Sequence record: NC_048077.1
Length of the DNA stretch: 64,000 nucleotides
Reading direction: 5' to 3' (one strand)
Shown: piece after piece, positions 1 to 64,000 of the stretch
Position numbering within the stretch: the first letter of the stretch is position 1
Layout of the letters: every line of letters begins with the position of its first letter
Notes under the pieces: model-generated
Databases searched by the model: none
What the model saw: the letters and a program-made list of their open reading frames with translations, nothing else
What the model was told of the DNA's origin: nothing
Made by a program: the position numbers and the translations under genes

Positions 1-1631
1 ACGCCTTTGCTCATCGTCCAGATAGCATTATTTGGATTGTTTGGATCATCAACAGACAAACAGTTGTACGGAACAGAAAAATCTTGCACATTTAATTTTG
101 GAGGTTGAATTGGACACCAGACGAAATAACTCCAATCACATCCAATACCACTCGTTACGCGTACCGTGATATTGCTACGGAGAACGTGTTCCGGATACTT
201 CCAGAATTCGAGTGTTCCAGATTGTCCAGCCAGAAGATTTTCAGTATCGAGCAGATTCATTTCCTGATCGAAAACTTCAAACTTCGTATCGAAACTTCCG
301 GCACGCACATCAACTAAGCCTGCGCGAATATCCGTTTGTGTTCCCAATGCGAAGTTATCTTCTGTAGTCGGATGGCCTGCGCTCACTACCCAATCATACT
401 GACAAGGGAAACGATATTCGCGTGCGCCTCGTTCGTTCGGACAATACAGAGAATAGTAGAAGCTATTAATAGAATTATTTTTCCCGAAATCTTTCGCCAC
501 AACTCTGACCATAAGATCGAAGTTTTGTGTGCCAGTCGGATCATAATAAAAATAAAGATAGCCACGACCAGTTTGTGCTTCTTGCGTTGACGCAATTCGT
601 CGGCCTGCATGATAAACTTCGATGTAATCTAAGTTATCCCATGACGTATAGTTGAGATAAGTCCAACCAACGTTATTGCCGATGTAGTGATAATATTCAA
701 AAGCATTACTATCGACGATACGATCAACAATAGGCCAAACAGTTGCGTGACACGGCGCAGGAAAAATAGGAGTGCCGATATATTCAGGAACAATAACATC
801 CGGATAAGTTAAAACATCATATGCCGCTTGACTATCCAGCGCTAAGTTTGCGCGGTCAGTAGTTGCATTGAGTTTTGGCGGTATAACCTGCAAACTCCAG
901 TTCGCACCTTGAGAAGTACGAACACGAATCATGATACGCATATCTTCCGCATCAGGATCGTTAAGGAATTTAATTCGACCGCGACCGCCAACTTTTCCAC
1001 ACGTAGACGCAACGCGAATTCCTTCGGCGTAAACATCCACACTTAAACCGTCTGCATGATAACTTGCGAAAGTTATTTCAACATAACCTTCTTGTCGTGG
1101 AATTGCGAAAATTGTTTCAGTGATTTGTGCGCCGCGAGAATGCACGGAAGCCCACGGCACGTTAGGGTTCGTCCACGTTCCTAAACCTGCTTGCGAGGCA
1201 AGACCCGTTGGATCGTAACTTTCAATTGTTCTTATTCCCGGTCGAGTAATATAACGCGACGTAGGAGGAACGTTGCCAATCCCCACACCGAAACCAGTTC
1301 GCGCAGCATCCGGTAAATCATATCCAGCAGGATAACCTTTTAACGGATCATATTTAGCACCACGCGAACCGTCGCCAGTACCGGAACCTTTTGTGGTGGA
1401 AGTTGGAGCACCACCACAATTTCCGATTTCCTGATTGATACATGGATCATCAAAGTTAGGATCAAACTCTGCATCAATATCGTACCAGCGTTTTCCATGC
1501 AAACCGCGAACAGAAAAAGTATCGACTGTTAATGGTTGCCACGTATTTTCTTTTGTTCGAATGAACATCGGAGTATCCGCGCAATCGTACCAGCCGTTGT
1601 TTTCTAAATTTCTTACGCGAAAACGAGGCAT
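1..1631 (-). CDS. Virion adhesin/fibre-tip-like protein, partial (runs off window start), three tandem beta-sandwich-like domains
   Basis: Hand translation from ATG at 1631 (MPRFRVRNLENNGWYDC...) stays open to position 1 (>543 aa). It is absent from the ORF track because it has no stop in the window. It follows the collagen genes; repeated segments VYAEGIRVASTCGKVGGRGRIKF / VYHAGRRIASTQEAQTGRGYLYF. Confidence 0.8.
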   Translation of the reverse strand, partial: MPRFRVRNLENNGWYDCADTPMFIRTKENTWQPLTVDTFSVRGLHGKRWYDIDAEFDPNFDDPCINQEIGNCGGAPTSTTKGSGTGDGSRGAKYDPLKGYPAGYDLPDAARTGFGVGIGNVPPTSRYITRPGIRTIESYDPTGLASQAGLGTWTNPNVPWASVHSRGAQITETIFAIPRQEGYVEITFASYHADGLSVDVYAEGIRVASTCGKVGGRGRIKFLNDPDAEDMRIMIRVRTSQGANWSLQVIPPKLNATTDRANLALDSQAAYDVLTYPDVIVPEYIGTPIFPAPCHATVWPIVDRIVDSNAFEYYHYIGNNVGWTYLNYTSWDNLDYIEVYHAGRRIASTQEAQTGRGYLYFYYDPTGTQNFDLMVRVVAKDFGKNNSINSFYYSLYCPNERGAREYRFPCQYDWVVSAGHPTTEDNFALGTQTDIRAGLVDVRAGSFDTKFEVFDQEMNLLDTENLLAGQSGTLEFWKYPEHVLRSNITVRVTSGIGCDWSYFVWCPIQPPKLNVQDFSVPYNCLSVDDPNNPNNAIWTMSKG

Positions 1632-1643
1632 AGAAAAATTCCT

Positions 1644-2138
1644 TTATGAAGATGTTCTTACCCAAATCGATCCGGGTTCGATTTCGCGCTCAAGTGATGG
1701 ATCGACTGCTTGAATAAATACAGCAACAACGCCATCTTTTCCACTTGGGCCAGTCGCACCAGTCGCACCAGTTGGGCCAATATTTCCGCGAGATCCGCGA
1801 ACACCTTGTCTTCCCGGTAAACCATCGTTACCGCGTGGCCCCGGACAACCATCAGAACCACGACCGCCATCAGATCCGGATAAGCCGTCGATACCATCAC
1901 GACCATCTTCACCGCCAGGGCCAATTGGCCCCAATCCGATATCGTTTGGAGTTGTGAATCCGGGAATCGAAACTTTTCCGATGTTCGGAATATTTAAAAC
2001 AAGTGTTCCGCTCAAACGATCAAAGTTTCCGCTTAACGTGTCATCAGAAACTTCGCGAACATTTAATCCACCATCGCCGGAATAAACTTCACCGTCTGCG
2101 TTAGTTTTAATTAAACTTAGATCAACTTTTTCAACCAT
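1644..2138 (-). CDS. Collagen-like (Gly-X-Y) fibre protein
   Basis: About 25 uninterrupted GXY triplets; RBS-like GGAG upstream; N- and C-terminal motifs shared with the two neighbouring genes. Confidence 0.9.
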   Translation of the reverse strand: MVEKVDLSLIKTNADGEVYSGDGGLNVREVSDDTLSGNFDRLSGTLVLNIPNIGKVSIPGFTTPNDIGLGPIGPGGEDGRDGIDGLSGSDGGRGSDGCPGPRGNDGLPGRQGVRGSRGNIGPTGATGATGPSGKDGVVAVFIQAVDPSLEREIEPGSIWVRTSS

Positions 2139-2151
2139 GATTTATTTTCTC

Positions 2152-2784
2152 CTACGGCCACGTTGCAGCTTGATCAATAGAAGGATTCACCCACAACACA
2201 CCAGCCGCCATATTTCCCGGTTGAGTAGAACTCACAACGATTTGCAATTTTCCACTTGGGCCTTCTGGTCCAGTTGGTCCAGTTGGTCCAGTTTTTCCAG
2301 TTGCACCAGTTGGACCGGGGCGACCCATCGGGCCAGTCGGTCCGACATTTCCAGTTGGACCAGTTGCACCAGTTGGACCGATTTCTCCCGGAATTCCCGG
2401 ATTACCGTCGCGACCATCTTTTCCCGGTGGGCCTTCATCGCCGTCTGGCCCTACTGGCCCGGTACAACCGATTCCACCTTGAGCGCCGTCTCTTCCGTCT
2501 CTTCCGTCTTTTCCATCTGCGCCAGTTTCACCACGCGCACCTTGTCTTCCCGGAGGAATACTTGATGCAGTTGGAAAACCTTTTATTTGAATTGATTTTC
2601 CGTTTTCAAAACGCAAAGTTAAAATTCCGGAAGTTTCATCGTAACTGGATTCGTCAGTGATTTCAGAAGGTACACCAGATTCATCAGCCGATGCAGTAAG
2701 CACGCCAGCATTGGCGCGGATAGGCGTATTGTCGGAAGCCCCCGTTGCTGTGATCATGCCTACATCAACTTTTACTAAAGGCAT
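2152..2784 (-). CDS. Collagen-like (Gly-X-Y) fibre protein
   Basis: GXY tract rich in GPT/GAT; start refined to MPLVKV at 2784 (GGAG upstream). Confidence 0.9.
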
Positions 2785-2794
2785 AAAAATACTC

Positions 2795-3769
2795 CTACTT
2801 AGGATTTCGCGCAGTGATTCGAATCGTTGAACGAACAGTTGCAGTCGGACGTGAACTTTGCCCCATATCCATAACAACGCAAGTTAACGTTGCAGTAAGA
2901 GATAAAGTTTTTCCTTGATCAACTTTTCCGTTAAAAATAATCTGAACAATCCTATCAGTGTTGCCTTTGATGTTTAAATCTTTTGCGTCACTGATTGTCC
3001 ATTTATACGAATAGTTTCCGGTGCCACCACGCACGTTTACAGGCAGATAAGCCTGCGCGAAGAACAAGTCATTGCCAGCAACCACGCGGGTTGCAACGAG
3101 ATCCACATTAGATACAGAAGCACCAATAGAAGGAACGGAAGGAAGTGCAGGAATTGGATTTGTTGTTGCAATTGGAAAACACCATGCGAAAACAGTTTTA
3201 TTTGTTGGCGGTGCATTTCCACCACTAACAACAACAGTTGTAGTTGGTGCAGGGCCAGTTGGGCCAGTTGCGCCACTAATACAACTTGGTCCATCTTCTC
3301 CCGCTGGACCATCAGGGCCAGTTGGGCCAGTTGCGCCAGTTGGTCCTTGCGGCCCATCATTTCCGCGAGGGCCGGGATAACCATCATCGCCATCTGGTCC
3401 ATCTAATCCATCATTTCCTGCTTGTCCTGTTTTTCCTTTTAAACCGCGCTCGCCAGTATTTCCACGCGGGCCAGTATTTCCATCACGTCCGTTTCTTCCG
3501 TTTCTTCCCGGTTTTCCCGGAGCACCTTTTCCGCCCGGTAAACCTTCGCCAAATAAACTAACAGTAGGAAGACCTGAAATAGTTATGATCTTCCCACTGC
3601 GTTTTATGATCACCAAATTTCCTTTGGTATTATCATATTTAATATCGGCGATCTGAGTGTTTGCGAGTGCATCTGTATCTACGAATTCCAGTTCACTACC
3701 GCCAACAATTTCTTTGCCATCTTGCTCGCCGGAAGTTTTGATCTGTTCTAATCGTAGAGTGTTACTCAT
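2795..3769 (-). CDS. Collagen-like fibre protein with C-terminal beta-rich domain
   Basis: GXY tract followed by a beta-rich domain ([15 protein letters not shown]) typical of fibre tips. Confidence 0.9.
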
Positions 3770-6087
3770 CGCGGTTCCACCTTAATACAAAGATTAGCAA
3801 TAAGTTTTGATGCGTAGTTTCCGATCATCGCATTGCTGATACGCATTTTCGCAACGATCTCAACATAACCTGCCGGATGATTATCGCGAATCAAATCGTA
3901 CATTTGCGTAATGCTTGCGTTCCCATAAGCAATAGATTCCGTGCTGTTTGGGTTCACAACTGCAAGGCCAGCAGCACCAGTACCTTTCACGCCACGCCCG
4001 TATTCAGGAGCATCAGAACCCGGAGAAGCAGAAGCAAGAACAAACTCGATATGCTCGTTACCAATTGCAACAGCAAAACCTGGCCCTAACTGCGCCTGAA
4101 AATCAGCAGTAGCAGTAATCACAACGCCTTTATTGAATTCGATGCGCTGACGAATAATGATCTCTTCGCTATCCTCAACACGGTTTTGAATGTTGAAAAT
4201 TGCTTTCGGATCTTCTGCCTCTGCCATTGCCGCAATGGAATGAATTTTAACGAAAGGCCAAACGCCTTCAATTTTAATTCCTTTCCCGGCGATGATATCA
4301 GGAGTAAACAGCGGAACACTTAACGGAGTCATGCCCTGACGTTTGAACATGTATCCGGTAGGAGTTGCAATCACATCAACGATAACGCCTTCGATGTTTG
4401 TGTCTTTGCTGCCAACACTTTTAACGTTTTCGAAAATCGTGAATTCAACAGTTGTGTTTGCTTTTACCTGAGTTGAAAAACGAATCGTGCTTCCAACCAG
4501 AGTAAAATCAGAAGTGTGCGCAGGCAAACCACCCATGTTCGCAATTACGTGCGCTTTGTTCAGCGGAGTAATTGGAAGCTCAAACGTATCCGTCGCGTAA
4601 GGAAGTTTGAAAGTTGCAACGCGAATACGAGTAGACCATCCGGCACGTTCTTCGTAGCGTGCAGCATACAACGAAACTTTATGACCGCTAGGAATACTGT
4701 CTACAAATTTCAAACGGTTTCCGTTATTCAATTTATAAACGGTAGTCGGTTGCCACGTATTTCCAACAACAGCGAACACATGATCCGCATCATCGACAGG
4801 AGCGTTGCCAAGTTTAAAATCACTCGTCTGCCCGTCGCCAGTAAAGTCATACGCTTCGAAAAGAACAACGTGACCTTGCGACGGTTCCAAACGGAATTGG
4901 CGTAAATCCAGAGTCATTGCGTTAGGCAAGTTTTCTGAAAGTGCCATTTCTTTTTTGCGAACTTCGTATGCGGTGCGCGGCTGCAATACGCCACTGGTGC
5001 CAAGCAATAAATCCGTTGCGCTGTCCAATTCTTCGGAAAGAGCATAAGTGATTGCGTCAGTGGAACCAGTCGTTACGAGAGAACTAAACAGAAGTTTTCC
5101 CGGAGGCGTAAAAAGCGTTGCAGTAGTTTGTCTGTTACCGCCTGCGATTGGCCCCCAATAAAGTTTATTTCCTTCACCGCGAAATAAAGCCCATGCAGCG
5201 GGAACATCGTTATCTTCCGGCCACGGAATACCAGCAGTCGGAACAATCGGATTCACAATGCGCTTCCACACTGCGATTGTTGTTGCGCTACTGATAAACG
5301 GAATCGCTTTATCCTGATTGATCAGTTGTCCGTTGCGATATTTGAAATGACGACACGCGCCAGCACCGGGGCCACTGATAGTCTGAACTAACACAATTTC
5401 ATCTTGCGCCAGTTTCAAACTTGTATTGAAAGTATTTGCGTTAATAAAATCAGCGCCGATTACTTTTGACAGCACGCGATCATGCTCGCCGAATCCCCAA
5501 TTATAACCACCGGGGCCATAACGGAATGCAGTACCGGGAGAACGAGAACCGTCACTATTCACATGCAAATCGAGAACAGAAACCGCGTTAAAATGATTGT
5601 CATTAGAGGCTGGCAAATTCTCAAGCGTTGCAACAGACGGAATAGTTGCATAGTCATACATCGTCACATCAAGAATTCGTTGAATGTCTTGCTTTAAGTG
5701 AACGAGTAAACTGATTCGCGCTGCGCTGTTTGGAACCACCATGATCGGATTAGAAAGCACAACATGCCCGAAGGCACGATTGTCTTCGAGCATGATGAGA
5801 ATTTCACCGATTGATTTAATCTCTTCGTTGTTTTTGTAATCCAGCGAAACATCGAAAACAAAACGCGCGGAGTTTTCACTTTCCACCTGAACAAAAGAAA
5901 GTTGTCCGGAAGCAAGCTCGTTTCCTAAAAGCTGCGAAGGTACTGCGCTAGGCTGAGAACCAGTAAAATCGCCGACTTTAAAAGCGACAGGTTTTACTAC
6001 AATTCCACCTGCGTTGGCGGTAGAGACTGCTTGTTCCCCGACAGACGTTAGCCGAAGCGCATCAACATAAATTGCTTGTGATGCCAT
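3766..6087 (-). CDS. Baseplate/tail-fibre attachment protein (tail-collar fibre-like N-terminus)
   Basis: N-terminal LTSVGEQAV...G..VKPVAFKVGD resembles P2 gpH-type fibre N-termini; repeated GDGQTSDF-type beta modules; baseplate context. Confidence 0.65.
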   Translation of the reverse strand: MASQAIYVDALRLTSVGEQAVSTANAGGIVVKPVAFKVGDFTGSQPSAVPSQLLGNELASGQLSFVQVESENSARFVFDVSLDYKNNEEIKSIGEILIMLEDNRAFGHVVLSNPIMVVPNSAARISLLVHLKQDIQRILDVTMYDYATIPSVATLENLPASNDNHFNAVSVLDLHVNSDGSRSPGTAFRYGPGGYNWGFGEHDRVLSKVIGADFINANTFNTSLKLAQDEIVLVQTISGPGAGACRHFKYRNGQLINQDKAIPFISSATTIAVWKRIVNPIVPTAGIPWPEDNDVPAAWALFRGEGNKLYWGPIAGGNRQTTATLFTPPGKLLFSSLVTTGSTDAITYALSEELDSATDLLLGTSGVLQPRTAYEVRKKEMALSENLPNAMTLDLRQFRLEPSQGHVVLFEAYDFTGDGQTSDFKLGNAPVDDADHVFAVVGNTWQPTTVYKLNNGNRLKFVDSIPSGHKVSLYAARYEERAGWSTRIRVATFKLPYATDTFELPITPLNKAHVIANMGGLPAHTSDFTLVGSTIRFSTQVKANTTVEFTIFENVKSVGSKDTNIEGVIVDVIATPTGYMFKRQGMTPLSVPLFTPDIIAGKGIKIEGVWPFVKIHSIAAMAEAEDPKAIFNIQNRVEDSEEIIIRQRIEFNKGVVITATADFQAQLGPGFAVAIGNEHIEFVLASASPGSDAPEYGRGVKGTGAAGLAVVNPNSTESIAYGNASITQMYDLIRDNHPAGYVEIVAKMRISNAMIGNYASKLIANLCIKVEPR

Positions 6088-6115
6088 TCTTATTACTCCT
6101 TTGGTTTAGTCCTTT

Positions 6116-6125
6116 AAAATTAGTG
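6116..6125 (-). promoter_or_regulatory. Candidate late-promoter motif CACTAATTTT
   Basis: Same C(A/G)NTAATTT core recurs about 20-40 nt upstream of several structural gene starts. Confidence 0.4.
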
Positions 6126-6137
6126 TAATGCGAAATA

Positions 6138-6168
6138 GAAAAGAAAAAGGCCGCCAAAAGGCAGCCTT
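6138..6168 (-). terminator. Rho-independent terminator
   Basis: Minus-strand AAGGCTGCC-TTTT-GGCGGCCTT followed by TTTCTTTT, just after the stop of 6175..7245. Confidence 0.8.
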
Positions 6169-6174
6169 AAAGTT

Positions 6175-7245
6175 TTAAAACGCAAAGATTTGCTGATTGC
6201 TTAACGGCGGTGTGATGCCAGCTTGCGCGACAATCTGAGCACTTGTTCCCGGAGTTACAGTCTTAGCAACAATGTCAGTTGAATTGAGTTTTAAAAATAC
6301 TTTCTCCATTCCCCAACGAACTAATAATGCGCCCCACGAAATACGCGGAGTTTCAGGAGTACCTGCGATTGGATAATACATTCCACGCATTGCGCTTTCA
6401 GTAAAAGTTGTATCGTCACGCTTGCCGCCAACAGTCAGGTTATTAAATCCATACATGTTGTAGTAACTCGGAGTCTGAGCGCCAGAACCTGCCGCATTGA
6501 TCCATTGCTGGAAACGAAATTCAGTAGGTTCAATCACCATCAACTGACCTAAAGCATTTGCGTTGACTGTTTGCTGCGCGAAAGAAGGATCAGTTACGTT
6601 CGCCCAATTGTCTGCTATTGCAGTTCGCGAGCCGCCGCTTCCCGTAGTGATTGGACGAATAGTTGTTGTGCTGCAAATGGCAGAGTTTTTAATCCACCAG
6701 TTTACATAACCACCGCCAGTTTCGAGATACGTGTTTGCTTTTGAAAAAGGTGCAGTAAGTTTTGCAGATACTGCCGTCGCAATTGCCATAGGCTTCATCG
6801 CAAAAAGCATTCGCGTATCAGGAGCAGAAAATCCATTAGCGCCAAATCCGCACGGTTTTTTCGGATTCACACAAAGCGGAGTTGCTTGATAGTTTTGCGC
6901 ATCAAGATCCAGAGTAAGAAAGTTCCACATATCGCCGTTAAAAATTGTAGGCGGTTGCGGAGAGGATGCAGTGCTGTACGATGAGCCTAAAGTACCTTCC
7001 AACAATGCGCCTAAGTTCGCGGGATAATATTGTGTTGAGTTCGCCTGACCTTGAACCTGACCAGTGCGCCACGCATTACCTTCAAACGTGTACGAACCTG
7101 CGCGTGCTTTCGTGACAAGTTGATTCCAAGTATCAAAAGCTAAATCTGATTCTGGAGTCTGATCGTCAAAGAAAAATATCCGGTCAAGAGCGGCATTGAA
7201 ATTCCTTTTCATCATAGGAACAGCATTAGGTGCCACAAATTTCAT
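6175..7245 (-). CDS. Putative virion structural protein
   Basis: 356-aa ORF with GGAG RBS, own terminator, Gly/Ala/Thr/Asn-rich composition. Confidence 0.7.
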   Translation of the reverse strand: MKFVAPNAVPMMKRNFNAALDRIFFFDDQTPESDLAFDTWNQLVTKARAGSYTFEGNAWRTGQVQGQANSTQYYPANLGALLEGTLGSSYSTASSPQPPTIFNGDMWNFLTLDLDAQNYQATPLCVNPKKPCGFGANGFSAPDTRMLFAMKPMAIATAVSAKLTAPFSKANTYLETGGGYVNWWIKNSAICSTTTIRPITTGSGGSRTAIADNWANVTDPSFAQQTVNANALGQLMVIEPTEFRFQQWINAAGSGAQTPSYYNMYGFNNLTVGGKRDDTTFTESAMRGMYYPIAGTPETPRISWGALLVRWGMEKVFLKLNSTDIVAKTVTPGTSAQIVAQAGITPPLSNQQIFAF

Positions 7246-7260
7246 AATGAGTCTCCTAAT

Positions 7261-7283
7261 AAGGCCACCAAAGAGGCGGCCTT
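7261..7283 (-). terminator. Stem-loop (weak terminator or processing site) ahead of the RBS of 6175..7245
   Basis: AAGGCCACC/GGCGGCCTT inverted repeat; poor U-tract. Confidence 0.45.
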
Positions 7284-7288
7284 TAGGT

Positions 7289-10200
7289 TTAAGAATATCT
7301 GACCGTCAGAACAGCCGTGCCAAAAGCACGTTCATTACTTCGATACAAATACAAAGTTTCAGTTACGTTGTCGTAGACTTTTTGCAAAGTAAGAGGGCCA
7401 GTTTTTCCATCGTCGCCAGTAACAGGCCAACGCGCACCGTCCATCGCTTTCCACCCGGCATTAATCTGCCCTTGCGAATCCGAAGCGCTACCGAAACTTG
7501 CACTCCCATAACGAGAAGGACACATAAAATATCCGTACTCGTTTGTGCGCGGCGAAAATACAAACGTGCCACCAACATTACTACGCAAACGCGATTGAAG
7601 ATTTGCTTCCACTACAGCAAGAGTAGTTAAACCAAACGGCGCAGTTCCGTAATACGGATAACTGCTATGCGCATTAATATAATGCGTTTGAATTAATCGA
7701 ACTTTATTTTCAATGTAGGTGCATCGAATACCAAAACGCACATCACTGAGAAGAGGATCGATTGAAACATTGCCGCGCTGATCTACGCTAACACCTTGAA
7801 CAGTGACAGTATCGCCACGATCATTGGTTACTTGCCATAAAGCCTTAGCAGAAACATCTTCACGGTTAAAAGTGCCTGAACGTCCAAGCAATGCTTTCAA
7901 CTGAATTTTACTTTCATCGCGAACGTTAGTGAAACCAGTGAGTGTGAGATCTTGCGGATAGCCAACTTTCAAACAAGTAATATCTACATCACGTTCTATC
8001 ACCGTGCGCTGTTCACGCAAAGTACAACGAACAGTCACTGTTTGAATATCGTCTGCCGCTGCAAACTGGAAGAAGCCTTGCTGATCAATCGTGAAACCCG
8101 GAGAAGAATTAATAATCGACCACGTAAAACCGACCGTATCAGCATCAGGAGAAATACTGGTGCCAACTTGATCGTTGCGTCGTTTATATTCCATAGACAA
8201 ACGATATTTGTTGTTCGGAATAACGTTCCCGCCAACATCTTTAATCTCTGCCTCAATAATTGACTGCGTGCTCATCATTGTGATTACACGACTTGCGCTT
8301 ATCGTTTCATCCTGAATCGTTTCCGGATTTATTTTCACAAACTCACAATTTATTCTGATCTTACCGTCAGAAATTTGATTGCCTCCGATATACAAATGAC
8401 CGGACGGGCTATCAATTGAAACTGCCTCAACGTCAGTGTCGTCGCCGATTTGCCATGTACCTTCGCTACCGATAATCTGATCACCTGTATTGAGTTGAAC
8501 ACGATAGCCGTAAGGAATAAACCAGCGACCTTTTTCATACTCATACGTTGAATTTCGTTCGGCAACTTCCCAAACAATATCTTGACCAGTGATGCCCATC
8601 GAAAGCAAATAAGTATTCGCACGCGTGATATAAACGAGCAAGAATCTTTCGATACTGTACCCATCACACTGATATCGCGCACGGATTTTTACAGCAGTGT
8701 CGGAGTTAATTGTTGGCGTTAAGTTTCCTTCGTCATCAATAACTGCAACAGGAGAACTACTCGGAATCAAAGTGCGTTGATTGTTCGTAATGTCCAGCGT
8801 GTAATGATCCGTGATAAACCAATCACACGTCATTTCAGCATCATAAGTAGACTTAGGAATGTTTCCATAACTGCCGTCCATATTCTTAACGATGCCGGGA
8901 AGTTCGAACGTGCATACCAGCGCATACGATTCACCTTGAACATCAGCACGAATGTTTGTCGCACCGTCGATACGTGCGCTTATAATCGTGTTAATGCTTT
9001 CACGATCCGGAATGCGGAGTTGAACCGTGAGAGAAGATTCGATGCGATAGAAACGCGCTTTAATATTGGCGTAGCTGTCAAAAGACAGTTTGTTGACCTG
9101 AACTATCGCGCCATCGAAAGATGTTTCGCTAAGTTCTTTCAGCGAACCGATATTCAAAAGCATAGGCAACTTACTTGCTTCCATGCTCTTAAAATCTGCG
9201 AAAGATTTCGGCGTGCGACCTTCCAGAATTTCAACAACAGCCATGCCCGTATAAGTGCTCGGATTGAATTTAATTAATTCGTAATCAACTTCATCCTGTT
9301 CAGGCCAACTTGCAGACCAGTTCGCAGCCTGAACATATTCTTGCGTGCCGTCCTCATACGTCGCAAACAAACGCGCAAACGTGCGGGAGTTTTCGAAAAG
9401 AATATCGTAGCACTCGATTTCAACACTGCTAACCAAACTACGCACCGGAACCAAAACGATATCCCGGATGTTCGTTATTGTATGCGTGTCGTAAGTGTAT
9501 TCCATTTTGATGCGAGCGGTGCCGTGCAAATCACCTTTGAAATAAAGCTGTTTGATTTTACCGCCAGCGCTTGCAAATGGATCGTACATGTTTTGCGTGC
9601 TGTCACCGATAGTCAGCGTAACCCAACGCGAATAATCCGGATTGTTAGGATCAAACTTCGTTGGGTCTTGTCCGTTTTTAATCGCTTCTTCCTGCAATGC
9701 AACAGTGCGAGAATACGCTTCTGTTTTTGCGCTAGGTGACGGGATAAACTCAACGGAAACTTTCGCTAACGCGGCAACGGTCTTTCCAGTGTTCCATGTA
9801 CACGCAACCGGGAGATTCAAAGTGCTTCCGGAATTAAGTTTTCCAGAGGACAACAGATCCAGAATGCGAGGCACATAAATAGTGCTGTAAATTTCAAACA
9901 GCTTTTGAAAAGTTTTAACCGTGTTGCCTTCGATAATGCCTGCGTTAAGAGAGAAGGTTTCATGACCGTCAGAAATAATCGGTGCCTGAAATTTTCCGGT
10001 TTCCTTATTCAAGTCCGGAATATTGCGCACGCCTGCATTTAAATCCGCAGTTGTTGACCACTGCGCTTCAACTTCAAGTTCCGCAACGATGATTGAAGGA
10101 TCTCGATCATCAATTTGTTTTTGCGTAGCACTGTCCAAAACATAAAGCGCAATTGCTTTTGGCTGAACAATGTCACGCTCTTGCACCACACTAGGCAGAA

Positions 10201-11812
10201 CGATTTTCAAATCAGCCAGTTTTGTTTTCGGCGCAATGAACTTGATTGATTTTGTTGTGCTTACCGTAGCCTCATTTTCCGTGTACTGCGCGACAAGGCT
10301 AGTGAGGTAATCGTTTCGCAAAACATTGCTGCGCAGATATTTCTCTACAACTTTCGTATGCTCAGAGGTAGAAAGATATTGCGGCTCAACTACGCGGCTT
10401 GAATTGTCATTGTAAGTAACGATTGTGCGTAACTCAATCTCTTCACCCTGATTAACAGAATCGCCAACAGAGATAGAAAGAGAGACAGGCACAAGTTCCA
10501 TTTCGCTTTTCTTAACCGCGAATTCTTTCGTAGCGTAGTAATCAAAGATTCCCTGATAACGCGCTTTGATTGCAATCTTCGTATCTGCGGCAACATACGG
10601 CAGCACAAGGAAAGAACCGTTGAAACTTCCCAAAGGTGTTTCAAGAATAACGTTACCACTTGCAGTAAGATCGCGGCGCTGTCCGTTGGCATACGTTCCG
10701 TAAACTTGAATCTGCGTGCTGCTATTTCCGTAGAGAGTTTTCTCTACCAGTTCGATTGAAACCGGATCAGGTTCGATTCCAAGCGGGAACAAACGCACAC
10801 TGATTTCGTGTTCAGTTTCACCGTAAACAACAGTAAGCTGAATCGTGCGAATTGCGGCAGGCTCTTTGAACGTAACTTTATTTCCGTTACGGCTCTCGAT
10901 CATTTCGTGATCTTTCACATAAACTTCTTCGGTTGTGACGCTGCTATCGCTATACAGAACATTCACGCCGAAAGAAATTTCTTCACCGCCATGAATAAAA
11001 TCAGGCTGGATGAATTGCAGTTCACTGACCAGAGCTTTACCCACATAACTGCGGCGAACAGGTTCAACAACGCTATGCGCACCGATATAAATTTCGGCGG
11101 CAATATTCAGCGTTGTGTATACGCCATGCAATACCTCTTCGATTGGTGCCCACTGATAAAACAGTTGAGCGCAACGACGAAAGAACATTACATTGCGTGC
11201 CGCTTTCTGGTAAGGATCAATGTTAACAGGATCGAAACCGATGTGATTTAAATGCCACTCTTCGGCCTGCGCCTGCGTCATACCAACAGCAACCAACGCA
11301 TTGACGATATCGTTTTTGCTGTCACGGTCGATAGTCAGATCCAAACCGCTATTAATCAAATGGGCGTCAACTTCCAAATCAACGTGCGTTGTTTTATACC
11401 AAGTGCCGCCGTCTTTGATCAGAGTACCAAGCGGAGTAGGAACAAAACTTTGATAGTCGTTGGTATAAAGACGATAGCTTTCGAAGTTCGCGCCAAGCAG
11501 AATAGCTACGAACTTGTGCCAGTTTTTAGTTCCGCTTACTTCACTGTATTCTGGAAGCACATCGAAAATATTTTTGAAAACTTCGCTACGGAAACTCATG
11601 ATATCGCGTGTTACGTTGATACCGATTTCCTGCACACTTTCTTCGAGCACTTCCGTTGTGCTCTTATTCGTGATGCGGCGAATATCAATCAGTTGCTGAA
11701 TAACATCGAGGTTTCTCTCATCGTTGTGTTCAGCAATGATATCGAACAGTTCACCTATTGCAGCGTTGTCTTGAAAGAAATCCAGAAAGAAATCTGGAGT
11801 TTGTGACTTCAT
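7289..11812 (-). CDS. Large baseplate wedge protein with Ig-like repeats
   Basis: 1507 aa, immediately after the baseplate J-like gene; repeated Ig-like (Big_2-type) patterns such as A.YSDG.; C-terminal domain shared with 56666..59749. Confidence 0.7.
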   Translation of the reverse strand: MKSQTPDFFLDFFQDNAAIGELFDIIAEHNDERNLDVIQQLIDIRRITNKSTTEVLEESVQEIGINVTRDIMSFRSEVFKNIFDVLPEYSEVSGTKNWHKFVAILLGANFESYRLYTNDYQSFVPTPLGTLIKDGGTWYKTTHVDLEVDAHLINSGLDLTIDRDSKNDIVNALVAVGMTQAQAEEWHLNHIGFDPVNIDPYQKAARNVMFFRRCAQLFYQWAPIEEVLHGVYTTLNIAAEIYIGAHSVVEPVRRSYVGKALVSELQFIQPDFIHGGEEISFGVNVLYSDSSVTTEEVYVKDHEMIESRNGNKVTFKEPAAIRTIQLTVVYGETEHEISVRLFPLGIEPDPVSIELVEKTLYGNSSTQIQVYGTYANGQRRDLTASGNVILETPLGSFNGSFLVLPYVAADTKIAIKARYQGIFDYYATKEFAVKKSEMELVPVSLSISVGDSVNQGEEIELRTIVTYNDNSSRVVEPQYLSTSEHTKVVEKYLRSNVLRNDYLTSLVAQYTENEATVSTTKSIKFIAPKTKLADLKIVLPSVVQERDIVQPKAIALYVLDSATQKQIDDRDPSIIVAELEVEAQWSTTADLNAGVRNIPDLNKETGKFQAPIISDGHETFSLNAGIIEGNTVKTFQKLFEIYSTIYVPRILDLLSSGKLNSGSTLNLPVACTWNTGKTVAALAKVSVEFIPSPSAKTEAYSRTVALQEEAIKNGQDPTKFDPNNPDYSRWVTLTIGDSTQNMYDPFASAGGKIKQLYFKGDLHGTARIKMEYTYDTHTITNIRDIVLVPVRSLVSSVEIECYDILFENSRTFARLFATYEDGTQEYVQAANWSASWPEQDEVDYELIKFNPSTYTGMAVVEILEGRTPKSFADFKSMEASKLPMLLNIGSLKELSETSFDGAIVQVNKLSFDSYANIKARFYRIESSLTVQLRIPDRESINTIISARIDGATNIRADVQGESYALVCTFELPGIVKNMDGSYGNIPKSTYDAEMTCDWFITDHYTLDITNNQRTLIPSSSPVAVIDDEGNLTPTINSDTAVKIRARYQCDGYSIERFLLVYITRANTYLLSMGITGQDIVWEVAERNSTYEYEKGRWFIPYGYRVQLNTGDQIIGSEGTWQIGDDTDVEAVSIDSPSGHLYIGGNQISDGKIRINCEFVKINPETIQDETISASRVITMMSTQSIIEAEIKDVGGNVIPNNKYRLSMEYKRRNDQVGTSISPDADTVGFTWSIINSSPGFTIDQQGFFQFAAADDIQTVTVRCTLREQRTVIERDVDITCLKVGYPQDLTLTGFTNVRDESKIQLKALLGRSGTFNREDVSAKALWQVTNDRGDTVTVQGVSVDQRGNVSIDPLLSDVRFGIRCTYIENKVRLIQTHYINAHSSYPYYGTAPFGLTTLAVVEANLQSRLRSNVGGTFVFSPRTNEYGYFMCPSRYGSASFGSASDSQGQINAGWKAMDGARWPVTGDDGKTGPLTLQKVYDNVTETLYLYRSNERAFGTAVLTVRYS

Positions 11813-13272
11813 GACATATTCCTTTCGCTATACGTCACATTGATTTGTAGGTTACGCAATGCAACGTATTCAAGTTTGCTGTTTGGAATCAGATCCTGAA
11901 TCGGACTAAGCACGTTCAGATAATCCACTTCCGGACGCTTAACAGGTTCATCCGGATCAGTGTGATCGTACTTCACTGCGTCGATGATATCGGATACTGC
12001 AAGACGTTTGCCGAGCGAACCAGATTTACGCTCAAACAATTTCATCACTGCGGCAGCAATTTTATCCTGATTGGATTGGCGCGTACCACTCGCATCTGCG
12101 AACAACGCAACGTCAATGATAACATCGGCAGCAAGTTTATCCGGATTCCACGTTTGAATTTCAAGTTCGGATTTATACTTATCGTTAATCCAACTCAAGA
12201 ATTTATTCCACTGCGCACTAACAGGACTAGGGTTGATGCCGCCCCAACTGCTTGTGTTTTTCGGCAGGATACAAACACGAATAACGCCCATCCATTCTTT
12301 ATCATTCGGCGCAATATCACGCTGCGACATAATCACAACATCGGCAACATCGGGATACAAACTGATTGCCGCTTTCCATTCATCGTGGCGAATAAGTTTT
12401 CCTTTCGCACGTCCGAGAATAGGAGCGAAACGTCTGTAGTATTCCGGAGAAGTTTCATCAGCCGCACCAGTAATCGAAGTTGTCGTTTTACCTTGCAGCA
12501 CACTGTAATTAACCGCCTGAACTTTTAAGCCGAGCGTATCGCTATTCACCGTAGCGCCAAGTGAACGAGTAGCAGCGACATTAAAAGTGTAACCAACAGG
12601 AGGAATGCTTCCCCATCGTTCGCCGCCAAACTGAATCGTAACGTCGCCATCATCTTTCGTAATGTCGATAAAAATGTTCTGATTCTCATAGGCTTCAAAC
12701 AAACACTTATCAAATCGATCATAAACAATTTTCTGCCCGGTAGGAGTTTCCAACCAAACTTCAATATCGTTCGTGATTTCAAAATTTTCAGTGTTCAAAT
12801 CAAAACTCAAATAATCCCCGGTTGCGGTAATCAGTTGAGAGTATTTAAAACGCGTGCCGACAATGAGATCAACAGTTTTAGTTTCACCTGCTTCCCACTG
12901 CGTTACTTCGGCGAGCAATCCGGAAAGGTTGCCAATGCTAATAGGCTCGTACTTATCCAGAATGATTTTGGTTCGCCCGGTATTAGTAATCTGCGCACTA
13001 ACAGAACCGGGAGACTTGCGCGTGATATCAACACCGAGGAAACGAGCGCCAGCATAGATACTTGTTGTGCGTCGTGCGAGACGAATGAACGCTTCACGCG
13101 CTGCAATCAAAGTTGCGGTACTGTTCGTAATACCCAAATCGCCCAGCGCATCGGCAAGCAAACTTGTCATACTACTTACTTGCTGATCCGTCCAATAAGT
13201 CGATTGCTGCAAACGACGCAGAATATCCTGAGCGAATTCTTCATGCGTAGTAAAAGTATTGAGAATTGTCAT
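11809..13272 (-). CDS. Baseplate wedge protein (baseplate J / T4 gp6-like)
   Basis: Motifs FIRLARRTTSIYAGARFLG, QFGGERWGSIPP, ITGAADETSPEYYRR; position after gp25-like gene. Confidence 0.8.
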   Translation of the reverse strand: MTILNTFTTHEEFAQDILRRLQQSTYWTDQQVSSMTSLLADALGDLGITNSTATLIAAREAFIRLARRTTSIYAGARFLGVDITRKSPGSVSAQITNTGRTKIILDKYEPISIGNLSGLLAEVTQWEAGETKTVDLIVGTRFKYSQLITATGDYLSFDLNTENFEITNDIEVWLETPTGQKIVYDRFDKCLFEAYENQNIFIDITKDDGDVTIQFGGERWGSIPPVGYTFNVAATRSLGATVNSDTLGLKVQAVNYSVLQGKTTTSITGAADETSPEYYRRFAPILGRAKGKLIRHDEWKAAISLYPDVADVVIMSQRDIAPNDKEWMGVIRVCILPKNTSSWGGINPSPVSAQWNKFLSWINDKYKSELEIQTWNPDKLAADVIIDVALFADASGTRQSNQDKIAAAVMKLFERKSGSLGKRLAVSDIIDAVKYDHTDPDEPVKRPEVDYLNVLSPIQDLIPNSKLEYVALRNLQINVTYSERNMS

Positions 13273-13682
13273 AGCGGCCTCAATGCAAATGTGACGGAAT
13301 CTTTATCTTCCAGCGCCGGAACTCGCCATGCAATATAGCATTCATAAGTTTGCTGTTCAGATCGAAAAACTCTCACATAAACGTTTGTGATATCATTGGT
13401 TAATCCGTTATCAGGATCTTGTAGCGCATCGCGAATGTGCGTTTGAATCCATCCAGCAGTTTCATCGTCGAACGGTTCAAACAAATCTTTGTAGACAAGA
13501 GAACCAAATTTCTCACGCCATTTGCGTGAACCTTTACGCGTACCGACAACGAATAAAACTTTTTGAGTAATGCTATCCATATCCTGAACAGTATCACGCA
13601 ACTCCATTTTGATATCCATGTTGATATCAGAATAGACAGCTTCGTTAGCCGGGACGTTAACGCGTTTTGTAATTATGCCCAT
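13269..13682 (-). CDS. Baseplate wedge gp25/GPW-like protein
   Basis: GTRKGSRKWREKFGSLVYKDLFEP matches the gp25 family pattern (GER..P.FGS.L..LLFEP). Confidence 0.8.
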   Translation of the reverse strand: MGIITKRVNVPANEAVYSDINMDIKMELRDTVQDMDSITQKVLFVVGTRKGSRKWREKFGSLVYKDLFEPFDDETAGWIQTHIRDALQDPDNGLTNDITNVYVRVFRSEQQTYECYIAWRVPALEDKDSVTFALRPL

Positions 13683-13972
13683 TAGCCAAATCCTACGTTA
13701 CCTGAACCGTTGCTTGCCGTATCGCCGCAAGTGTTGCCGTCGCCAGCACGCTGCGCAGGTTTTCCATTCACAAAAACAGTTGCGCCGCTTGTAGCGTATC
13801 CGGTATGCGGAGGCTTTTTAGGTTTCCAGTGTGGTTGATAAGGATCGCCATCACGCACGACACCCAAACCGTTCACAAAAACATTTCCACTTGCGCCAAC
13901 AGCAACAACAGGAAAATATCCATTGTGACCAGTAGTTTGATCAGCACCTAAGCGAATAACAGGTTTTCCCAT
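13682..13972 (-). CDS. PAAR-repeat spike tip protein
   Basis: RLGADQTTGH...GSGNVFVNG...H...GATVFVNGKPAQRAGD...CGD..SNGSGNV; His/Cys metal ligands. Confidence 0.9.
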   Translation of the reverse strand: MGKPVIRLGADQTTGHNGYFPVVAVGASGNVFVNGLGVVRDGDPYQPHWKPKKPPHTGYATSGATVFVNGKPAQRAGDGNTCGDTASNGSGNVGFG

Positions 13973-13998
13973 TAGATTTTCTCCTTTTATTACTGGTT

Positions 13999-14007
13999 AA
14001 ATTAGTG
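13999..14007 (-). promoter_or_regulatory. Candidate late-promoter motif CACTAATTT
   Basis: 27 nt upstream of the PAAR start, directly after a terminator. Confidence 0.4.
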
Positions 14008-14010
14008 GCA

Positions 14011-14046
14011 GAAACAAAAACGGGCAGCACAAAGGCCACCCGTTTT
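14011..14046 (-). terminator. Rho-independent terminator
   Basis: Minus-strand AAAACGGGTGGC-loop-GCTGCCCGTTTTTGTTTC. Confidence 0.8.
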
Positions 14047-14049
14047 CGT

Positions 14050-14500
14050 ATCAAATTTTTCATGCGGAGTTAAAAGTTGGACGCGCATAACCTCTATAGA
14101 ATAACGGCGCAGCAATCGGTTTATAGCGCTGGCAAAGAGTGTTCGCCCAATCGCATCCAATCTACACGCCGCGCCATTTGGAGAGGCGCACAAAATCCCA
14201 CGTCTGAAATTTTGCTGTCCATAGTATACGCGGAGTTACCCGCAAGGCATCGCAATCAAATCTGAATTTTCGGCAAGAAAGTGTCGCTGTCTAACACATC
14301 CCTCGAACGTGCGCTTTGCCGTAAGCCACGGCGTAGCCAGACGCGAGCGCTTTCGGCTTGCTCGCACATTGTTTTTCAATGCCTAATCTTACTCCTTGCC
14401 AAAGCAAGATTAGTAGCGACATAAGGAGGATGAGATCTTTCACTCTGAATGTTTCCTTACGTCTATTGTGACACGGTGCCACAAATTCTTTTTACAGATT
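14050..14500. ncRNA. Candidate structured RNA (multibranch) or structured small-peptide mRNA
   Basis: Closing helix 14281-14289/14414-14422 encloses four hairpins; more hairpins at 14171-14189 and 14230-14243; no convincing long ORF; ends at a minus-strand terminator. Confidence 0.4.
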
Positions 14501-14664
14501 AGCCACCATAGAACCAATCATTCATTTTTATTTTCCTTACCGCAATCCATAATCCACGAACGTAATTCTTCGCGAGACATTTTAGAAGGCGGTGTAAAAG
14601 TTTTGGAGTTAAGCGCTCTATCCATCCGGTCGATATCAATCAGAACGACCGGATCTACAAGCGC

Positions 14665-14976
14665 TCATTTTTCACTTGCACGCATCATGCAGTCTTGCGC
14701 TTCGAGAAGTTTGCGAAGTCCCGCACTCTTCTCTGCGCTGTCAGAAATTTCTGCATCAAGCGTTTCTGCGATATGGCGAAAACATCCGGCGATTCCCATC
14801 TTTTTAAGATCGCCAGTGAACCGCTCAGGATCGAAGTAGTTCATAATCGGATTGGAATATTCTTTTTTACCGCCGCCCCAATCGCCGATTTCTTTAGGGC
14901 CACACATTCCAGTCACACCCGGAGTCTTACTCGGATGATCTTTATTATCGGTTATATCAATGCGTCTTTCCGACAT
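14665..14976 (-). CDS. Small conserved phage protein, helical-hairpin C-terminus (EKSAGLRKLLEAQDCMMRA); possible Acb2/Tad1-like sponge
   Basis: RBS AAGGA upstream; the C-terminal motif is one I recognise from a widespread small phage/bacterial protein family. The sponge link is inference. Confidence 0.7.
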   Translation of the reverse strand: MSERRIDITDNKDHPSKTPGVTGMCGPKEIGDWGGGKKEYSNPIMNYFDPERFTGDLKKMGIAGCFRHIAETLDAEISDSAEKSAGLRKLLEAQDCMMRASEK

Positions 14977-14989
14977 TTCATTTGTTCCT

Positions 14990-15710
14990 TTTCAGTAGGT
15001 AACATCCTGCATTACGCTGTTAAGGGCAACGTAATGCAAGTTGTCTTCCCAACTTTCCCGACAAAAGATTTTCATTTCGCTTCCCGTTTCCCAACTAAAA
15101 CAGGTCTAAGCGAAAACTATCTTCGAAGCCTCGCAGGAGGTCTTGCAAATACGCGATGGACGGCGTAGGCAATTTACGATCTTCGGTCTGCGGCAGTTAT
15201 TTGTTAATCATCTTTCGATGACAAGAATAGGTCGTGAATTAGCTACCCACACTTTAAACTTCCTGCTAACTAAGATTCGAATACGGAAGTACCGCACGGG
15301 ATATTCGAATCTAAATCCTCGTTTTGGACGATTGGCAACAGCCTGCTTGATAGCACCACCCACATGCACCGCTATCGGTATATTCACTTTACAGATTTTA
15401 AAATGAACATACAGAACCGATGAAAAAGATTTCCCGTTTATGCCCTCATACGAAAACATAAACGGCATTCTTTCTTGCTGTCTGCAACAAATCGGTTTCT
15501 CTGTCTGGAAGAGAAAGAGCGATTTTCGTTTCCCCCTGTTAGGAGCGGCTTGGGAGCCTACAAGTGAAACGGCTGCCAGTGTTATATCCCCACTTTACAG
15601 ATTCGTCCTCCCGCAAAAGAACTTTATGAATCCAACTGGCTAGGGTCTAAAGACAAGGCGGGGAAAAAGTAAAACCGCCTTGCCCTAATTAATTACTATT
15701 TACAGATTTA
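14990..15710. ncRNA. Candidate large structured non-coding element (~700 nt; ncRNA or replication origin)
   Basis: At least eight inverted repeats of 6-11 bp, three copies of TTTACAGATT, and no credible ORF in an otherwise gene-dense window. Confidence 0.45.
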
Positions 15711-15712
15711 CC

Positions 15713-17491
15713 TTAGAAAATTTTACGCTTAACCAGAGAATAATAAACTTCGAACGGAGCACCATACAAAGCTGGCCCGCGTTGAGCACGCGCTGTCACT
15801 TTGCCTGTATGAATGTTCAACGCAGTGATTTCTACCGTTGGCTGTTTCGGTCGAATAGTTTCATACACCGGAGTGTTGAATGTCGGATAATCATTGCGTA
15901 AACGTTCGATACTTTCTTCCGCTTCTTTCGACGGCTGCGGGAATTTAAAACGAATCTCAGCAGCACGTTTACCGCGAGCGATAGTCACATAACCTTTCTT
16001 CAAAGGCACGCCGTTATACATCAGATAGGAAGAAATACGACGAGCGATACCGACCACCTGATCGTAAATCGTATCATCCATTACCTGCGCAGAAAAACGA
16101 ATGCCAGTAGGTTGCTGTACCATTGCCAGACGCAAACCAGTGTTGAAATAACCTTCGTCAATCAGGCGACGGAAATAATCATACATCGCTTCTGTTTTGG
16201 AGGCGATAGCCGGAATGTGCAACGGCGGAACGTCAGCTTTCGGTTCAACAAAAGTTGGAGTCTGAACCGGAATAGACATTTTCACAACCTGCGAAACTTT
16301 ATAAGTGTTTTCCAGAATCGGAGTTGTTTTGATCACAACTTTATTCTTGATTGCTTTCTTATAGTTTTCGTCAGTTGTCAGTGAGGTAAACAGACGATAA
16401 TCAACCGGGCTTGTATAGCCGCTAATGATATCGCGCACCAGCGTTTGAAGTTTTGCCTGCGTGTCAGCGAACACAACGCGACTGCGATTAGGCGTGCTCG
16501 GAGATACCGGGAAGAATGCACCGTAAACAGTTTTGATATTGCGCGGTGAACCTGTTCCAGTAACCTTAGTTGCGTTTTCCAGTTTCGGAAGTTTTTCAGC
16601 CTGACCAACAGGCGCAACTTTCGGTGTACTGCGAATCGCTTTACCTTTAACGTAACTCGTCGCTTCCGGATCAACAGACAGATTACTCAGCAGATTTTTA
16701 ACTGCCGAACTATCCATCCAACTCTCAATCGGAACTGCGAGGTTGTGTGCGAGGTAATGTTTCTTGCGGCGCATCAAAACAACAGTGCCTTTCGGAATAA
16801 CAGGCGACAGAATTTTTTTCTTCGTTGTTCCGATATACGCGAACGTATCAGTTTTCAGATCGGACACTTGACCGAATGGAGCGGTGAATTCAAGAGCGCC
16901 CATAATGCTTTGCGCTGTTTCGTGACCGCGAACAATAAACTGAATGCGCGGGCTATCTTTCAGACGCAGATCGTAACGGTCTTTGTTGAGATAGGTAATC
17001 TTAATCAGATCGCCTTTCTCAAGTTCTAGATCGTATTCATCGGAAGCGTCATCAATAGCCAGTTTCTTGCCCGTGTATTTGAGATACTTAGGTGCCGCAC
17101 TTTCAGAACTAACATCCAACACATCAAAAACACGTTGCGAATTTTCAGCGTACTCACGCGCCGCCTGCATTGCAGTGGCGAGGTTAAAGCTGATAGATTT
17201 TTCTTTCGGTGGAACTAACTGAACATGAACGCTACTACTCGCACTCATGAAAACAGTTTGATTATCGTCGCGAGTTCCAGCGAAGTGCATTCCAGTAAGG
17301 CGCTCTACAGCGTCAGCACTAATGCTTTCGTGTGCGATACGATCACCGGGAACAATCTCAGTGATTTCGCCACGGTGCCAAACATAGGCAGCGCGTCCAT
17401 TGTGACCAATAAAGTGATCGCCCACTTTAGAGATTGACCGTGGGATAATCCCTAAGTCAGAAATAACGCGAGAAGGTTTTTGAACAATCAT
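15713..17491 (-). CDS. Hypothetical head-associated protein (paralogous Y-x-x-Y-x-G domain; several S-x-S motifs)
   Basis: 592 aa; N-terminal region has SIS three times and SESA; the following domain aligns by eye with 30097..30765 and 47720..49651. Confidence 0.7.
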   Translation of the reverse strand: MIVQKPSRVISDLGIIPRSISKVGDHFIGHNGRAAYVWHRGEITEIVPGDRIAHESISADAVERLTGMHFAGTRDDNQTVFMSASSSVHVQLVPPKEKSISFNLATAMQAAREYAENSQRVFDVLDVSSESAAPKYLKYTGKKLAIDDASDEYDLELEKGDLIKITYLNKDRYDLRLKDSPRIQFIVRGHETAQSIMGALEFTAPFGQVSDLKTDTFAYIGTTKKKILSPVIPKGTVVLMRRKKHYLAHNLAVPIESWMDSSAVKNLLSNLSVDPEATSYVKGKAIRSTPKVAPVGQAEKLPKLENATKVTGTGSPRNIKTVYGAFFPVSPSTPNRSRVVFADTQAKLQTLVRDIISGYTSPVDYRLFTSLTTDENYKKAIKNKVVIKTTPILENTYKVSQVVKMSIPVQTPTFVEPKADVPPLHIPAIASKTEAMYDYFRRLIDEGYFNTGLRLAMVQQPTGIRFSAQVMDDTIYDQVVGIARRISSYLMYNGVPLKKGYVTIARGKRAAEIRFKFPQPSKEAEESIERLRNDYPTFNTPVYETIRPKQPTVEITALNIHTGKVTARAQRGPALYGAPFEVYYSLVKRKIF

Positions 17492-17500
17492 GACCTGTCC

Positions 17501-17941
17501 TTATAGGGAAATTTTTCGCATTGAGTGTTGTTGGAGAAGTCGAAGATTCCCAAACATCACATTGTATGCAGAGGTTCCATAAGTATGAATGAGTTGGCGA
17601 GGAACGAACGTGCCGAAATAAAGACAGTTAGGATCAAGTTGTGTGATTTCCGTTCCCACGTTTTTATCTACGTTGGAAACCACCCATACCCACGGCTCGG
17701 CAAAGAAACGATCATTGCGAGTGTGGATGCGAAAACCAATTGCCATTTCTCGACCGCGAGGATCAAACGAAAACAAATCAACCGTTCTTTGATTCAGCGC
17801 TTTCTGTACGGTGAACAATGCCATCGTGCGAAACTTTTCAGAGAACTGCGGAATGTGCGCGTTGTCCTTTTCAATCTGCAACAAGATTTTGTCTTGTTGC
17901 TCCTGCGTCAACTTTCCGAAATATTTTATTGCGAAAGGCAT
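17501..17941 (-). CDS. Hypothetical protein
   Basis: 146-aa ORF with GGAGA RBS overlapping the upstream stop. Confidence 0.7.
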   Translation of the reverse strand: MPFAIKYFGKLTQEQQDKILLQIEKDNAHIPQFSEKFRTMALFTVQKALNQRTVDLFSFDPRGREMAIGFRIHTRNDRFFAEPWVWVVSNVDKNVGTEITQLDPNCLYFGTFVPRQLIHTYGTSAYNVMFGNLRLLQQHSMRKISL

Positions 17942-18519
17942 TTCAGAATCTCCCCGACGATTTCCGTAGGAGTTGAATTATCGGTACTGAATACCGCATC
18001 GTAACCGCCCGGTAAATTGCGGTAACGATCTTGATACATTTCAAACGTTTCAGCATCGACCATACGAGCTTCGATATTGTCGCTACCTTCGCGTTTATCG
18101 CCACGACGAGAAACATAAGTTTCGTATGTGCAAGTAAGCAGAATGCTAACTACTTGAACATCCGGACGCAGAATATTAACGGTGCGATCAAACAGCACTT
18201 GCGTCTTATCGTCTTTAACTTGTAGCGCCCACGTTGAAGGCCAAGCACGATCAGTAATGACAACATCAGCAGAAGTTTCTGCAAGGAAATCCATCAGGGA
18301 ACTACGCGCCGCAAGGAAAATCAACATTTCCGTTAACGGCGAACGCGCATTGTTGTCGTGCAATGCAATGTTGCGCAGTTGTTCAGCGAGTGGGGTTGTG
18401 CCGGGTTCGCGAACACGAATAACGCTGATATCACGCAAACGCAGAGACGCCTCTAAAATTTCTGCGGTTGTGGATTTTCCCACACCTTCTGTTCCCTCAA
18501 GGACGATGTATTTTTTCAT
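17926..18519 (-). CDS. tmk: Thymidylate (dTMP) kinase
   Basis: MKKYIVLEGTEGVGKST P-loop, VREPG, VVITDR motifs. Confidence 0.9.
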   Translation of the reverse strand: MKKYIVLEGTEGVGKSTTAEILEASLRLRDISVIRVREPGTTPLAEQLRNIALHDNNARSPLTEMLIFLAARSSLMDFLAETSADVVITDRAWPSTWALQVKDDKTQVLFDRTVNILRPDVQVVSILLTCTYETYVSRRGDKREGSDNIEARMVDAETFEMYQDRYRNLPGGYDAVFSTDNSTPTEIVGEILKCLSQ

Positions 18520-18523
18520 TTGA

Positions 18524-19012
18524 TTACCTAAACTTGCCTCCACGCCATGCAGCATGGATTAGAAGACGGGAAAGGATTTTGTTTGATGTTTCGTGTGCTG
18601 TAGCATTCTTCTTAACTCTGGCATTGCCTAAAGAAGTTACAACAATAATCCCTGCGCCGCTGCCTTTAATGCGAGCAAGAATTTTCTCTCCGTGAGATTC
18701 AAACAAACGCTCAGAAATAACGAAATAAAACTTGTGGCAGTATTCAAAGTATTTGTGCCATTTCTTATCAGAAGAAAAATCAGCCCAACTACTTTTAACC
18801 TCAGAGATTACTACATGACATTTTGTGTTGAGTGACCAAACATCTGCACGTAGATTGCCGTATTTGTTCAAACCAAATTCAATGTGATTAGAATATCTCT
18901 TATCAATCCAGTAACCCACAACTGCTTCCGTTAAAAAGGCAGTTGTCTCGCCACGCGACAAACTTGTGAAAACAACTGCGGGTTTCCTGATTTTAATTCT
19001 TCTACGACGCAC
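18524..19012 (-). CDS. MmcB-like PD-(D/E)xK nuclease
   Basis: RADV...ISEVKSSWADF.SDKKWHKYFEYCHKFYF matches the MmcB family pattern. Confidence 0.8.
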   Translation of the reverse strand: MRRRRIKIRKPAVVFTSLSRGETTAFLTEAVVGYWIDKRYSNHIEFGLNKYGNLRADVWSLNTKCHVVISEVKSSWADFSSDKKWHKYFEYCHKFYFVISERLFESHGEKILARIKGSGAGIIVVTSLGNARVKKNATAHETSNKILSRLLIHAAWRGGKFR

Positions 19013-19454
19013 CTAATTCCAACTTCTTAATTGCCTGTTTAAGAACAGGTTTCCAATCACGATCAATTTTCTTGAGTGCGTCTTCGGCGAGGAACCAACG
19101 GCGCTCGCGTTGAGCAACTTCCAGATAGTTATCAAGTTCTTCATGCACCTGCATCAAAAACCATGTTACTTTCTGGAGTCTTCCGGTACTGCCTTTGACG
19201 TATTCCATTTTGGCAATTTTCTTACCGGGAACACCGCGCAGACCTGCTTCTTCCATTGCTTCTTTAATCGCGCTCGCTTCCAACGAAAGATCCGGCTCTT
19301 TACCGCCTTTTGGTAATCCCCAATTGTTCGCGTGCTTTGTGCGAATCATGCAGATTTCCAGATCACCTTCGTCGTTGTAGCGATAAGGAATAACGCCGCT
19401 CTGTTTACGAGGCTTGCGCCCGTCGCCTTCATCCAGCGTGAGAAAAACTTTCAT
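19002..19454 (-). CDS. Nudix hydrolase (DIPP/Ap6A-like subfamily)
   Basis: SGVIPYR, WGLPKGG, and Nudix box G-x5-E-x7-KEAMEEAG. Confidence 0.9.
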   Translation of the reverse strand: MKVFLTLDEGDGRKPRKQSGVIPYRYNDEGDLEICMIRTKHANNWGLPKGGKEPDLSLEASAIKEAMEEAGLRGVPGKKIAKMEYVKGSTGRLQKVTWFLMQVHEELDNYLEVAQRERRWFLAEDALKKIDRDWKPVLKQAIKKLELGAS

Positions 19455-19957
19455 AGATAATCGTTCGCTCTCGGTTTAGGTTCATCCCAATCCCAAGCAC
19501 GGTCTACCCAAAAACCTGCGTTGGAAAGTGAATCGACTGCGCTACGAATTGTTGAGCTTCCAACAACCACGTATTCAACAACCGTGTTACCGACATTATA
19601 CCCATACTTGTAGTTACCCAAGCAATAGGCAAACGACGACTGTTTTGGATCGAAAAGAATTTCTCCCGACTGACTCACGACGATTGCGCTGCACGGCGCA
19701 CCTTCCGGAACAGTAGAAAGAATTTCAATTCGAGCGAGCGGATTGCGGCGATAGCAACGCTGAACGAATTGAGCACAATCAGCGAACGAACGCGCAATAT
19801 TTGCAGCGCGGCTATCGTTGTATTGATATGCGTCTTCGATGATATTGCGTGCGCCAGTAAGATTAAAGCCAGCAGCGGCAATCATGATAGCCAGCGAAGA
19901 CGGTTCAATCTGCGAAGCAAAAGTGTTTGAACCAAACACTTCCGGAAACGTTTTCAT
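19451..19957 (-). CDS. Hypothetical protein
   Basis: Start refined to MKTFPE (GGGAGA RBS); TAATTT motif upstream. Confidence 0.7.
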   Translation of the reverse strand: MKTFPEVFGSNTFASQIEPSSLAIMIAAAGFNLTGARNIIEDAYQYNDSRAANIARSFADCAQFVQRCYRRNPLARIEILSTVPEGAPCSAIVVSQSGEILFDPKQSSFAYCLGNYKYGYNVGNTVVEYVVVGSSTIRSAVDSLSNAGFWVDRAWDWDEPKPRANDYL

Positions 19958-19983
19958 AAATATCTCCCAATGAATTGTCTTAC

Positions 19984-20260
19984 TCAAATTAGCGAGTTTG
20001 GACAACTCAGTATTTGCATACGCGACGATGTACGCAGAATACCGCCAACCTGTACGCCGTATTTGGTGGGATGTTTTTCACGCGTCCAGTTCACATTAAC
20101 TTTCGCAAACTGTCTTATTGCTTGATTGGCGAATTTTCCGCGTAGAATAAGCAAATGGCTCCCATGAGGAAGCCCTAATTTGCGCGTAGAATCGCATACG
20201 AGTTTGAAGATGTTTCTGGCGTGAATTTCAGTAACTTCCTCTTCGCAAAAAATTCTAATC
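19984..20260 (-). CDS. Possible short hypothetical protein (start uncertain)
   Basis: Fills the gap between flanking genes; the 5' part of the track ORF overlaps the next gene by about 160 nt, so the true start is unresolved. Confidence 0.35.
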
Positions 20261-20881
20261 TTTAGCAAAGCCGATTTCCCCGGTGTGGCCTGACAGCACA
20301 AACATACTTTTGCAAAGCTGTTCGTTAGGAACTTCGACACCCGGAATTGTATCATCGAAAAGATGAACCACAATATCAGGACTGTTAAAATGCGGAATAT
20401 CGCCGAAGCGTGCAATCAGAATTGATTTGCCGTTCAGAGATTCTTTATCGGTATACAGCACCGAAGGATCAAGACTGCCGGCACCGATCCAAATAACAGA
20501 TGCAACATGCGGAAGATTTTCTTCTAACGCCAGCGTAGGCACGCTTTCCAGAATTTCCAGATCGATGTTTTCAGTTTTGAAATACTCTTCAAGACTGCAA
20601 AGAATGCACGAACGATTTTCCGGACGACGATGACGCTTGAGGCTAACGAACGGCTTGTTGCATTTAAACGTCAGTTGATCGGTAATATACGTGCCGTTTT
20701 CAACATCTACATCTTCCGACTCCAAAGCATACACCGAAGCCAACACGCCTTGCTGAATTCCAGCCCAACGATTGTGGAGTTCGCGATCATTAGTTCCACG
20801 CAAAGTTACATCCGTGCGCAGAGTACGCAGAATGCCATCAGCGATGAAAGAGACTAAAAGTTTTTTGCGGAGAAAGTACAT
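20255..20881 (-). CDS. Hypothetical protein
   Basis: 208-aa ORF colinear with the operon. Confidence 0.7.
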   Translation of the reverse strand: MYFLRKKLLVSFIADGILRTLRTDVTLRGTNDRELHNRWAGIQQGVLASVYALESEDVDVENGTYITDQLTFKCNKPFVSLKRHRRPENRSCILCSLEEYFKTENIDLEILESVPTLALEENLPHVASVIWIGAGSLDPSVLYTDKESLNGKSILIARFGDIPHFNSPDIVVHLFDDTIPGVEVPNEQLCKSMFVLSGHTGEIGFAKD

Positions 20882-20893
20882 ATAGATATTTCC

Positions 20894-21679
20894 TTAGTTC
20901 AGATCAATTCGATTAGCATTCACTTTGTACCCGGCGGCTTCATGCTTAACATCGCCAGATACTTTCAACGTGTCGCTGCCCTTCACGGTTGTTTTTCGGT
21001 TGCCGTGAATCTCGACCGTTTGATTGCCTTTGATTAAAGTGTACTGATTGCCAGCGCTACCTTTTGCAGCACCTTTAAACGCAACACGTTTCTTTTGATC
21101 CGATTGCAGGGAACGTGCAATAAGAACCGGATCTTCTGAAATGTATTTAGGAACATCAGATTTCGAATCGGTCACGGTTAATTGTTGGTTCCCGATAATC
21201 GTTTGGTTCACATCGCCATAAATAACAAAATGAAAATCGCCGCCGTGAATCAAGATACACTCTTTCGTCATTCGGTCTACGATCATTTGTGTTGCGCTAC
21301 TCAAACGATGCACCATGCGATGCGGATAGTTCACCAATGCTTCCGGAAGCATATCGGCCTCAGTGGGTCGCGCTTCCATCGTGTATTCGCCAGTGTACAT
21401 ATCCCCTGTAGGGAACTTTACAGAAATCTTTGAGTTACGTTGAGGAACATTAAAAGTTCCAAACGCGTGAACATCAGATCCGCCTTTCCATCCTTCAACT
21501 TGTCTCATCTTAGGACGCAACCACGGCAAATCTTTATCTTCGATGTTGTCAAAAATTCCTACGATGCGTGCGCGAACTTGACCAATTCTTTTTGGATCGT
21601 TGGTGTCCACAACAACAGCTTCGTAATCCATGTTTGGGTCAATGCCCTTTTTCTGGACGTGACCGTTTAAATTCATCAT
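20894..21679 (-). CDS. Baseplate central spike (gp5/gpV-like OB-fold plus beta-helix)
   Basis: AVVVDTNDPKRIGQVRARI...LPW..P N-terminal OB-fold; C-terminal I.GNQ...V.G repeats. Confidence 0.85.
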   Translation of the reverse strand: MMNLNGHVQKKGIDPNMDYEAVVVDTNDPKRIGQVRARIVGIFDNIEDKDLPWLRPKMRQVEGWKGGSDVHAFGTFNVPQRNSKISVKFPTGDMYTGEYTMEARPTEADMLPEALVNYPHRMVHRLSSATQMIVDRMTKECILIHGGDFHFVIYGDVNQTIIGNQQLTVTDSKSDVPKYISEDPVLIARSLQSDQKKRVAFKGAAKGSAGNQYTLIKGNQTVEIHGNRKTTVKGSDTLKVSGDVKHEAAGYKVNANRIDLN

Positions 21680-23559
21680 GCGCCAGCCCTCGGCAAGTAC
21701 ATTGAAAGTTTCTGACCATTCGGAGCGCCGAACTTGCTACTGCCATCGACAGTACCATCACCCATACTGCAAAGAAGATTTCTTAAATTCTCTTCGGCCT
21801 GACGAATTAACTGCGACAGATTTGTACTAGGGCCAAACAGTTTTGAAATCGAACTTGCATCCAAACATTTATCGGGCAATTCATCTTTTATCGCACGCTG
21901 CAAATCTTCGAGTTTGTTGCTTACGCAGCTTTGAGAGAATTGTGGCCCACCCATGTAGTAATCAGGAATATCCCCGTTAGCAATAAGGCCGTTGATATCA
22001 GAAGTAAATCCGTTCAACAATCCTTCCATCTGATCAATACGATTCGCAAGAGCGCTCAAAATAGTTGGGCCAAAGTCGATTGCAATGTTGATACTCAATT
22101 TCTCTAAGCTGTTCAGCACATCACAAATCCCTGTAAGGAATCGCGCCATGTTAAATTCTTGCATCAGAGAATTTAAAAAGTCAGCACCTTCGCCGTATTT
22201 CTCAGCCAGTTCCGGAAAGCTGAAAATATCGCTATCCATTTTAAACTGATCCAGCATTACATTGAGACGCAATTCATGATTCGAGAAAATACGGTCAATA
22301 GCACTGGTGCCGTCCATAGCCTGCTTTAATGCGGAGTTGATTTGGAACGGGCGCAGAATATTAGCCACGGTCTGAACGGGAACATTCAGAATATTTTTGC
22401 CGCCGCCAATATTGGTTTCACCTTTTACCGGAGTGAAGTTTCGCGCAAGCAAAAATGTTTCGGCATAGCTGTTTTGCACAATGCTTTTTGTTCTGCCGAT
22501 AACAATCCAGTTGCCCGAAGTTTTCACATCCATGTTCCCGTTACCATCACGCAAAGGGAAACTTGCTTTGACTTCAACGCAACTCAACAAAGGAATTCCG
22601 GAAACACCACCAACATAAAGAGCACGCGCAGTTTCGGTATACGCCATGCTTTGACGTTTCCAGTTGTAGTACGCTTGCTGGAAATTTTTATGCAGATTTA
22701 TATCAGCAGTTGGACGCGCATACGCCTGACGAGTTCCTACAATGCCTTCACGAATATCGCTGTTAACGTTTAACGGATCTTTTCCGGCAACAGTGACGCC
22801 TTTCAGTTCGTTGGTTTTACCGTCCGAACTATTCCACATCAGAGTATCGCCGTAGTTACTGATTCCGTTCATTACGCCGGAAGAGGATTTAGGACGAAAC
22901 TCTTTAATAGGTAATTCACTGCCTTGATGTTCGACGTTGAAGCACAAAACATATTGCGCTTGTTTTATAAGTTCTCCGTTAACATCACGAACAACCATTC
23001 GCTTATCAGCAGTGATAACAACTTTAGGAAGTGCCTCATCGCTGATCCACATATGCTGTTCGATTTCGTGCATAAAGCGTTTCGGACTTTGCGCAGCGCT
23101 CAACCACAACATATTGTCATCGGTCTGAACGTTGCTGTCCAAAGTTAATCCGCATGTATCGCAGATTTTCTTTAACGCCTGAACACTTGAACCGCGCAAA
23201 CTGAATCCCGCAGTATCGTAAATAAATTTATTGGCATTGATTGCAGCCACGACACGCAGAACACGCAAACCATCTTCATCGTATTCTTTTACGGCAATGG
23301 TTGCGAACGTTGAAGTTTCTGCGTTTTCTAATGTGCTTCCCATTGTGATAGACAACTGAGTTCCATCAACAATCGCATGTTTATCGCGAAGCACGTTGTT
23401 GCGGTCAACGAAAATAATAACTGCGCTTGGGATAGAGAAAGTATTTTCCAGAATGTGAATTGAGCGAATCAATCCCGGAGACACTGGCAAACTTTTTCCA
23501 TCAACGAGAAGGGAGACATAACTTTGACCGTGTACGCCTCCGTAAGATTCTCCGACCAT
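21676..23559 (-). CDS. Baseplate hub protein (gp27/gpD-like) with C-terminal extension
   Basis: Adjacent to the spike; hub-like N-terminus (IHILENTFSIPSA..IFVD) and SGNWIVIG..K motif. Confidence 0.65.
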   Translation of the reverse strand: MVGESYGGVHGQSYVSLLVDGKSLPVSPGLIRSIHILENTFSIPSAVIIFVDRNNVLRDKHAIVDGTQLSITMGSTLENAETSTFATIAVKEYDEDGLRVLRVVAAINANKFIYDTAGFSLRGSSVQALKKICDTCGLTLDSNVQTDDNMLWLSAAQSPKRFMHEIEQHMWISDEALPKVVITADKRMVVRDVNGELIKQAQYVLCFNVEHQGSELPIKEFRPKSSSGVMNGISNYGDTLMWNSSDGKTNELKGVTVAGKDPLNVNSDIREGIVGTRQAYARPTADINLHKNFQQAYYNWKRQSMAYTETARALYVGGVSGIPLLSCVEVKASFPLRDGNGNMDVKTSGNWIVIGRTKSIVQNSYAETFLLARNFTPVKGETNIGGGKNILNVPVQTVANILRPFQINSALKQAMDGTSAIDRIFSNHELRLNVMLDQFKMDSDIFSFPELAEKYGEGADFLNSLMQEFNMARFLTGICDVLNSLEKLSINIAIDFGPTILSALANRIDQMEGLLNGFTSDINGLIANGDIPDYYMGGPQFSQSCVSNKLEDLQRAIKDELPDKCLDASSISKLFGPSTNLSQLIRQAEENLRNLLCSMGDGTVDGSSKFGAPNGQKLSMYLPRAGA

Positions 23560-23562
23560 AAG

Positions 23563-23784
23563 TTACTCCTGAGCAAATGCGCCAGATTTAAAACGAATAG
23601 CGATGTTCTTCATACCTAACGCTTCGAGACGACTATTAACGCACAAAGGGCAGAGCGATCCCTGTTCAAGACCGTCTGCCTCTGGCGTTGCTTCTCGAAG
23701 TAATTGCCACGCGGTTTCAGAAATGACAAATTCCGGAAAAGAATTTGCCGAACACCACGCGCAAAAATTCAGAGAAACTTTCAT
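23563..23784 (-). CDS. Small zinc-binding protein
   Basis: CAWC...CPLC pair; AGGT RBS. Confidence 0.65.
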   Translation of the reverse strand: MKVSLNFCAWCSANSFPEFVISETAWQLLREATPEADGLEQGSLCPLCVNSRLEALGMKNIAIRFKSGAFAQE

Positions 23785-23790
23785 GTAACC

Positions 23791-24189
23791 TCACATTTCG
23801 TCCAGCAAATCCTGTAAGGCACCAATAACAGATTCCAGAACTTCTCTATCAGCCGGGAGATTGAAACCGCCTTTGCCAATTTTCATTTCCGGATCTGCTT
23901 TGGTGCAATACATTTTTCGAATGGCAACAACTTCTTTGCCGTAGAATTCAGAAGTCTCGATCTTGATAGCACTGTTTTCACCAGTACGGATAAAGTCTTC
24001 TTTGGATTTCTTTTTAGACTTCTTAGGCTTCTCAATCTTCGCTTCTTTCTTGAATGTATCAAAGCCTTCCTGAATGATGTTTTTCTTCTTTTCCGAAACT
24101 TTCTTTTTCGTTTTAGACTTTGGTTTGTCTTCAACGACTTTTTTAGTTTTGGATTTGCTACGAACAATTTTACCGTTGACGATTGGCAT
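23791..24189 (-). CDS. PC4/p15-like ssDNA-binding protein with Lys-rich N-terminal tail
   Basis: IKIETSEFYGKEVVAIRKMY...MKIGKGGFNL matches the PC4 pattern (V.EF.G..YIDIR..Y....P.KKG..L). Confidence 0.75.
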   Translation of the reverse strand: MPIVNGKIVRSKSKTKKVVEDKPKSKTKKKVSEKKKNIIQEGFDTFKKEAKIEKPKKSKKKSKEDFIRTGENSAIKIETSEFYGKEVVAIRKMYCTKADPEMKIGKGGFNLPADREVLESVIGALQDLLDEM

Positions 24190-24482
24190 TAGATCGTTGT
24201 CCTTGAAACTTTCCGCACTGGCTGTTTAGGCCGCTGAATCGGAATACGAATCAACATGCCTGCAACCATTTCGCTTGGATGAAAAAGACCGTTGGCTATC
24301 AGGATATGACGCCAGTAAGCATTAGTGCCAAACTGCTTGTGAGAAACCATTTGAGGGTTTCCCGCTAACGAGGCATCTATCCTGACATTTACAGTATTCG
24401 AAGTTTCAATTTCATCAAACAGCGTAACAAGAAGAGGATCAATACCAAACTTATCTACGGGTGTTGATTGCCACTGAGCCAT
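24189..24482 (-). CDS. Baseplate wedge gp53/LysM-like protein
   Basis: PQMVSHKQFGTNAYWRHILIANGL.HP..M.AG..IRIP, a tail-X/LysM-like pattern. Confidence 0.75.
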   Translation of the reverse strand: MAQWQSTPVDKFGIDPLLVTLFDEIETSNTVNVRIDASLAGNPQMVSHKQFGTNAYWRHILIANGLFHPSEMVAGMLIRIPIQRPKQPVRKVSRTTI

Positions 24483-25258
24483 TTTGCAAGATCCTCGCGA
24501 GTAACAGCAAAGTAACTTGAAATTTGCAGAACGAAATCAACAGAGATTGGGTTCCCTGTTCCATCTTCCCACACGTTATCAAAGTTAGCGGAAACTGAAT
24601 CAACCACACACGGAGACATTGAGAAAAAGTTACCAATGTCTACCGTGAAACTTTCAGCATCATCAGCAGGGTTAACAATATTTGTACCTGCCGCCTGATT
24701 GATACTCTGAATTGCGGAGTCTGCAAGTTGGTTGATTGGAATTGGCCCTGGTGGAACTAAGATCCCCAATTTTTCAGAAGGCGCACACATACTCAAAAGA
24801 CCGATAATGTTTTTTACCACTTCGTCTCTTGAGTTATAATACGCATCCACGAATATCGGAAGATCGATTGACAGATAACTTGGGCCAGCCCATTTCTTAG
24901 CTGAAAACATTTTCACAAACGACGACGCACCGCCCATTGTCGCAGCACGCTGAATAATATCAGCGCGACTTGATAGTTGTGCGTTACGCGCAATTTGCTG
25001 TTCTGTTTCATTTTTTCGCATTCCGATCCCTTTCTGTGCAACGTCATTCAACGTTGTATCCGCATAAGGGTTCGTCCAGTTCGATGCAAGCGAGAAACTA
25101 AAATCGGGAGGAATAAATCCAGTGAACGCAATCGAGTTCGATTTATTGTGAATCCTGACTTTATACATTGAATCGACGTTAATGATATCTTCGCGACCCA
25201 AAAGTTCCGTAGGCTTAATCGCTGGAGCGCCAGTCGATTTCATTAAATAGTTAGACAT
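24455..25258 (-). CDS. Baseplate tube cap/initiator (gp48/gp54-like)
   Basis: Tube-fold-like motifs (FFSMSPCVVDSVSANFD, PISVDFVLQIS); located after the tape-measure-like gene. Confidence 0.6.
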   Translation of the reverse strand: MSNYLMKSTGAPAIKPTELLGREDIINVDSMYKVRIHNKSNSIAFTGFIPPDFSFSLASNWTNPYADTTLNDVAQKGIGMRKNETEQQIARNAQLSSRADIIQRAATMGGASSFVKMFSAKKWAGPSYLSIDLPIFVDAYYNSRDEVVKNIIGLLSMCAPSEKLGILVPPGPIPINQLADSAIQSINQAAGTNIVNPADDAESFTVDIGNFFSMSPCVVDSVSANFDNVWEDGTGNPISVDFVLQISSYFAVTREDLAKWLSGNQHP

Positions 25259-28050
25259 TAGACGTATCCCACGTTAATCAGATTCAACATCGGATCTTCC
25301 AGAATAACAGGAATATCATCGAGTGACGGAGAAGATGCACCACTAGAAGGAGAGCCGCTTGACCGTGCGCCACCGCCAGAAGATCCGGAACTACGTGCGC
25401 CACCGCCCGAAGGAGTTGTACTCGCAGTTTCAGTAACAGGTGCGGCAGCAGGAGCAGGCATTTCTTCCAAAGGTTTAACACGTTCAACCTCCGGCGAAAC
25501 TTGTTCCTTCGTTGCCAAAGATTCACTGCGAACAGAAGTTGATTCCGGATCTTTATTCGCTGTAACAGTTCCAGCTTGAACTTGCTGGTTGCGAATAATT
25601 TCGTTGATCTTTTTATCATCATCACGCGTTACTTCGGGATGCGCTTTGATGTATGCAACTTTTCGCTGTAAGAAATCTTTGTGTTCACGGAGTTTCGCTA
25701 GTTCGGCTTCTTTTTCCGGAATAGATTTTTCTTCAAACGGAGCAGCAGGCGCAGGAGCAGGAGCCGCAGCATTTTTACGTGCATCATCGCGAACTTCTTG
25801 CGGAACACCAATAGGAGTTTCGGCACGCGGCGCGTCACCAGTAGCAGTAGGTTTCGCTTCCACTTGTGCGTTTTGGCGTTGCAGTTCATCAGGTGAGAAA
25901 GTTCCTTCTTTCTTTTCTGTCTTAACAGGTTCAGCAGAAGCAGCTTGTTTCTCTTTATCCTGTTCATGAACTTTCTTGAGAACATCCAATTCTCTTTGAG
26001 TTCGCGCAGCAACACCTTGCTGAACTTGTACGCTACTGCTTCGGAAATCATTTTGCACATTCGCAAGTTTATCTTGCTGGATGGCTTCAATTCTTTCCTC
26101 TTCCGTCATACTGTTAAAATCTTTTCCTCTAAATGCACGTTGGATTTTATCAGCGGCATTGCCTCCATACTGCATAGAAGTGGAGTAAACCAATTCTTTA
26201 AAAGCACGCCCCTGTTTATCCATATCAATACCTAAATTCTTTTCGAGCTTTTCCGCAGTTGGTGCGTAGTGAGTTCGAACCAGATATTGATATTGTGCAT
26301 CCTCCATGTCTTTCCCGCGTGTCGCTGCAACTTGACGATAACGTTCGTTAAATGCAGCGGTTCCCGGCGTCAATCCCATGAATTCGCCTGAAAGATCTTT
26401 CGCTTCCGGAGACGCAAGAAATTGCGACATACTTCCGTTAGCAGATGCGAGTTGATGTTTACCGTAACTGACACCGCCGTAATCACCAGCGCCACTACTT
26501 ACTGTTCCAACACCTTTGCCGCCACTCTCAAACTGTTCGGATACGCCACCGATTTTTTCGCTACTCAAAACTTTCTGAGCAATATCGTTTGCGCGTTGAG
26601 AAGTTTGTCCGGGGAATCGTGCAGGGCCACCGCCACCAAATCCGTAATTGAATCCAGCAGCCGCACCAGTTGGACTAGCGCCGCCCAAAGCAAGCGGCAT
26701 AAAGATTGGCGCAGCGTAACGCGAAGCAACAGGATTATCTAACAGCGATGCTTCCTGATCTTCTTTCTCTCTGCGTTTGCGATCTTCTTCGATTGCTTCA
26801 TCAGTTTCATCAGAAATTTTCTCTCCAACAAAACTACCGATCTTATCTCCGAGATAACCACCAAGCAAACCGCCGAGAGTTGCGCCGATTGCAGTACCGA
26901 AAACCGGAACAATACTACCGATAGTGCCACCTGCCCACATACCGATTGCTGTACCAGTTGCAGCGCCGCCAGTTGAAGTTATGTTTTGAACTTGAGCTTT
27001 TTTCTTCTCTTGTTCCGAAAGCGTATCATCATGCGCAATCTGATAGCTGTTATAAACACCATCAGCCGCAGTGACCGCAGCGCCTACGCCGGGAACACGT
27101 TTCGCACCTGCAAGTAAAAGCGCCGCAGTTGTTCCGGTATCCCACATCGCATCCTGCTTATCACGCGCTTCTTCTTTTTCTGCAATTTGCTGTTCAGTCA
27201 AAGGAGGCTTAACAGTTTGATCTGCGCGTGGAACTTCTGTTCCTGTTTGTGCAGGTTTCGGCGTTGCTTCTTCCGGTTGTGCTACGGAGGCAGTCGGATT
27301 TTGCTGTTCGGAATTTTCATCGCCGTAGTTATCATGACCGTCTTCCAGATTTTCACTGGAATCAGATTTCATTAAATAACCTGCGCCCAAACCGGTAGCG
27401 GCAAGCGCAACTAAACCTGCGATTTTTCCGGCGCGACTTCTACCAAAACGACCGAGACGCATACGGCGTAAACGACTGCGAGAGCTTCGCGATCCTCTGC
27501 GCCCATTTCGTTGACGACGTTTGCCTCGTTCATCAGCACCATTACCATCAGGCAGAAGATCATCAACCCCTAATCCATCATCACCGCCACCACCGCGAGT
27601 ATCGCGGTCAGTTGATGGAGGCGCAATAGATGAATCAGCTTTTGCTTTATGATCATCAAGAAACGCACGTTGTTGTGTCCACTTCAACCAATCCGCTAAA
27701 GTTTTCGCAACCTGTTTTGTTGAGGAAGTTGATTCATCAACAGACTTGATTAAATCATTTGTGTCTTCGCTTTGTTCTGCAAAAACAGTTTCCAGCGCTT
27801 TAACAACATCGCGATTATCAGGTCTTGTTGTTGTAGTTTGTTGAGCACGCATTTCACGATTTGCTTTTCGCGATCCGGTGCCAACATACTCTTCGTAATA
27901 TTCAAAACCTTCCGGAAACATTTCAGTAAGGCTTTTCTTTTTACGCTTTCTCTTTGGAGCACCTTGAGCCTGAATGTGTGCATCGTCAGCGTGACTCATC
28001 ATCAATTCAAGCGCAGATAGTTGTTCCTCAGAGATCATAGATGCGTCCAT
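25258..28050 (-). CDS. Tape-measure/hub-like protein with glycine-zipper segments and a lysozyme-like peptidoglycan hydrolase domain
   Basis: GTAIGMWAGG...GATLGGLLGG zipper; SEQFESGG...GGVSYGKHQLAS motif recalled from VgrG3-like muramidase domains. Confidence 0.75.
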   Translation of the reverse strand: MDASMISEEQLSALELMMSHADDAHIQAQGAPKRKRKKKSLTEMFPEGFEYYEEYVGTGSRKANREMRAQQTTTTRPDNRDVVKALETVFAEQSEDTNDLIKSVDESTSSTKQVAKTLADWLKWTQQRAFLDDHKAKADSSIAPPSTDRDTRGGGGDDGLGVDDLLPDGNGADERGKRRQRNGRRGSRSSRSRLRRMRLGRFGRSRAGKIAGLVALAATGLGAGYLMKSDSSENLEDGHDNYGDENSEQQNPTASVAQPEEATPKPAQTGTEVPRADQTVKPPLTEQQIAEKEEARDKQDAMWDTGTTAALLLAGAKRVPGVGAAVTAADGVYNSYQIAHDDTLSEQEKKKAQVQNITSTGGAATGTAIGMWAGGTIGSIVPVFGTAIGATLGGLLGGYLGDKIGSFVGEKISDETDEAIEEDRKRREKEDQEASLLDNPVASRYAAPIFMPLALGGASPTGAAAGFNYGFGGGGPARFPGQTSQRANDIAQKVLSSEKIGGVSEQFESGGKGVGTVSSGAGDYGGVSYGKHQLASANGSMSQFLASPEAKDLSGEFMGLTPGTAAFNERYRQVAATRGKDMEDAQYQYLVRTHYAPTAEKLEKNLGIDMDKQGRAFKELVYSTSMQYGGNAADKIQRAFRGKDFNSMTEEERIEAIQQDKLANVQNDFRSSSVQVQQGVAARTQRELDVLKKVHEQDKEKQAASAEPVKTEKKEGTFSPDELQRQNAQVEAKPTATGDAPRAETPIGVPQEVRDDARKNAAAPAPAPAAPFEEKSIPEKEAELAKLREHKDFLQRKVAYIKAHPEVTRDDDKKINEIIRNQQVQAGTVTANKDPESTSVRSESLATKEQVSPEVERVKPLEEMPAPAAAPVTETASTTPSGGGARSSGSSGGGARSSGSPSSGASSPSLDDIPVILEDPMLNLINVGYV

Positions 28051-28892
28051 TAGCCTCTGCCCTTACCTCGCGATGCAAGGAATTTGCGACGTTCTTCTTC
28101 CGCAGCATTTCGATCTTTAATGTAGCAACTGTACCAATACAGAAGTTTCATTAACGCGCCATCATCCGGGAAATAAATTTTATTAGATGCGGCTAAATCA
28201 AGCGACATATTCATCAACGATTGATCGCTGTATGTTCGCAGGTGACTTAAAATTTCGATTGGCTGCAATGTAGTGTATTGACGAAAACAGTGGTTACACT
28301 TGAAGCGAGTTTCCAGTTCGCAAATACGAAACGAAACCTGACGAGCTTTGTGTAACGTGGAGAGATCGGAAAGCTGAATAGTAGTTTCCAAATCAACATC
28401 ACTATCAATCCAAATTGCGGCTTCCGCTTCCGAACCGTATTTGTCGAGTAAATCAAAATGCTCTACCCAACGTCGAACAGTAGGATGTTTAAAGCCTTCT
28501 GGCATTTCGTGCCACGGATAAACTTTGATTTGTTGTCTCGCAATTTCTTCGGTGTTCAGTTTATTGCATTCGATTTGGCGAGAGCGAACACGCGGCGGCC
28601 TATCATAATGACGTTGACCGTCGCTTGTGATAAAGAAAGGCAGAACACAATTCCAGTTGTATATTCTATGGCTATCAGGCCAACTGCTTTTCTCAAACAT
28701 CAAGATGAAGTAACGGAAATCTTCTAAGAGCATATCCATCAAATCAACATTCGTGAAATGCTGTAGCGTTTGCACAAACATTTCTGGCAGGACGTATTTC
28801 TGCGCATTGTACAAGCTAGGCATGTAATTAACGGTGAATTGTTTTTCAATGCGCACATCAACACGCCCGGAGGGGAGCGCTATCTCAAGCAT
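28050..28892 (-). CDS. Baseplate hub assembly chaperone (gp26-like), paralog 1
   Basis: LPSG N-terminus, FKCNHC zinc ribbon; precedes the tape-measure-like gene. Confidence 0.6.
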   Translation of the reverse strand: MLEIALPSGRVDVRIEKQFTVNYMPSLYNAQKYVLPEMFVQTLQHFTNVDLMDMLLEDFRYFILMFEKSSWPDSHRIYNWNCVLPFFITSDGQRHYDRPPRVRSRQIECNKLNTEEIARQQIKVYPWHEMPEGFKHPTVRRWVEHFDLLDKYGSEAEAAIWIDSDVDLETTIQLSDLSTLHKARQVSFRICELETRFKCNHCFRQYTTLQPIEILSHLRTYSDQSLMNMSLDLAASNKIYFPDDGALMKLLYWYSCYIKDRNAAEEERRKFLASRGKGRG

Positions 28893-29571
28893 GTTCGAAA
28901 ATCTTCGCTTTCATTTCCCATGTACGATCTGATTCGCGTTTGCAAACCGGACACGACATAGTAATTGTGGTTGGAATTCCGTGCTGCGCCGCTTTAACCC
29001 ACTCATCTAAACGCATCCAGAGATTTAAATCCGTTTGCCTTTCAAGAAGCGCATAGTTTTCATCGAAGTTAAGACCCATATGCGCCACAAACCAATTGAA
29101 GCGCGACTCATGAGCAACTTCGTAATTGCGCATACGAGGCAAATCAAACTCATCGGAATTCGCACGGAGAGTTAAAACTGTCACGGCTGATTCATCAATG
29201 ACGCCTACGTTATGCGCATCACAAGGAAACGTATTTAATGGAAGTTCATCGTCATCACGCAGATCCGGAAACACCCCATTCGCATATTCAAACAGAGGCT
29301 TGTTACACGTCCAGAAAACTCGAAGCGGAAAATTCTCAATCAACATGCGTTGCTGAAAAACAAGCGCGTGTGCATCCTGAATTGAAAGCATATCAATAGG
29401 AATAGAAAGAACTTCCGGAAGTGCCTCAAGAAGAATAGGCGCGAGATTATCTTGTTCGATAGCTTTTGAAATATGATACGCTTGCTTTCCGCTAAACGGT
29501 TTCATATCAAAAGAAGGAGGAAGGCCAGATTTCCAGCCAGCGGAAGGAAGGCTGCGAGTGATGATTTCCAT
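28885..29571 (-). CDS. Baseplate hub assembly chaperone (gp26-like), paralog 2
   Basis: LPSAG, MKPF, SCPVC zinc ribbon; aligns by eye with 28050..28892. Confidence 0.6.
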   Translation of the reverse strand: MEIITRSLPSAGWKSGLPPSFDMKPFSGKQAYHISKAIEQDNLAPILLEALPEVLSIPIDMLSIQDAHALVFQQRMLIENFPLRVFWTCNKPLFEYANGVFPDLRDDDELPLNTFPCDAHNVGVIDESAVTVLTLRANSDEFDLPRMRNYEVAHESRFNWFVAHMGLNFDENYALLERQTDLNLWMRLDEWVKAAQHGIPTTITMSCPVCKRESDRTWEMKAKIFEHA

Positions 29572-29581
29572 AAGTGTTTCC

Positions 29582-30094
29582 TTAAAACAGTAATCGTTGC
29601 GCGTCACATTTCCATTGAATCGTCATAACACCGCGACCACCTGTTCCGTTAAGTTGCAACGACTGCATACCGATAGGCCACACGTTACGAACTTCGGAAG
29701 TAGCGATCACATTGCCTTTGATATCAAAGAGTGCGACGCGTAAACGTTTTTTATAAGCGGAAGGGAGATTGAATCCACCAGTATACGGATTCTGAATCAG
29801 AGTTTGCCAGCTTTGAAAATATTTCATCAGCGCCGCTTTCTGATCAATCCCCCATTGAGAAGAAAAGCCATCAATGCTACTTCCATGAGGCCAGTGAATT
29901 TGAGTGCTCGCAACCTCTTTGGATTTTTCCGTATAAACAGGAAAAGGCAATTCGATCTCTTCGCACGCAAGAGGACTTAAACTAACGCCCCCAATTGTAG
30001 GAAGAGAAACGATTCGCCACTTTTCTGTAGTAAACGGATCAGCCAAACCGGGAGCGCTCGCATCCATTAATTCAGTAAGCGTTACGGCAGGCAT
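29582..30094 (-). CDS. Tail tube protein paralog 2
   Basis: DPF...W, CE.I.LP, Y.K.L.V.LFD..G..I...E.RNVWP; paralogous to 30808..31323. Confidence 0.75.
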   Translation of the reverse strand: MPAVTLTELMDASAPGLADPFTTEKWRIVSLPTIGGVSLSPLACEEIELPFPVYTEKSKEVASTQIHWPHGSSIDGFSSQWGIDQKAALMKYFQSWQTLIQNPYTGGFNLPSAYKKRLRVALFDIKGNVIATSEVRNVWPIGMQSLQLNGTGGRGVMTIQWKCDAQRLLF

Positions 30095-30096
30095 AA

Positions 30097-30765
30097 TTAT
30101 TTCTCCACGATGATCAAACATGGACGCATAGCGCCGTCAATTTTAATCATAGCCGCACCGACAATGTAACCACGCGGAATAACTTTCAGCACTGCATCTT
30201 CAAGCGCTTGTTCCCATTTGTCTTTCGGCTTGCCGTCAAAGGGAGTATAAGTATCCGTCGCATCATAGTAATTATAAGTTTCAGTTGTCGGCATCGGGAC
30301 GCCAGCAAGAAACTCTAAACGATTTGCGCCAGAAATTTTCGCTTTACGAATTGCTTCTGTCAGTTTTTTATTTTCTTTGCCGACAGAGTTATCCACTTCG
30401 TAGATACGTGCTTCCATCGGTGCATCTTTTGGCTTAGTAGGAAGTTTTTCTTGAGCCGTGGTATTTGCTTTCTTACCAGTGACTTTGATTCCCTTCACCT
30501 TGCCAGTAAACGGACGCGAACGACCTAACAGAGAGCGTGCAGTTTTAGCGTCAATCAGAAAAACAACATCGGGATCGTCACGATGCAGCACATAGATTTT
30601 ATTCTTAATGATGCACGTACCAAAAACATCTTTGGCTTCGATATCTGCCTCGAAATCTTTGTTCTCGATATAAACTTTTCGAGCACCTTCGAAACGATAC
30701 CAGTCACAATCTTCGATTTTGATTTTCGGTAAACGCGGAGCAGATACACTCACAAAAAACAGCAT
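30097..30765 (-). CDS. Hypothetical head-associated protein (SVSA motif, paralogous domain)
   Basis: MLFFVSVSA N-terminus, then WYRFEG...DVFG...DDPDVVFLID aligning with 47720..49651. Confidence 0.75.
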   Translation of the reverse strand: MLFFVSVSAPRLPKIKIEDCDWYRFEGARKVYIENKDFEADIEAKDVFGTCIIKNKIYVLHRDDPDVVFLIDAKTARSLLGRSRPFTGKVKGIKVTGKKANTTAQEKLPTKPKDAPMEARIYEVDNSVGKENKKLTEAIRKAKISGANRLEFLAGVPMPTTETYNYYDATDTYTPFDGKPKDKWEQALEDAVLKVIPRGYIVGAAMIKIDGAMRPCLIIVEK

Positions 30766-30781
30766 ACAGTTACCTCAAATC

Positions 30782-30802
30782 AGAAGTGGGGCCGAAGCCC
30801 CA
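30782..30802 (-). terminator. Terminator-like hairpin (UUCG loop)
   Basis: TGGGGCCGAAGCCCCA, identical to 53704-53719; short U-tract. Confidence 0.7.
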
Positions 30803-30807
30803 ACTTA

Positions 30808-31323
30808 TTAAGATTTCGGCTTAACGTAGTCGAACGACCACTCAACAGTAACAGGGATTGCCTGAGCCGTGCCGTTGAATTGCAGATCCGGAACCTGCTT
30901 AGGCCACACGCCGAAAATTTCATACTCACCTGCAATGCTGCCGTCCTGTTTAAAGATACGGAAGATTGCTTTCGTTGCGTATTCAGCTTTCGTTGCACCC
31001 AACTGAGTTTCGGTAGCACGAACCATTTCGTGCCATTTTTCCAACGGCTTGTACACAGCCATTTCAGCGTTTTCGTTGAATTCGGTTGAGAAGCTATGCG
31101 TAAAAGTTTTACGGCCTGCATAGTTCAACTGGAAACCAAACGCTTCTTTCAAAACTTCTTCCAGCGTTGAGCCGGGTTTCGCACCAGTTTTACACTGAAT
31201 GCGCAACATAGAAGTATACGACGTTCCACCAACAGCAGCAGGAACGTTGAACAGCATTTCGAAGTTATCATCCAGCAACGGATCGCCAGTGGATGCAAAT
31301 TCGGTCAGAGTTACCTTTGGCAT
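30808..31323 (-). CDS. Major tail tube protein (gp19-like)
   Basis: DPLLDDNFEM, EIFGVWPKQV..L, PVTVEWSFDY; follows the sheath gene; strongly biased codon use. Confidence 0.85.
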   Translation of the reverse strand: MPKVTLTEFASTGDPLLDDNFEMLFNVPAAVGGTSYTSMLRIQCKTGAKPGSTLEEVLKEAFGFQLNYAGRKTFTHSFSTEFNENAEMAVYKPLEKWHEMVRATETQLGATKAEYATKAIFRIFKQDGSIAGEYEIFGVWPKQVPDLQFNGTAQAIPVTVEWSFDYVKPKS

Positions 31324-31337
31324 TTTCTAAATTCTCC

Positions 31338-33023
31338 TTAGATTGCGCCGCGATTGATCAGATCGATAGCGTACTGAATATCACCGACAGGCGGCACAAT
31401 TGCAGTAACGTGAATACGTTTCGTGTAACGAGTAGGATCAAGGAAAATATCAATGATCAGATCGCCACGCGCTTCGTCCTGCGTAGAGTTGTTGGTATAG
31501 TCACAGACAACTTCATACCAATCCAAACCACGACCCAAGCGAATCGGTTCCAGAATGCTTTCCATTCCGGTAATCTGCGCTTGTTTCAAAATGTCGTCGT
31601 TAGGTTCGAACACCGCACGCAAGTTATTTGCGCGTGCAGAAGCATGAAGCATTGCCAGCAGACGGCGAACACCAATATCGTTCAATGCCGATTTGGTTGT
31701 CATCGCTGTATCTGCGCCCCACAGGAAAATGCCTTCGCCTTCAAAAACTGCAATCGGGTTGATTTGGTTTTCAACCAGAACATCACGGTCATTCAGTTTA
31801 AAACGGTGACGAACATCAGTTGCGAAATCAATGTTACCACGATTCAAACCGCCCGGTGCGAGCCAGCTTGCAATCTGATCCGTGTTCAACATACAGTACG
31901 CCATGCACACGGAAGCCGGAACATAAAAATCGCGAGCGTTTGCAGTATCACGCGCTTTCACATCGCTGTTACAGATCGCAGACCAACTATCAGTGATAGA
32001 AAATTCTGCGCCTTGATATGCTTTGATGCCGCGACGATATGCAACAGCGTTATCGCGAGCCTGCATACTAACAGGAATACCGACCGTAGAAATACAGTCC
32101 ATGCGCGTTTGAGCGAGTTCGTTGATCTTGTTTGCGATAACCGGATGTTCGATACCACCGGAGCAAAGAATGCCGCAAGCGATTTGTTCCCAATCCTGAT
32201 AGTTATCCCAACCTTCCAGAATTGCAGCAAGCGAGTTGTTTGCAATTGTCTGATCAGAATGATCAACGTCGATGATATCACCAGAACTTGCACCAACAAA
32301 TTGACCGTTAATTGCAGTCGGATTTGTCGGATCGTAAGGGCCACCGCCGATAGCGTTGAACAGAACGAAATTCGGATCGTCCAACAGTTTGTAGTTATCT
32401 TCGTTCAAACGGAAACGAATATAATTGGAGTTGTTGTTAATCACGTCTTCGATGAAGAATTGATTTCCTGCATCATCACGCCAGTAGAAGTTAGTCACGG
32501 AATGCGACTCAACAGGCGTGAGATTGTTGCCCACATAAACACGAATCAGCGCTTTGATACCAAGCGGATCATTCGTGTCAGGCTGGAAAGAAATCCAAAT
32601 GTCGTTTGCTTCGTCGTACTGAGACAGCGAATAAAACAGACCGATATCTTCGGAACGAAACGCAACCTGATCCGGATCTTCAAAACCTGCATCGCTAACA
32701 GGGCGCAGCGTGGCAAGGTTGTTGAACATCGTTGCAAACACGCCGCCATATTTCGCATTGAGAGCAACGCGAGTTACATTCAAACGACGAGCTTTCGTCA
32801 TAAGAATTTTAGCGATTAAAACGTTGATTGCATAACGACCCGTAGGTGAACCAAGTTTCGTTTCGATTTCATCTTTAGAAGTGATGGTAATATTTTTGCC
32901 GATTTCACCTTTCGGGAATGGCAGCACCAGCGTGCAATATCCGTTGGTAACAAGAGTAGACGAACCACTCCGGTCATTCTCCATCGTATACGTGCCAGCG
33001 CTCGGATGATCAGGAAGTAGCAT
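31338..33023 (-). CDS. Tail sheath protein 1
   Basis: WLAPGGLNRG, INPIAVF.GEGIFLWG..T, LNDIGVRRLL, VFEPND sheath C-terminal motifs. Confidence 0.92.
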   Translation of the reverse strand: MLLPDHPSAGTYTMENDRSGSSTLVTNGYCTLVLPFPKGEIGKNITITSKDEIETKLGSPTGRYAINVLIAKILMTKARRLNVTRVALNAKYGGVFATMFNNLATLRPVSDAGFEDPDQVAFRSEDIGLFYSLSQYDEANDIWISFQPDTNDPLGIKALIRVYVGNNLTPVESHSVTNFYWRDDAGNQFFIEDVINNNSNYIRFRLNEDNYKLLDDPNFVLFNAIGGGPYDPTNPTAINGQFVGASSGDIIDVDHSDQTIANNSLAAILEGWDNYQDWEQIACGILCSGGIEHPVIANKINELAQTRMDCISTVGIPVSMQARDNAVAYRRGIKAYQGAEFSITDSWSAICNSDVKARDTANARDFYVPASVCMAYCMLNTDQIASWLAPGGLNRGNIDFATDVRHRFKLNDRDVLVENQINPIAVFEGEGIFLWGADTAMTTKSALNDIGVRRLLAMLHASARANNLRAVFEPNDDILKQAQITGMESILEPIRLGRGLDWYEVVCDYTNNSTQDEARGDLIIDIFLDPTRYTKRIHVTAIVPPVGDIQYAIDLINRGAI

Positions 33024-33059
33024 TATTATCTCCAAACAGCATGAAAACGTTGACGGTTT

Positions 33060-33069
33060 AAAATTAGCG
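33060..33069 (-). promoter_or_regulatory. Candidate late-promoter motif CGCTAATTTT
   Basis: About 37 nt upstream of the sheath 1 start. Confidence 0.4.
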
Positions 33070-33080
33070 TACCGGAACGA

Positions 33081-33425
33081 TTAATACTGAATCACATGAA
33101 CTCTTTGTTCAACTTCGGAAACTAAAATTGATTCCGGAAGTGCGCCAGTAAGTAAAAGTTGTCCGTGAATATCAACATACACACTTCCGATTTGAATCTT
33201 CAACGGTTCGCCAGTGTCGATATGCAGGAAACCTTTTGTTGCAGGTAAAGCATATCCTTTTGGCCCGACGATAACAGAAATGGAATTAAAAATTTCATCT
33301 TCCGGAACACCGACTGCGTGCGTCTGAGATCGAATAGCCGTGTTGTGATTTTGGGTAACTTCACGCACCCGCGAATCAACAACCAATGTTCTCTCAAGAG
33401 AACGGTATCGAGTTTTCTTAAACAT
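33081..33425 (-). CDS. Hypothetical protein
   Basis: ORF between neck and sheath genes; start refined to MFKKTR (GAGGA RBS). Confidence 0.65.
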   Translation of the reverse strand: MFKKTRYRSLERTLVVDSRVREVTQNHNTAIRSQTHAVGVPEDEIFNSISVIVGPKGYALPATKGFLHIDTGEPLKIQIGSVYVDIHGQLLLTGALPESILVSEVEQRVHVIQY

Positions 33426-33426
33426 A

Positions 33427-34089
33427 TTATTCCTCGTCCGGAACAAAATCGGCTTCACCAACATCAATTTCCGTATTCATTGTGATTTCGCCGTAGTTAT
33501 TTATTTTCGCAGTATCCATATTGAAACCGATTTTAGATTGAATCGTAAAAGGGATTTCAATTTCCATACTGCCGGGAGTAGAGCCGTCATCCATATCTTC
33601 AATGTTAGGGAACGGAATACTATCGCCGTCAATTAAAAATCGAACAGTCCATTTTGTTGTTGGCATTTCAAGTTCAAACGCCAGCATTTCAACAGTGTGT
33701 GCAATCATCAATTGCTGAGAAAATAAAATTGCTTGCTCGTAGTTCATAAACTTCAAGTACAAACTTCCGGACAGCGTAATCGGAAGATAGAAGTTTCGAA
33801 TCACGATTGCGTTTGTTGGTTCCTTGCCGATAGCCCAACCAGATCCAAAGCGTCCGATGTTTTTTCCATTGGCAAGTAACTCACGATTCAAAGCGAAGTT
33901 GGTAATCTTAAACCATCCATAAGGATAGTCAGTGCTTTGATTGAACACCGCACGCAAACCTTGTTTCGGGTTATTGTGCATACTGAAAACAAATCGCGTT
34001 AGACCGAAGCCGCGTCGAATCTGACGTTGCACGCCAAACAGAGTTGCTTTAAGCGACGTACTTTGTTTTACGATCTGGTCAATGCTCAT
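33427..34089 (-). CDS. Putative tail terminator/neck protein (gp15-like)
   Basis: Position between capsid and sheath genes; beta-rich tube-terminator-like composition. Confidence 0.5.
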   Translation of the reverse strand: MSIDQIVKQSTSLKATLFGVQRQIRRGFGLTRFVFSMHNNPKQGLRAVFNQSTDYPYGWFKITNFALNRELLANGKNIGRFGSGWAIGKEPTNAIVIRNFYLPITLSGSLYLKFMNYEQAILFSQQLMIAHTVEMLAFELEMPTTKWTVRFLIDGDSIPFPNIEDMDDGSTPGSMEIEIPFTIQSKIGFNMDTAKINNYGEITMNTEIDVGEADFVPDEE

Positions 34090-34109
34090 ATGAATTTTTC
34101 CGAAGCAGA

Positions 34110-34138
34110 AACAAAAAAGGAGGCCAAAAGGCCCCCTT
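34110..34138 (-). terminator. Rho-independent terminator
   Basis: Minus-strand AAGGGGGCC-TTTT-GGCCTCCTTTTTTGTTTC. Confidence 0.85.
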
Positions 34139-34160
34139 AGTTTTACCCGCAGAGGGGCAT

Positions 34161-34634
34161 TTATTTAATGCGCAGACGCAGACCAGAGGAAGATGATTCA
34201 AACTCACCATCATCATTTGATTCTTCGTCATCGCCTTCGAATTCGAGATCATCGAGTTCGTCATCTTCAATCAGCAAATCATCTTCTTCGTCTTCCGGTT
34301 CATCTTCCGGATCGCCTAGTGAAAGGGATTCGAAATCGTCGCCATCATACAGAGATTGTTGTTTCGCCTTAGAAGTTGTCGTTACCAAAGCAGCAGAAAG
34401 CGCTTGCACGGAATCGGCAAGCGAAGAACTTGCGGCGCTGACTGATTCACAAGGATTTGCACACACATCAATTAGAGTGCTTGCTTCAACGCTATCAGAT
34501 AACTGACACGTTAAGAAATCTTCGCAATCAGGAGCGTGAGCAGCTTGTACCAAAATACGAGCTACATCTTCCCACTGGTTTTCGCGTGCCGCAACAATCG
34601 CAAGAGCAGCTAGGGAACCTGTCAACGTTTTCAT
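34161..34634 (-). CDS. Acidic head-associated protein
   Basis: Follows MCP; D/E-rich C-terminus; SVSA, SLS and SSS motifs. Confidence 0.75.
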   Translation of the reverse strand: MKTLTGSLAALAIVAARENQWEDVARILVQAAHAPDCEDFLTCQLSDSVEASTLIDVCANPCESVSAASSSLADSVQALSAALVTTTSKAKQQSLYDGDDFESLSLGDPEDEPEDEEDDLLIEDDELDDLEFEGDDEESNDDGEFESSSSGLRLRIK

Positions 34635-34655
34635 AAAAGTTCCTTAGATAAAAGA

Positions 34656-34718
34656 GGGAACACAATTTCTCATGTTCCCGACTTTAAAAAGTTTCTCACA
34701 ATTTCTCGCAAGAAACTT
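34656..34718 (-). promoter_or_regulatory. Twin stem-loops with identical GAGAAATT loops
   Basis: 11-nt direct repeat CACAATTTCTC at 34661-34671 and 34697-34707, each in the loop of a different stem. Confidence 0.55.
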
Positions 34719-34725
34719 TCTGCAA

Positions 34726-35820
34726 TTATGCGCGTTGTGCTTTAGCCACGGAGCGAACGTTAGCCAGCGTGAAGGAGAACACGCTAGACAGCAGCCAACC
34801 ACGATCAGTAGAACCCTGATTCGCGCCAGAAGTCGGCTGAGACTGAGTGCCGCCGCGAGTGGTGTACATCGCGTGGTAATCCTGATCAGCTACAACGTAC
34901 AGTTCGCCGTCATTCAGAACACGATGTTCCGGAGCGCGGAAACCATCAGTTACCAGATCCAGACCGAGCAGAGTTCCGAGACGACCAGTAGTGATCAGTT
35001 CGTACTTACTTACCGGATCGAGAGCAGAGGTAAACTGATCGTTACCGATAATGTCGTTCCAGTAATCGGCTGCCAGAATCGCAGTGCTTACCGGCATAGG
35101 CCACGCGCTTACTTGCTGTTTCAGAACAGACAGCAGGCGCGGAGTCAGTTCGCCGTGAATGTAAGTTACCGGGTTAGCCATACCGACAGAACGATCCGCC
35201 GCTTCTTTCCAGAGACGATCTTCTGCAACCATGATAGATTGCAGACCGTCTTGCTGCGCACGATCCAGCAGGTCGCCGTTGATCTGTTCCAGATCCATGC
35301 GAGAAACACGGATGATGGATTTCAGTTCAAACTCGTCCGGAGTGAACACACGACCGCGCAGTTGGCGATAACCGTATTCAGAAGGACCGGTTGCAATGAT
35401 TGCCTGGGCCTGGTGAGTTTTCAGTTCCACACGCGGAACGTCGCCCTGACGAACGGTTGCGCCTTTACAGATGCGACGCAGAAGACCTTGACGTTCAGCA
35501 CGGTCTTCGATTGCGCCAACGATACTTGCGCCGAGAGAATCCCACTTCGCCGGATCAGCAGCAGCTTCTTCGATCAGTTGACGGTTTTCTTCGCGAATCT
35601 GATCTTTGGTCATGCCAACGTGAGATTCAGAAACTTCCTGAATGTCGCCGTTTTGTGCGGCGTTCAGCAGTTGGCCGATACGACCGATAAGATCTTTCTT
35701 GCTGATCGCGTTCACTTCGCCAGTCGATTCAGACAGAATACGCTCACCGTTAATTTTCAGATCGTGCAACGGGTCGCCGTTACGCAGAACAACTTTAGCA
35801 CCACGCAGTTGATTTTTCAT
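34726..35820 (-). CDS. Major capsid protein (HK97 fold)
   Basis: 364 aa, strong codon bias, follows scaffold and decoration genes; HK97-like pattern (G.LGTLLGLDLVTD, GELYVVA). Confidence 0.85.
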   Translation of the reverse strand: MKNQLRGAKVVLRNGDPLHDLKINGERILSESTGEVNAISKKDLIGRIGQLLNAAQNGDIQEVSESHVGMTKDQIREENRQLIEEAAADPAKWDSLGASIVGAIEDRAERQGLLRRICKGATVRQGDVPRVELKTHQAQAIIATGPSEYGYRQLRGRVFTPDEFELKSIIRVSRMDLEQINGDLLDRAQQDGLQSIMVAEDRLWKEAADRSVGMANPVTYIHGELTPRLLSVLKQQVSAWPMPVSTAILAADYWNDIIGNDQFTSALDPVSKYELITTGRLGTLLGLDLVTDGFRAPEHRVLNDGELYVVADQDYHAMYTTRGGTQSQPTSGANQGSTDRGWLLSSVFSFTLANVRSVAKAQRA

Positions 35821-35872
35821 TTAATACTCCAGAAATTCTTTTTCAGTTTAAAGTTTTTTGCGAGGTGTGTTA

Positions 35873-36577
35873 TTACACGCCCGGCGTTGCCAGTTCGAAG
35901 GTTGCGTAACCGTTGGTTGCGTCCGGCGCTTTCTTGATGATAACACCTTTCAGCAGAGTACCGTTACCGCCGATAGTCAGCAGACCACCCGCGCCGAGAG
36001 ACGGATTCAGAACAGTGTCATTCTGCCAGTCAGCGGAAGCGTCGATCATGTTGGTAGAGATATTACCCAACTTGATATAGGAAACACGCTGGCGAATGTT
36101 GGTAGGCAGACCACCAACCGGAGCATCACCAGTGATTGCGCGAGCTTCGCTTACAGACAGTTCCCACGCGTACTGAATGTGAACTTTTTTGCCGATATCC
36201 GCAGAGTTGAATTTCAGTTCTGCGCCGTCGAAAGCAACTTCGCCCGCATCTGGAGCAGCGCCGCCAGTAACTTCATCAGCTTTGGTTTTTGCGATCTTAA
36301 CCAGAGTCTGACCAGCTTTCGGTTGACGTTGCAGAGTGTATGCCAGAGTTGCGTCGATGGTGAATTCTTCAACCATGATCTGATACGCAGGCGGCATGTT
36401 ACGTGCCATTGCGAAACCAGCGAAGATTTCACCCTGAACACCGCGAGACAGTTTCAGATAGTTTTTGCCGTTCTCACGATGCCAAACCAGAGCAACGCCT
36501 TCTTCGTGAATGACTTCACCCGGCAGCAGATCAGCTTCATTAGACATTACAATGTCAGTTGCGATTTGATACAACAT
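35873..36577 (-). CDS. Capsid decoration/cement-like protein
   Basis: Between scaffold and MCP; EGVALV...G..FAGFA pattern; start refined to MLYQ (GGAGA RBS). Confidence 0.65.
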   Translation of the reverse strand: MLYQIATDIVMSNEADLLPGEVIHEEGVALVWHRENGKNYLKLSRGVQGEIFAGFAMARNMPPAYQIMVEEFTIDATLAYTLQRQPKAGQTLVKIAKTKADEVTGGAAPDAGEVAFDGAELKFNSADIGKKVHIQYAWELSVSEARAITGDAPVGGLPTNIRQRVSYIKLGNISTNMIDASADWQNDTVLNPSLGAGGLLTIGGNGTLLKGVIIKKAPDATNGYATFELATPGV

Positions 36578-36646
36578 AGTTTTATATCTCCGAAAATAAA
36601 TTTGAATGAATTGTGTTTGCAATTCAAGTGTCAAATCGGGAGCGAA

Positions 36647-38605
36647 TTAACGCCCGAAACGACGGCGCAGAATGTCATCGAAAGATTCTTTAGAAGAACT
36701 TTGCGATTCGACGGTTTCCAAACTTTCTTCACGTTCTTCTTTAGAAACGCTAGGAACTTTCGGAGCTTCTTTCGTCTGACGTACAGTACCAGCGGTGCCA
36801 GCAACTGCTTCGGCGATTTCGTTCTGCGCAACTTCGGATTTAGCCATCAGTGCATCAGCCTGAGACAGAGAAGCACGCAGGAAATCTTCCGAGTTGTTAA
36901 AGAATGCACGCTCAACCAGAGGACGCGGATCTGCAATACCTGCATTACGCAGAGTAGCGCAAAGTGATTCAACAACAGGGTTGCTGGAATCGCGCCAGAA
37001 GTTGCGAGTGATGCCGAGCATCGAAGTGGACAGTGCCGCAACGAAACGCTCACGATGAGCTTCGACCATATCGCTAACAGTAGAGTTTACCGTAGAGGAA
37101 ACACTGTTAACGCGAGCGTCAGCTTCCGCAGTCAGCATTTTGCTAACAGACAGTTGCATAACAAAAGGTTCGAAACCAAAGTTTTTGCAGGTTTCTTCAA
37201 CGCCAGCGTTATGCAGAGATTTACTCACGGCGCGAATGAAATCTTCTTTATCGAAGACACGACGCGCAGAATCTTCGCCAGCGGCATTGCTAAAGCTACT
37301 GAAAGTAGCGCGTGCAATAGGTTGACCGTCATAGAACAGGTGAACCGCAGGAACACGACCGTTAACAGTGCGAGAGATAGAAACCAGCGACGGATCGAGA
37401 TTTTCATGTTCTGCTTTAACAGCAGACAGGCTATCGAAAGAGCGAACTTCCGCAGCGGTTTCGTCGTTGGCATTCAGATTACGAACAGAACTTTCGGATT
37501 CGAAATCTTCGTCTTCTTCATCGTCGAAATCGTCATCCTCATCTTCCTCTTCGTCGTCGTCGAATTCTTCATCATCGAATTCTTCTTCGTCGTCGAAGTC
37601 ATCTTCTTCGTCGTCATCATCGCCGGAGCAGGACGTTTTAGATTTGGATTCAGAGTCGAAATCTTCGTCGTCCTCTTCTTCCTCATCATCGAATTCTTCA
37701 TCATCGAATTCTTCGTCGTCCTCTTCTTCGTCTTCGTCGGAAGAAGATTCAGAATCAAACTCTTCGTCATCTTCCTCTTCTTCGTCTTCGTCGAAGCCTT
37801 CGTCGTCTTCCAGTTCCTCTTCTTCCAGAATATCAGAAGAATCATCGTCACTGCTTTCAGAAGCAATGTCGATCAGCGGTGCGGAACAGTGAGCGCAGAA
37901 AACGGTGTCATCATCGGTTGCGATGGTGAACGGAGCCGCGCAATTTGCAGAGCAAGAATATACGTGAGCTTCCAGTTTACCGTTCGAAGACAGCGCCTGA
38001 ATTTCTTCGCTTTCCAGAACTTTGGATTCGCTAATAGGCAGACAGCTATACGGATCGAAGTGAACGCCATCAGCGCAAGCAACAAAACTTGTTGCGGAGG
38101 ACAGAGCAGTAACTACGTCCTGTTTGCGAATCGCGTTAGCCAGATTCTGTTTTGCGTTTGCCAGCGTAGTACCCACGGCAACAACAGAAGAACGAGAAAC
38201 AGATTCTTTGTTTTCGTTTTCCATGTGGTCGAGAATACGATCATCAGAAACTTCTTCCAGACTTGCAGAGCAAGACGGGCAATGCGTAATATTCGCACTG
38301 CTATCGCTAACGATGTGGCAACCACAACCATCTAAACAGATGTGATATTGTGCTTTCACGTTAGCGGCAGAAGATTCGGATTGGAATTCGGCCTGCGCCA
38401 CCAACTCAGCGTCTTCTTCAAGCAGCTTAGTGCTGCCTTTCGGATCGAAAAGGTCAACGTTGCTTTGCGAAGCATATACGTCGCCGCTTTCAGAACGGTA
38501 GAACATGGAGTTCTGACCAGTTGCAGTTTTGCGGAAGTTTTCGACTGCTTGAGCGTGGCTGCCACCGACACTAACAATCCCCGCCAGACGGGTAGTTTTA
38601 GGCAT
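36647..38605 (-). CDS. Prohead scaffold/core protein with zinc ribbons and long acidic tract
   Basis: CxxC motifs (CPSC, CAHC), about 130-aa D/E tract, coiled-coil C-terminus; between protease and MCP. Confidence 0.7.
   Translation of the reverse strand: MPKTTRLAGIVSVGGSHAQAVENFRKTATGQNSMFYRSESGDVYASQSNVDLFDPKGSTKLLEEDAELVAQAEFQSESSAANVKAQYHICLDGCGCHIVSDSSANITHCPSCSASLEEVSDDRILDHMENENKESVSRSSVVAVGTTLANAKQNLANAIRKQDVVTALSSATSFVACADGVHFDPYSCLPISESKVLESEEIQALSSNGKLEAHVYSCSANCAAPFTIATDDDTVFCAHCSAPLIDIASESSDDDSSDILEEEELEDDEGFDEDEEEEDDEEFDSESSSDEDEEEDDEEFDDEEFDDEEEEDDEDFDSESKSKTSCSGDDDDEEDDFDDEEEFDDEEFDDDEEEDEDDDFDDEEDEDFESESSVRNLNANDETAAEVRSFDSLSAVKAEHENLDPSLVSISRTVNGRVPAVHLFYDGQPIARATFSSFSNAAGEDSARRVFDKEDFIRAVSKSLHNAGVEETCKNFGFEPFVMQLSVSKMLTAEADARVNSVSSTVNSTVSDMVEAHRERFVAALSTSMLGITRNFWRDSSNPVVESLCATLRNAGIADPRPLVERAFFNNSEDFLRASLSQADALMAKSEVAQNEIAEAVAGTAGTVRQTKEAPKVPSVSKEEREESLETVESQSSSKESFDDILRRRFGR
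37500..37860. repeat. Low-complexity acidic-codon repeat (TCATCATCGAATTCTTC-like units)
   Basis: Imperfect tandem units encoding EEFDD/DEEDDEE. Confidence 0.75.
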
Positions 38606-38644
38606 GGTGAAACCCTCTATAAATAAGTCGGTTATCGACACATT

Positions 38645-38654
38645 AAAATTAATG
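38645..38654 (-). promoter_or_regulatory. Candidate late-promoter motif CATTAATTTT
   Basis: About 40 nt upstream of the scaffold start. Confidence 0.35.
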
Positions 38655-38688
38655 AATGCAGGAAATTTTCGAAAGTTTTTGAAACTTT

Positions 38689-39792
38689 TTAAAGCGTCCG
38701 GCTTTCAATATCTTCATCCGGAATATAGCGGTTTACGAAGTATTTTTCGACTACCTCAATTCCGTTTAGTGCATAAACTTTTCGCAAACTATCTCCCCAA
38801 ACCATCAGTTCGGCAAGCGTAGCGAAATGTTCCATTGCCATCGTGTTTTTCCCGGCGGCAACGTTTCGTATTGGATGAATGTCTTTGCCTGCGATTGCCG
38901 CTTTGAATTTCATTCTATCCACATTTCGAAGTAAGGTTGTATCAATGAAATGCGCCAGTTCATGAGTAATAACATGAGCAACGCTTTTACTATTGAAACC
39001 GCCCAACAACTTAACGATTTGTTTCGGGTCGAGGATGATTACACCGTACTGAACGCCCTGATAACGAGTGTTCAAAATAAAGCATCCATCATCACTTAAA
39101 CCGAGTCCGATAAACAAACGTTTAAACGGCAACGGAACTTTTAATCCGATTGCTGGCATAACGTTGTCCTGAATATCTTGCATTACATAATCAGGGCAAG
39201 AGCGAGCGGATATACTGGAGCGCAAACCTGTTTTCAAATAATCCTCGTAGCTTTGAACTTCGAGTTTTACTTTGCCGCATTTCTCCAGTTTCTTCACTTC
39301 GTAGTTATTAATGCTGCCGCCACCGTAAACAGTGTTCGCGTATTTCAGCGGCTTTAACTGTTTATAGTTAACGTGGCCTTTTTCCTGAACCTCCTGCGCA
39401 CGTCGCGTATTTGCAACTTCTTCCGTTTCGTTAGAAACAGGTGCTGGAGCAGGAACAGCACTTTTATTCACCTGCGAAGGATAAGCTGTAGGTGCCGGAA
39501 TCGGCGCAGCAATTTCAGGCTTCGGAGTCTCCGAAACGTTCGCTTCTGGTATATCGAAATTAAAATTTTCAGGAAAAAGTTTCGAAGGATTTGCAGTAAA
39601 TTCACGAGAATCTTCGCGTACCTTATTTCCTATTTCAATGGATACCGGAACCACTTGTGATTGTTTTGGACTGGCAATATAAGCAACGCCATCACCAAAC
39701 GCAATGCCAACAACATCACGCGTAGTTATTTCCACTCCATTGGATCTCAGCGGTTCCCCGCCTAAATAACGATAGAAAGTAAAATCTCTCAT
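38689..39792 (-). CDS. Zinc metallopeptidase-like protein (HExxH)
   Basis: HVITHELAHFID plus downstream MEHFA third-ligand motif; Pro/Ala linker; N-terminal paralogous domain. Confidence 0.7.
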   Translation of the reverse strand: MRDFTFYRYLGGEPLRSNGVEITTRDVVGIAFGDGVAYIASPKQSQVVPVSIEIGNKVREDSREFTANPSKLFPENFNFDIPEANVSETPKPEIAAPIPAPTAYPSQVNKSAVPAPAPVSNETEEVANTRRAQEVQEKGHVNYKQLKPLKYANTVYGGGSINNYEVKKLEKCGKVKLEVQSYEDYLKTGLRSSISARSCPDYVMQDIQDNVMPAIGLKVPLPFKRLFIGLGLSDDGCFILNTRYQGVQYGVIILDPKQIVKLLGGFNSKSVAHVITHELAHFIDTTLLRNVDRMKFKAAIAGKDIHPIRNVAAGKNTMAMEHFATLAELMVWGDSLRKVYALNGIEVVEKYFVNRYIPDEDIESRTL

Positions 39793-40610
39793 CGGCGTTT
39801 AATCTGCATCAGTTGGTTGACTTCGGTTGCAGCACATGCGAATGCAGGATCATCAACAGAACTACATTCAAAACCAGTGAGCAACAAACAGTTACGATAT
39901 GCGAGACGGCCTGAACGCACATCAAGTTTCGTAGGCACATTGAATGCAGTATGTTCGCAGAAGTTACGAGTTTTAGGCGTAACCAAACGACCGCAAATAC
40001 TACACTCATACGCTTTGTAAGTTGTGCCTTTCGAATAGGTGTTCAGTTCACCCGAAAGAATACGGCGGCAACGTTCCGGTTCAAGCGTGCGGTCAAATGC
40101 CAGCAGCAAACTCAGAACAGCGTGATTACCACGGAAACCAACCAGCGGAGATAAATGACTATCAAAAATAATTCCGCGTGCTTTGGTGTAGTCTTTGTTC
40201 GCGTGTTCAATAAAAGTTGGTTTTCCTTTAAAAGTTTGGAACGCCAGCTTTCCTTGATCCGGGTTAAAGCGCAACCATTCTTCTTTCGAGAATCCATCGC
40301 CGTTGGTGTTCGGCAATTCAGTTACGTTAACCGGAACCGGAACAATGATATAATCGCGAATATCTTTCGACGTGTTATAAACTTCCGCAGCTTTCGGCAA
40401 CCACACATTGATATCCAGCATCAAATCACTGGATGCGCCAATGCGATTACCTGCAATGCGAATAGATTTATTATCGCGAGAGGCTTCTTCTTTATGAAGA
40501 TCGATTGGTGCCATTCCGGTGTGTTGCGTAGAACTCAGGTCGAAAGATTTACTTTCAACAGAATTGCTAATTGCCGCAACCGTTCCTTCATTTTTAAGTC
40601 GGATTGTCAT
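39789..40610 (-). CDS. Prohead maturation protease
   Basis: PNTNGDGF, FKGKPTFIEH, GIIFDS, G.ECSSVDDPA; upstream of scaffold/MCP. Confidence 0.8.
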   Translation of the reverse strand: MTIRLKNEGTVAAISNSVESKSFDLSSTQHTGMAPIDLHKEEASRDNKSIRIAGNRIGASSDLMLDINVWLPKAAEVYNTSKDIRDYIIVPVPVNVTELPNTNGDGFSKEEWLRFNPDQGKLAFQTFKGKPTFIEHANKDYTKARGIIFDSHLSPLVGFRGNHAVLSLLLAFDRTLEPERCRRILSGELNTYSKGTTYKAYECSICGRLVTPKTRNFCEHTAFNVPTKLDVRSGRLAYRNCLLLTGFECSSVDDPAFACAATEVNQLMQIKRR

Positions 40611-40616
40611 ATTGTT

Positions 40617-41039
40617 TTACCTGTAGTTCTTTTTGTTTTCGTCAGAATCAACGAGATAAACGCGTCCTTCCGGAGCAAGATATTTGTCGCCGTCGCAGTC
40701 TTCGAGAGCATAGAACAAACGACCGCCCTTCATAATCGCGTAAATGATTTTGGCATACAAAAAGTTTTCCGGATACTTATCGCCAAACCTGCGATACTCA
40801 ACTTCCAATCCGGGATACATTACATCAAAACTTTTCGTGCTATATACAGGACGAACAACACGGCTCGAATCAATATATTCGGTGCCGTTGCAGTGTTCGA
40901 TCATGTAACCTGCTTTATCCTTTCCAATAAGGATTCCTTTCACAACACCGCGAGAAGTGCCGCCGCAATTCCCTTGATCATTTTGCCATTTAAATTCGAC
41001 AATATCTTCGATGTTATAATCAAAACTAAATTGAGGCAT
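40617..41039 (-). CDS. Hypothetical protein (two SH3/KOW-like repeats)
   Basis: Two similar halves, each with a [IV]EDIV/GLEVEY start and an aromatic-acidic Y.IE/Y.LE..G..Y motif. Confidence 0.65.
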   Translation of the reverse strand: MPQFSFDYNIEDIVEFKWQNDQGNCGGTSRGVVKGILIGKDKAGYMIEHCNGTEYIDSSRVVRPVYSTKSFDVMYPGLEVEYRRFGDKYPENFLYAKIIYAIMKGGRLFYALEDCDGDKYLAPEGRVYLVDSDENKKNYR

Positions 41040-41043
41040 ACAA

Positions 41044-41991
41044 TTACCTTAACGCAGAACGCGCCCAAGTTTTTGCAAGTTCAAGAGAAAGGCGTTGCGG
41101 ATTATGGAGTTTAACTTCTCCGCTATGCACTGCCGTATACGGTTCGTTTTGATTTTCACCTTTACCGCTACGGAATGCAGCTTCATTGAATCCGTGGAAC
41201 AGCGTTGTAATCCAGCCGCTGCCTTTTGGATTCTGTTCGCCAAGTTTTTTATCCCAACGAATAACACCGCACGTTTCGCCACCAACACAAACCAGATAGC
41301 AAACTTTCTCGCCACCTGTATAAATGTCTTTTTGTTTATGCGTGCGGAAAGTTACACGGCTAGATTCAGAAACAACGTCGTCTTGTTTCTTGCGCAGATT
41401 GCCGGAAGTTTTCTGTTTCAGATCGTCGATATCCAACGTACTCCAATAGCTTTCAAACAGCGCCACCAGTTTGTTAGCGATAGGAATATCATCGAGCATG
41501 TTAATCTGCGCAATGGTGCTGGAAGGATCATCAATGATTCGATTCACAAAAAAGGAACCAACAACCACCGGAAGCACACTGCGTTGTGCTGGATTAGTTA
41601 CGCCAGCAGCATTGAGATAGTTATTGCTCAGGCCAATCGCGAGACGTGCCAAAACAATAAAAGTTTCTTTCTCAGTTGCGTTAGCGATAGTCGCCATCAA
41701 ACGAGCAGCAACAGCAGGATCGGCGGTACGTTGTGCCAAGCCTTCGATTTCGACTTTGGACAAAGACTTTCCGAGTTTCTTTTGTGCAGCAAGTTCGAAT
41801 GCGTTTTCGAGTTTAATTGAGTTTGCACGGTTCAAACTATTTTCGATTTTCTGTACAGTTTCTTCGGACGAAGAAAGAGAAATGCCCGTATTCCTACGGG
41901 CAACGTTATGGCGTCGTCTTACTTGCGGCATGATAACCTCATTGAGATTTCTGCAACTTTTCCAGTAATCCAGACGATTTGAGAGACTCAT
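41044..41991 (-). CDS. Hypothetical head-associated protein (SLSS and SESS motifs at domain boundaries)
   Basis: 315-aa ORF in the head module. Confidence 0.7.
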   Translation of the reverse strand: MSLSNRLDYWKSCRNLNEVIMPQVRRRHNVARRNTGISLSSSEETVQKIENSLNRANSIKLENAFELAAQKKLGKSLSKVEIEGLAQRTADPAVAARLMATIANATEKETFIVLARLAIGLSNNYLNAAGVTNPAQRSVLPVVVGSFFVNRIIDDPSSTIAQINMLDDIPIANKLVALFESYWSTLDIDDLKQKTSGNLRKKQDDVVSESSRVTFRTHKQKDIYTGGEKVCYLVCVGGETCGVIRWDKKLGEQNPKGSGWITTLFHGFNEAAFRSGKGENQNEPYTAVHSGEVKLHNPQRLSLELAKTWARSALR

Positions 41992-43039
41992 TCACATCAA
42001 GACCACGTACAGAACATAGTTGCGCATAATAATGAATCGCCTTATCCACCATGCCGAGAGATTCGCAGCACTGATAAGCTATATTCAAACACAGGTCTAA
42101 ATTACTTTGTGATGAGTCAAAAAGAAGAGGAGTTTGATTTTTTGCATTGATTCCTTGAAGCGCCAATGCGAGCGCATAAACATAGTCGCCATAGCGGAAC
42201 ATGATATCCGCAAACGTTCCATAGCTTTCAGAACGATCTGGACGAGCAGCAATTGCCATATTGCCTGCGCTGATTGCAGTGTGTCGATCACCAACCATGT
42301 AAGCGGCACAACTCAGTTCAACGTTAATCAGGCAAATGTAATCTTCCCAATATGCAAGTTTGTTAAGTCGGGCGATTTCAGAAACGGCTTCTTGATATGC
42401 CTGCTTATCAATATTTTTTGCAGTACATGAGTCCAAAACGCGATAGCAAAGTTCACGCGCATAATAAAACAAACTGCGCTCATCGCGAGGATTATCGGTA
42501 ACGTCTGCCGCCAGTTCGGGCAAATAGTTACGTGGCTTTTCCAAATCAGGATAATGCGTTGTGTGAAAGTCTGCATCCACAACCGATTCCGGAAGGTTGT
42601 CGATTTTTACTAAAACTTCATGCGCACGATATTTCCACGCATAACGTTTTTTCAAATAGGCTTTGTGTTGGAAATAAACACTGCCATTATTGTGCATATT
42701 GATGCGCACAGTATCCGGAACCGCAGGAAGAGACTTTAACGATTCAACCCAATCAGGATCGGAGAAACGTTCGTCGATATCCAACCACACAATTAAATCA
42801 TCGGGCTTAAAAGGCGCTGCCGCAAGGTTACGACTTTCGCCGAGATTTCTGCCGCCGTTCGGATCAATGTCATACGCGAAATGCAATTCCGGATGGTTGA
42901 ACCGTTCGATAAATCTAACTGTATTGTCGGTGCTGCCAGTGTCAACGATAGAAATTGCATCGGCTTTCGCAACATGGTTTAAAAATTCTTCCATGTTCTT
43001 TTCTTCGTTGCGACAGATCGCAGCTACGCACACACGCAT
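41939..43039 (-). CDS. Family-2 glycosyltransferase with C-terminal TPR repeats
   Basis: VAAICRNEE, IVDTGSTD, WLDIDE (DxD), YRAHE, LFYYAREL; TPR-like helices. Confidence 0.9.
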   Translation of the reverse strand: MRVCVAAICRNEEKNMEEFLNHVAKADAISIVDTGSTDNTVRFIERFNHPELHFAYDIDPNGGRNLGESRNLAAAPFKPDDLIVWLDIDERFSDPDWVESLKSLPAVPDTVRINMHNNGSVYFQHKAYLKKRYAWKYRAHEVLVKIDNLPESVVDADFHTTHYPDLEKPRNYLPELAADVTDNPRDERSLFYYARELCYRVLDSCTAKNIDKQAYQEAVSEIARLNKLAYWEDYICLINVELSCAAYMVGDRHTAISAGNMAIAARPDRSESYGTFADIMFRYGDYVYALALALQGINAKNQTPLLFDSSQSNLDLCLNIAYQCCESLGMVDKAIHYYAQLCSVRGLDVNESLKSSGLLEKLQKSQ

Positions 43040-43049
43040 AAGTGTTTCC

Positions 43050-43967
43050 TTAGATTTGAATGTTACCAGAGTCCGTCCAGCGAATGCCATAACGTTCTAC
43101 AACCGTGAATTCGATTTCAGTAAACTTATTGAGATCGAGTTGACGGAAAGTTTTCGTAGGATCAGCAGGAAGCGGAGTTTGTTTTGTTTCAGTATACAGG
43201 TTGAGTTTAATCACAACATCGCCAGCAAGATGTTGTGGCTTGAATGTCTGCGCAGTGTCTTCCAACAAACCGCTCGCGAGAATATCGTCAAAGAAAGTAT
43301 TGACGGTCATCGACAAGCCGCTATTTAGAATAGTTGGCGCGAATGCTAAAACTTGATCATAGAACGAACGGTTCCACGATGTATTACCAATTAGTGTTCG
43401 CTGTTTTTTGATTCGGGTAACTTTGCCGTCTTTCACTTCTCGATACTGATCGTAATACCACGCAGCATACACCATATGAACATGCGGTAAATTCATTGTA
43501 TCGAAATCAAACGCAGGGGCAACAACCATGCGGTGTTGAGTGCGATCAATATTGCGACGGAAAACATTCAACGAATATTCGTAACCGCGACGGCAATTGA
43601 TTGTCAGATTGCTGACAACTGATTGCTGATAGCCATTAGTAACGGCATACGCAAAACAATCTTGCCCAACGAAACCAGCGAGCGGCGTATAGATAAAACT
43701 CTCGCCATCAACGGAAAGTTTTACGGAGCCGTGTATAGGTTGACTGATAGGAATTAAAGTTAATCGCCATCCACGCTGAACAGGAACTTTATCGAGAACC
43801 CCCTCGCTAGGGGATTCCGATGTTTTAAAATCGCGTGCGCCCTGAATCATAATAGAGCGCAGCGGAATTTCAAAGTCTACGTTGTTCGGCGTTTCAAGCG
43901 TGAGAGCAGGTGCTACAGGAACATCATTACGCCAGTAGTCTACAACACACGGTTTTGAAATCATCAC
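43050..43967 (-). CDS. Virion protein with cadherin/Ig-like domain
   Basis: QPIHGSV...GESFIYTP..GFVGQD.F.Y.V.NG Ig-like (Big_9/cadherin) signature. Confidence 0.75.
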   Translation of the reverse strand: MMISKPCVVDYWRNDVPVAPALTLETPNNVDFEIPLRSIMIQGARDFKTSESPSEGVLDKVPVQRGWRLTLIPISQPIHGSVKLSVDGESFIYTPLAGFVGQDCFAYAVTNGYQQSVVSNLTINCRRGYEYSLNVFRRNIDRTQHRMVVAPAFDFDTMNLPHVHMVYAAWYYDQYREVKDGKVTRIKKQRTLIGNTSWNRSFYDQVLAFAPTILNSGLSMTVNTFFDDILASGLLEDTAQTFKPQHLAGDVVIKLNLYTETKQTPLPADPTKTFRQLDLNKFTEIEFTVVERYGIRWTDSGNIQI

Positions 43968-45934
43968 GTCACCTTGTATTTCTTTTTAAACTGATCGATG
44001 GTGTAAATCGGAATGCCCTTGTCCATCGCTTTCTGAACTTTGCTACTACCGCTTCCCGGATCTTTCGCAATCAGAACAGTAGTGTCTGCCTTCATACTAT
44101 CCGATGCGGTGCCGCCCAATTCAACGATACGCGCTTTCAAGTCTGCATCACGCACGCCAGTAAATGCTACGTTAACGCCATTCAGTTTACTGCTTTTCAC
44201 CACAACTTTCTTCGGAGCCTTCAACTTGATGCCAATTTCTTGCGCCAAATCGTAAGCATTAATACAAGCATTAGAAATCTTAGGTGCGAGAGATTTAATG
44301 CCATGAATGCCGCTAATGAGTTCGGTCAAATCAGAACGACGTTTAAGCAGTTTCTGGATATCAGGAATTTCATCAACAACTTTATCGAATGAAGTGTTTG
44401 CACCACGCATGAAATACGGAGCACACGCTTTAAGCCACACGTTCAATTCGATTCCTGAAAGAATTGTTTTGTTGTGCTTCGCGATCTGTTTGCCGCGAGC
44501 GTCACCCAAAATCCCACGTAACGTAGGCAGACCGCAAAGAATGAGTGACTTAGGATCTTTGATTCCGCTTTCCATCAGCAGATTCGCAGTCTTGTCGCCA
44601 GCGTTAGAATATCCCGCAGCAGCCATGAAACTCTCAAGAAGTTTTGCATCAGCAGTAGCAGATTTTTTCTTAACGCGAAACTCAACGCCTTCCATTGTAT
44701 ACGGAACATCAGGAAGTTTCGCTTTCTTCGCAGGCCGCACGATTTCTTGAATGTACGGAATAACTTTGTTACTACGCACAAGTTTTACTTTCGCGCCGAT
44801 GCCCAACGGACGTTTTTCATGAGGCGGTTTCTGTCCTTTCTTCGTTGGTTTCAGATAGCCATGCTCAATATAATATCCGTTGTGACCATTAGCGCGATTG
44901 ATCGTAATGCCGCCGGGAACAACTACAGGTTCCACAATAACAACCGGAGCAAGCACGCCGTATTTTGTTTCCTGATAAACGATATCTTTCACCGTAGTAA
45001 TAACGCTATCCGCACTCGTATTCATTTTGAATTTGAATTCGTGTTTAGGATTGCTGCCAGTAGACTTAGGAGAAGGAATGTTATCGGACACCACAAGGCC
45101 ATCCAATTCATATTTGGATTTGCGCATACGGTCTTCGATCATCGTTACCAATTGTTCTTCGGTAAGATCATCAAATGGCCCAAAGTGGCGAACCACAGTG
45201 AAGCCGTATTGTTTCAGCAGTTTGAATTGATCGCTTTTCTTTTTAGTTGCAGCGCTGCCGCCGATTATACCGAAACAAACGAGATCGATATGTTTGATTT
45301 CTTTCGGCGATTCAAAGCGTCGCATAAGCCCAACAGAAGCCGGACGAGCAGAAGTATACTCATAATCGCCCGGAGCATCTTTGTGAAGCGTTGCCATAAA
45401 TTTCTTCTGACTGATTAGCGCCTCGCAACGAACAATAAAACGTTCTTTCGTTGGAATCTTTTTCGGGATGTTGAACGAAGCCAAATGACGCGTAACGTCT
45501 TTGCCTTTCATACTATCGCCGCGAGTGTACGCAGCAACAGGAACACCCTTTTCATAAATCAACTCAATGCTCTGACCATCCAACTTATCGCTAACGATTT
45601 TACTGTTACCGTTGCTCAGATGTTTTGCGAGAGCAGGAGAAGAAAGTTTCAGTTGATTCAGACTCGCCATAGGAACCGGAAGCGGAACATCGCTGTCATC
45701 ATGCGAGCCGATCTTTTTAGCCAGCGTAGATTTAGGCCAGCGTTCAGAAATATAATCGCGAATCGTGTCGTAAATGGTATCGTCAACAAGCGGCTGCCCC
45801 TCATCATATGCGTCGTCGAAAGCATTGATGAGTTTTTTCGCCTGCGTCAGATTAAGAGTTTCCATTACTTTGATGGGATTCTTTTCTAATCGTTTTAGGC
45901 TTATACTGGCTGAAATACTTTTGAAATCAGTCAT
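43964..45934 (-). CDS. ligA: NAD-dependent DNA ligase (no C4 zinc finger, with BRCT)
   Basis: YDEGQPLVDD.IYD (domain Ia), KLDG, TRGD, ELDGLVV, OB-fold, C-terminal BRCT (VAFTG...LGG...SSKVQKA..KGIPI). Confidence 0.95.
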   Translation of the reverse strand: MTDFKSISASISLKRLEKNPIKVMETLNLTQAKKLINAFDDAYDEGQPLVDDTIYDTIRDYISERWPKSTLAKKIGSHDDSDVPLPVPMASLNQLKLSSPALAKHLSNGNSKIVSDKLDGQSIELIYEKGVPVAAYTRGDSMKGKDVTRHLASFNIPKKIPTKERFIVRCEALISQKKFMATLHKDAPGDYEYTSARPASVGLMRRFESPKEIKHIDLVCFGIIGGSAATKKKSDQFKLLKQYGFTVVRHFGPFDDLTEEQLVTMIEDRMRKSKYELDGLVVSDNIPSPKSTGSNPKHEFKFKMNTSADSVITTVKDIVYQETKYGVLAPVVIVEPVVVPGGITINRANGHNGYYIEHGYLKPTKKGQKPPHEKRPLGIGAKVKLVRSNKVIPYIQEIVRPAKKAKLPDVPYTMEGVEFRVKKKSATADAKLLESFMAAAGYSNAGDKTANLLMESGIKDPKSLILCGLPTLRGILGDARGKQIAKHNKTILSGIELNVWLKACAPYFMRGANTSFDKVVDEIPDIQKLLKRRSDLTELISGIHGIKSLAPKISNACINAYDLAQEIGIKLKAPKKVVVKSSKLNGVNVAFTGVRDADLKARIVELGGTASDSMKADTTVLIAKDPGSGSSKVQKAMDKGIPIYTIDQFKKKYKVT

Positions 45935-45957
45935 GGAAATTCCCTCTGCAAATATCC

Positions 45958-46881
45958 TTAAACATTTACAGTTTCAGCGATGCGATTCGCAATAAAATCA
46001 GGAACCGCATTCATCGTAAGACCATTGCGTTTTGCCAACATGATAAAGGCTTCCGCATATTTCAATTGCTGACTCCCAACACCACCAAATTGACGAGCGT
46101 TGAGCAGGCGGCGCGACAATTCTGACACGACTGTTTGACGTGTACGGAAACCGGAGTTAATGCTTCGCAGCATTTGAAAATACTTGTGAACATCGGATTT
46201 GATAGAGAAAGTTTTGATGCCACTGAAATCTTTTCGAATAGCAGCATGGAGCAGAACTAAGAAAGGATATAAATCTTCTTTCTGTCTGGCTTCCTTTTCT
46301 TTTTCAATGTCCTTGATAAAATCAGGACGGTTATCAGGTTCCGGAGTTTCCTTGCCATTCAATGTGGAAGTGATTTCGTTAAAAAGCGAAATGCGTTTGG
46401 TCGGACGGCGTGACAGCATATCTTTCTTGCTGCCGTAAAAGTAAACCGGAATATTTCTTTTGCGAGCCTGCAAAGCAATGCCGCGAAAATACATCCCATT
46501 ACTTTTAATTCGCGCTTCTTCTTTCGTTCCAACGTTGCAGTGAATCTCTTTAACGATACTGATATCAATGTCCGGCTTGTCGCTGATAATGCGTTCTTCG
46601 GATTCAGAGTAATCAGCACCGTTCTGCCAGAAATCGACAGGCACAACTTTAAAGCGTGACCGGATTTTATTTGCATCCAAAACAAACAAAACTTCCGATC
46701 CGCCATTAGTTCTTATCGCGAAAATATTACTTAGCGTGCGGGTAGTGGAAAGGAAGAAGAGTCTGTTTTGAGAGAACTCTTCTTCCGCATCGCTTCCGGA
46801 GGCAATGCTCAAATGAAATTTTCCACTTCCCACAATACTCAGCGCGTTTTTCGGCGAAGTAAAGTGGAAGAGTGTATTCAT
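45958..46881 (-). CDS. ADP-ribosyltransferase-fold-like protein, paralog 2
   Basis: LFHFT..KNALSI..G, FLSTTR, ESEER motifs; paralog of the adjacent gene. Confidence 0.55.
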   Translation of the reverse strand: MNTLFHFTSPKNALSIVGSGKFHLSIASGSDAEEEFSQNRLFFLSTTRTLSNIFAIRTNGGSEVLFVLDANKIRSRFKVVPVDFWQNGADYSESEERIISDKPDIDISIVKEIHCNVGTKEEARIKSNGMYFRGIALQARKRNIPVYFYGSKKDMLSRRPTKRISLFNEITSTLNGKETPEPDNRPDFIKDIEKEKEARQKEDLYPFLVLLHAAIRKDFSGIKTFSIKSDVHKYFQMLRSINSGFRTRQTVVSELSRRLLNARQFGGVGSQQLKYAEAFIMLAKRNGLTMNAVPDFIANRIAETVNV

Positions 46882-47720
46882 ATATCTTTAATTGCCTCAT
46901 AAATAAAACGAGGAATACCCGCGATTGTAATGCCTTGCTGTTTCGCAAGAATCGCGAGAGCACGCGGAGTTTTCACACGCGAATCATCACTAGGATAATT
47001 GCGAGAGTTTCCGATATCATTACGCAGACCAGTTGCCAGTTCGTTGTAACGATATTGATCGCCGTAGCTTCCACGAATTTTATCGTAGATGTAAGCAACT
47101 TCACTATCACCCTGCTTTAAAAGTTTGGGGATAGTTTTATTGATCGCTGCGTGCATCAATTGAAGCCACGGCATCACGTAGTCTTTACGGCTACGCGGAA
47201 TATAACCGCCACGAATGATTTTAGATTTCGCCAGAATGCGCGGATCGTTCAGAGGCACACGGCGCTCTTTACGCATCGAGATCATATCTTTCTGGTTATT
47301 GTATGCGAACACGCTAATCTTTCGACGAGCGCACGCCAGCACCAGATCACGCAGATATTTTCCGTCATCGTTACGATCCAAGTTAATGTGAACCGCAATA
47401 ATAAACGGCGAAGCCGGAATACTAGGCTTGTCAGTAATCAAACGTTCCTCAGCTTCGGAATATTTGTGATTCGCCCAATAGTCCATCGGTTCAAGTTTGT
47501 AACGGGATTCAAGGGCGCGTCCATCCAGTTCAAACATTACGCCGTGTGCCTTATCAGCAAACGCATTGCTTCGTGTGCGAGTAAGAGAAAGATAAAACAA
47601 TTTTCCCTTATTGATAACCTCGTCAGATTCAGCAGCGTCAGCCATACTCAAAAAGAAACGGTTGTCAGTAACAATCTGCGCCGCTTTGTGAGTTTGAGTG
47701 AAGTGATATAAAGGTTTCAT
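46878..47720 (-). CDS. ADP-ribosyltransferase-fold-like protein, paralog 1
   Basis: LYHFT, YLSLTR, EAEER motifs. Confidence 0.55.
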   Translation of the reverse strand: MKPLYHFTQTHKAAQIVTDNRFFLSMADAAESDEVINKGKLFYLSLTRTRSNAFADKAHGVMFELDGRALESRYKLEPMDYWANHKYSEAEERLITDKPSIPASPFIIAVHINLDRNDDGKYLRDLVLACARRKISVFAYNNQKDMISMRKERRVPLNDPRILAKSKIIRGGYIPRSRKDYVMPWLQLMHAAINKTIPKLLKQGDSEVAYIYDKIRGSYGDQYRYNELATGLRNDIGNSRNYPSDDSRVKTPRALAILAKQQGITIAGIPRFIYEAIKDI

Positions 47721-49651
47721 CAGCTTACAATAGGTTCCTTGTTGACTTCAAACTCTTCTGACATATCGTACACGCGAGCGAATAGAGTTGGTTTCATATC
47801 CTTCACATGTTCTGCAATATCGAAAAGACTTTGTTTGCGGGCTTTATTGATTCGCACCTGACGAACTTCGTCCGGGCTATTAGTGATATCGTAAAGCGTG
47901 TAAACAATAATGCTGTCCGAAGATTTATGAGGCGCTTCGCGAAGAATTACCCATTCACGTTTGAGTTTTTCATCGGCTTTAAACACCACAATATCGCCTG
48001 CTTCCGGATTCGCCAATTTCTCTGGCGTGCCTTTATTTTCTGTAGCTTGTTTTTTAGCAAGTTCAGCGGCCTCCTGTTCAGCGTTGAGAACATCCTCATC
48101 GACTTCATCGGAATCAGTTTCATCAATATCAGCAGCGTCGTCTTCGGAATCCGCTTCTTCTTCATCCTCGGAATCTTCTTCATCCTCAGAATCAGTGTCT
48201 TCCTCAGAATCAGTGTCTTCCTCAGAATCAGTGTCTTCGTCCGGATCTTCTTCCTCTTCGTCATCCGTTTCTTCTTCTGAATCGGTATCATCCTCTTCAT
48301 CAGTGTCTTCGTCCGGATCTTCTTCCTCTTCGTCATCCGTTTCTTCGTCGTCCGTTTCCTCAGAATCGTCTTCTGATTCAGTATCATCCTCAGAATCTTC
48401 TTCCTCTTCCGGAGCAGGTTTCGCTACCTTAGATTTTTTCTTAACTTTCGATGGCGGCGCTTCTTCCTCTTCGTCTTCTGGTTCTTCTTCAACATCAGAC
48501 AAATCGAAATCACTTTCTACGGAATCAGAATCATCGCCGTCGCCAAACATGGAACCAATTACAGAATCAATTCCCATGTTGTCACTTGCGAATGGACGTG
48601 CAGAAAGAATATCTTCAAGCGGAGCAAACATATCGTCTTCCTCTGCCTGTTCTTCTTCAACTACATCCATATCCAGAACTTCGTCGAGATCTTCTTCGAG
48701 TTCTTCTTCTGCCAGAATAGATTTAATCTGGTTGCGCAGACGCACGGTAGGAATCGCATTCTCTTCCGTGTCAAACGTGCGAGGTTTAGCAGAAGGCGCT
48801 TCCATTTCACCACGTTTGATTTTCTCTTTCATTTCGTCGTAGCGCTCTTGTTCTGCGCGAGAATTTTCTTTTTGTGCGCGTTTGGCTTCACGGGCAGAAA
48901 TTTCTTTAGCAAGTTTTTCCGCACGCTGTTCAAGACGTGCAGCCTCACGCTGTTCAACCTGCGTGCGATGTTTCATTTTCTTGCTATCGGCGCGGTACGC
49001 TTTAACGTCTGCATCAGACAGCGTGCCATTAGGCCAATCCTGAATCGGCATAACGAGAGTTTCCGTAACCACTTTATCGTAGTTTTCCGGAGTGAGTTTT
49101 AAATACATCCCTTTCTCGTTAATAATAACGCCGCCTTTCGCATCGCGAATGTAGCGCATACCTATCATTTCGTTCTTTTTCAGAATCTCTTTGCCTTTAG
49201 TGTGCGTAACGGTCAAAGACATTTCCGGAACGATACGCCATTGATAGTTGCTAAAATCAATGCCGTTTTTATATTCGTTTGGAACAGTGCGCGGAGCAAA
49301 TCGAGCATTGTCGAAATTCTTACGCTGCAACTGACGTTCCGTAGTTTTAACGCCGCGTGCTTTTGCGCGTCCTTCGCGCTGAACAATATCAGGCAGCTTA
49401 CGCAATTTTGTTGCACGCTCTAACAACTGATTCCCGTTCTTCTTATCGAGCGGGAAATTGATATGAGGCATATCAGGAAAAATAAGAGTGAAACGAGATC
49501 CGCTTTTAAGAGACTTAACGCCAAAGATATCGCCCTCGCGAATCATGCGTTTGTGAGTACGTTCCGAAACTTCTTTGCCGCGTTGCCCTGTATACTTAAA
49601 CCAGTTGTATTCGCTAACCGCTTCGTCATATGTAGCCGACTGAGAGAGCAT
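47720..49651 (-). CDS. Head-associated protein with paralogous N-terminal domain and ~200-aa acidic disordered tract
   Basis: MLSQSA start; WFKYTG domain; D/E tract; C-terminal SH3-like segment. Confidence 0.8.
   Translation of the reverse strand: MLSQSATYDEAVSEYNWFKYTGQRGKEVSERTHKRMIREGDIFGVKSLKSGSRFTLIFPDMPHINFPLDKKNGNQLLERATKLRKLPDIVQREGRAKARGVKTTERQLQRKNFDNARFAPRTVPNEYKNGIDFSNYQWRIVPEMSLTVTHTKGKEILKKNEMIGMRYIRDAKGGVIINEKGMYLKLTPENYDKVVTETLVMPIQDWPNGTLSDADVKAYRADSKKMKHRTQVEQREAARLEQRAEKLAKEISAREAKRAQKENSRAEQERYDEMKEKIKRGEMEAPSAKPRTFDTEENAIPTVRLRNQIKSILAEEELEEDLDEVLDMDVVEEEQAEEDDMFAPLEDILSARPFASDNMGIDSVIGSMFGDGDDSDSVESDFDLSDVEEEPEDEEEEAPPSKVKKKSKVAKPAPEEEEDSEDDTESEDDSEETDDEETDDEEEEDPDEDTDEEDDTDSEEETDDEEEEDPDEDTDSEEDTDSEEDTDSEDEEDSEDEEEADSEDDAADIDETDSDEVDEDVLNAEQEAAELAKKQATENKGTPEKLANPEAGDIVVFKADEKLKREWVILREAPHKSSDSIIVYTLYDITNSPDEVRQVRINKARKQSLFDIAEHVKDMKPTLFARVYDMSEEFEVNKEPIVS
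48184..48346. repeat. Tandem 18-bp repeat x3 plus ~46-bp duplication
   Basis: CCTCAGAATCAGTGTCTT at 48184, 48202 and 48220; CAGTGTCTTCGTCCGGATCTTCTTCCTCTTCGTCATCCGTTTCTTC at ~48229 and 48301. Confidence 0.85.
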
Positions 49652-49680
49652 TTTTATTCTCCGTTTTTGGTGATGTAAAT

Positions 49681-49708
49681 AAATTAGGAACTTCCCTGTT
49701 CCTAGTTC
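49681..49708 (-). promoter_or_regulatory. Hairpin (TAGGAAC/GTTCCTA) overlapping a CCTAATTT motif
   Basis: 7-bp perfect stem between genes, about 30 nt upstream of 49651. Confidence 0.4.
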
Positions 49709-49710
49709 TA

Positions 49711-52700
49711 TTAACCACCTGCGAGATAGCCGCGAGTGTCACAACCGAATTCACCACAATATTCCCCGCAAGGAATTTTGATAGCCCACGTCCATGTTCC
49801 ATCGGGTTGTTGAATGCCAAATACTTCATCAGGTGTTTTGTGCCAAACATTGACAGCGTTTTGCAGCGCATCAAGTTCAGTTGCAAAATAACCTTTCTTG
49901 AGAGGATCTTGTTCGCCGTATTCAGTTTTCGGAACAAACATTGTCACTTTCATACGCTCAACAGGATAAGCAGCATTTTCGATTACGCGAGGTGCGTATT
50001 CTCCAGCAACAATAACTTGAACGGAAACCAATTCAGCATCAGACGCTTTTGGTTTATAAACATCCGGAGCGACTTTGAACCAATGATCCGTTTCATGACT
50101 GTAAGCAGCGCTGTCAACTTTCCTTTCAACAGCAGTGTCGAGATTATAAATATTCCCCGGCACTTTATTCTCGATATTCGTTCCAATGGCATACGAGAGC
50201 GCACTCTTCGCTTGTCGTGGATCGGCGAGATACTTATAAGTCAATGGTGCGAAAATGAAATGAGAGTCCGGCGACATTTCGTAAGACGGATTCAATTCAA
50301 ACCAATGAGGCAACGGCGGTTTATATTCTGCGGTAGGTTGCAGATAAACGATAGGACGCGGATTAACAGCGTCGATTCGATGAACTTCATCAACGGTGTT
50401 TCTCCAATCCATATCGTGCGCCGATGATGGATTCGCAGGCAGATACCAATCAGATTCTGCGGCATCAACTTTGTTGTAGTTATATGCCATAGTTTCTGCG
50501 GCTTCGAACGCGTCATAGTTCGGAACCAGTGTCGCCTGAATCCACATCACATGAGTTTCATTTTTCGCAGGCGTAGTAAGTTGGATGTAATATGGTTCAG
50601 CAGGGAAGATCCCTTTGTTGGTTCCTTCGACGTAATAAACAGGAGCAGCCGGAATTTGATGAACAGGTTCATACGGTTCAACAATTTGCGGCGTAGTGTC
50701 AATACGATCAGAAACAGCATTCCATTCACGCGCAATATCAGCAACATCAAAAGCATCGCCAATATTCACTTCGTTCCATTTAGAAACGCGAGGCGTGATT
50801 ACACCATCTACGATTAAAACTCTCTCGTCTAGATCCGAAAACGAATTGCTAAACTCACCCGGAACAGAATCGACATACACAGAATCGCCGTAGGTGAAAC
50901 CGTCTTTCGTTCCATAGCTCGATTCTGTCGCATACCCATATGCAGGCATATCCATTAACTGCGCTGCGAATAAATGCCACTCTTCACGAACTAAATTCAT
51001 TTGAGTTGAACGATACAGCAAGGCAGCAGCGTATTCCTCGTTAAAGGTTGCTTCCTGTCCTGCATAATCAATTGCAAAAGCAAACTCAAATATAGAAGGA
51101 ATCCGATCATTTCCAGAAGCGGCTTGCGTAGAATAATCTTGCCCCCGCGATTCGAAAGCATATTTCAACTCTGCCAAATCAACAGCATCCGGAACAGAAT
51201 CAAATTGCGCGGAATAAACCACGGTGCCAGCGAAATCATGAAGCCACGAAATTTCTGCGTTACCTAGTTTCAGAATTTTAGGTTGCATATGTGCCGGATA
51301 GGATTCTAGTTTCAGAATCGAATCACACGAAACATCCTTCAACTCAAAACTATTTTTGTACATCGCGCGTGAGTCAATCGGCGCTTCAATATCAGTGCCG
51401 TCAACCTCAAACAAAATGCCAGCAGGTACAGAAATATCCGTAAGAAAGTTTGGTGGAATTTCATCGAACTTCAACGGATCGCTTGATGCAACAACCATCC
51501 CATTAGAATAAGTTGGTGCAGGCTGCGCGTCCAGCCAAGTTTCATGCGTCCATATATCCCACGTATACTTATAACGAGAACTACCAAATTTGATTTGATA
51601 TTTCTTGTTCGGTTCCGGTGGCGTGAACAGAAGTTGTGTTGACTGTCCGATCTCCAGCGTTACCTCTTTCCCGCCCTGAATGAATTCCCCATCGTCGGAA
51701 TCAATCGTGAGCGCAAGCGCCGTGATCCCATCGTTAGTTAAAACAACAGTGCGATATTCTTTTCCAGCTTGAGCATAAGCGCGATTAGGAACCGGATCGA
51801 ATTGAATTTCCGAAACAGTATAAATTCCCCAATCAGTTTCATACTCTCCCGCAATCACTTTGATCAAAGTGATGTTGTATCCATGCTTGACGCGCAAATA
51901 AAACTTATCGCCGTTGTACAGGAACACAGGTGCCGGAGTTTTCACGCCATTAACGAATACTTCAACACGATCATTCTGTTCAGCGCCATCAATCAGAACA
52001 GAGAATTCGACACGCTGGTTCACACCAGTAATCTGTTTTTCTACTGTTTGTTGCCAGCTATAATCCGGAACATCGTAAATTGTGTCAAAGGTAAATGGAT
52101 CAGGAAGCGGATCAGGAACCACTTCAACCAAACCATTTGAGCGGCCTACGCTAAACGGGAAAGGCTGCGCCGTTAAATATGCGTGCTCTGCAACTACAGT
52201 AACTTGCTCGCCGTTACGAACTGTTTTTACCGGAGTATTGTTGACCGTAGCAGTCCACACAATGCCAGCAGGCAAAACAATCGGAAGCGAATCGTCTGCA
52301 TCATCCAGTGTCGCAGTAAAGTTAAACGTAACTTTTTTGCCAAGTGGAACGTTATAAGTCGGCAACGTTGCACCGAAGGTAGGCAAATAAGTGTGCGTAA
52401 GAGTTAATGTCGGACGAGCAACAAAACCATAAAGCGGAGTTGTTTCTCCGTTACTCATCAAGTTTAAATAAGACCAGTTGCGCGAACTTACATCCGTGAT
52501 CGGCAATGTTCTTTCAACAAAACTTTTACGCCCGGTTGTATCACTACCTGCCTCAAGAAGAACAGAAGAAGCTGGATTCGTGAAAGTTGTTGGATAGCGA
52601 AGATGATTCCCGTCTTGCGTACCTGCGTTAAATTTAACGCCAGTTTTTATCACGTAACGAGAAAGAGAGTTATCCGCAAAATTTATTGCGTAAACATCAT

Positions 52701-53673
52701 CGGTTCCCGGAGCGAACGCATAAAAGAAACTTGCAGCATCAGGAGTTTGCCAAACATCAGTGCCTACGAGTTTACCGCTACGCGTAATATACGCATCAAG
52801 GCTCTCGTGGCAGTTAACGTAATAGTCATCACTCTTAACACTGAGTTCCGTAAACGAGGAATCAAGTTTATGAATCCTGCCTTCGCTATCGAATACCGCA
52901 AATAACGGATCAAATGCGCCAGCAGCTTTTAGAAGAACAACACGAACAACTCGATAACCGAGATTGATATTTGGCTGCGCTTCCATTCGAACGTTATATC
53001 GAGAAACTACGCCGTTCGAAGAAAAAATTGCAATCGTGCGTCGATGCGTTGCAGGAGAATAAAACGCGAGTGCTTCTGCGAATTCCTGCGAAATGGTTTT
53101 ATAGCGAATCAAACCATCAGCACTAGACGGACTATTAAAAAGGTGGATCTTCTGCGTAGCTTTATCAGCAACGAACCAGACAGGCAACTTGTAATCAAAT
53201 GCCGATTCATTCAGCGTTACGCTTGAAAGTTTTTTCGGAACGAGCGCATCAAATGCAGCCATCGAATTCTGAGCAGCACCAAACGCAATGACGGCTTCAC
53301 CGAATTCCGGATCAACAGAATCAGATTTATAAAGCGCGTCAAAACCGCTCATCAGTGCTTTCGGCGTAACTGTTTTGCTGAGAGTCTGCAATAAGTTACG
53401 AGACGCCTCTTGCAGCAAAGTCCACTGCCCGGCGTAGTCGTAATAAACAGTTACGTGTTTGGCTTCATATTGTTTCGTCGGCGGCGTAGCAGTGACAGTA
53501 AAGTTATACATGCCAAACTGATCAGCCGTTACTTCTATTTGATCCGAAGAGTTTTCAAACGTACCACCGACAACTAAAAATTTCAGTTTGCCGGAAGGAT
53601 AACGTTTAATATGAATCGCGTTTGACCAAGATTCAGCTTTGTTTGAAACAATCGTCTGAATGTTATTGGCCAT
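49711..53673 (-). CDS. Large virion fibre/appendage protein
   Basis: 1320 aa, beta-rich, PDPFTF.../Ig-like modules, Pro/Tyr-rich C-terminus ending in a Cys cluster. Confidence 0.7.
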   Translation of the reverse strand: MANNIQTIVSNKAESWSNAIHIKRYPSGKLKFLVVGGTFENSSDQIEVTADQFGMYNFTVTATPPTKQYEAKHVTVYYDYAGQWTLLQEASRNLLQTLSKTVTPKALMSGFDALYKSDSVDPEFGEAVIAFGAAQNSMAAFDALVPKKLSSVTLNESAFDYKLPVWFVADKATQKIHLFNSPSSADGLIRYKTISQEFAEALAFYSPATHRRTIAIFSSNGVVSRYNVRMEAQPNINLGYRVVRVVLLKAAGAFDPLFAVFDSEGRIHKLDSSFTELSVKSDDYYVNCHESLDAYITRSGKLVGTDVWQTPDAASFFYAFAPGTDDVYAINFADNSLSRYVIKTGVKFNAGTQDGNHLRYPTTFTNPASSVLLEAGSDTTGRKSFVERTLPITDVSSRNWSYLNLMSNGETTPLYGFVARPTLTLTHTYLPTFGATLPTYNVPLGKKVTFNFTATLDDADDSLPIVLPAGIVWTATVNNTPVKTVRNGEQVTVVAEHAYLTAQPFPFSVGRSNGLVEVVPDPLPDPFTFDTIYDVPDYSWQQTVEKQITGVNQRVEFSVLIDGAEQNDRVEVFVNGVKTPAPVFLYNGDKFYLRVKHGYNITLIKVIAGEYETDWGIYTVSEIQFDPVPNRAYAQAGKEYRTVVLTNDGITALALTIDSDDGEFIQGGKEVTLEIGQSTQLLFTPPEPNKKYQIKFGSSRYKYTWDIWTHETWLDAQPAPTYSNGMVVASSDPLKFDEIPPNFLTDISVPAGILFEVDGTDIEAPIDSRAMYKNSFELKDVSCDSILKLESYPAHMQPKILKLGNAEISWLHDFAGTVVYSAQFDSVPDAVDLAELKYAFESRGQDYSTQAASGNDRIPSIFEFAFAIDYAGQEATFNEEYAAALLYRSTQMNLVREEWHLFAAQLMDMPAYGYATESSYGTKDGFTYGDSVYVDSVPGEFSNSFSDLDERVLIVDGVITPRVSKWNEVNIGDAFDVADIAREWNAVSDRIDTTPQIVEPYEPVHQIPAAPVYYVEGTNKGIFPAEPYYIQLTTPAKNETHVMWIQATLVPNYDAFEAAETMAYNYNKVDAAESDWYLPANPSSAHDMDWRNTVDEVHRIDAVNPRPIVYLQPTAEYKPPLPHWFELNPSYEMSPDSHFIFAPLTYKYLADPRQAKSALSYAIGTNIENKVPGNIYNLDTAVERKVDSAAYSHETDHWFKVAPDVYKPKASDAELVSVQVIVAGEYAPRVIENAAYPVERMKVTMFVPKTEYGEQDPLKKGYFATELDALQNAVNVWHKTPDEVFGIQQPDGTWTWAIKIPCGEYCGEFGCDTRGYLAGG

Positions 53674-53694
53674 TTTCTTTCCTCAAGCGTCAGA

Positions 53695-53719
53695 AACAAA
53701 AAATGGGGCCGAAGCCCCA
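53695..53719 (-). terminator. Rho-independent terminator (UUCG loop)
   Basis: Minus-strand TGGGGCTTCGGCCCCA-TTTTTTGTTTC. Confidence 0.85.
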
Positions 53720-53734
53720 CGATTTTACACGCGA

Positions 53735-54889
53735 TTAAACGCCACCACCTGCGGCCAACAGGAAGATACGCATCCCGGTGTTTTTCGGGCTGTTTGCAGA
53801 CAGCGCCTGATAGGTACGTTTTTTCGGCGTAGGATTCTGAGGATCAGTGTTATCCATTTCGTTATAGACCTGAACAGCGATTTGCACGCCGTTGGAAATA
53901 ACGTCAGCCGAAGCGTAACCTACCATATCAATTTCATACGGATAAGAATAGCGATGAGAGTTGAAACCTTGCGGCAAACGGAAGTCAAATTTGTTGTCTT
54001 CCGAGAATGCAACTTGCTGCAACGGGTTGATAACTGCGAATGCGTCAGCGGAATGCTGAACAGCACTTACAGCAGCAGTCGGCGCGTTCACATCAGTTTC
54101 GCGAACGGTGAAACGCTGAATACCGCCAGCAATCAGATCGTTGGAAGATTCACTGCCGCCGCCGTTTACGGAGTACATGCAGAACAGCGGAGCTTTACCA
54201 TCGGTTACAACAGAACCATCGCGATTGATTGCGCGTTGAATTACCAGCCACGCTTGACGGCAACCGAAATCATCAGCACCTTCAACAGAAATGTGCAGCG
54301 CCAGACCGTGATCGGAAATAGACAGATGATAGGTCATCGGCGTAGATGCCGGATCGGTGAAGATCATAGAATCCGGTGCGGAATCGTCAAAACACATTGT
54401 TCCCGCGTAAGCCGGAGTTGCAGTCAGAGTGCCTTGATCGTTGATAATGCCGCGATGCCAGAAGTACGTTGCGAAAGCAGAGTTTTTATCTGCGTCCTGA
54501 GTGATTGTGTTCGGCAGTGCAGTCATGCGGCGTTTACCGATTGCGCCAGAGTAGATCGGATACGCGCCCTGACCGATAACAGTCTGACCGATTTTCGCAA
54601 CGGTGCCAGTATCAGAAATCTGATCCGGAGTCGCAACGTTCAAACGAGTTGACAGCGGAGCAATTTGTCCCGCGATACGCCAGCGCTGTTTACCTGCAAC
54701 ACCTGCAAGCACATCAACGCTTTCGGTTGCTTCAATAACAAAACTGTTCAGAGCAACAGTCGGCATAGAAGAACCAGCGGTTCCGTTCGCACTTACCAGA
54801 GTGAAACCATTTGCCACCAGATCGGCAACAATATCTTTCCACATTTTCTGGTTGTCAACGTAGCCAGATTTTTTAATAAACTTACCCAT
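53735..54889 (-). CDS. Abundant virion fibre/whisker subunit candidate, paralog 1
   Basis: Strong codon bias, own terminator; shares Y.LS..DHG..LH, WLV.QR, PLF..S..GG, INPLQQV with 54908..55882. Confidence 0.65.
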   Translation of the reverse strand: MGKFIKKSGYVDNQKMWKDIVADLVANGFTLVSANGTAGSSMPTVALNSFVIEATESVDVLAGVAGKQRWRIAGQIAPLSTRLNVATPDQISDTGTVAKIGQTVIGQGAYPIYSGAIGKRRMTALPNTITQDADKNSAFATYFWHRGIINDQGTLTATPAYAGTMCFDDSAPDSMIFTDPASTPMTYHLSISDHGLALHISVEGADDFGCRQAWLVIQRAINRDGSVVTDGKAPLFCMYSVNGGGSESSNDLIAGGIQRFTVRETDVNAPTAAVSAVQHSADAFAVINPLQQVAFSEDNKFDFRLPQGFNSHRYSYPYEIDMVGYASADVISNGVQIAVQVYNEMDNTDPQNPTPKKRTYQALSANSPKNTGMRIFLLAAGGGV

Positions 54890-54907
54890 TGTTAAGGTTC
54901 CTCTTTA

Positions 54908-55882
54908 TTATTCGCCAGTATCAACTTTTGCAATCGGGAAAAGAACTCGCATACCACGGTTATCTTTTCCGTTCGCATTCAGTGCGCGATAAGTGTTAGT
55001 CACTTTCGCAGGAGACAGATCAATCTGCGATGCAGCAGAAATAACATCAGCAGAAGTGTACCCCAACATATCCAGAACGATATGATAGAGATAACGATGA
55101 GAGTTAATCATGTGCGGGAACAGAACAATTGCTTTGTTCCCCTCCGCGATCATCACTTGTTGCAGCGGGTTAATAATCGGAATGCCATCAGGAGAAGGCA
55201 CAACCGCGCTGATAGGAGAAGTCGCAGAGAAAATATCACGCTCGATAACTACAAAGCGTTGGATCGATTTCGGATTCAGAGTATCCGGATCGCCTTCCTG
55301 ACCGCCACCGCAAGAGAAAATTGCGAACAGCGGAGATTGCGCATCTACTGCGCCAGTGTCTGCATCAACGCCGCGCTGAACTACCAGCCAGCTAAATGCG
55401 GTGCCAGTGTTATCCAGACCTTCGGCGTTTACGTGCAGTGAGAAACCGTGATCGGTAACAGACAGATCGTAAGAGAACGGATACGCTGCAAAATCAGCAG
55501 CGGCATCAACTTTCCAGTCATTGACCAGATCGATGAAGTATTCGCTTTCAGATCCATCAACAGAAACACGCCCAACTTCCGCAGTAGCATTACGCTTAAC
55601 AGCTTCGAAAGTGGGACTGAGTTGGTTAGACGGCAATACGTGAAGAGAAAGATTTTTCTTAACGTTATCTGCCGAAATAATTACAGACCATTTTTGATTT
55701 TCGTAGAGAGAATCAACCGCCATTGCAGCAGAAAGAACAATCTTTTTTGCCGCCGGAGTGATTGAAGTACCTGCCGCACCATCGACAGCAACAACCTGAA
55801 AACCGGAAGTTGAAAATGATTGCGCCAGATCGCGTGCAAGTGCTTCAAGCCCCACAACATTTTGGCCTTTAATGTAATTCAT
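54908..55882 (-). CDS. Virion fibre/whisker subunit candidate, paralog 2
   Basis: Clear paralog of 53735..54889. Confidence 0.65.
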   Translation of the reverse strand: MNYIKGQNVVGLEALARDLAQSFSTSGFQVVAVDGAAGTSITPAAKKIVLSAAMAVDSLYENQKWSVIISADNVKKNLSLHVLPSNQLSPTFEAVKRNATAEVGRVSVDGSESEYFIDLVNDWKVDAAADFAAYPFSYDLSVTDHGFSLHVNAEGLDNTGTAFSWLVVQRGVDADTGAVDAQSPLFAIFSCGGGQEGDPDTLNPKSIQRFVVIERDIFSATSPISAVVPSPDGIPIINPLQQVMIAEGNKAIVLFPHMINSHRYLYHIVLDMLGYTSADVISAASQIDLSPAKVTNTYRALNANGKDNRGMRVLFPIAKVDTGE

Positions 55883-55885
55883 GAA

Positions 55886-56653
55886 TTACTCCATTACTAA
55901 GTAAGTTACCGAAAGTTTCGGCTGCGCTGGAGACGATCCGAGATTTCGCATCACACCATAATGAGTTTTCCCTGACGGCACAGACAAGAAAGCATAACGA
56001 CGATGTTTTATAATCGTGTTATCTTCAATGGTTACACCATCGTCAGAAAGGAAATCTACAGTCGAACGGAAAAGGTAAGGGTTACGATCATTACGTTCGT
56101 CCGTTGTATGGAATTGGATTTCGATATCAAACGCATTTAACTCGACAACCAATAACATGCAAGTCTGCGACATATCCAAAGTGAAATTAAGATTTTCACC
56201 CGGTTTAATGAAATCCTGAGCACTGTACTCCACTTTTAATCGTGCGCCTGCGCCAGCACTTCCACCGAAGTTAGTCCAAGACAAAGCGCCGTTTGCGCCT
56301 GACGTAAGAACTAATCCCGGTTGATCTGCTTTCGGAATAAGTTGTGAATCTTCGAGACTCACTTCTTGTTCGTTATTCGCATTCTGAACAACCTTGAGAG
56401 GACTTTTGAAAACTAAATTGTTTCCTAACTTCGCGTCTTCCCAAGTTTTCAGATCGTCTGCGAGTTGATACATTTGTTTGTCATCCGACACCCAAACCAT
56501 CATACCCGCAGACTTAGCGCCTGATTTGATTGCGTCACGTTCAGCAACTGTCTTAACGCAACGCAATCCCCCTTTCAAATGAATATCTTGAACGAGAAAA
56601 GGTAGAGCAGTGTTGGACGGTAATAAAAACGAAGTTAACATTACCGGCATCAC
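55886..56653 (-). CDS. Fibre-associated structural protein
   Basis: LKGGLRCVKTVAERDAI..G..VWV motif typical of phage fibre N-termini. Confidence 0.65.
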   Translation of the reverse strand: MMPVMLTSFLLPSNTALPFLVQDIHLKGGLRCVKTVAERDAIKSGAKSAGMMVWVSDDKQMYQLADDLKTWEDAKLGNNLVFKSPLKVVQNANNEQEVSLEDSQLIPKADQPGLVLTSGANGALSWTNFGGSAGAGARLKVEYSAQDFIKPGENLNFTLDMSQTCMLLVVELNAFDIEIQFHTTDERNDRNPYLFRSTVDFLSDDGVTIEDNTIIKHRRYAFLSVPSGKTHYGVMRNLGSSPAQPKLSVTYLVME

Positions 56654-56665
56654 TTTCTCCTTCTA

Positions 56666-59600
56666 TTAAGGCATACCTGACAGTGGATCTTTCGAACCAT
56701 AAGTCAGTTCAAAACTGAAACTGTACTGATCACCGAATGGGAAGTCTGCGCGATAGACGTAGTACAGCACACCGTCAATCGTAACTTCTACGCCGCCAAC
56801 AAAGTTGAAATCATCAAACTCTTTAGCGCCATCCCACGAACCAGCAAAGCCACTCACCGGATCTTTAAAGTATCCATATGCGAGGCGTGCAGGCCATGCA
56901 GCATACCAGAAGAGTTTGTTTGCTTCCGTAGAAGAACCAGCAGGAATATTCAGAATCTGAGTTCCTGTTTCAGTCAGATTTGTTTTCAGCGATTCAAAGA
57001 ATGCTTTATCATAACCTGACATACTCATTACTTTGGTATGCGTGCCGTAGCGCGGGCCATATGCAGTCGGAACATCAGCAGGCAACACGTTAATGTTTCG
57101 AGTCTGAGTAACAACCGCACTTTCCAAACGATATACAGCAGTAATGCGCACAACAGACGGAGAGGAAACAACAGTTGTAGACAGAACACCTTTCGAAATC
57201 GAAGGCACAGTAGTTCCGCTAACAACAGTAACACTCCATTCTGTATCCTGCGTAACGTCTTTCGAACTTGCGTCCGTAAACAAAGCAAGCGCAGTGTATG
57301 GAGTATCGTTACCGCCAACAACATCAGTCGGGCCATTGATGGAAAGACTTTCCGGCAGAACGTCAGCTTTATTACGAATGATAACACTCGCCTGACTATT
57401 CATTTCGCCGTCGCTTGCGCGAAGCAACACAGTCTGATCTTGCGTAACTTGTTTTGCAGTCATCAAGCCAGCAGAATCAATCGTTGCGTACTCCCCACCT
57501 TGCAGAATTAACCACGAAAGATTCGTGATCGGCTGCGTGGTATTATCCGACATTAAATAATGTGCGGTGAAGTTTCCGGTAGCGCCTTCGTCGATTGTTG
57601 AAGGGCCAACGATTTCGATACGAACTTTCGTCGCAGGATTTCCTCGCGCAACAATAGATTTCGTAGCGTTCTTCGTAATACCGTTTTCGGTGTACGTCGC
57701 AGACAGCGAAATATTCACGGACGGAATATCAATCGTGCCTACAGTGAGTCGCCCGGTTGCGCCATCAAAACTTGCGTAACTGGTTGTCGTCACCATTTTA
57801 AATTCATCAGGTTGCACCATTAAAGTGTGACCATCAGAATAAGTCGCGAGCACCGTGTAATCGTGTTGTGAGTTTTGCTGAACATCGCTATCGCCGAGAA
57901 TCTGAATCGAAGAAAGCGCAACAGTCGGCACAACGTTAACGATAGTAATCTGTTTCGTAGCGCTGCGCGTATATCCTTTATACGTGTAAGTCGCCGTCAA
58001 CGTGATTACAGTATCTTGCTGAACCTGATTTGCGTTCACCGTTTTACTAACGATGTATGCAACGGCAACGTTCGAACTTGTGAACGTATCCGGATCAACA
58101 GTGCGGTTCGTACCAGTGTTCATGATCGCTAAGAAGCGATAGGTACTTGCGCGACCTTCGATGATCGTATCAGCGCCCTGAATAATAAAATCTTCCATGA
58201 ATTCTTCGGAAGGCTCTTTCACAATCGTGATAGTTTTCTTCGCGTCGATAAATTGATTATTCGACGGCGAAGTGTAGCCAGCCTGCAATTCAACAGAACG
58301 GTTCGCTTCTGTTTCTTTTTTCGCAGTTACTTTGTTGCCGCTAATAACGGTATAAAGAGAAGGAACCGCGTTGAAGAAATCAGGAGTTACTTGTTCTTTA
58401 TCGCCATTCGACCAAACAGCAATGAACGTATAGGACGCGGTGCCTGCGCTGTTAATGGAAGACACACCATTAATTTGCAGTTCCGTCATACGCTGCGCTT
58501 TAATCGTAACCTTTTTGGTTCCGGTATAAACGTTGCCGTTATATTCGTAAGTCGCAGTAAGAGTAACGATAGTATCAGCGTCGATGCGAGCACCTTCGCC
58601 GACCATTCCTGTAAGAATCATTGCAGTGGAATTATCCACAACAAAGTTTGCAGGACTAATCGCAGTCAAACCGCCTTTCTTAAACAACGCATAAACAGCG
58701 TAAGTGTCACGTTCGCGGAAGAACAGCGAATCTTTACCAGCGATAGTAATAGATTCAATTTCATCTTCCGGAATAAACACGTTGCGAATGTGAAGATCGT
58801 AAGTGCCAACAACAATTTTCCCGAACACCGGATCTTTCAGTTTCGCCGTAACTTTAAGCACAACATCAGCACCGAGATCCGGAGCGGATACAGTACCATC
58901 AGCGGCAATCGTTACGCCAACAACGTTTTCTTCAATCGACCAAATAACGCCAGTCGGATCTTGAACAACGTTGTTTTCCCATTCAGCAGTTGCCACAAGT
59001 TTTACGCTTGTGTTATCGCTCATGTAACTTGCGTTACCGGGAAGACTAATGCGCAGATTCAAAAGTCGCGGAGAAGTCCAGTCAACATTGTCCAGACTTG
59101 GCTTGCGCCATTCCCCGATGTACTTATGAATATCCATAGGATCACGCCCCACAAGGGCAAGAACAGCGCCAGCAACAGGGCTAATGGAACTATCCACTTG
59201 TGCGTAATCTTTGCTATTGATACGGATTTTCGTGCGCGGATAATCTGCGTGATCGTGTGAAGTTGGCTCACGTTTATCGCTCATTCGTGGATCGGTACTG
59301 CTAACTGCAATCGACGCTGTTTGGTTATCTTTTAAAATAACTTTACCGATGCGAGTTGTACCAGCGATAGGCGTAGAAAGCTCGCCCGGATCGATTCCCA
59401 AATCATACGCGTTTTCCACAACGGTGCGGAAAAACTGCGAAGACTTATAGAGATTCGCGTAGTCAGAAATTTCTTCCCATGTACCGCGAAACGTTCCATC
59501 AGAAATGTGCGAAGTACGAAGCAGAACCTTTTGAAAATTAGGCGACGCAGGATTGCCATCGACCCACAAAAGGTTATAAGGCTTATCAGCGAACGAAGGT

Positions 59601-59749
59601 TCCGTGTAGCTCACAACCATCTGATAAACATCTTTCTGGTTATTCACATACGGTTTAAATTCGAAGTTGATCGGATTACGCGGAGTTAAGCCACGCATAC
59701 GCGCAAGCTGAATATACTTCTTAGCGAAATCCAAAATGTTAGTTGCCAT
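56666..59749 (-). CDS. Ig-like repeat fibre protein with N-terminal HxH module
   Basis: About seven Big_2-like repeats (L.I.G...V......Y.A.A.YSDG...V); start refined to MATNIL. Confidence 0.8.
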   Translation of the reverse strand: MATNILDFAKKYIQLARMRGLTPRNPINFEFKPYVNNQKDVYQMVVSYTEPSFADKPYNLLWVDGNPASPNFQKVLLRTSHISDGTFRGTWEEISDYANLYKSSQFFRTVVENAYDLGIDPGELSTPIAGTTRIGKVILKDNQTASIAVSSTDPRMSDKREPTSHDHADYPRTKIRINSKDYAQVDSSISPVAGAVLALVGRDPMDIHKYIGEWRKPSLDNVDWTSPRLLNLRISLPGNASYMSDNTSVKLVATAEWENNVVQDPTGVIWSIEENVVGVTIAADGTVSAPDLGADVVLKVTAKLKDPVFGKIVVGTYDLHIRNVFIPEDEIESITIAGKDSLFFRERDTYAVYALFKKGGLTAISPANFVVDNSTAMILTGMVGEGARIDADTIVTLTATYEYNGNVYTGTKKVTIKAQRMTELQINGVSSINSAGTASYTFIAVWSNGDKEQVTPDFFNAVPSLYTVISGNKVTAKKETEANRSVELQAGYTSPSNNQFIDAKKTITIVKEPSEEFMEDFIIQGADTIIEGRASTYRFLAIMNTGTNRTVDPDTFTSSNVAVAYIVSKTVNANQVQQDTVITLTATYTYKGYTRSATKQITIVNVVPTVALSSIQILGDSDVQQNSQHDYTVLATYSDGHTLMVQPDEFKMVTTTSYASFDGATGRLTVGTIDIPSVNISLSATYTENGITKNATKSIVARGNPATKVRIEIVGPSTIDEGATGNFTAHYLMSDNTTQPITNLSWLILQGGEYATIDSAGLMTAKQVTQDQTVLLRASDGEMNSQASVIIRNKADVLPESLSINGPTDVVGGNDTPYTALALFTDASSKDVTQDTEWSVTVVSGTTVPSISKGVLSTTVVSSPSVVRITAVYRLESAVVTQTRNINVLPADVPTAYGPRYGTHTKVMSMSGYDKAFFESLKTNLTETGTQILNIPAGSSTEANKLFWYAAWPARLAYGYFKDPVSGFAGSWDGAKEFDDFNFVGGVEVTIDGVLYYVYRADFPFGDQYSFSFELTYGSKDPLSGMP

Positions 59750-60383
59750 CTTGTGCCTCCAACAGATCAGCAGCGTCGATAGCTGCGTATTTGGCAACGC
59801 TGGCATCTTCCGCAACGAAAGTTGTTCCTACAGTTCCTTTATCGGCATCGACATTAATCTTACCAGTCGAGTGCTTCAATTCTTTCGCAGGTTTTTCCGG
59901 ATGCGTGTGATCTTTTGGAACGCGTGCATCGGTATTGCGCGGATCATTTTCAGAAACAAAAGTCGGACGATCATCAGCGGTTGCTTTCGTAGTAAGACGA
60001 GCAACGCCGTAATCATCTTTAGTTGCGTAAGGCAGAGAAGCGCCGGAAGGAAGATCTTCTTGTGCGTAATACTGAGGTGCCCAAAGAGAAGAAACTTCTT
60101 TCACTTCTACCCACGTATGTTTGAAAATAGCAGAAGGATCTTTCGACGTGCGCGTTAACAACGTGCGATAAAATTTCGTCTTAGAATCCATGCACAGCCA
60201 AACAACGTTAAGCGGTAAAGGAATTGCCGTTGGTTCCGTATCAGAAACGACAAAACTCGCGCTCGTATTCAAAACCGGATTCACCTGACGAATAACTTGC
60301 GTCAAGCGTGAGGCTTCGAAGTCCGTAACAGCGAGTAGTGCAGAAATGATCTGATTGAAGGTAGGCAGCAGAGTTGTTGTCAT
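59739..60383 (-). CDS. HxH-module fibre-associated protein, paralog
   Basis: Shares W.E, A...G...L and DPR.TDAR.P..H.H with both neighbours. Confidence 0.75.
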   Translation of the reverse strand: MTTTLLPTFNQIISALLAVTDFEASRLTQVIRQVNPVLNTSASFVVSDTEPTAIPLPLNVVWLCMDSKTKFYRTLLTRTSKDPSAIFKHTWVEVKEVSSLWAPQYYAQEDLPSGASLPYATKDDYGVARLTTKATADDRPTFVSENDPRNTDARVPKDHTHPEKPAKELKHSTGKINVDADKGTVGTTFVAEDASVAKYAAIDAADLLEAQDGN

Positions 60384-61006
60384 TTCAATTCCCCTTCCTT
60401 CAATTTGCGCCACGTTACTGCGTCATTTTCAAAAACAAGAATCTGACCAAGTTTCGGTGCCGCTTGATCCTGTACAGGAATATGTTCTGCGCCGCCTGAT
60501 TTATTCACGCTGAACATCGACGCCGGAGTTTCCGGATGCGAATGCTCAAGTGGAGGACGGGCATCAGTTAAAGTCGAATCGCCATCCTGAATAACGCGTG
60601 CTTCACTTTGCGGATAAGAAAGATATCCAACGCCGTGCGTTAATACAGTTGCGACCGGAGCAAGTTGACCAGCAACCACGCCGATATCAGCAGGCGAATA
60701 ATGCTGTTCTTCCATTGCGTCGTCGTAGAAATACAATTCCGTCCAAACATCGTTGTAAGGATTTGCACTATCATGCGACGTGCGTTTAAAAGCGCTACGG
60801 AAAGTTTCAGACTCTGGATTAAAATCAATCCATACGCCATTTTCCGGCAGCACCACATAACGAGGAACCGAATAGCCACAGAAGAAAACCAAACCGAGCG
60901 AACTCCCTTCCACCGGAAGGCGGAAGAGAATCGGGTTTTTATTCTGACTATGGATGTTCGTTAGAAGCTCAACGTTATTGATAAACTTTTCTAACTTTAA
61001 TTCCAT
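60380..61006 (-). CDS. HxH-module fibre-associated protein, paralog
   Basis: NPILF, W..., TDARPPLEHSHPE. Confidence 0.75.
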   Translation of the reverse strand: MELKLEKFINNVELLTNIHSQNKNPILFRLPVEGSSLGLVFFCGYSVPRYVVLPENGVWIDFNPESETFRSAFKRTSHDSANPYNDVWTELYFYDDAMEEQHYSPADIGVVAGQLAPVATVLTHGVGYLSYPQSEARVIQDGDSTLTDARPPLEHSHPETPASMFSVNKSGGAEHIPVQDQAAPKLGQILVFENDAVTWRKLKEGELK

Positions 61007-61027
61007 GAGTCTTCTCCAGAAGAAGAA

Positions 61028-62710
61028 TTAGATCACCGTTGCCGTACTGCCTTTCGGGTTGATGTTGAAACGGTAAATCAAACGACGCGTCATACGAGTC
61101 GGATCGAGAACGATATCAATAATCAGATCGCCGTTTTCAATCGTTTTGTTTGTGTTGTTCGTTTCATCACACACAACTTTATAACCAGCAGAACCTGTAG
61201 AGCCAGTACGCAGACCGCGACCTAAACGAATCTCTTCTAAGAACTTCTCAATCTTCGCAACGAGAGTATCACGCAGAACACTATCGTTAGGATCGAAAAG
61301 TCCGGTACGCGCTTGTCGGCTTGCAACTTCCAGAATGTAACCAACCATACGCTGAATCGGCACTTGCTGGAAAGCGCTGTCAGTATTCAGGAGCGTAAAC
61401 GCTTCCCAAATTGCATAACCGCCGCCCAACTGTTCCGGAAGTTTGCGCAGGTAGTTAATCTGTTCACGCGCAAGAGCATCGCGAGCAGCCTGATCATAGA
61501 GTTGCTTCGAGCCGTACACCTGTAAATTTTCAGATGCAGTAATACCAGCAGGAGCGAACCAAGTACCGCGATTGTTATCCGTTGCGCAGTACGCCGCAGC
61601 AACCTGACCAACAAACGGAACCCAAATATAACGCCCGGTATCTTCATCGAACTCTTTGATGTGCGGAGCATACAACGACATATTTTTTGCGTTGATGTTC
61701 AGCGTTTGACGGCGATAACGAATCGCTTTCGCTACAGTTTGCTCTGATTGCGGAATCGATCCAATAACGTGACAGTTGATGTGATTGTTTGCAGCCAACA
61801 CCATACCACGGTGAACGATATGATCGTCCAGACCACCAGACACCAAAAGAGTTACGCGCACTTCTTCCGGATCACCGAAATAATCCTGATAGGCTTGCGC
61901 CATCATATCGGAAGTAATTGCATCACCATCACTTGCGCCTGCCATAAAAGCAAAATCGCTAGTGAGGAAATCAATATCGTGCGTGAAATATTCGTTGCGA
62001 ATAAAACGAATGTTTGCGCTTTCATCGCGCAGTGCCGTTTCAAAACGATACTGGCGACCCATATCATCAGCGTAATCGTTCAGAGTACATTGAATCTGTT
62101 CGATAGGCGCACTGCCTTGCTGATAGTTTTGGAAAACTTCCACGTAGAAAATTTTCGCGTTGTAGAGTTTGCGATCACGGACGGCATCCAAACCTTTTGG
62201 AACCGCAGAACGAATTTGAACACTGATTTCGTTGTTCCACTCGCCGGGGTTTTCACAAATGATATAACCAATAACGTTGTCATTGAGAACATCATTAGGA
62301 AGGAAACCTAATTGTTTCGGATCGTCAACACCGACAATATTCCCATCAGCATCCACGTAAGGAGTGATACTGATTTTTGGAACTACTGCATCAGCATCAT
62401 CAACGGAAACAACCAGCACCGCATATTTTGCGTTTTTTGTCAGACGCACATAATACAGTTGGTTCGTTTGTTTTGATACTTGACGCGCGATGTAAAGACC
62501 CAATCCATATTTCGGATCGCGTTTACCGAAAGTATTGCTGAGAACAGAAGGTTCAAGAATCGGAACGCGTTGATTAACGGGGCCGCGTCTTGCACCACCT
62601 ACGATCCCAACAATAGACGTTGACAGTGTTACACCTTCACCAGCAGAAAGATCTTTGGTTGCGGTATAAACGCCAGCCGACGTATGCGTACTGTTAGTGG
62701 GCATCTTCAT
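61028..62710 (-). CDS. Tail sheath protein 2
   Basis: SAGVYT, IVGIVGGARRGP, WFAPAG, QINYLR, AIWEAFTL, LFDPND; paralog of 31338..33023. Confidence 0.9.
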   Translation of the reverse strand: MKMPTNSTHTSAGVYTATKDLSAGEGVTLSTSIVGIVGGARRGPVNQRVPILEPSVLSNTFGKRDPKYGLGLYIARQVSKQTNQLYYVRLTKNAKYAVLVVSVDDADAVVPKISITPYVDADGNIVGVDDPKQLGFLPNDVLNDNVIGYIICENPGEWNNEISVQIRSAVPKGLDAVRDRKLYNAKIFYVEVFQNYQQGSAPIEQIQCTLNDYADDMGRQYRFETALRDESANIRFIRNEYFTHDIDFLTSDFAFMAGASDGDAITSDMMAQAYQDYFGDPEEVRVTLLVSGGLDDHIVHRGMVLAANNHINCHVIGSIPQSEQTVAKAIRYRRQTLNINAKNMSLYAPHIKEFDEDTGRYIWVPFVGQVAAAYCATDNNRGTWFAPAGITASENLQVYGSKQLYDQAARDALAREQINYLRKLPEQLGGGYAIWEAFTLLNTDSAFQQVPIQRMVGYILEVASRQARTGLFDPNDSVLRDTLVAKIEKFLEEIRLGRGLRTGSTGSAGYKVVCDETNNTNKTIENGDLIIDIVLDPTRMTRRLIYRFNINPKGSTATVI

Positions 62711-62731
62711 TTCTCCTTATTAGGACTAATG

Positions 62732-62741
62732 AAAATTATTG
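62732..62741 (-). promoter_or_regulatory. Candidate late-promoter motif CAATAATTTT
   Basis: 22 nt upstream of sheath 2, directly after a terminator. Confidence 0.35.
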
Positions 62742-62751
62742 AGATCGCAGT

Positions 62752-62787
62752 AGAAATGAAAAAGGGCAGCATATTTGCCACCCTTTT
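62752..62787 (-). terminator. Rho-independent terminator
   Basis: Minus-strand AAAAGGGTGGCA-AATA-TGCTGCCCTTTTTCATTTC. Confidence 0.8.
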
Positions 62788-62791
62788 AGGA

Positions 62792-63838
62792 TCATACGTT
62801 GATTTGTTTGTAATCCGGATTGATTTCAGGATAAAACGTATCAAAAGTTTTGCGAGACATAACACAACCAGCAGCGTTAACGTGACCATCGCCGCCAAAC
62901 GTATTTGCTACAGATTTCGCACTGACCGGGCTATCTGCATCACTGCGCACGCTACAGAAAACTTTTTCAGGTTCCGCATTATCAGGAGCGCAGCGAACAA
63001 TCAGCACCAGCTTAACGCCCGGATTAGTATCGCGAATCCATTGCGCAGCATCGGAGCCAATTGCACGCGATGTACTCATAACTGCATGGCGTTGCGGAAT
63101 TATATCATTGGCTTCAAAAATCTTTCCGTTTGCTTTGAAAAGTTTTTCGATATGCTCATTACGTTCTTTGATGCGCTGTTCACCGAGAGAAATAATCTCT
63201 TCGAGATTCCCGTTCATTACGATATTGCGAGCGTTTGCAATAGTGCTAGGAACCGTGGAATACAGCACGCCAGTTTCTTCTTTGTCGGCGAACATTTCGC
63301 GAGAGTAGCCGTCATAAAAAGCAAAGGCGCGTTTGTTCTGCAACTGCCACGTATCTCGATCACTAACCAACTGAACGATACGCATCAGATTACCAATCAT
63401 CGACATGATACGCGGAGAGCCGTTGCTAAATTGGTTGATAACGCCAAAGTAACTGAGCATCGCGCCGGAGTGCTGAGAAGCAAACACAACGTTAGAGCTA
63501 GGCTGAATACCTAACGCTTCACATTCTGCTTTATACTTATCCATACTACGCGTGTTGTGATGATCAAACACAAACAGATCGTTTTTGTAGAAGGCAGTTA
63601 AATCTGCCAACTGCCTTTCGTTGATAGCGATATCAACGAAGTAGATGCGATCATAGGAGCGAATTTCCGGCAGCAAATGCAGCGGAACATTATCGGAAGT
63701 TACGGCATCAGCCTCATCCGGATGCGCATGATCCAAAGCCAGATAATGAATAACTTCCATCGGAAACGCTAACGATACTGTCGCCGCAGCGAACGATCCG
63801 TCGGAGCAAGCGTTGTGATAAACAATTAAGATTCGCAT
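62792..63838 (-). CDS. DHH/DHHA1 family phosphoesterase
   Basis: YHNACSDG, FVDI, FDHH, SGAML, DRD.W, SVRS, FGGDGHVNAAG. Confidence 0.88.
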   Translation of the reverse strand: MRILIVYHNACSDGSFAAATVSLAFPMEVIHYLALDHAHPDEADAVTSDNVPLHLLPEIRSYDRIYFVDIAINERQLADLTAFYKNDLFVFDHHNTRSMDKYKAECEALGIQPSSNVVFASQHSGAMLSYFGVINQFSNGSPRIMSMIGNLMRIVQLVSDRDTWQLQNKRAFAFYDGYSREMFADKEETGVLYSTVPSTIANARNIVMNGNLEEIISLGEQRIKERNEHIEKLFKANGKIFEANDIIPQRHAVMSTSRAIGSDAAQWIRDTNPGVKLVLIVRCAPDNAEPEKVFCSVRSDADSPVSAKSVANTFGGDGHVNAAGCVMSRKTFDTFYPEINPDYKQINV

Positions 63839-64000
63839 TGAGAAAAATCGCCTTTTAATAATGCAAGCAGGTGAGAGCGTTTGCGCCTCAACGCAGCTTC
63901 GAATTGTCGGGCAGCAGATTCACGACCTTCTTCAATTTCCAGAAGGTGCAGCACCCAACTCGTCGTCTGTTTGATTTCCAAAATCTCTTCTTGCAGTTCG
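63826..64000 (-). CDS. Partial ORF (C-terminus), runs off window end
   Basis: Hand translation ELQEEILEIKQTTSWVLHLLEIEEG...GDFSQCES*; the stop overlaps the DHH start. Confidence 0.6.
   Translation of the reverse strand, partial: ELQEEILEIKQTTSWVLHLLEIEEGRESAARQFEAALRRKRSHLLALLKGDFSQCES

Follow-up and report, generated by a model that had tools for sequence, protein, structure and literature searches.

The described RNA closest to the one examined here is Proteo-phage-1 (Rfam RF03044), an 82-nt motif without known function that was reported by Weinberg et al. 2017 (PMC5737381). Rfam files it as an sRNA gene, and our literature search found no paper text that mentions Proteo-phage-1. The put RNAs of phage HK022, which are about 70 nt long and consist of two stem-loops, are to our knowledge the only phage RNA-only antiterminator class so far, and they clearly differ in size and architecture from the array reported here. 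The known RNA antiterminators (put and EAR) are single and smaller, and we know of no tandem arrays of either. ROOL, GOLLD and the stable RNAs of the T4 tRNA cluster (species 1 and 2) are large, ornate phage RNAs, also without known function, that are often found beside tRNA genes.

The locus studied here lies in a 64-kb stretch of DNA (64,000 nt, the window) that is 100% identical to Dickeya phage vB_DsoM_JA33/JA11; JA33 is a virulent 255-kb jumbo phage, and its local genes are on the minus strand. Between the stop codon of a 592-aa gene (15713) and the start of JA33_103 (14976) there is an unannotated gap of 736 nt (14977-15712) without a conserved ORF, which bears out the preliminary description of a non-coding block of some 700 nt. 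The longest ORFs in the gap encode 86, 87 and 67 aa, and in phage JA29, which has an extra 270 nt inside the block according to pairwise alignment, no ORF of at least 35 aa was found at the matching positions. A coding reading was rejected because these ORFs are unconserved. Other intergenic gaps in the window are short, at about 60-90 nt, as had been noted, but the block does not interrupt a virion module as was thought; it is found between a nucleotide-metabolism cluster and baseplate genes. The poorly annotated region is wider than the block (13973-15712), with small conserved ORFs in its lower half. JA33_103 matches PHROG 5120 and 1761, neither with an assigned function, and its homologues come after the RNA in locus L010, Yoloswag, and SNU5. 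The sole strong intrinsic terminator of the region (14009-14045) is located about 35 nt ahead of a PAAR gene and has an equivalent at the same place in every jumbo relative. ARAGORN found no tRNA or tmRNA, with no tRNA near the block in JA33, and Rfam models detected no introns, riboswitches or ribozymes. In BLASTN searches, the block beyond the PAAR gene matched JA-type phages only.

Taken together with its relatives, the block is very probably the template of a minus-strand, multi-domain structured RNA with two full units and the stump of a third, belonging to a class related to Proteo-phage-1. The features of the locus, in the direction of the genes, are:

15690-15709, minus strand: conserved motif AAATCTGTAAATAGTAATTA, directly 3' of the stop codon of the 592-aa gene
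15650-15686, minus strand: 12-bp hairpin GGGCAAGGCGG.../...CCGCCUUGUC, in both the minimum-free-energy and centroid folds
15568-15645, minus strand: 5' domain of unit 1, CCCUAGCC ... GGGAUAUAACACUGGCAGCC, with helix GCCAGU/ACUGGC, from the RF03044 alignment
15421-15567, minus strand: 3' half of unit 1, from compensatory pairs in RNAalifold
15315-15420, minus strand: remnant of the middle unit, with AAUCUGUAAAGUG and UAGCGGUG kept, from the JA33/JA29 alignment
15183-15314, minus strand: 5' domain of unit 3, with 11-bp hairpin AGAUUCGAAUA/UAUUCGAAUCU, stem verified
15036-15162, minus strand: 3' half of unit 3, with Pa, Pb (AAGAU/AUCUU), Pc and C (GUUG-GGAAGA-CAAC), from model R3
15071-15124, minus strand: M2 (= Pc) hairpin, from model R1
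15001-15046, minus strand: terminal hairpin with conserved GCCCUUAAC loop, 9-bp stem verified and compensatory pairs counted
14665-14976, minus strand: JA33_103, 103-aa ORF 3' of the RNA, annotated in the record
14009-14045, minus strand: intrinsic terminator AAACGGGUGGCC...UGCUGCCCGUUU + UUGUUUCUG, ending the unit of RNA and small ORFs

The dense base pairing that first drew attention to the block exceeds that of shuffled sequences, and more so on the minus strand (-237.6 kcal/mol, z = -3.7) than on the plus strand (-199.3 kcal/mol, z = -2.8). Although the orientation had been left open, the RNA can be assigned to the minus strand, which folds 38 kcal/mol better and is the strand of the genes. 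The six stems for which paired coordinates were originally listed all show perfect or near-perfect complementarity: five consist of Watson-Crick pairs only (9/9, 11/11, 6/6, 9/9 and 6/6), while 15171-80/15231-40 has eight Watson-Crick and two G-T pairs. In the minimum-free-energy fold, 15475-90 and 15496-516 likewise form hairpins, but what was described as a three-way junction (15641-87) is just one hairpin of 12 bp. The GGGAA repeats noted at 15045-15095 are present, but they are the 3' strands of two conserved hairpins. Conservation of the block between JA33 and JA29 at least equals that of the flanking genes: its two alignable parts are 91.6% and 88.3% identical, compared to 82.5% for the 592-aa gene and 79.8% for the 103-aa ORF. 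Covariation in related phages, which the preliminary description had named as its own test, gave a positive result: compensatory changes were found in 20 of 70 RNAalifold pairs in the unit 1 region of four phages, and in 17 of 80 pairs in a further consensus that included the 5' domain of unit 3. Both consensus folds contain many G.U pairs, and the conserved U.G pairs require a single RNA strand. The suggestion of a structured non-coding RNA therefore stands, in that the block is a large, densely structured and conserved non-coding RNA element rather than a decayed gene.

No direct Rfam match was obtained at curated thresholds: RF03044 gave nothing on JA33 at the gathering threshold across the whole window, or at E <= 10 in 14800-15900. 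When 106 nt were searched alone, RF03044 aligned over model positions 1-82 to 15571-15645 on the minus strand with 14.3 bits (E = 1.4), against a gathering threshold of 42 bits; canonical RF03044 loci score 70-82 bits, and the relatives L026 and L028 score 47-50 bits, with matches 50-130 nt upstream of M2. The terminal segments of the motif, 5' CCccaGCC and 3' AAaAACaCCGGCAGCC about 80 nt apart, are present in JA33, where CCCUAGCC ... GGGAUAUAACACUGGCAGCC fall on model positions 1-8 and 61-82, and ends of this type also occur in JA29, L009, L010, and L027. In the array the terminal motifs (CCCUAGCC ... AACAC-GGCAGCC) span 75-78 nt, compared to 82 nt in the model. The internal hairpins of RF03044 (a CCAGG/CCUGG stem and a second hairpin) were not found in JA33, and the model pairs are skipped; unlike in the model, the ends pair together, such that the three nucleotides after AGC pair with the three before GCA, with six different complementary triplets across the units compared.

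The link to Proteo-phage-1 extends beyond these ends. All 15 canonical RF03044 loci carry a 117-nt 3' extension comprising Pa, Pb/Pc and a C hairpin with a GGAAAGAC loop, and 12 of its 32 pairs are compensatory among these loci. A covariance model built only on this canonical extension (R2) finds M2-type units, and R3, iterated from R2, matches JA33 15036-15162 on the minus strand along its full length (model 1-117, 37.3 bits, E = 7.8e-6), so that unit 3 contains the extension with Pa, Pb/Pc (AGA bulge, ANNNGG loop) and a GGAAGAC hairpin. On this basis, the 3' half of unit 3 is homologous to the canonical extension. The full RNA measures about 200 nt, of which the 82 nt of RF03044 make up the first third; the rest (Pa, Pb/Pc, C) is now defined with covariation support. 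Proteobacterial phages carry both the array and canonical Proteo-phage-1 on the coding strand and between operons, but the array has two to three tandem copies in a virulent jumbo phage, whereas canonical copies are single and in temperate lambdoid phages. The proposal of a novel family consequently holds only with respect to direct matches at curated thresholds; because the JA33 RNA joins RF03044 through intermediates, it represents an already described family, in a highly divergent form arranged in tandem. Weighing against the family assignment, as well as against a role in cis, are that R3 does not detect unit 1, that the Rfam score is 14 bits and that Alexandravirus members have no M2 hairpin recognisable by R1 or R3.

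The complete units, about 200-290 nt long in this class, occupy 15421-15645 and 15036-15314. The 5' domain of a unit contains both terminal Proteo-phage-1 motifs (CCCUAGCC... and ...AUAACnnnGCAGCC) and is closed by a helix that covaries in 11 of 12 units (CAG/CUG, UAG/CUA, CGG/CCG, AGG/CCU, GGA/UCC, GGU/GCC); at prophage locus L027 the motif reads GGGAUAUAACACCGGCAGC. The 3' half consists of hairpin Pa, helix Pb around hairpin Pc (AGA bulge, A-N-N-N-G-G loop) and hairpin C (GGAAGAC loop). In unit 1 this half is composed of small hairpins, a long hairpin with a UCCAGAC loop that replaces Pc, the C element GCAGACAGC-GAAAGA, and hairpin CCGUUUAUG/CAUAAACGG; R3 did not detect it in JA33, and the orthologous stretches of L009 and L010 score weakly (E = 0.09 and 0.83). 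Close relatives have three units, compared to two and a remnant in JA33, where the middle unit lacks about 270 nt, including the Pc hairpin, that are retained in JA29, L009 and L010. The number of M2 hairpins is one in JA33, two in JA29, and three in L010. In unit 3, the loop of the 11-bp hairpin (CCC-GU-GCGGU-ACUUCC) is complementary to downstream GGAAGU and to UGCCGC of AAAUAACUGCCGCAGACC, pairings that would form a pseudoknot. RNAalifold predicts both GCGGU/GCCGC and ACUUCC/GGAAGU, the latter compensated in L009 as ACUUUC/GAAAGU. The GCCCUUAAC loop of the terminal hairpin is carried by a different stem in Alexandra, AD1 and SNU35; downstream of the hairpin come GCAGGAUG and then the ribosome-binding site that serves the 103-aa ORF.

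The M2 hairpin consists of a variable P1, a 5' AGA bulge, P2 (CCUGUUUU/GAAACGGG) with an invariant U.G, and an AGUUGG loop. R1 detects it in JA33 with 59 bits (E = 2e-13) as the sole copy in the 64-kb window. Among 20 copies, 87.5% of cells are paired compared to 65% in shuffles, and the covariation score is 0.61 compared to 0.20 in shuffles; 0 of 500 shuffles reach 0.61, and the slid controls stay at or below 0.19. All eight pairs of P1 covary, and the U.G pair is present in 19 of the 20 hairpins. A pattern of M2 plus GCWGAC retrieved only prophage L028 (again as L056 and L060) and chance matches from genome and metagenome collections, and BLASTN found no match among GenBank phages for the temperate RNA regions of L027 and L028.

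Three other interpretations suggested by short motifs were rejected. A sponge of the CsrB/RsmB type, binding CsrA, was considered for the GGGAA repeats, which are stem strands of Pc and C; temperate and canonical homologues carry GGGC or GGGU there, and there is no Rfam match. M2 has a GTTT...GAAAC-like appearance reminiscent of a CRISPR repeat or RNA anti-CRISPR, but its copies are 300 nt apart and form a covarying hairpin inside a larger fold, and the element is presumably unlike the type I-E or I-F repeats of Enterobacterales. Mimicry of ToxI (UUUAAAGUG...GCUAAUUC) was dismissed because only the first part is conserved among relatives.

All related jumbo phage genera examined have an ORF-free block at this position. 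It follows the 590-aa gene in Salmondvirus, Alexandravirus, Sasquatchvirus, Yoloswagvirus and Rivsvirus, and in Yersinia phage fHe-Yen9-02. A clade of Dickeya, Erwinia, and Yersinia jumbo phages carries two to three very divergent tandem copies at a fixed position. Every jumbo relative has the AAATCTGTAAATAGTAATTA motif where its block begins. The motif may act as a promoter or operator; alternatively, it may supply the 5' side of a long-range helix whose other strand would be UUGCAGA (about 15486-15492), and RNAalifold pairs UCUGU with GCAGA. The 15650-15686 hairpin ends the upstream gene in the manner of a weak terminator, and L010 has the same hairpin with a different sequence. In Yoloswag and SNU5 its equivalent is a full, strong intrinsic terminator before the conserved start motif, suggesting a separate transcription unit with the RNA at its head.

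Of the five ATCTGTAAA copies that the 64-kb window contains, four are in the block region, all on the minus strand, against an expectation of 0.7 window-wide. This clustering could point to an element that acts as DNA, such as an origin of replication, a site for packaging or clustered protein-binding operators, in which the hairpins would be incidental or act as single-stranded DNA. The motif lies within an imperfect palindrome (TCTGTAA-N-TTGCAGA) in Alexandra and Y3, the GenBank record of fHe-Yen9-02 begins and ends inside the block, and the unit of L052 adjoins iterons, an AT-rich stretch and a replication-initiator gene. We nevertheless regard this explanation as very unlikely. Cumulative GC skew is monotonic through the locus, without an inflection (GC 0.45), and JA33 has no regular iterons or AT-rich unwinding element, which together with the need of U.G pairs for one RNA strand argues against the origin proposed in the preliminary description; the iterons of L052 are a separate element downstream of the RNA. 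Moreover, the helices covary as their sequence changes, and a conserved U.G would be a C.A mismatch on the other strand, a pattern not expected of a protein-binding site in duplex DNA. The RNA 5' domains enclose two of the four ATCTGTAAA copies, and the carriers have unrelated replication systems. General phage promoters were also rejected as an explanation for ATCTGTAAA, TGTAAATA and CTAATTTA, which are not enriched elsewhere in the window.

Canonical RNAs are found in Pseudomonas lambdoid phages between the Q-position gene and holin, endolysin or terminase genes, where they head the late lysis/packaging operon. They begin about 6-20 nt past the upstream stop codon or terminator and are directly followed by a terminator or tRNA: an intrinsic terminator occurs within about 10-15 nt of the folded domain of about 200 nt in six of the 11 canonical loci inspected for it, and a tRNA gene starts about 10 nt past the RNA in five of 15. 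This slot recalls that of the lambda PR'-tR' leader ("6S RNA") and the StxS sRNA of Stx phages, as do the terminator ends and the tRNA genes that sometimes lie in between. However, an elaborate conserved fold is absent from the lambda leader, Q works via a DNA site and the JA33 copy is outside a lambdoid genome. Elsewhere, the RNA lies between a CI-like repressor and early-left recombination genes (L027) or just upstream of replication genes (L028, L052). The Q-position/late, early-left and pre-replication slots are the three classical antitermination positions of lambdoid phages, and the canonical and temperate copies match them. No protein neighbour common to all carriers was found, and the Q position is held by three unrelated protein families, without Pfam matches, so a host partner fits better than a phage partner.

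The fold-then-terminator arrangement of those six loci, upstream of late genes, is also the classical layout of a riboswitch or attenuator, and tandem aptamers are known among riboswitches. Aptamer-like units might therefore sense a ligand or factor and gate the following terminator and thereby the downstream operon. We consider such an attenuator improbable: the units of JA33, L052 and the tRNA-linked canonical loci have no terminator directly beside them, a convincing alternative antiterminator pairing was not seen, and the downstream genes differ (lysis, replication, recombination, baseplate), leaving it without a metabolic logic.

Our first choice of function, which we hold tentatively, is a leader RNA that acts in cis on host RNA polymerase. 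The group with JA11, Y3 and Alexandra was described in an analysis of PaBG as using host RNA polymerase with phage sigma factors (PMC7412058). From the observed strand, structure, modular homology, synteny and head-of-operon position in relatives, we infer transcription itself, the RNA ends, contact with the polymerase and the effect on termination. Host RNA polymerase would transcribe the RNA as the leader of a unit that takes in the small ORFs, reaches the 14009-14045 terminator and continues into the PAAR and baseplate genes. Every unit would fold during synthesis, and the folded RNA would remain on the elongating polymerase in the manner of HK022 put RNA, making it resistant to downstream intrinsic terminators; tandem units would increase the fraction of modified polymerases. 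As with putL and putR, the RNA heads phage operons, placed between a promoter and the terminators that follow, with no dedicated phage protein apparent, and the one piece of machinery that all carriers share is host RNA polymerase. It probably shares neither sequence nor structure with put, and it differs from put in its tandem organization as well as in size and architecture. Hairpin + TTTTTGTTTCTG terminators of the same kind as that at 14009-14045 also occur upstream of the block (34090-34160, 53674-53734 and 62711-62791), beyond the reach of an RNA acting in cis, so the phage must handle those another way.

Almost as likely as a cis-acting leader is a stable RNA acting in trans, with units matured from the operon transcript or kept as a concatemer that could bind, titrate or scaffold a conserved host component, and with tandem copies giving dose or valency, as in the stable phage RNAs ROOL/GOLLD and those of the T4 tRNA cluster. 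Canonical units have discrete ends, with the 3' end at a terminator or about 10 nt before a tRNA, where RNase P would make the end and cut the RNA off the nascent transcript; a released stable RNA fits this tRNA adjacency better than a tethered antiterminator. In L023 and L053 a tRNA is found about 300 nt downstream. The Rfam listing as an sRNA gene, arrays of two to three units maintained across jumbo genera, and the finding that no phage protein co-varies with the RNA would also agree with a role in trans, and many invariant unpaired nucleotides suggest a compact fold or protein-binding surface. Against this, same-strand protein ORFs follow the jumbo array before any terminator, so that it must serve as an mRNA leader too, CsrA-type GGA motifs are unconserved in temperate homologues, and the RNA gave no Rfam match to CsrB/Rsm, 6S, ROOL or GOLLD. 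ROOL, GOLLD, OLE, HEARO and raiA gave no match at E <= 10 in 14800-15900, and none at the gathering threshold in 13 related loci. The unit differs from ROOL and GOLLD in its smaller size (about 200 nt), in its proteobacterial hosts and in that no tRNA is near the JA33 block. A released stable RNA would join them as a large phage RNA awaiting its function.

If the RNA instead modifies RNA polymerase, as in the cis-acting reading we favor, it would be a second phage RNA-only antiterminator class. It is conceivable, though we put this below an even chance, that the full-length Proteo-phage-1 RNA represents a widespread new class of protein-independent processive antiterminators, or RNA-polymerase-binding RNAs, in phages of Proteobacteria, found in lambdoid PL, PR, and PR' leaders and, in the jumbo clade, as tandem arrays heading baseplate and tail genes. 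The question can now be addressed through read-through of a defined terminator with host RNA polymerase. Several phage records contain spurious ORFs over the RNA, and their annotation can be improved accordingly.

The window is identical (100%) to Dickeya phage vB_DsoM_JA33/JA11 (Salmondvirus, 255 kb), and the genes surrounding the ORF-free block all lie on the minus strand. Positions within the block are given as x, the distance in bases from the 592-aa stop codon, read on the gene strand (window coordinate = 15713 - x). In gene-strand order, the locus reads as follows:

Before the 592-aa gene, minus strand: genes for a NUDIX hydrolase, an MmcB-like nuclease, a dTMP kinase and a 146-aa protein
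15713-17491, minus strand: 592-aa protein gene, with KMPT-N as its sole Pfam match
14977-15712, minus strand: ORF-free block, between the 592-aa gene and JA33_103
14665-14976, minus strand: JA33_103, a 103-aa ORF
13973-14664, minus strand: second poorly annotated stretch, 3' of JA33_103
3' of that stretch, minus strand: PAAR spike gene, then baseplate genes

The 592-aa protein belongs to PHROG 32352, and its KMPT-N domain (residues 135-194) is of a type described in phage "polyvalent" conflict proteins. All jumbo relatives conserve it 5' of the RNA, and in each one examined (JA29, L009, L010, Alexandra, Y3, Yersinia phage fHe-Yen9-02, Yoloswag, AD1, SNUABM_5 and SNUABM_35) the 590-aa gene is followed by an ORF-free block of 620-1250 nt. 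In the IMG/VR contigs L009 and L010 this protein is 68-69% identical to that of JA33 and the block DNA ~67%, while across other jumbo genera the protein shares just 40-47% identity. BLASTN of the block between jumbo genera found no similarity, and despite this background the blocks share short conserved islands. Comparison of JA33 with its relatives revealed no conserved ORF in the block, and a 270-nt insertion in JA29 falls within its 86-aa ORF, in keeping with the non-coding status proposed in the preliminary description. The lower gap (13973-14664) holds small conserved ORFs absent from the record's annotation; the truly non-coding part is the block, not this gap. Because JA33/JA29 identity is higher in the alignable block parts (91.6% and 88.3%) than in the 592-aa gene (82.5%) and the 103-aa ORF (79.8%), constraint on the block is at least that on coding sequence.

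All stems listed in the preliminary description are present, and both strands fold more stably than shuffled sequences (minus, -237.6 kcal/mol, z = -3.7; plus, -199.3 kcal/mol, z = -2.8). On the gene strand, the block comprises:

x = 4-23, minus strand: conserved start motif
x = 27-63, minus strand: hairpin after the start motif
x = 66-292, minus strand: unit 1, with a Proteo-phage-1-like 5' domain
x = 293-398, minus strand: unit 2 remnant, lacking 270 nt retained in JA29, L009 and L010
x = 399-677, minus strand: unit 3, with a 5' domain and complete 3' half
Block end, minus strand: terminal hairpin with GCCCUUAAC loop

The helix closing the 5' domains pairs three bases 3' of AGC with three bases 5' of GCA, and six complementary triplets occur across 11 of 12 units, including those of Alexandravirus. 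RNAalifold on JA33, JA29, L009 and L010 found compensatory changes at 20 of 70 pairs in unit 1 and 17 of 80 in unit 3, whose 5' domain probably forms a pseudoknot. Unit 1 carries a different long hairpin at the position expected for the Pc hairpin (M2), followed by a C element (GCAGACAGC-GAAAGA) and a closing hairpin. GCAGGAUG (15005-15012, minus strand; x ~701-708), which matches the CsrA SELEX core CAGGAUG well, follows the terminal hairpin and precedes the 103-aa ORF's ribosome-binding site; it is kept in JA29 and L009, while L010 has GGGAUG and Alexandra AAUGGAGUG.

The M2 hairpin has a 27-nt conserved core (UAGACCUG...GGGAAACGGGA), present in 1-3 copies per phage, that folds into P1, an AGA bulge, P2 and a six-base A-N-N-N-G-G loop. 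Among 20 copies, 87.5% of cells were paired (65% in shuffles), and the covariation score was 0.61 against 0.20; 0 of 500 shuffles reached 0.61, and slid controls gave at most 0.19. All eight P1 pairs vary on both sides. Covariation in related phages, here and in units 1 and 3, supports the fold. One U.G pair is retained in 19 of 20 copies and would be a C.A mismatch on the other strand; the gene strand is therefore the RNA strand. The preliminary description had seen GU pairs on both strands and left orientation open, which this pair settles as minus. The pair also argues for RNA as opposed to duplex DNA, and since GC skew is flat and the wobble pairs are strand-specific, a DNA-level element, including the replication origin suggested earlier, is very improbable. 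A covariance model of M2 (R1) found a single copy in the 64-kb window (15071-15124, 59 bits) and no M2 in Alexandravirus loci. Alexandravirus phages instead have two copies (minus strand; in Alexandra, L003, at ~5780-5860 and ~5395-5440) of another 27-nt core, AUACUCAAGUG..GUUGGGCGACGAG, closed by covarying stems, which looks like a lineage-specific Pc replacement.

Direct Rfam search and ARAGORN returned nothing in the block, consistent with the earlier failure to name a family, but a distant match emerged through other loci. Scanning IMG/VR with the M2 pattern yielded genuine hairpins from contigs of unrelated phages (L023/L053, L026, L027, L028 and L052), and in L026 and L028 RF03044 (Proteo-phage-1) matched above the Rfam threshold 50-130 nt 5' of M2. 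The RF03044 consensus ends (CCccaGCC... and ...AAaAACaCCGGCAGCC) are also those of JA33 x = 68-145 (CCCUAGCC ... AUAACACUGGCAGCC); on this stretch alone the Rfam model aligned end to end at 14.3 bits, against a 42-bit threshold. A second scan gave 15 canonical RF03044 RNAs (70-82 bits), all with 117 conserved nt 3' of the Rfam motif. This extension contains stem Pa, helix Pb around Pc, and hairpin C with a GGAAAGAC loop; Pc has the AGA bulge and A-N-N-N-G-G loop of M2, and 12 of 32 RNAalifold pairs are compensatory. A model trained on canonical extensions only (R2) matched L052 (3e-7), L023 (1e-5), L026 (2e-5), L027 (2e-4) and the Yersinia jumbo phage (0.04), with M2 aligned to Pc. After one iteration (R3), the whole model matched JA33 at 15036-15162 (minus strand; 37.3 bits, E = 7.8e-6), as well as JA29, L009, L010, Yoloswag, SNUABM_5 and both Yersinia units. 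These E-values are approximate, as calibrations were shortened; both the full-length alignments and, independently, R1 agree with them. The JA33 RNA belongs, distantly, to RF03044. What is new is how far this RNA really extends, its covariation-supported Pc/M2 and C elements, the placement of canonical copies in the late leader, and the tandem, highly divergent jumbo-phage form.

Canonical loci read NinG, a ~200-aa Q-position protein, the RNA, an intrinsic terminator or (after ~10 nt) a tRNA gene and then a terminator, holin/endolysin and terminase, an order also found in the isolated Pseudomonas phages phiAH14a and Solano. In lambda, this position is that of the PR'-tR' leader. The Q-position proteins fall into at least three unrelated families, and no neighbour protein is common to canonical and M2-type or jumbo loci. 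In L027 the RNA has a CI-like repressor on one side and an exonuclease/RecT operon on the other; in L028 and L052 it lies directly 5' of replication-initiator genes. The L052 copy adjoins iterons: 5-6 copies of a ~22-nt repeat (GTATCGACTAAGGATTCCTGCT) and an AT-rich stretch (~3560-3900; 470-810 of the printed region) separate RNA and initiator gene, and by its sequence this region is a textbook origin directly 3' of the RNA. Same-strand tRNA genes follow the RNA by ~10 nt in L088 (7005-7078), L124 (2165-2238), L170 (2862-3008), L179 and L141, and by ~300 nt in L053 (13033-13106), a proximity to tRNAs reminiscent of ROOL and GOLLD. The antisense gp55 annotated over the RNA in phiAH14a (L187, 3265-3795) and seven 30-63-aa ORFs annotated over those of fHe-Yen9-02 (L005 5263-5968, L006 146-573) are probably spurious; the latter record both starts and ends within the RNA block.

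Two readings of function stand close together. Ranked first, tentatively, is a cis-acting leader RNA that would modify host RNA polymerase. Wherever flanks were examined, the RNA has the same orientation as a long operon 3' of it; it lacks a dedicated protein partner, and in temperate phages it sits at the three classical antitermination positions of lambdoid phages. Terminators lie 3' of it, and in Yoloswag and SNUABM_5 one precedes the conserved start motif; in JA33, however, terminators of the same type also occur 5' of the block, beyond the RNA's reach. All carriers require host RNA polymerase, a dependence reported in the PaBG analysis for the group including JA11, Y3 and Alexandra (PMC7412058). 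Close behind, a stable RNA released to act in trans is possible, given the tRNA genes abutting five canonical copies, the discrete unit ends and the tandem arrays retained in jumbo phages. A sensing attenuator seems unlikely.

Terminator-like elements recur between JA33 genes (6088-6174, 14009-14045, 34090-34160, 53674-53734 and 62711-62791, all minus strand), each a G+C-rich hairpin followed by TTTTT(G/C)(T/A)TTTCT(G/A). Genes often start 20-50 nt beyond, too short for a classical promoter, and read-through of these terminators seems routine. An unannotated small ORF (...IDIDRMDRALNSKTFTPPSKMSREELRSWI...; 14518-14625, minus strand, context 14499-14664), with an uncertain start codon in JA33, has clear homologues in the corresponding position of L009, L010, fHe-Yen9-02, Yoloswag and SNUABM_5. 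At 14291-14422 (minus strand), directly 5' of the terminator in all genera, lies a short hydrophobic-peptide ORF (MSLLILLWQG...) with a good ribosome-binding site in Alexandra and Y3 and CCUCCU before the ATG in JA33; its DNA forms a covarying hairpin around UUGCUUGG, so the stretch could encode a peptide, act as an RNA element, or do both. Within the 103-aa ORF, 14689-14744 (minus strand) shares 84% DNA identity with a hypothetical gene of Erwinia phage pEa_SNUABM_30 and, because that gene sits at a different genome position, this small ORF family appears mobile within these genomes.

Follow-up and report, generated by a model that had tools for sequence, protein, structure and literature searches.

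A serine-based tag and the KMPT-N domain in four genes of giant Dickeya phage JA11: a candidate head-loading signal

Introduction

The stretch of DNA analysed here (the window, 64,000 nucleotides of sequence record NC_048077.1) carries four unlinked genes whose products appear to share one short segment. The question is whether this segment is a true domain and, if so, whether it could be an address that loads different proteins into a phage head. The original prediction, made by eye, had proposed this, with the paralogous internal head protein families of phiKZ-like phages as background. The host genome is that of the giant Dickeya phage JA11 (255 kb; Salmondvirus JA11/JA33), which falls in a group with PaBG, Lu11, Y3 and NCTB and not in the phiKZ-like lineage, so that comparison with the paralogous internal head proteins of phiKZ is an analogy only. 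All four open reading frames are present, all on the minus strand (coordinates are those of the window unless stated):

47720..49651, minus strand: P0001 (JA11 gp139), 643 aa; tag, KMPT-N, basic stretch, hyper-acidic tract, small C-terminal domain
30097..30765, minus strand: P0002 (gp121), 222 aa; tag, KMPT-N, basic linker, alpha/beta C-terminal domain
15713..17491, minus strand: P0003 (gp104), 592 aa; 128-residue N-terminal region, S-x-S-A, KMPT-N, C-terminal region of about 390 residues
38689..39792, minus strand: P0004 (gp130), 367 aa; KMPT-N, Pro/Ala-rich linker, second KMPT-N, zincin-like metallopeptidase

Results

A homologous domain in four genes

The predicted dispersed paralogous domain is borne out, in that all four proteins match the Pfam family PF20294 (KMPT-N), whose curated gathering cut-off is 28.9 bits. 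The copies are as follows, with E-values and bits from the Pfam scan except where indicated.

49415..49609, minus strand: KMPT-N of P0001, aa 15-79 (E 4e-17, 62.5 bits; 65 bits in the genome scan; also found by the family HMM)
30517..30708, minus strand: KMPT-N of P0002, aa 20-83 (E 7.5e-15, 55.3 bits; modelled as an SH3-like barrel)
16904..17089, minus strand: KMPT-N of P0003, aa 135-194 (E 2e-12, 47.5 bits; also found by the genome scan and family HMM)
39607..39783, minus strand: first KMPT-N copy of P0004, aa 4-62 (E 2.7e-16, 59.9 bits), with no tag ahead of it
39007..39189, minus strand: second KMPT-N copy of P0004 (23.8 bits, below threshold in JA11)

The P0004 copy had been described as weaker, which does not hold, because its score exceeds the gathering cut-off like the others. 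Scanned in all six frames, the complete 255-kb genome gave these four copies and the sub-threshold second copy in P0004, which rises above threshold in the orthologues from Y3 (44 bits) and Yoloswag (56 bits). An apparent fifth copy at genome position 190179 is a false positive inside a RecA-like P-loop region, and a possible further copy near aa 147-192 of P0001 is not significant with the family HMM (i-E 7.4). That HMM, built from 88 family representatives, matches the same four open reading frames and no others in the genome. On these profile matches, KMPT-N is a genuine homologous module of about 65-80 residues common to the four genes.

It is worth adding that the domain is already catalogued, as PF20294, and is not new. 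A literature search on KMPT-N function found no paper, and papers on KTSC are silent on KMPT-N. Nor did we find a paper that describes the acidic-tract, Tad6, P0002-type or P0003-type architectures, the S-x-S-A before KMPT-N, or internal KMPT-N positions.

In the structure prediction for P0002, KMPT-N forms a small SH3-like β-barrel followed by a helix, with pLDDT above 90. The barrel weakly matches the SH3 domain of Pex13 (probability 0.89, Foldseek E 0.16), the SH3b domain of 2evr (Z 5.9, 68 residues aligned, rmsd 3.6) and FeoA (Z 4.2); all these matches are within the stated noise range of the method.

Partner domains

The prediction of a modular domain with differing partners also stands. 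P0001 has an acidic tract and P0004 an HExxH...E zincin, while the partner domains of P0002 and P0003 are of unknown kind.

48038..48733, minus strand: hyper-acidic D/E/S/T tract of P0001, aa 307-538
38950..38964, minus strand: H-E-L-A-H zinc-binding motif of P0004, aa 277-281, identified by conservation in 35 sequences

The P0001 tract holds 118 D+E in 226 residues, and this acidic architecture is common to about 20 family clusters; P0001 itself is the orthologue of PaBG gp217. In P0004, T276, E278, A280, H281 and the downstream E321 are invariant in the 35 sequences and H277 is conserved in at least 90%, and a search of the PDB with the P0004 sequence gave nothing meaningful. The fusion to a metallopeptidase or KTSC for which PF20294 is named is found in P0004 (HExxH plus downstream Glu) and in PaBG gp89 (KMPT-N plus SprT-like), while P0001-P0003 have other partners. 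The C-terminal part of P0003 has no usable match in the ESM Atlas.

We also considered whether the N-terminal region of P0003 is Tad6-like (PF25188), which is not significant on its own. Full-length P0003 aligns with the Tad6 fusion P0109 in hhalign at E 1.4e-6, with the signal carried by KMPT-N; the N-terminal regions alone give E 0.029 and a probability of 1.7%, and P0003 has no Pfam match to Tad6. The neighbourhoods of P0003 and P0109 share an MmcB-like gene and a small open reading frame of about 140 residues, between which JA11 has a thymidylate kinase gene.

KMPT-N is present in 1-5 copies in every relative tested, and just 92 clusters among 1.8 billion proteins match the profile. The partners range over hyper-acidic tracts, zincin or SprT-like metallopeptidases, the anti-Thoeris domain Tad6, KTSC (one family member) and a thioredoxin-like domain. 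With SprT-like domains in 10 of 59 members and Tad6 in 3 of 59, the predicted partner domains fit host-directed effectors.

A conserved tag ahead of KMPT-N

The S-x-S-A motif noticed in three genes is indeed there, and the second KMPT-N copy of P0004 has one ahead of it as well.

49634..49645, minus strand: S-Q-S-A of P0001, N-terminal tag, aa 3-6, kept in acidic-type relatives (S-E-S-A in the Y3 orthologue)
30739..30750, minus strand: S-V-S-A of P0002, N-terminal tag, aa 6-9
17096..17107, minus strand: internal S-E-S-A of P0003, aa 129-132, directly before KMPT-N
17315..17326, minus strand: second conserved S-I-S-A of P0003, aa 56-59
39205..39216, minus strand: S-I-S-A of P0004, aa 193-196, conserved no further than close JA-type relatives

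The serine codons of the tag are a mixture of TCN and AGY, which points to conservation at the protein level. S6, S8 and A9 are invariant across 29 P0002 orthologues, down to 46% identity. For P0003, S131 and A132 are invariant in five cluster representatives, down to 34% identity, as is S56, and S-[IV]-S-A is found at aa 56-59 in four of the five. Across the family, S-x-S-A lies upstream of KMPT-N in 47 of the 88 representatives, which is 47 motifs per 1,701 upstream residues vs 13 per 34,980 elsewhere, a 74-fold enrichment, with a modal spacing of 9 residues. The link between S-x-S-A and KMPT-N is, on these alignments and counts, real, strongly conserved and not due to chance.

The upstream peptide has the consensus h-S-h-S-A and is predicted to be disordered; in the P0002 model, aa 1-8 have pLDDT below 50. 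Its N-terminal form is M-x-h-x-h-S-h-S-A, with a length of 7-9 residues. The middle position may be E, L, I, V, T, Q or M, and a Glu-specific cleavage (after L-S-E, before S) is rejected because the Glu is not conserved.

The tag on other proteins

The tag is not confined to KMPT-N proteins. An N-terminal h-x-S-h-S is found in 11 JA11 proteins (including gp176, gp179, gp180 and gp188-191) vs 1.4 +/- 1.3 in shuffles, and 10 real JA11 open reading frames have S-x-S-A among their first 16 residues. By its sequence, the same tag is on at least 10 unrelated JA11 proteins, and in Y3 it heads non-orthologous accessory proteins. One of the tagged proteins has a link to the virion: PaBG gp202 was detected in virions by mass spectrometry, JA11 gp164 is its orthologue, and all three gp202 orthologues (PaBG, JA11 and Y3) start with S-x-S-A. 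Mass spectrometry of PaBG gel bands found 14 abundant virion proteins, which do not include the three KMPT-N proteins of that phage. Taken across the PaBG/Lu11/Y3-type jumbo phages, tag and KMPT-N are a portable unit on very different partners.

The head protease and its neighbours

All four genes sit within virion-gene clusters, and P0004 adjoins the head maturation protease gene, near the capsid gene.

39789..40610, minus strand: gp131, head maturation protease (PHROG 18299, E 1.7e-113; annotation), candidate enzyme for S-x-S sites
36647..38605, minus strand: gp129, acidic scaffold-like protein with five h-x-S-h-S sites; its gene separates the protease/P0004 pair from the capsid gene
34726..35820, minus strand: major capsid protein, with S-E-S at about aa 65-67, the expected end of the N-terminal propeptide
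34161..34634, minus strand: gp126, small acidic protein adjoining the capsid gene, with F-E-S-L-S-L and S-V-S-A

The start of P0004 overlaps the stop of the gp131 gene, to which it is translationally coupled. The gp131 sequence has no match in Pfam or the PDB, and its identity as a protease comes from PHROG and annotation only. Near its own N-terminus the protease carries S-[EK]-S-F-D in JA11 and Y3. Internal h-x-S-h-S sites accumulate in gp129 and gp126, and the gp129 site F-D-S-L-S-A is retained in Y3. Two S-x-S-A motifs of gp129 in C-x-x-C contexts resemble zinc-ribbon knuckles and were excluded. The capsid protein of PaBG loses about 20% on maturation. At the expected propeptide end, S-[EQ]-S is present in JA11, Y3 and Yoloswag and missing in PaBG, NCTB and Motura.

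The T4 prohead protease cuts after Glu, at L/I-x-E. That of SPN3US cuts after Glu at A-X-E (PMC10052503). No such site, of either form, is found at the end of the JA11 tag.

Discussion

Comparison with known systems

The capsid-targeting sequence of T4 consists of about 10 N-terminal residues of internal proteins, which the gp21 protease cleaves off (Mullaney and Black 1996, as cited in PMC10052503). The JA11 tag resembles it as a short N-terminal peptide common to unrelated proteins of one phage, with a head maturation protease gene nearby and sites enriched in scaffold-like proteins. It differs in its serine-based motif, which lacks a Glu where the cut is presumed, in having no sequence similarity, and in usually being followed by a folded 65-residue domain that T4 lacks. 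Since the tag also heads proteins that lack KMPT-N, among them a virion protein orthologue, it is the better counterpart of the T4 sequence: as a candidate signal for address or cleavage, the 7-9-residue tag is preferable to the 65-residue domain that the original prediction had favoured. KMPT-N would then be an adaptor.

A second likeness is to the MuF (SPP1 gp7) head domain (PMC5512222), a conserved N-terminal module with variable C-terminal effector domains, and in PaBG and Motura the small KMPT-N gene adjoins the portal gene, as in the gp7 case. The KMPT-N fold is a different one, a small β-barrel, the JA11 genes are scattered and not portal-linked, and none of the four proteins has a Pfam match to MuF at E up to 0.1. 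In phiKZ and SPN3US, paralogous ejection and inner-body proteins are cut at S/A/G-X-E or A-X-E (PMC10052503). JA11, too, is a jumbo phage, and it has several paralogous proteins for which processing and packaging are possible; its lineage and its motif are different ones, and its paralogy is of one small domain, not of whole proteins.

Possible functions of the tag and domain

Tag and KMPT-N probably mark proteins that are loaded into the phage head. Our best explanation as a whole, held tentatively and at somewhat less than an even chance, is that the serine tag is a signal for head loading, for processing by the prohead protease, or for both, acting like the T4 capsid-targeting sequence with a different sequence, and that KMPT-N is a cargo adaptor. 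N-terminal tags would be trimmed off, and internal tags (P0003 and the Tad6 fusions) would lead to a precursor being cut into pieces. KMPT-N would stay on the cargo and attach it to a component of the head interior (scaffold, portal or DNA). Once packaged, this cargo (a metallopeptidase, a polyanionic tract or anti-defence domains) would reach the host along with the DNA. Counting for this are the KMPT-N homology, the conserved and disordered tag, its occurrence apart from the domain, the gp202/gp164 virion link, the protease links, the virion-cluster context, the portal-side KMPT-N genes of PaBG and Motura, and the partners. Counting against it are the PaBG gel bands without KMPT-N proteins, the Glu-free motif, the source of the gp131 assignment, the missing capsid S-x-S in PaBG, NCTB and Motura, the untagged first P0004 copy, the loss of its internal S-I-S-A beyond close relatives and the weak fold matches. 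Alternatively, the constant distance of 9 residues could reflect a single structural unit made up of tag and barrel.

That spacing also suits a different reading, which we consider somewhat unlikely, in which KMPT-N is a nucleic-acid- or substrate-binding accessory domain of cytoplasmic anti-host effectors that are not packaged, and S-x-S-A is an N-terminal extension of the domain. The role of KMPT-N would be, for instance, to guide SprT-like DNA-dependent proteases, KTSC or Tad6 onto DNA or host targets. SH3-like barrels often bind nucleic acids, and a basic stretch follows KMPT-N in three of the four proteins, although KMPT-N itself is not consistently basic (pI 5.3 to 10.1). The family name and the range of fusions agree with such effectors, and Iyer et al. 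favoured host targets for jumbo-phage SprT-like peptidases. Against this, the same tag is on many proteins that have no KMPT-N, including the virion protein orthologue, it is disordered in the model, and all four genes are in late virion clusters and not among early genes.

Head loading could also take a more specific form, which seems to us unlikely: tag and KMPT-N would be the portable head-loading cassette of a whole jumbo-phage clade, whose prohead protease would recognise a new site built on serine (h-S-h-S/A) and would trim N-terminal tags and split precursors such as the Tad6-KMPT-N fusions. The anti-defence bolus injected with the DNA would then comprise an inhibitor of Thoeris, proteases of the SprT-like and zincin kinds, and a polyanion resembling DNA.

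The gene neighbourhoods allow the four proteins to be ordinary tail, baseplate or head parts, with KMPT-N docking to the virion exterior or acting in assembly only, and no injected cargo. P0002 is flanked on both sides by tail-tube-like genes, P0003 adjoins baseplate genes and P0001 sheath-like genes, P0002-type proteins are conserved in every relative, and the P0002 C-terminal domain weakly matches neck and terminator proteins (Z 4.2-4.7). We regard this reading as quite improbable: those fold matches are within the stated noise range of the method, structural parts would hardly be expected to carry a metallopeptidase, a polyanion of 230 residues or Tad6, and in PaBG and Motura the portal-adjoining KMPT-N gene is outside the tail cluster. 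Finally, a chance resemblance by eye, as the pairwise identity of just 17-24% among the shared segments might suggest, is refuted by Pfam E-values down to 4e-17, family HMM E-values down to 5e-27, PHROG cross-matches between P0001 and P0002, and the invariance and enrichment of the motif.

Significance

Should the packaging model fail, four new members of a known Pfam family remain. As it stands, the conserved tag, its presence on other proteins and the anti-host partners give the catalogued KMPT-N domain a concrete candidate function. If the model is true, the capsid-targeting and maturation signal would be defined for a large group of jumbo phages, little studied so far, whose hosts are plant pathogens and environmental bacteria; their injected proteome would be predictable from the genome, and their heads could be made to carry foreign proteins.

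The KMPT-N domain and its distribution

The window corresponds to bases 62001-126000 of the 255,356-bp genome of a Dickeya solani jumbo phage, which is identical to that of vB_DsoM_JA11/JA33 (genus Salmondvirus). This phage has been placed with the Pseudomonas phages PaBG and Lu11, phage NCTB and the Erwinia phages Y3, Yoloswag and Alexandra (PMC7412058; PMC6143709) and does not belong with the phiKZ-like phages. The shared domain that the original prediction proposed for four ORFs is real. All four score above the curated cut-off for Pfam PF20294 ("KTSC and Metallopeptidase N-terminal fusion domain", KMPT-N), and the domain is homologous in all of them.

KMPT-N proteins encoded in the window (Pfam scan)
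P0001 (gp139, 643 aa): window 47720-49651, minus strand; KMPT-N, E = 4e-17
P0002 (gp121, 222 aa): window 30097-30765, minus strand; KMPT-N, E = 7.5e-15
P0003 (gp104, 592 aa): window 15713-17491, minus strand; KMPT-N, E = 2e-12
P0004 (gp130, 367 aa): window 38689-39792, minus strand; KMPT-N, E = 2.7e-16

When the complete genome was scanned in six frames, P0004 proved to hold a second, weaker copy, whose counterparts in the Y3 and Yoloswag orthologues clearly exceed the threshold. The only other addition, a match in a RecA-like gene, was a false positive. The HMM search proposed as a check gave the same answer: a profile built from 88 family representatives matches only the same four ORFs. All of the relatives tested carry the domain (five copies each in Y3 and Yoloswag, 3-4 in NCTB, three in PaBG and one in Motura). 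The family is small, the profile matching only 92 clusters in a search of 1.8 billion representative proteins, and those members that could be placed are from phages or phage-like contigs.

The S-x-S-A tag

The S-x-S-A motif predicted to lie ahead of the domain was confirmed. There are five such motifs in P0001-P0004, four of them directly before a KMPT-N copy. Residues S6, S8 and A9 are invariant among 29 P0002 orthologues (down to 46% identity), and five P0003-type representatives, with identities as low as 34%, retain the two S-x-S-A positions. In the wider family, 47 of 88 representatives have the motif no more than 26 residues ahead of the domain; these 47 occurrences fall in 1,701 upstream residues, whereas the other 34,980 residues of these proteins contain 13, so that the motif is 74-fold enriched before KMPT-N. 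The association is thus not a matter of chance. In 21 of 46 cases the motif and the domain's first aromatic residue are spaced nine residues apart, and most members without an exact S-x-S-A have a near variant (S-L-S-K, A-L-S-A or E-A-x-A-A). Only the S-I-S-A ahead of P0004's second copy departs from this conservation, being retained in close relatives alone. The serines are encoded by a mixture of TCN and AGY codons, which means that the peptide itself is under selection. Overall, the tag is conserved and closely tied to KMPT-N.

An AlphaFold2 model of P0002 was built with 47 sequences (mean pLDDT 85). The tag (aa 1-8) has pLDDT below 50 and is therefore predicted to be disordered, while the domain (aa 17-95, pLDDT above 90) forms a barrel of six strands, together with one helix and three short strands. 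SH3-type barrels are its best fold matches: the Pex13 SH3 domain, with a probability of 0.89 but an E value of 0.16, the SH3b domain of an NlpC/P60 enzyme (Z 5.9) and FeoA (Z 4.2). We read the predicted fold as SH3-like, short of proven kinship. The C-terminal domain of P0002 gave generic alpha/beta fold matches only (Z up to 6.2).

The tag on other proteins

The tag also occurs apart from KMPT-N. In this genome its N-terminal form, M-x-h-x-h-S-h-S-A, opens gp164 (detailed below), gp176, gp177, gp179, gp180 and gp188-gp191; the looser h-x-S-h-S is seen at 11 N-termini, compared to 1.4 +/- 1.3 when the proteins are shuffled. In Y3, the tag is carried by the gp164 orthologue as well as by several small, non-orthologous proteins.

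gp164: genome 138246-144080, outside the window; helicase-like, 1944 aa, N-terminal S-x-S-A

This protein is the orthologue of PaBG gp202 (tblastn E = 0), and the tag opens it in PaBG, JA11 and Y3 alike. The 221-kDa helicase-like gp202 was identified by mass spectrometry of purified PaBG virions, where it forms the largest band of the proteome (PMC7412058, Table 1), and this giant helicase-like protein is therefore apparently packaged.

In PaBG, gp83, gp219 and gp220 (comparison sequences L003 and L006) have at their N-termini a variant of the tag that ends in E-A-x-A-A, and some metagenomic family members (P0091, P0112) carry this variant ahead of KMPT-N; gp83 is a virion protein by mass spectrometry. 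It is worth adding that the ORF of gp136, an NAD-dependent DNA ligase (window 43964-45934), opens with a tag-like peptide of ~9 residues including S-I-S-A. The Y3 orthologue lacks it and begins at the position matching JA11 residue 10-11. Either the gp136 start is mis-called or the ligase has gained a tag.

A candidate protease site

Several observations fit a reading of the motif as a candidate site for the head maturation protease. Internal h-x-S-h-S sites cluster in gp129, which has five, and also occur in the acidic gp126; gp129 is hyper-acidic and scaffold-like, and its gene lies between the protease/P0004 pair and that of the capsid protein. One gp129 site, F-D-S-L-S-A, is kept in Y3, and F-[DE]-S-L-S-A precedes internally placed KMPT-N domains in distant relatives. 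At about residue 65-69, S-[EQ]-S is present in the JA11, Y3 and Yoloswag capsid proteins; maturation removes ~20% of the mass of the PaBG capsid protein, so a cut would fall near this position. S-[EK]-S-F-D lies close to the N-terminus of the predicted protease gp131 in both JA11 and Y3, and the P0004 start lies inside the stop codon of the protease gene. Against this, known T4-type proteases cut after Glu, with A-X-E in SPN3US (PMC10052503), no S-x-S was found at the capsid site in PaBG, NCTB or Motura, and the protease label of gp131 comes from PHROG 18299 and annotation only.

Several further features of these proteins were observed. The S-[EK]-S-F-D conserved in gp131 (window 39789-40610) and Y3_143 could be a self-cleavage site. 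A zinc-finger-like C-x-x-C...C-x-H stretch at about aa 200-220 of gp131 has weak zinc-finger matches in the PDB. gp129 (window 36647-38605; PaBG counterpart gp82) contains two zinc-ribbon-like C-x-x-C pairs and an acidic tract of ~150 residues; it is annotated "ATPase" (PHROG 20988), and no Pfam match was found. A second local enrichment of h-x-S-h-S is in gp169 and gp172 (genome 146556-150949, outside the window), with three and two internal sites, adjoining a head-tail connector gene.

Domain architectures and proposed function

Architectures of KMPT-N proteins
P0002-type: ~220 aa
P0001-type: hyper-acidic tract; about 20 clusters
SprT-like metallopeptidase fusions: 10 of 59 scanned, including PaBG gp89
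P0004-type: zincins
P0003-type: KMPT-N internal
KTSC fusion: one
Thioredoxin-like fusion: one
Tad6 (PF25188, E down to 7e-39) fusions: three; Tad6 N-terminal to KMPT-N, tag-like peptides between

Tad6, an anti-Thoeris domain, is a ThsB-binding inhibitor of type I Thoeris (PMC13728456). The fusions were seen on a TARA ocean contig (L019, 1813-3234) and as proteins P0045, P0046 and P0109. The gene for P0109 is preceded by an MmcB-like gene and a small ORF; P0003 in JA11 has similar neighbours, with a thymidylate kinase gene between them. Given this shared neighbourhood, the N-terminal 128 residues of P0003, collinear with the Tad6 region of P0109 but alone not significant (E 0.029), may be a diverged Tad6-like domain.

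Small KMPT-N genes adjoin the portal gene in Motura (gp146; L008 5923-6210) and PaBG (gp107; 72240-72794, between the large terminase and portal genes), the gene position held by MuF/gp7-type head proteins in other phages.

The partner domains are varied and effector-like, and KMPT-N might be a DNA- or target-binding accessory domain of effectors that stay unpackaged, which we consider less likely than our leading reading. The four genes sit in late, structural gene clusters; that KMPT-N is a docking domain of ordinary structural proteins is more doubtful again.

The modular address for head cargo originally proposed is partly supported, in so far as tag and domain form a conserved unit, but not in its phiKZ framing, nor in its choice of the domain as the best address: the short tag fits that role better. 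Our leading, still tentative, reading is that the tag would be a capsid-targeting and/or protease-processing signal, for which the T4 capsid-targeting sequence is the proposed analogue, and that KMPT-N may act as an adaptor holding cargo inside the head.

Follow-up and report, generated by a model that had tools for sequence, protein, structure and literature searches.

What sequence rule does the prohead protease of this phage follow? The window analysed here, 64,000 nucleotides of record NC_048077.1, is the head-tail module of the Dickeya jumbo phage JA33/JA11, and the gp21-type proteases mapped so far (T4, phiKZ, 201phi2-1 and SPN3US) all cut after Glu (PMC5694885, PMC9026906). An earlier note had proposed that a protease with Ser at P1 cleaves here at S-x-S-(A/S), a motif that it called undescribed and took to flag packaged proteins; we found no earlier description of it in the literature searched. 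On sequence evidence, Phi-x-S-x-S-(S/A), where x is any residue and Phi a hydrophobic position two places before the first Ser, is most likely (probability roughly 0.7) the recognition and cleavage signal of a prohead serine protease with the gp21 fold. Genes were placed with a codon-scored ORF call and RefSeq, and expected motif counts were taken from within-protein shuffles, which keep composition.

The protease gene and its own copy of the motif are as follows.

39789..40610, minus strand: prohead protease, 273 aa, T4 gp21/assemblin fold (phrog_18299 at 1.7e-113)
40539..40559, minus strand: predicted self-processing site S20-x-S22 (residues 18-24), in a disordered N-terminal stretch that precedes the fold

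PHROG 18299, 'head maturation protease', was the only profile match of this protein; no Pfam family, including Peptidase_S77/S78, was matched even at E values up to 10, and a sequence search of the PDB returned nothing useful. The AF2 model (pLDDT 83.6) matched T4 gp21 (5jbl) at Z 9.5, with an rmsd of 3.0 Å over 140 of 165 residues and a Foldseek probability of 0.91, well above the Z of the next matches; herpes proteases gave Z 5.5-6. Across 42 diverse homologues H136, S193 and E248 never vary, H136 and S193 being the putative catalytic His and Ser, and a Zn-ribbon insert (C203, C206, C218, H220) is conserved. Residues 1-22 are modelled at pLDDT below 50, and 14/14 clade members retain S20-x-S22, its middle residue being K, E, H or Q.

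Next to the protease lies the most motif-rich protein.

36647..38605, minus strand: scaffold-like acidic protein, 652 aa, annotated 'ATPase', with 28 S-x-S, 13 of them conserved across the clade
38369-38386, 37850-37867, 37742-37759, 37487-37504 and 36695-36712, minus strand: examples of scaffold S-x-S bracketing acidic blocks

This gene sits between the protease and major capsid protein (MCP) genes; this position, the acidic blocks and the 13 conserved sites are what a T4 gp22-like scaffolding/core protein would show, and it may be one. Pfam gave it neither an ATPase domain nor any other, and we correct the 'ATPase' label. The acidic blocks have FQSESS, IASESS, FDSESS, FDSESK, FESESS and VESQSS at their borders, peptides of the kind that the earlier note had read there. 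S[EIVLQ]S[AS] occurs seven times against 0.75 expected, and in an unbiased tripeptide scan SxS was the top non-acidic motif of the protein (28 against 11.2 expected, z 6.2). The protein is 13% Ser and repetitive. None of the 14 Coomassie-stained bands of the PaBG virion corresponds to its homologue in that phage.

In the MCP, the motif falls at the edge of the fold.

34726..35820, minus strand: MCP, 364 aa, HK97 fold from about residue 70 (phrog_2522)
35617..35634, minus strand: MCP site 2, S65-E-S67, predicted maturation cut just before the HK97 fold
35722..35739, minus strand: MCP site 1, L-S30-x-S32-T, within the propeptide; kept in 14/14, where x is E, Q, S or K

Both MCP peptides quoted from the letters alone are present, ILSEST at residues 28-33 and VSESH at 64-68. 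The AF2 model (pLDDT 81) had HK97-fold matches at Z 13-16 over residues 70-364 and places site 2 in a lower-confidence linker between a strand (60-64) and a helix (72-88). Every one of the 14 clade members carries S-x-S at this site; x is variously E, T, H, V, Q, G or S. A cut there would remove about 67 residues (18%), and the position fits the loss of about 20% of mass by the PaBG MCP (PMC7412058). In the portal (genome positions 5296-7239), Phi-x-S-x-S-(S/A) stands at both borders of the conserved core, and sister-clade portals carry A-T-A, with S, G or A next, at the corresponding positions.

Conserved sites were also found in other proteins, some of them carrying the KMPT-N domain (Pfam PF20294).

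15713-17491 gene, site at 17093..17113, minus strand: internal S-x-S-A (residues 129-132), directly ahead of a KMPT-N domain (135-194)
17234-17251, minus strand: second conserved site of the same gene
34434..34451, minus strand: S-V-S site (residue 64) of the small acidic protein 34161-34634, conserved 14/14, whose gene adjoins that of the MCP
38689..39792, minus strand: protein in which two KMPT-N domains accompany a peptidase-like C-terminus; conserved N-S-x-S at residue 268
39205-39222, minus strand: SSISAR in gene 38689-39792, not conserved
41362..41382, minus strand: S-[EL]-S site (residue 186) of head-module gene 41044-41931, conserved 11/14

All peptides quoted in the earlier note were found at the genes it named, including the internal sites of genes 15713, 41044, 34161 and 38689 and the N-termini of genes 47720, 30097 and 43964. 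Two or three of its examples are chance occurrences, among them the ligase N-terminus and SSISAR, which are not kept in relatives.

The excess over chance is confined largely to the head. Across the whole proteome S[EIVLQ]S[AS] occurs 44 times against 17.7 expected; annotated head proteins hold 10 against 1.1 (P 3.5e-7), whereas the 18 tail proteins (4 against 2.3) and the 248 remaining proteins (13 against 12.3) are at background. Among orthologues, conserved Ser pairs peak at spacing i,i+2 only (32, against 10-13 at other spacings), and the same spacing leads genome-wide in four genomes (37 against 20-28). Conserved SxSA was seen 7 times against 0.34 expected, an excess of about 20-fold that is among the highest of 3314 a-x-b-c patterns and on par with a collagen-like GxTG repeat. 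The site logo has Phi at -2 (IC 1.3) and S/A at +3 and +4, and the middle position is free at orthologous sites, which have E, Q, K, S, T, H, V or L there. Conserved sites with a variable middle residue number 2.6 per 1000 aa in head proteins, 0.33 in tail proteins and 0.39 elsewhere (P 0.003; 2e-8 with the scaffold). The motif had been said not to concentrate in tail or baseplate genes, and by raw counts it does not, but conserved variable-x sites do occur outside the annotated head proteins: one lies in a 1507-aa tail-annotated protein, another in virion structural protein 2795, and a third in the unnamed product of gene 21676, among the baseplate genes. Several conserved sites do not vary in the middle residue, and such sites may be structural.

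The motif also changes with the protease. In this lineage, which takes in Salmondvirus, Alexandravirus, Yoloswagvirus and relatives (about 60 GenBank records of Erwinia, Dickeya and Yersinia jumbo phages), scaffolds accompanied by a 'TYSKGTTY' protease show SxS excess and no TAS in 13/13 non-redundant cases (z 4.8-6.6). Scaffolds of a sister clade, which has a 'TYS[ML]GM' protease (n = 11), show TAS (z 3-10) and no SxS excess, with A-T-A-S in place of S-x-S. RSL1/Sauron-type (phiRSL1/Sauron) scaffolds (n = 14) had neither SxS nor TAS and no clear motif. At the level of clades, this co-variation reflects no more than two or three evolutionary events. The stretch that follows the catalytic Ser ('S-K-G-T-T-Y') was considered as the determinant of specificity, a candidate weakened because the metagenomic lineage L094 has SxS-rich scaffolds yet carries 'TVSIG', with a different residue after the catalytic Ser. 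The head specificity, the free middle residue, the co-variation with protease subtype and the site at the MCP propeptide/fold boundary all speak for the Ser-based code that had been put forward, as does the lack of any enriched or conserved Glu motif; its strict form, with Ser alone at P1, fares less well, since the A-T-A followed by S, G or A of the sister clades suggests small residues at P3 and P1.

A further set of proteins carries the motif at the extreme N-terminus. Eight to ten mostly unrelated proteins begin with an M-x-Phi-Phi-Phi-S-x-S-A/K tag of 8-9 residues, for example:

49634..49651, minus strand: N-terminal tag of gene 47720-49651 (643 aa), with a conserved S-x-S-A in which x is Q, V, L or E; a KMPT-N domain covers residues 15-79
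30739..30765, minus strand: nine-residue N-terminal tag on the 222-aa product of gene 30097-30765, kept in 5/5 (x is V, E, A or T) and followed by a KMPT-N domain (residues 20-83)

The pattern [FILVM]{2}-S-x-S-[AK] has 13 proteome-wide occurrences, and 8 of these fall within the first 11 residues, where 0.30 would be expected. Tags are retained in orthologues of 27-57% identity, and their Ser codons are a mixture of AGY and TCN; selection on the tag acts at the protein level. The proposal that the motif marks packaged proteins holds in so far as the proteins that begin with it are unrelated to one another and plausibly packaged. No N-terminal S-x-S tags occur in HRDY3, a phage with another protease subtype, whose apparent S-x-S-[AS] excess came from a spurious antisense ORF over the scaffold and MCP genes.

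If the motif is the cleavage signal, the scaffold-like core protein would be cut at more than ten sites, the MCP would shed its first 67 or so residues, the portal would be cut at both ends and the protease would trim its own N-terminus. As to register, a cut behind the second Ser, which would put small residues at P3 and P1, seems to us the likelier; the alternative, behind the first Ser, would put Phi at P3. By analogy with the T4 capsid targeting sequence (CTS), the tag probably also targets cargo into the prohead and would then be clipped off. The literature on Y3, Lu11, PaBG, Yoloswag, fHe-Yen9-02 and phiRSL1 yielded no mature N-termini or mass-spectrometry data.

The same distribution could arise if S-x-S served only for binding or targeting, as a contact with scaffold, portal or shell, and the protease cut at other, unrecognised sites. 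The N-terminal tag does behave like a targeting peptide, and the T4 CTS uses separate residues for targeting and for processing (PMC9026906). We nevertheless think this unlikely, because the motif stands at the edge of the MCP fold, just where one would look for a cut, recurs more than ten times in a scaffold that has to be cleared and changes with the protease clade, while neither a Glu-based nor any other candidate motif is enriched.

Modification of the motif was weighed in view of a neighbouring gene.

41939-43039: GT2 glycosyltransferase, an adjacent conserved gene in the head module

S-x-S would then be a sequon for O-glycosylation by this enzyme, or for Ser phosphorylation; the glycosyltransferase gene is in the head module of all relatives, and both Ser carry hydroxyl groups. 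Sister clades, however, keep the glycosyltransferase but have A-T-A plus S/G/A, in the portal for example, and because S, G or A may follow A-T-A there, the last Ser is dispensable. Some tag orthologues have S-L-A, and propeptide boundaries and extreme N-termini are typical of processing, not of glycan display, which together make a sequon highly improbable.

That the enzyme has kept its classical Glu specificity, cutting S-E-S as x-S-E|S with other S-x-S incidental, draws on the precedent of all characterised gp21-type enzymes (PMC5694885, PMC9026906) and on E being the commonest middle residue (30%). We give this very little credence: the middle residue is free at orthologous sites and is L, I or V in most tags, no conserved Glu was found at motif sites, including the MCP boundary, and in scaffolds SxE is depleted (z -1 to -3.2) and neither AxE nor [LI]xE is consistently enriched. 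A functionless by-product of Ser-rich, low-complexity composition and shared ancestry, as the repetitive scaffold and the mild proteome-wide SxS enrichment (z 2.7; 1.6 without the scaffold) might suggest, is scarcely credible and was already disfavoured, given an excess that stands against composition-keeping shuffles and at spacing 2 alone, the use of both AGY and TCN codons, a tag common to unrelated proteins and its absence from the related phage HRDY3.

Protease cleavage at Phi-x-S-x-S-(S/A), the reading we prefer, has its closest parallels in four known systems. T4 gp21 recognizes L/I-x-E, and a 10-residue CTS directs IPIII and Alt. The JA33 system resembles it in protease fold and, as predicted here, in logic, with multiple cuts in the scaffold, an MCP propeptide of some 65 residues and protease self-trimming; short N-terminal leaders likewise head unrelated proteins, an ADP-ribosyltransferase included, and end in the protease motif. 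It differs in lacking a Pfam S77 match, in its Zn-ribbon insert, in having Ser where T4 has Glu, and in a tag that is hydrophobic plus S-x-S where the T4 leader ends in I-A-E. The jumbo-phage enzymes phiKZ gp175 and SPN3US gp245 (MEROPS S80), with S/A/G-x-E and A-x-E motifs, share the small P3 and any P2, and process the portal and many ejection proteins, as predicted for JA33, but have Glu at P1 in every mapped site. Herpesvirus assemblin, of the same fold superfamily, has the consensus (V/L/I)-x-A|S, with small residues at or around the scissile bond, which the sister-clade Phi-A-T-A-S closely resembles; it belongs to a eukaryotic virus, is distant in sequence and has Ala at P1 and Ser at P1', whereas the JA33 residue before the last Ser is variable. 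The -3,-1 rule of bacterial signal peptidase I (A-x-A|) also calls for small residues after a short hydrophobic stretch, but the JA33 tags do not approach the length of a signal peptide, the sites lie inside cytoplasmic head proteins and the enzyme is unrelated.

Were cleavage at the motif confirmed, it would be a new specificity for a T4-type enzyme; a Ser/Ala code in the gp21 fold would mark specificity as evolvable and narrow the gap to assemblin. We are evenly divided on a broader reading, in which a whole gp21-fold lineage swapped Glu at P1 for a herpesvirus-like small-residue (Ser/Ala) rule and the tag is a portable loading signal, later clipped. With such a load-and-clip signal, the ejected proteome would be readable from the genome and foreign proteins packageable, making the tag a practical candidate for packaging them. 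The motif offers a listing, from sequence only, of head-internal and probably injected proteins in Erwinia, Dickeya and Yersinia biocontrol phages. Candidates include the KMPT-N proteins and two tagged proteins, an Alt-like ART-PolyVal ADP-ribosyltransferase, comparable with the ADP-ribosyltransferase Alt of T4 (PMC9026906), and a giant helicase of 1944 aa. The matching PaBG ORF has about 1,970 aa, and PaBG virion proteins include the 221-kDa helicase-like gp202, for which this ORF is a candidate by size and annotation only.

The window was 100% identical to bases 62001-126000 of Dickeya phage vB_DsoM_JA33/JA11 (255 kb, Salmondvirus), and nearly all of its genes lie on the minus strand. An earlier note had proposed that S-x-S-(A/S) is a prohead-protease cleavage code that flags packaged proteins, and all of the peptides that it quoted were found in the sequence. 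Across 288 predicted proteins, the pattern S[EIVLQ]S[AS] occurred 44 times versus 17.7 expected from within-protein shuffles, and by the same null 7 times versus 0.75 in the product of 36647-38605 (-). The 'ATPase' label of this protein (RefSeq, PHROG) was rejected, as no ATPase or other Pfam domain was found; it combines long acidic blocks with two zinc-ribbon-like segments rich in Cys and a helical C-terminal part that is conserved, and looks like a scaffold/core protein. When every tripeptide and gapped pair in it was scanned with no prior choice, Ser-x-Ser (SxS) was among its strongest non-acidic motifs (28 versus 11.2 expected, z 6.2), as it was in the scaffold homologues of Yen9-02, Yoloswag, Alexandra and AD1.

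Conservation pointed to the same spacing. In 37 orthologous groups of the window aligned against four relatives, 32 fully or nearly conserved Ser pairs stood at i,i+2, compared with 10-13 at spacings 1 and 3-6; pairs of Thr, Ala, Gly, Asp or Glu showed no peak at i,i+2, and SxS had the highest observed/expected ratio (3.35) among 121 residue pairs tested. Genome-wide, in 134 orthogroups from the complete genomes of JA33, Yoloswag, Alexandra and Y3, from which the scaffold dropped out, there were 37 conserved Ser pairs at i,i+2 versus 20-28 at other spacings, and SxSA was conserved in all four genomes at 7 sites (0.34 expected), six of them with a variable middle residue. The most frequent conserved a-x-b-c pattern in these four-genome alignments was G-x-T-G (19 versus 1.2 expected), which reflects Thr-rich collagen-like repeats. 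Two of the quoted instances, the ligase N terminus and SSISAR in gene 38689, lacked conservation in relatives.

We then counted sites by protein class.

SxS sites in head, tail and other proteins (classes set by annotation only)
Head: conserved variable-x SxS, 2.6 per 1000 aa (portal, major capsid protein (MCP), decoration protein, protease); raw pattern, 10 versus 1.1 expected (the same proteins plus scaffold)
Tail: conserved variable-x SxS, 0.33 per 1000 aa (15 proteins); raw pattern, 4 versus 2.3 expected (18 proteins)
Other: conserved variable-x SxS, 0.39 per 1000 aa (115 proteins); raw pattern, 13 versus 12.3 expected (248 proteins)

The head excess of conserved variable-x sites had a Poisson P of 0.003 (2e-8 with the scaffold). 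As the raw pattern was enriched in head proteins and near expectation elsewhere, its entire genomic excess sits in head proteins and the candidate cargo set, upholding the head specificity that had been claimed. Exceptions were single conserved sites in a 1507-aa 'tail protein' (gene 7289), virion structural protein 2795 and gene 21676. The SxS observation holds up, with robust statistics and specificity for head proteins. Judging from the sequence comparisons, its best explanation is probably (about 0.7) a protease code that doubles as a cargo flag. This would be a known kind of system in a new variant; we found no description of the SxS motif or tag in the literature searched, and reports on the PaBG, Lu11, Y3, Yoloswag, Alexandra, AD1 and JA phage group (PMC7412058, PMC6143709) describe no cleavage motif.

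The sites fall where processing might be expected of such a code:
34726-35820 (-), MCP, S65-x-S67
39789-40610 (-), protease, motif at residues 20-22 in a disordered N terminus
genome 5296-7239, portal (phrog_16240), full motif at residues ~53 and ~539, both edges of the conserved core

S65-x-S67 was kept in 14/14 clade members. In the predicted structure, it lies in a lower-confidence linker following strand 60-64 and immediately precedes residues 70-364, which match HK97-fold capsid proteins (Z 13-16). The predicted cut would remove 18% of the protein, consistent with the ~20% mass loss of the MCP of PaBG, in which several virion proteins are processed (PMC7412058).

A logo of 19 conserved sites had Ser at 0 and +2 with any residue between them (E 30%), a hydrophobic residue (F, V, I, L or A; 1.3 bits) at -2, S/A at +3 and A/S at +4. 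The middle residue varied freely among orthologues (E, K, S, Q at a further MCP site, S30-x-S32; K, E, H, Q at the protease N terminus; V, E, A, T in the tag of gene 30097), which speaks against recognition of Glu. The cut may fall after the first Ser, which would place the hydrophobic residue at P3 as in T4. We prefer a cut that follows the second Ser, for four reasons: P3 and P1 are what defines the gp21-type motifs known so far (PMC5694885, PMC9026906); the last Ser does not vary; in proteins that persist, the residue behind it is always Ala or Lys; and sister-clade sites read A-T-A then S/G/A at equivalent places, for example in the portal. Together these points suggest a rule of small residues at both P3 and P1, which recalls herpesvirus (V/L/I)-x-A|S sites and the signal peptidase -3,-1 rule.

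The protease had no Pfam match, and its AF2 model (pLDDT 83.6) superposed on T4 gp21 (Z 9.5), followed by herpesvirus proteases (Z 5.5-6). H136, S193 and E248 were invariant in 42 homologues. Unlike T4 gp21, the whole family of 42 sequences keeps a Zn-ribbon insert (Cys-x-x-Cys ... Cys-x-His, residues 200-222) after the catalytic Ser strand. Among 79 related head modules from IMG/VR, of which 39 non-redundant modules were analysed, the scaffold motif tracked the protease subtype.

Protease signature and scaffold motif
TYSKGTTY: 13 modules, SxS z 4.8-6.6, no TAS
TYS[ML]GM: 11 modules, TAS/ATA z 3-10, SxS flat
TYSMGAL (phiRSL1/Sauron): about 14 modules, neither SxS nor TAS/ATA

Each clade's matching motif was present at the MCP boundary, such as I-A-T-A-S in HRDY3, a relative with another protease subtype, whose scaffold gene is split into two ORFs, the second beginning M-A-T-A-S. 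In SxS-clade scaffolds, AxE, [LI]xE and SxE were not enriched, and SxE was depleted. Only two or three evolutionary events underlie this co-variation.

The pattern [FILVM]{2}-S-x-S-[AK] occurred 13 times in the proteome, 8 of them within the first 11 residues (0.30 expected), with a ninth after start correction. The proteins carrying this N-terminal tag are mostly unrelated to each other, and it was kept in orthologues at 27-57% identity, a few having S-L-A instead. Tag Ser codons mix AGY and TCN, indicating selection on the peptide rather than the DNA. No such tags occurred among 442 HRDY3 proteins. Clear copies of the KMPT-N domain (PF20294) occur in just four proteins of the genome, one of which has it twice:
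15713-17491, motif immediately before an internal KMPT-N domain
30097-30765, tagged
38689-39792
47720-49651, tagged

The same set exists in Yoloswag, Alexandra, AD1 and Y3, and three of the four proteins have a conserved S-x-S-A that precedes the domain by 3-11 residues. Another carrier is a 1944-aa SNF2-type helicase; a homologue of comparable size is encoded by PaBG, whose virion proteins include the 221-kDa helicase-like gp202 (PMC7412058). Outside the window (G000 coordinates), tags also occur at:
165091-165801 (-), 225 aa, ART-PolyVal ADP-ribosyltransferase domain (E 2.4e-27), clustered with two further small tagged genes (164654, 165889)
153704-159405 (-), four adjacent tagged genes (654, 595, 189 and 330 aa)

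The ART-PolyVal protein, without a homologue in Yoloswag, Alexandra or Y3, would correspond to T4 Alt, a packaged protein that gp21 clips (PMC9026906). The four adjacent products have no known domain, the two largest being paralogous over their first 230 residues, and are candidate head-internal proteins.

Two antisense ORFs, 34672-35937 (+) and 40155-41114 (+) (319-421 aa), opposite the MCP and protease/40617 genes, were dismissed as artefacts; they mislead length-based gene calling, and HRDY3 has a comparable artefact of 1050 aa. In a metagenomic relative (L094:5751-8411, IMGVR_UViG_3300002026_000062), the protease reads 'TVSIG' and the adjoining scaffold is nonetheless rich in S-x-S-[SA], so the residues beside the catalytic Ser are not the only determinant. 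The protease gene of this relative, an ORF of 886 aa, is split by a large intein-like insert (Cys at the start, H-N-C at the end) directly ahead of the catalytic His motif.

Follow-up and report, generated by a model that had tools for sequence, protein, structure and literature searches.

Phages and their hosts both rely on ADP-ribosylation as a central weapon in their conflict. To our knowledge, the experimentally known phage ADP-ribosyltransferases (ARTs) are essentially the Alt/Mod enzymes of T4, and these belong to the R-S-E clade, featuring an Arg residue on strand 1. ARTs of the DarT type acting on nucleic acids are known mainly as bacterial toxins, DarT1 and DarT2 being guanine/thymine ADP-ribosyltransferases of single-stranded DNA (PF14487; PDB 8baq, 7omv, and 7yk3). 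Tpt1 represents the H-H-h clade, which lacks a catalytic Glu. For DarT1, a residue set composed of His, Ser, and Glu, with an aromatic residue directly following the His, has been described (PMC11543638). In the DarT-related cluster comprising DUF2971, Tox-ART-HYD1, and AbiGi, the Tyr of motif II is strictly conserved in DUF2971 and the His is poorly conserved (PMC12522546). Furthermore, ART-PolyVal (PF18760; Tox-ART-HYD2 clade), a domain of polyvalent proteins, features an H-Y-D set (PMC5512222).

The locus considered here belongs to the Dickeya jumbo phage JA11/JA33 and lies within the window, i.e., the analyzed stretch of 64,000 nucleotides from record NC_048077.1. Positions 45958-47720 comprise exactly two open reading frames, both located on the minus strand and referred to as P0001, annotated as 'hypothetical protein' in the record, and P0002. 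Their features are as follows:

45958..46881, minus strand: gene P0001 (307 aa; JA11 gp137, YP_009813582; open reading frame and translation), predicted ART-fold domain plus helical C-terminal domain
46387..46881, minus strand: predicted ART-fold catalytic domain of P0001, residues 1-165 (VIA-align, Foldseek)
46858..46872, minus strand: strand-1 motif LFHFT of P0001, His6 invariant, Thr8 96%
46738..46755, minus strand: strand-2 motif FLSTTR of P0001, Ser45 invariant, Arg48 97%
46591..46608, minus strand: motif SESEER of P0001, Glu93-x-Glu95 and Arg97 invariant; strand 5 (residues 95-100) begins with Glu95
45961..46323, minus strand: predicted all-helical C-terminal domain of P0001, residues 187-307 (helices 187-305 in the model)
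46878..47720, minus strand: gene P0002 (280 aa; YP_009813583), paralog of P0001
47256..47720, minus strand: predicted ART-fold catalytic domain of P0002, residues 1-155 (VIA-align, invariant columns)
47697..47711, minus strand: motif LYHFT of P0002, with His6
47577..47594, minus strand: motif YLSLTR of P0002, with Ser45
47442..47459, minus strand: motif SEAEER of P0002, with Glu89-x-Glu91 and Arg93
46881..47174, minus strand: predicted helical C-terminal domain of P0002, residues 183-280, homologous to its P0001 counterpart

The stop codon of P0002 and the start codon of P0001 share the sequence ATGA, resulting in an overlap of 4 nt, and the start of P0002 overlaps the stop of an upstream gene encoding 643 aa by 1 nt. 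P0001 and P0002 are true paralogs, aligning over their whole length with 31% identity (E 3e-44), which agrees with the tandem arrangement of paralogs proposed in the original prediction; all motifs quoted there for both proteins were located, and their coordinates were checked. Both genes are embedded in the virion gene block, where they are closely spaced and co-oriented with the neighboring virion-module genes and a gene for an NAD-dependent ligase. In PMC9503650, such a position in the virion block was taken as suggestive of head packaging. Promoter and terminator scans of the locus returned signals no better than those obtained from shuffled sequence.

The AF2 models of P0001 (pLDDT 91.7, pTM 0.87) and P0002 (pLDDT 92.1, pTM 0.86) both contain the split beta-sheet of the ART fold (Z up to 11.9), the absence of which had been named beforehand as evidence against an ART assignment. 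The best VIA-align match was the NAD+-binding lobe of Tpt1 (7yw4), with Z values of 11.9 for P0001 (rmsd 2.2 Å, 107 aligned residues) and 10.8 for P0002 (2.2-2.3 Å for the pair). It was followed by four DarT structures with Z values between 8.2 and 10.1 over 129-141 residues (9.1-10.1 for P0001 and 8.2-9.4 for P0002), and subsequently by CC0527, Scabin, TreTu, and pertussis toxin. For both models, protein-targeting toxins reached Z values of 4-6 and Arr of 3.8-4.1. The top 22 VIA-align matches of P0001 all belong to the ART superfamily, the top Foldseek matches are likewise all ARTs, and the pseudo-PARP domain of TASOR appeared among the low-scoring matches. As modeled, P0001 and P0002 possess the ART fold, in keeping with membership of the ART superfamily.

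In the P0001 model, His6 is placed within strand 3-8, Ser45 within strand 42-47, and Glu95 as the first residue of strand 95-100, corresponding to the triad of the superfamily (H/R; Y/S; E/D/Q on strands 1, 2, and 5). The suggested H, S-x-T, and E-x-E center of an ART-like pair was supported at the level of the models, since the residues fall on strands 1, 2, and 5 and the models match ART-superfamily structures only. His6, Ser45, Glu93, Glu95, and Arg97 (P0001 numbering) are invariant in 99 diverse homologs featuring a mean column identity of 20%, and Thr8 and Arg48 are conserved in at least 90% of the same homologs. The catalytic set is also invariant in 100 diverse homologs of the P0002-based set and in 53 multidomain homologs. 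As judged from these alignments, the conservation of the motifs is far beyond what chance would produce.

The C-terminal halves had been described as divergent and helical. Helices are indeed predicted for both, but the two domains are homologous to each other and not unrelated. In the structure search with P0001, the best match to this domain reached a Z value of only 4.0-4.6, an Atlas search of the P0001 part gave nothing usable, and the P0002 structure search provided no usable relative of the domain.

None of the Pfam, PHROG, NCBIfam, PADLOC, and PDB-sequence models recognized P0001 or P0002; in the Pfam scan of both proteins, no match was obtained at E ≤ 10, and no curated ART model was significant. 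Profile searching retrieved approximately 2,000 clusters of relatives (clustered at 50% identity). The two proteins belong to a large, new phage family with a predicted ART fold that lacks an entry in Pfam, PHROGs, NCBIfam, and PADLOC. The H-S-E set itself is known from DarT1 (PMC11543638), so that the 'hybrid H-S-E' center of the original prediction does not represent a new configuration.

The DarT-like N-terminus is real, as the family profile aligns to residues 2-49 of E. coli DarT1 (HMMER, 47-residue alignment), but only with an E value of 0.35. The start of strand 1 and helix 1, 'L-[YF]-H-F-T ... N-x-x-S-I-L', is common to the family and DarT1/DarT2, and the aromatic residue after the His is shared with DarT1. 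LFHFT of P0001 aligns with 'LFHFT' of DarT1 (HMMER) and with 'LYHGT' of the phage's own KptA (hhalign). In contrast to DarT, the P0001/P0002 family carries ExE-[DE]-R and S-x-x-R signatures as well as the additional helical C-terminal domain, is invisible to the PF14487 model, is accompanied by neither a DarG nor a NADAR partner in this genome, and is phage-borne and read as offensive, whereas DarT is the toxin of a host toxin-antitoxin system. Among the 99 members, sub-threshold matches were obtained to Tox-ART-HYD1 in 4 and to PARP in 1, and a multi-copy relative showed PARP and HYD1 matches at its domain starts. These DarT1, HYD1, and PARP sequence signals are weak, and they are concordant with the predicted ART fold.

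Regarding the DUF2971/Tox-ART-HYD1/AbiGi cluster, the Atlas search revealed a structural match to a DUF2971 cluster (TM 0.42/0.51) as the sole link to DUF2971, in which ExE is conserved, too. However, the His is invariant in the P0001/P0002 family, and its motif II residue is an invariant Ser. None of the DUF2971, Tox-ART-HYD1, and AbiGi Pfam models was significant on the family, and DUF2971 (PF11185) was not among the 25 families matched most often, out of 46 Pfam families recorded for the 99 members at E ≤ 0.1.

Taken together, P0001 and P0002 are best explained, with a probability of roughly 0.65, as paralogous, catalytically intact NAD+-dependent mono-ADP-ribosyltransferases that serve as effectors without a partner antitoxin and represent an unannotated phage family of the His type (DarT/Tpt1-like). 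In the proposed mechanism, the N-terminal ART domain of approximately 160 residues would hold NAD+ by means of His6 on strand 1 and Ser45 and Arg48 on strand 2, Glu95, the first residue of strand 5, would stabilize the oxocarbenium intermediate, and Glu93 and Arg97 would aid the transfer of ADP-ribose onto the target, these roles being assigned from the order of secondary-structure elements and a sequence alignment of 22-47 residues and not from a superposed active site. The basic all-helical C-terminal domain probably selects the target, and both proteins would act on a host macromolecule as offensive effectors. The present analysis demonstrates the paralogy, the ART fold of the models, the conservation of the residues, the size of the family, its domain fusions, and the lack of reversal enzymes, and from these we infer catalysis, timing, virion packaging, and target; the family as a whole probably modifies host molecules. 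In accordance with the effector reading, relatives in large phages form independent paralog clusters of two to four copies, as seen in JA11, Sen-NF, Lu11, and Alishewanella phages. If active, the family would constitute a major, hitherto unexplored group of phage effectors, and JA11 grown on Dickeya solani would provide a cultivable system for testing it; its definition permits the annotation of thousands of 'hypothetical proteins'.

The statement that no macrodomain antitoxin is visible nearby can be extended to the whole 255-kb phage genome, in which no Macro, NADAR, or ADP-ribosylglycohydrolase (ARH) gene was found. Neighborhoods of relatives were evaluated for 70 IMG/VR loci (50 dereplicated groups). 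A conserved partner or antitoxin was rejected, as the commonest neighbor families, namely a GH19 lysin, a ClpB-like ATPase, a dCMP deaminase, and unknowns, reach only 7 of the 50 groups. As a counterpoint to the effector reading, the IMG/VR relatives show no conserved neighbor that would indicate a pathway.

For the target class, we estimate approximately 45% for nucleic acid (DarT-like), 35% for protein (Alt/Mod-like), and 20% for other molecules. Nucleic acid is slightly favored because the nearest structures modify nucleic acids, DarT1 shares the H-S-E set, both domains are basic (pI 9.6-9.9), and one structural relative carries the name ASCH-domain protein; on the other hand, ExE and the fusions to GNAT and peptidase domains fit protein targets at least equally well. 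The different targets proposed for the two proteins in the original prediction, such as host RNAP, the ribosome, defense proteins, or DNA, are to be taken as candidates. Should DNA or RNA prove to be the target, the family would represent an offensive counterpart to DarT. A further-reaching version, which we consider less likely than not, describes a new and very large clade of offensive, antitoxin-less DarT-like phage enzymes that would ADP-ribosylate nucleic acid (host DNA/RNA or the phage's own DNA) and would be delivered either as separate virion proteins or within polyvalent proteins, the variable helical domain and the paralog expansion tuning sequence or target specificity. In that case, nucleic-acid ADP-ribosylation would be a widespread phage attack strategy and not just a bacterial defense.

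Of the competing explanations, protein ARTs resembling Alt, ModA, and ModB, one copy of which may be packaged and the other made post-infection, appear possible, albeit doubtful. Arginine-specific ARTs typically carry an ExE motif, the genes are located in the virion module, and the multiple paralogs per phage are reminiscent of the three ARTs of T4. The parallel to T4 drawn in the original prediction, comprising several paralogous ARTs per phage, a late or virion-linked position, and the lack of an antitoxin, holds as an analogy only: strand 1 carries an invariant His where Alt/Mod, as members of the R-S-E clade, have Arg, a sequence relation is not detectable, and the closest structures are nucleic-acid modifiers, while protein-targeting toxins, including those of the R-S-E clade, stay at the low Z values given above.

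Domain fusions of relatives bear both on the effector reading and on the class of target. Fusions to Nudix were found in four representatives, with either domain coming first, and further partners are MPTase-PolyVal, GNAT, a Pol-beta-type nucleotidyltransferase, Cu/Zn-SOD, and DUF5661. Large proteins featuring MPTase, GNAT, or nucleotidyltransferase fusions, as expected for polyvalent effectors, are thus found among the relatives, whereas P0001 and P0002 are stand-alone two-domain proteins. This fusion architecture is that of polyvalent proteins, and polyvalent, GNAT-fused, or peptidase-fused ARTs have been predicted to be protein modifiers (PMC5512222). Like ART-PolyVal, the domain occurs as a module of giant polyvalent proteins of phages and conjugative elements, sometimes in several copies per protein, and both share polypeptides of 1,300-1,700 aa. 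However, ART-PolyVal matches another region of two such polypeptides (P0033 and P0048) and none of the P0001/P0002-type domain, in which the corresponding residues are Ser and Glu. Since the two are separate domains within the same polypeptides, they are regarded as distinct families.

The Nudix fusions, an NAD/ADP-ribose context that lends contextual support to a putative cleavage of NAD+, would also suit the processing of soluble ADP-ribose derivatives, and enzymes with the ART fold comprise NADases as well as transferases acting on small molecules, e.g., Arr and Tpt1 products, according to PMC9503650. An NAD+ glycohydrolase or an enzyme acting on small molecules or ADP-ribose signals, e.g., consuming NAD+ or making or destroying ADP-ribose-derived immune signals instead of modifying macromolecules, nevertheless seems rather improbable. 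Arr-ms scored 0.86 in the Atlas features search, but Arr is only a distant match in VIA-align, and the conserved, basic, variable C-terminal domain and the lineage-specific expansion of paralogs suggest macromolecular targets.

Still less credence is given to end-healing of the Tpt1/KptA type in nucleic-acid repair, in cooperation with the neighboring NAD-dependent ligase or, in a Vibrio phage, with Rnl2. Tpt1 is the best structural match and L-Y-H-x-T on strand 1 is shared with it, but the match is limited to Tpt1 residues 112-230, hhalign aligns 22 columns, and the N-terminal RNA lobe with its Arg-His-Arg-Arg tetrad is missing, the ART domain starting at residue 1. Moreover, an ExE such as the invariant one of this family does not belong to the H-H-h clade, and the phage encodes a canonical KptA elsewhere (PF01885, E 1e-42). 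A ligase gene adjoins family genes in JA11 and Sen-NF and lies 2 kb away in RHEph12, and rnlB adjoins a relative in Vibrio phage 6E35.1a; yet none of the 70 IMG/VR loci features a homolog of LigA, Rnl2, gp135, gp139, or gp140 within 8 kb. The functional link to the ligase was therefore rejected, and its adjacency is treated as lineage-specific synteny.

Catalytically dead ART-fold scaffolds with structural or binding functions in the virion would accord with the virion-module position and with the existence of pseudo-ARTs, such as the TASOR domain mentioned above; this is very unlikely, given that approximately 190 sequences and both paralogs retain the entire catalytic set without exception. 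Least probable is a role as DarT-type toxin within a toxin-antitoxin or superinfection-exclusion module, suggested by the DarT-like N-terminus and fold, because scanning the genome with the Pfam DarT model yields no match at E ≤ 1, the antitoxin types searched for are absent from it, no conserved small neighbor was seen across the 50 IMG/VR locus groups, and both members of the pair are the same type of enzyme.

Literature searches returned no published characterization of the P0001/P0002 family, and neither PMC7824862 nor PMC9503650 refers to the two proteins in its main text. Near-identical DNA, having no bearing on expression, was encountered in wastewater metagenomes, where it occurs as contigs only, mostly labeled metagenomic.

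Based on predicted fold and active site, the two neighbouring proteins P0001 and P0002 are proposed to be NAD+-dependent mono-ADP-ribosyltransferases (ARTs). Their genes reside in a sequence 100% identical to that of vB_DsoM_JA11/JA33 (genus Salmondvirus), a Dickeya jumbo phage of 255,356 bp, and belong to a co-oriented, tightly packed string that includes an NAD-dependent DNA ligase gene:

47720-49651, minus strand, gene of a 643-aa protein (phrog_35607; function not assigned by PHROGs)
46878-47720, minus strand, P0002, 280 aa, annotated 'hypothetical protein'
45958-46881, minus strand, P0001 (gp137), 307 aa, annotated 'hypothetical protein'

The 643-aa gene shares 1 nt of its stop with the start of P0002, whose own stop overlaps the P0001 start in ATGA; the ligase gene, preceded by a GAGGGA ribosome-binding site, follows 23 nt after P0001. 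The pair is located within a block of virion genes, with sheath and tail genes upstream and head genes downstream, a position that suggests late expression and possible packaging by the criteria of PMC9503650. The central ~200 residues of the 643-aa protein are extremely acidic, repetitive, and rich in Asp, Glu, Ser, and Thr; an ORF of ~600-630 aa, compared with this gene by size and position, also lies beside the ART genes of the phages Sen-NF, Lu11, and HRDY3. Of the terminator-like hairpins in this region, the strongest (53703-53720, minus strand; seven pairs, five of them G-C, then a T-run) sits just upstream of a 1,320-aa gene, where the transcription unit holding the ART pair and the ligase may begin.

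AlphaFold2 models, made with deep alignments, were confident for both P0001 (pLDDT 91.7, pTM 0.87) and P0002 (pLDDT 92.1, pTM 0.86). The top Foldseek matches in the PDB, a comparison advised in the original prediction, belonged to the ART superfamily alone, namely Tpt1 (E 7e-4), DarT from three organisms (E ~1e-2), KptA, and CC0527, followed by Scabin, TreTu, SopF, and pierisin. A Foldseek-independent all-against-all search yielded Z values above 7-8, the range that the tool gives as usual when a model has no true match:

Tpt1 NAD lobe (7yw4) against P0001: Z 11.9, rmsd 2.2 A, 107 aligned
Tpt1 NAD lobe (7yw4) against P0002: Z 10.8
Four DarT structures against P0001: Z 9.1-10.1, 135-141 aligned
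Four DarT structures against P0002: Z 8.2-9.4

ARTs occupied rows 1-22 for P0001, and the P0002 list was the same in kind. The objection that the fold might lack the ART split beta-sheet fails, and the ART assignment stands, because the fold matches are ARTs. By secondary-structure order, strand 1 carries His6, strand 2 carries Ser45, and strand 5 begins with Glu95; Glu93, two residues before Glu95, lies in the ARTT-loop-equivalent loop, which bears a conserved D-Y-W. Thus, fold and active site of the models support the ART reading, with catalysis being putative. Residues 187-307 of the P0001 model form a helical domain, for which neither a convincing structural relative (Z<=4.6) nor any match in the Atlas search was obtained.

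All motifs quoted in the original prediction of tandem ART-like paralogs were found in P0001 and P0002 when the coordinates were checked, and the paralogy extends over the full length (31% identity, E 3e-44). The C-terminal halves are diverged, as had been described, but homologous between the two proteins. Neither protein matched Pfam, PHROGs, NCBIfam, PADLOC, or PDB sequences significantly, and none of 99 diverse relatives was recognised by PHROGs. A word-based protein search recovered close relatives only, in two clades, one for each paralog. The family profile built from these sequences detected 1,986 proteins at E<=1e-3 (1,273 at E<=1e-10) among 1.84 billion representative proteins; the matches mostly cover the N-terminal ~160 residues alone, while many others span the whole two-domain protein. 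Across 99 aligned diverse members, with a mean column identity of 20%, H6, S45, E93, E95, and R97 were invariant (99/99), T8, R48, Y84, and Y149 were at least 90% conserved, and W85 and H114 reached 90% and 89%, respectively, in the frequency count. The resulting signatures are [LIVM]-[YF]-H-x-T, [YF]-[YF]-L-S-[TL]-[TSA]-R, P-V-D-Y-W, and S-E-x-E-[DE]-R. Approximately 37 of 50,697 deposited phage genomes bear the family, representing a few large-phage lineages only (JA11-like, Lu11/HRDY3, SCTP-2, T4-like Vibrio, Rhizobium, and Alishewanella phages, and Sen-NF).

Sequence signals on placement within the superfamily were faint yet mutually consistent. Profile positions 1-47 align to E. coli DarT1 residues 2-49 (LFHFT...NLTSIL; E 0.35), and four members gave weak matches to Tox-ART-HYD1 and one to PARP. 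PARP and HYD1 hits also coincided with domain starts in a multi-copy protein. In the Atlas, the feature search listed Arr and a viral cluster labelled 'DarT domain-containing', and the structural search listed a DUF2971 cluster (TM 0.42/0.51). An hhalign comparison with the phage's own KptA covered strand 1 and helix 1 only (22 columns, P 4e-4). The H-S-E arrangement, called a hybrid in the original prediction, has a precedent in DarT1, which carries a conserved Ser at the site of Tyr in the H-Y-E of DarT2 and uses the aromatic F18 directly after the strand-1 His (PMC11543638); F7 here corresponds to F18. In DUF2971, recently put in the DarT/AbiGi/HYD1 neighbourhood, Tyr and ExE are conserved but His only poorly so (PMC12522546), whereas H and S are invariant here, and the polyvalent-protein ART is H-Y-D (PMC5512222), in contrast to the family's H, S, and ExE-[DE]-R. 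Since these residues fall outside the DarT1, DUF2971, and ART-PolyVal definitions, and their models give no match, the family is treated as a separate one, placed in that His-type part of the superfamily which resembles DarT and Tpt1. It is large and probably new within a known superfamily, although two Aravind-group surveys may already list P0001 and P0002 as ARTs.

Paralog clusters are also found in other phages. Sen-NF has an equivalent pair adjoining its ligase, and two arrays were retrieved:

L010:1743-5852, Pseudomonas phage Lu11, three diverged copies (gp206, gp208, gp212) within 4 kb
L012:4947-10331, Alishewanella phage Slickus01, four diverged copies within 5.4 kb

In the tree, the duplication is older than the JA11/Sen-NF split (joint clade support 96/97), and the expansions in Alishewanella phages and in Lu11/HRDY3 are independent of the JA11 pair. 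In both IMG/VR loci and the representative library, the domain forms part of long polypeptides with cytidylyltransferase-like, DUF5661, Cu/Zn-SOD, NTP_transf_2, GNAT, MPTase-PolyVal, ART-PolyVal, LysM/SLT, and amidoligase partners, and a single protein can hold as many as four ExE-[DE]-R motifs. This architecture is the polyvalent-protein pattern, read as effectors delivered with DNA (PMC5512222). Nudix fusions in four representatives, two on the N-side and two on the C-side of the ART domain, link it to NAD/ADP-ribose chemistry. One 1,140-aa polyvalent-type protein combines cytidylyltransferase-like, DUF5661, full Cu/Zn superoxide dismutase (E 2e-45), and C-terminal ART domains; a phage-delivered SOD beside an ART is unusual:

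L041:5201-8623 and L084:5742-9164, plus strand, SOD-ART protein, IMG/VR contigs

No conserved neighbour emerged, as the commonest neighbour families occurred in at most 7 of 50 dereplicated groups (70 IMG/VR loci). Ligase proximity was seen in JA11, Sen-NF, and RHEph12, and a stand-alone domain follows rnlB in a lineage of T4-like Vibrio phages with 18 records:

L011:3731-5546, Vibrio phage 6E35.1a (MW824377), 197-aa family ART domain directly downstream of rnlB

Both adjacencies are lineage-specific, since LigA and Rnl2 homologs, like those of JA11 gp135, gp139, and gp140, were present within 8 kb in 0/70 IMG/VR loci.

In the proposed mechanism, NAD+ would be held by His6 and Ser45/Arg48, the oxocarbenium intermediate stabilised by Glu95, and the acceptor positioned by Glu93, Arg97, and the D-Y-W loop, roles assigned from secondary-structure position; the basic helical domain would choose the target. 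A nucleic-acid target is tentatively preferred (roughly 45%), as all nearest structures are nucleic-acid modifiers, the triad resembles that of DarT1, both domains are basic (pI 9.6-9.9), and a structural relative in BFVD bears the name of an ASCH-domain protein. The ExE motif and the companion GNAT and peptidase domains point to protein modification, a possible but less probable outcome, and NADase or small-molecule activity appears unlikely.

P0001 and P0002 are the only family copies in the JA11 genome, which also encodes a canonical RNA 2'-phosphotransferase:

214099-214581 of the genome (G000:C1; L086:1483-2025), plus strand, outside the window, KptA/Tpt1 (PF01885, E 1.2e-42), 180 aa, with LYHGT and VHLS motifs

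A Tpt1-type repair enzyme was rejected: the RNA lobe is missing from both proteins, ExE is foreign to the Tpt1 clade, the ligase link is not family-wide, and the phage's own KptA already fills this role. A DarT toxin-antitoxin system was dismissed, with neither an antitoxin in the genome nor a Pfam DarT match, and a dead scaffold disagrees with the invariant catalytic residue set. The macrodomain gene reported as absent nearby was absent from the whole genome, where Pfam DarT, Macro, NADAR, and ARH searches found none; therefore, no reversal enzyme is encoded. In total, the genome holds three ART-fold genes and an NAD-dependent ligase without Macro, NADAR, or ARH.

DNA near-identical to 45958-47720 was detected in wastewater metagenome runs of one study from 2025 (73-83% of sampled words), with smaller shares in soil, freshwater, and food-fermentation samples; the wastewater matches fit the sewage-outflow origin of the phage.
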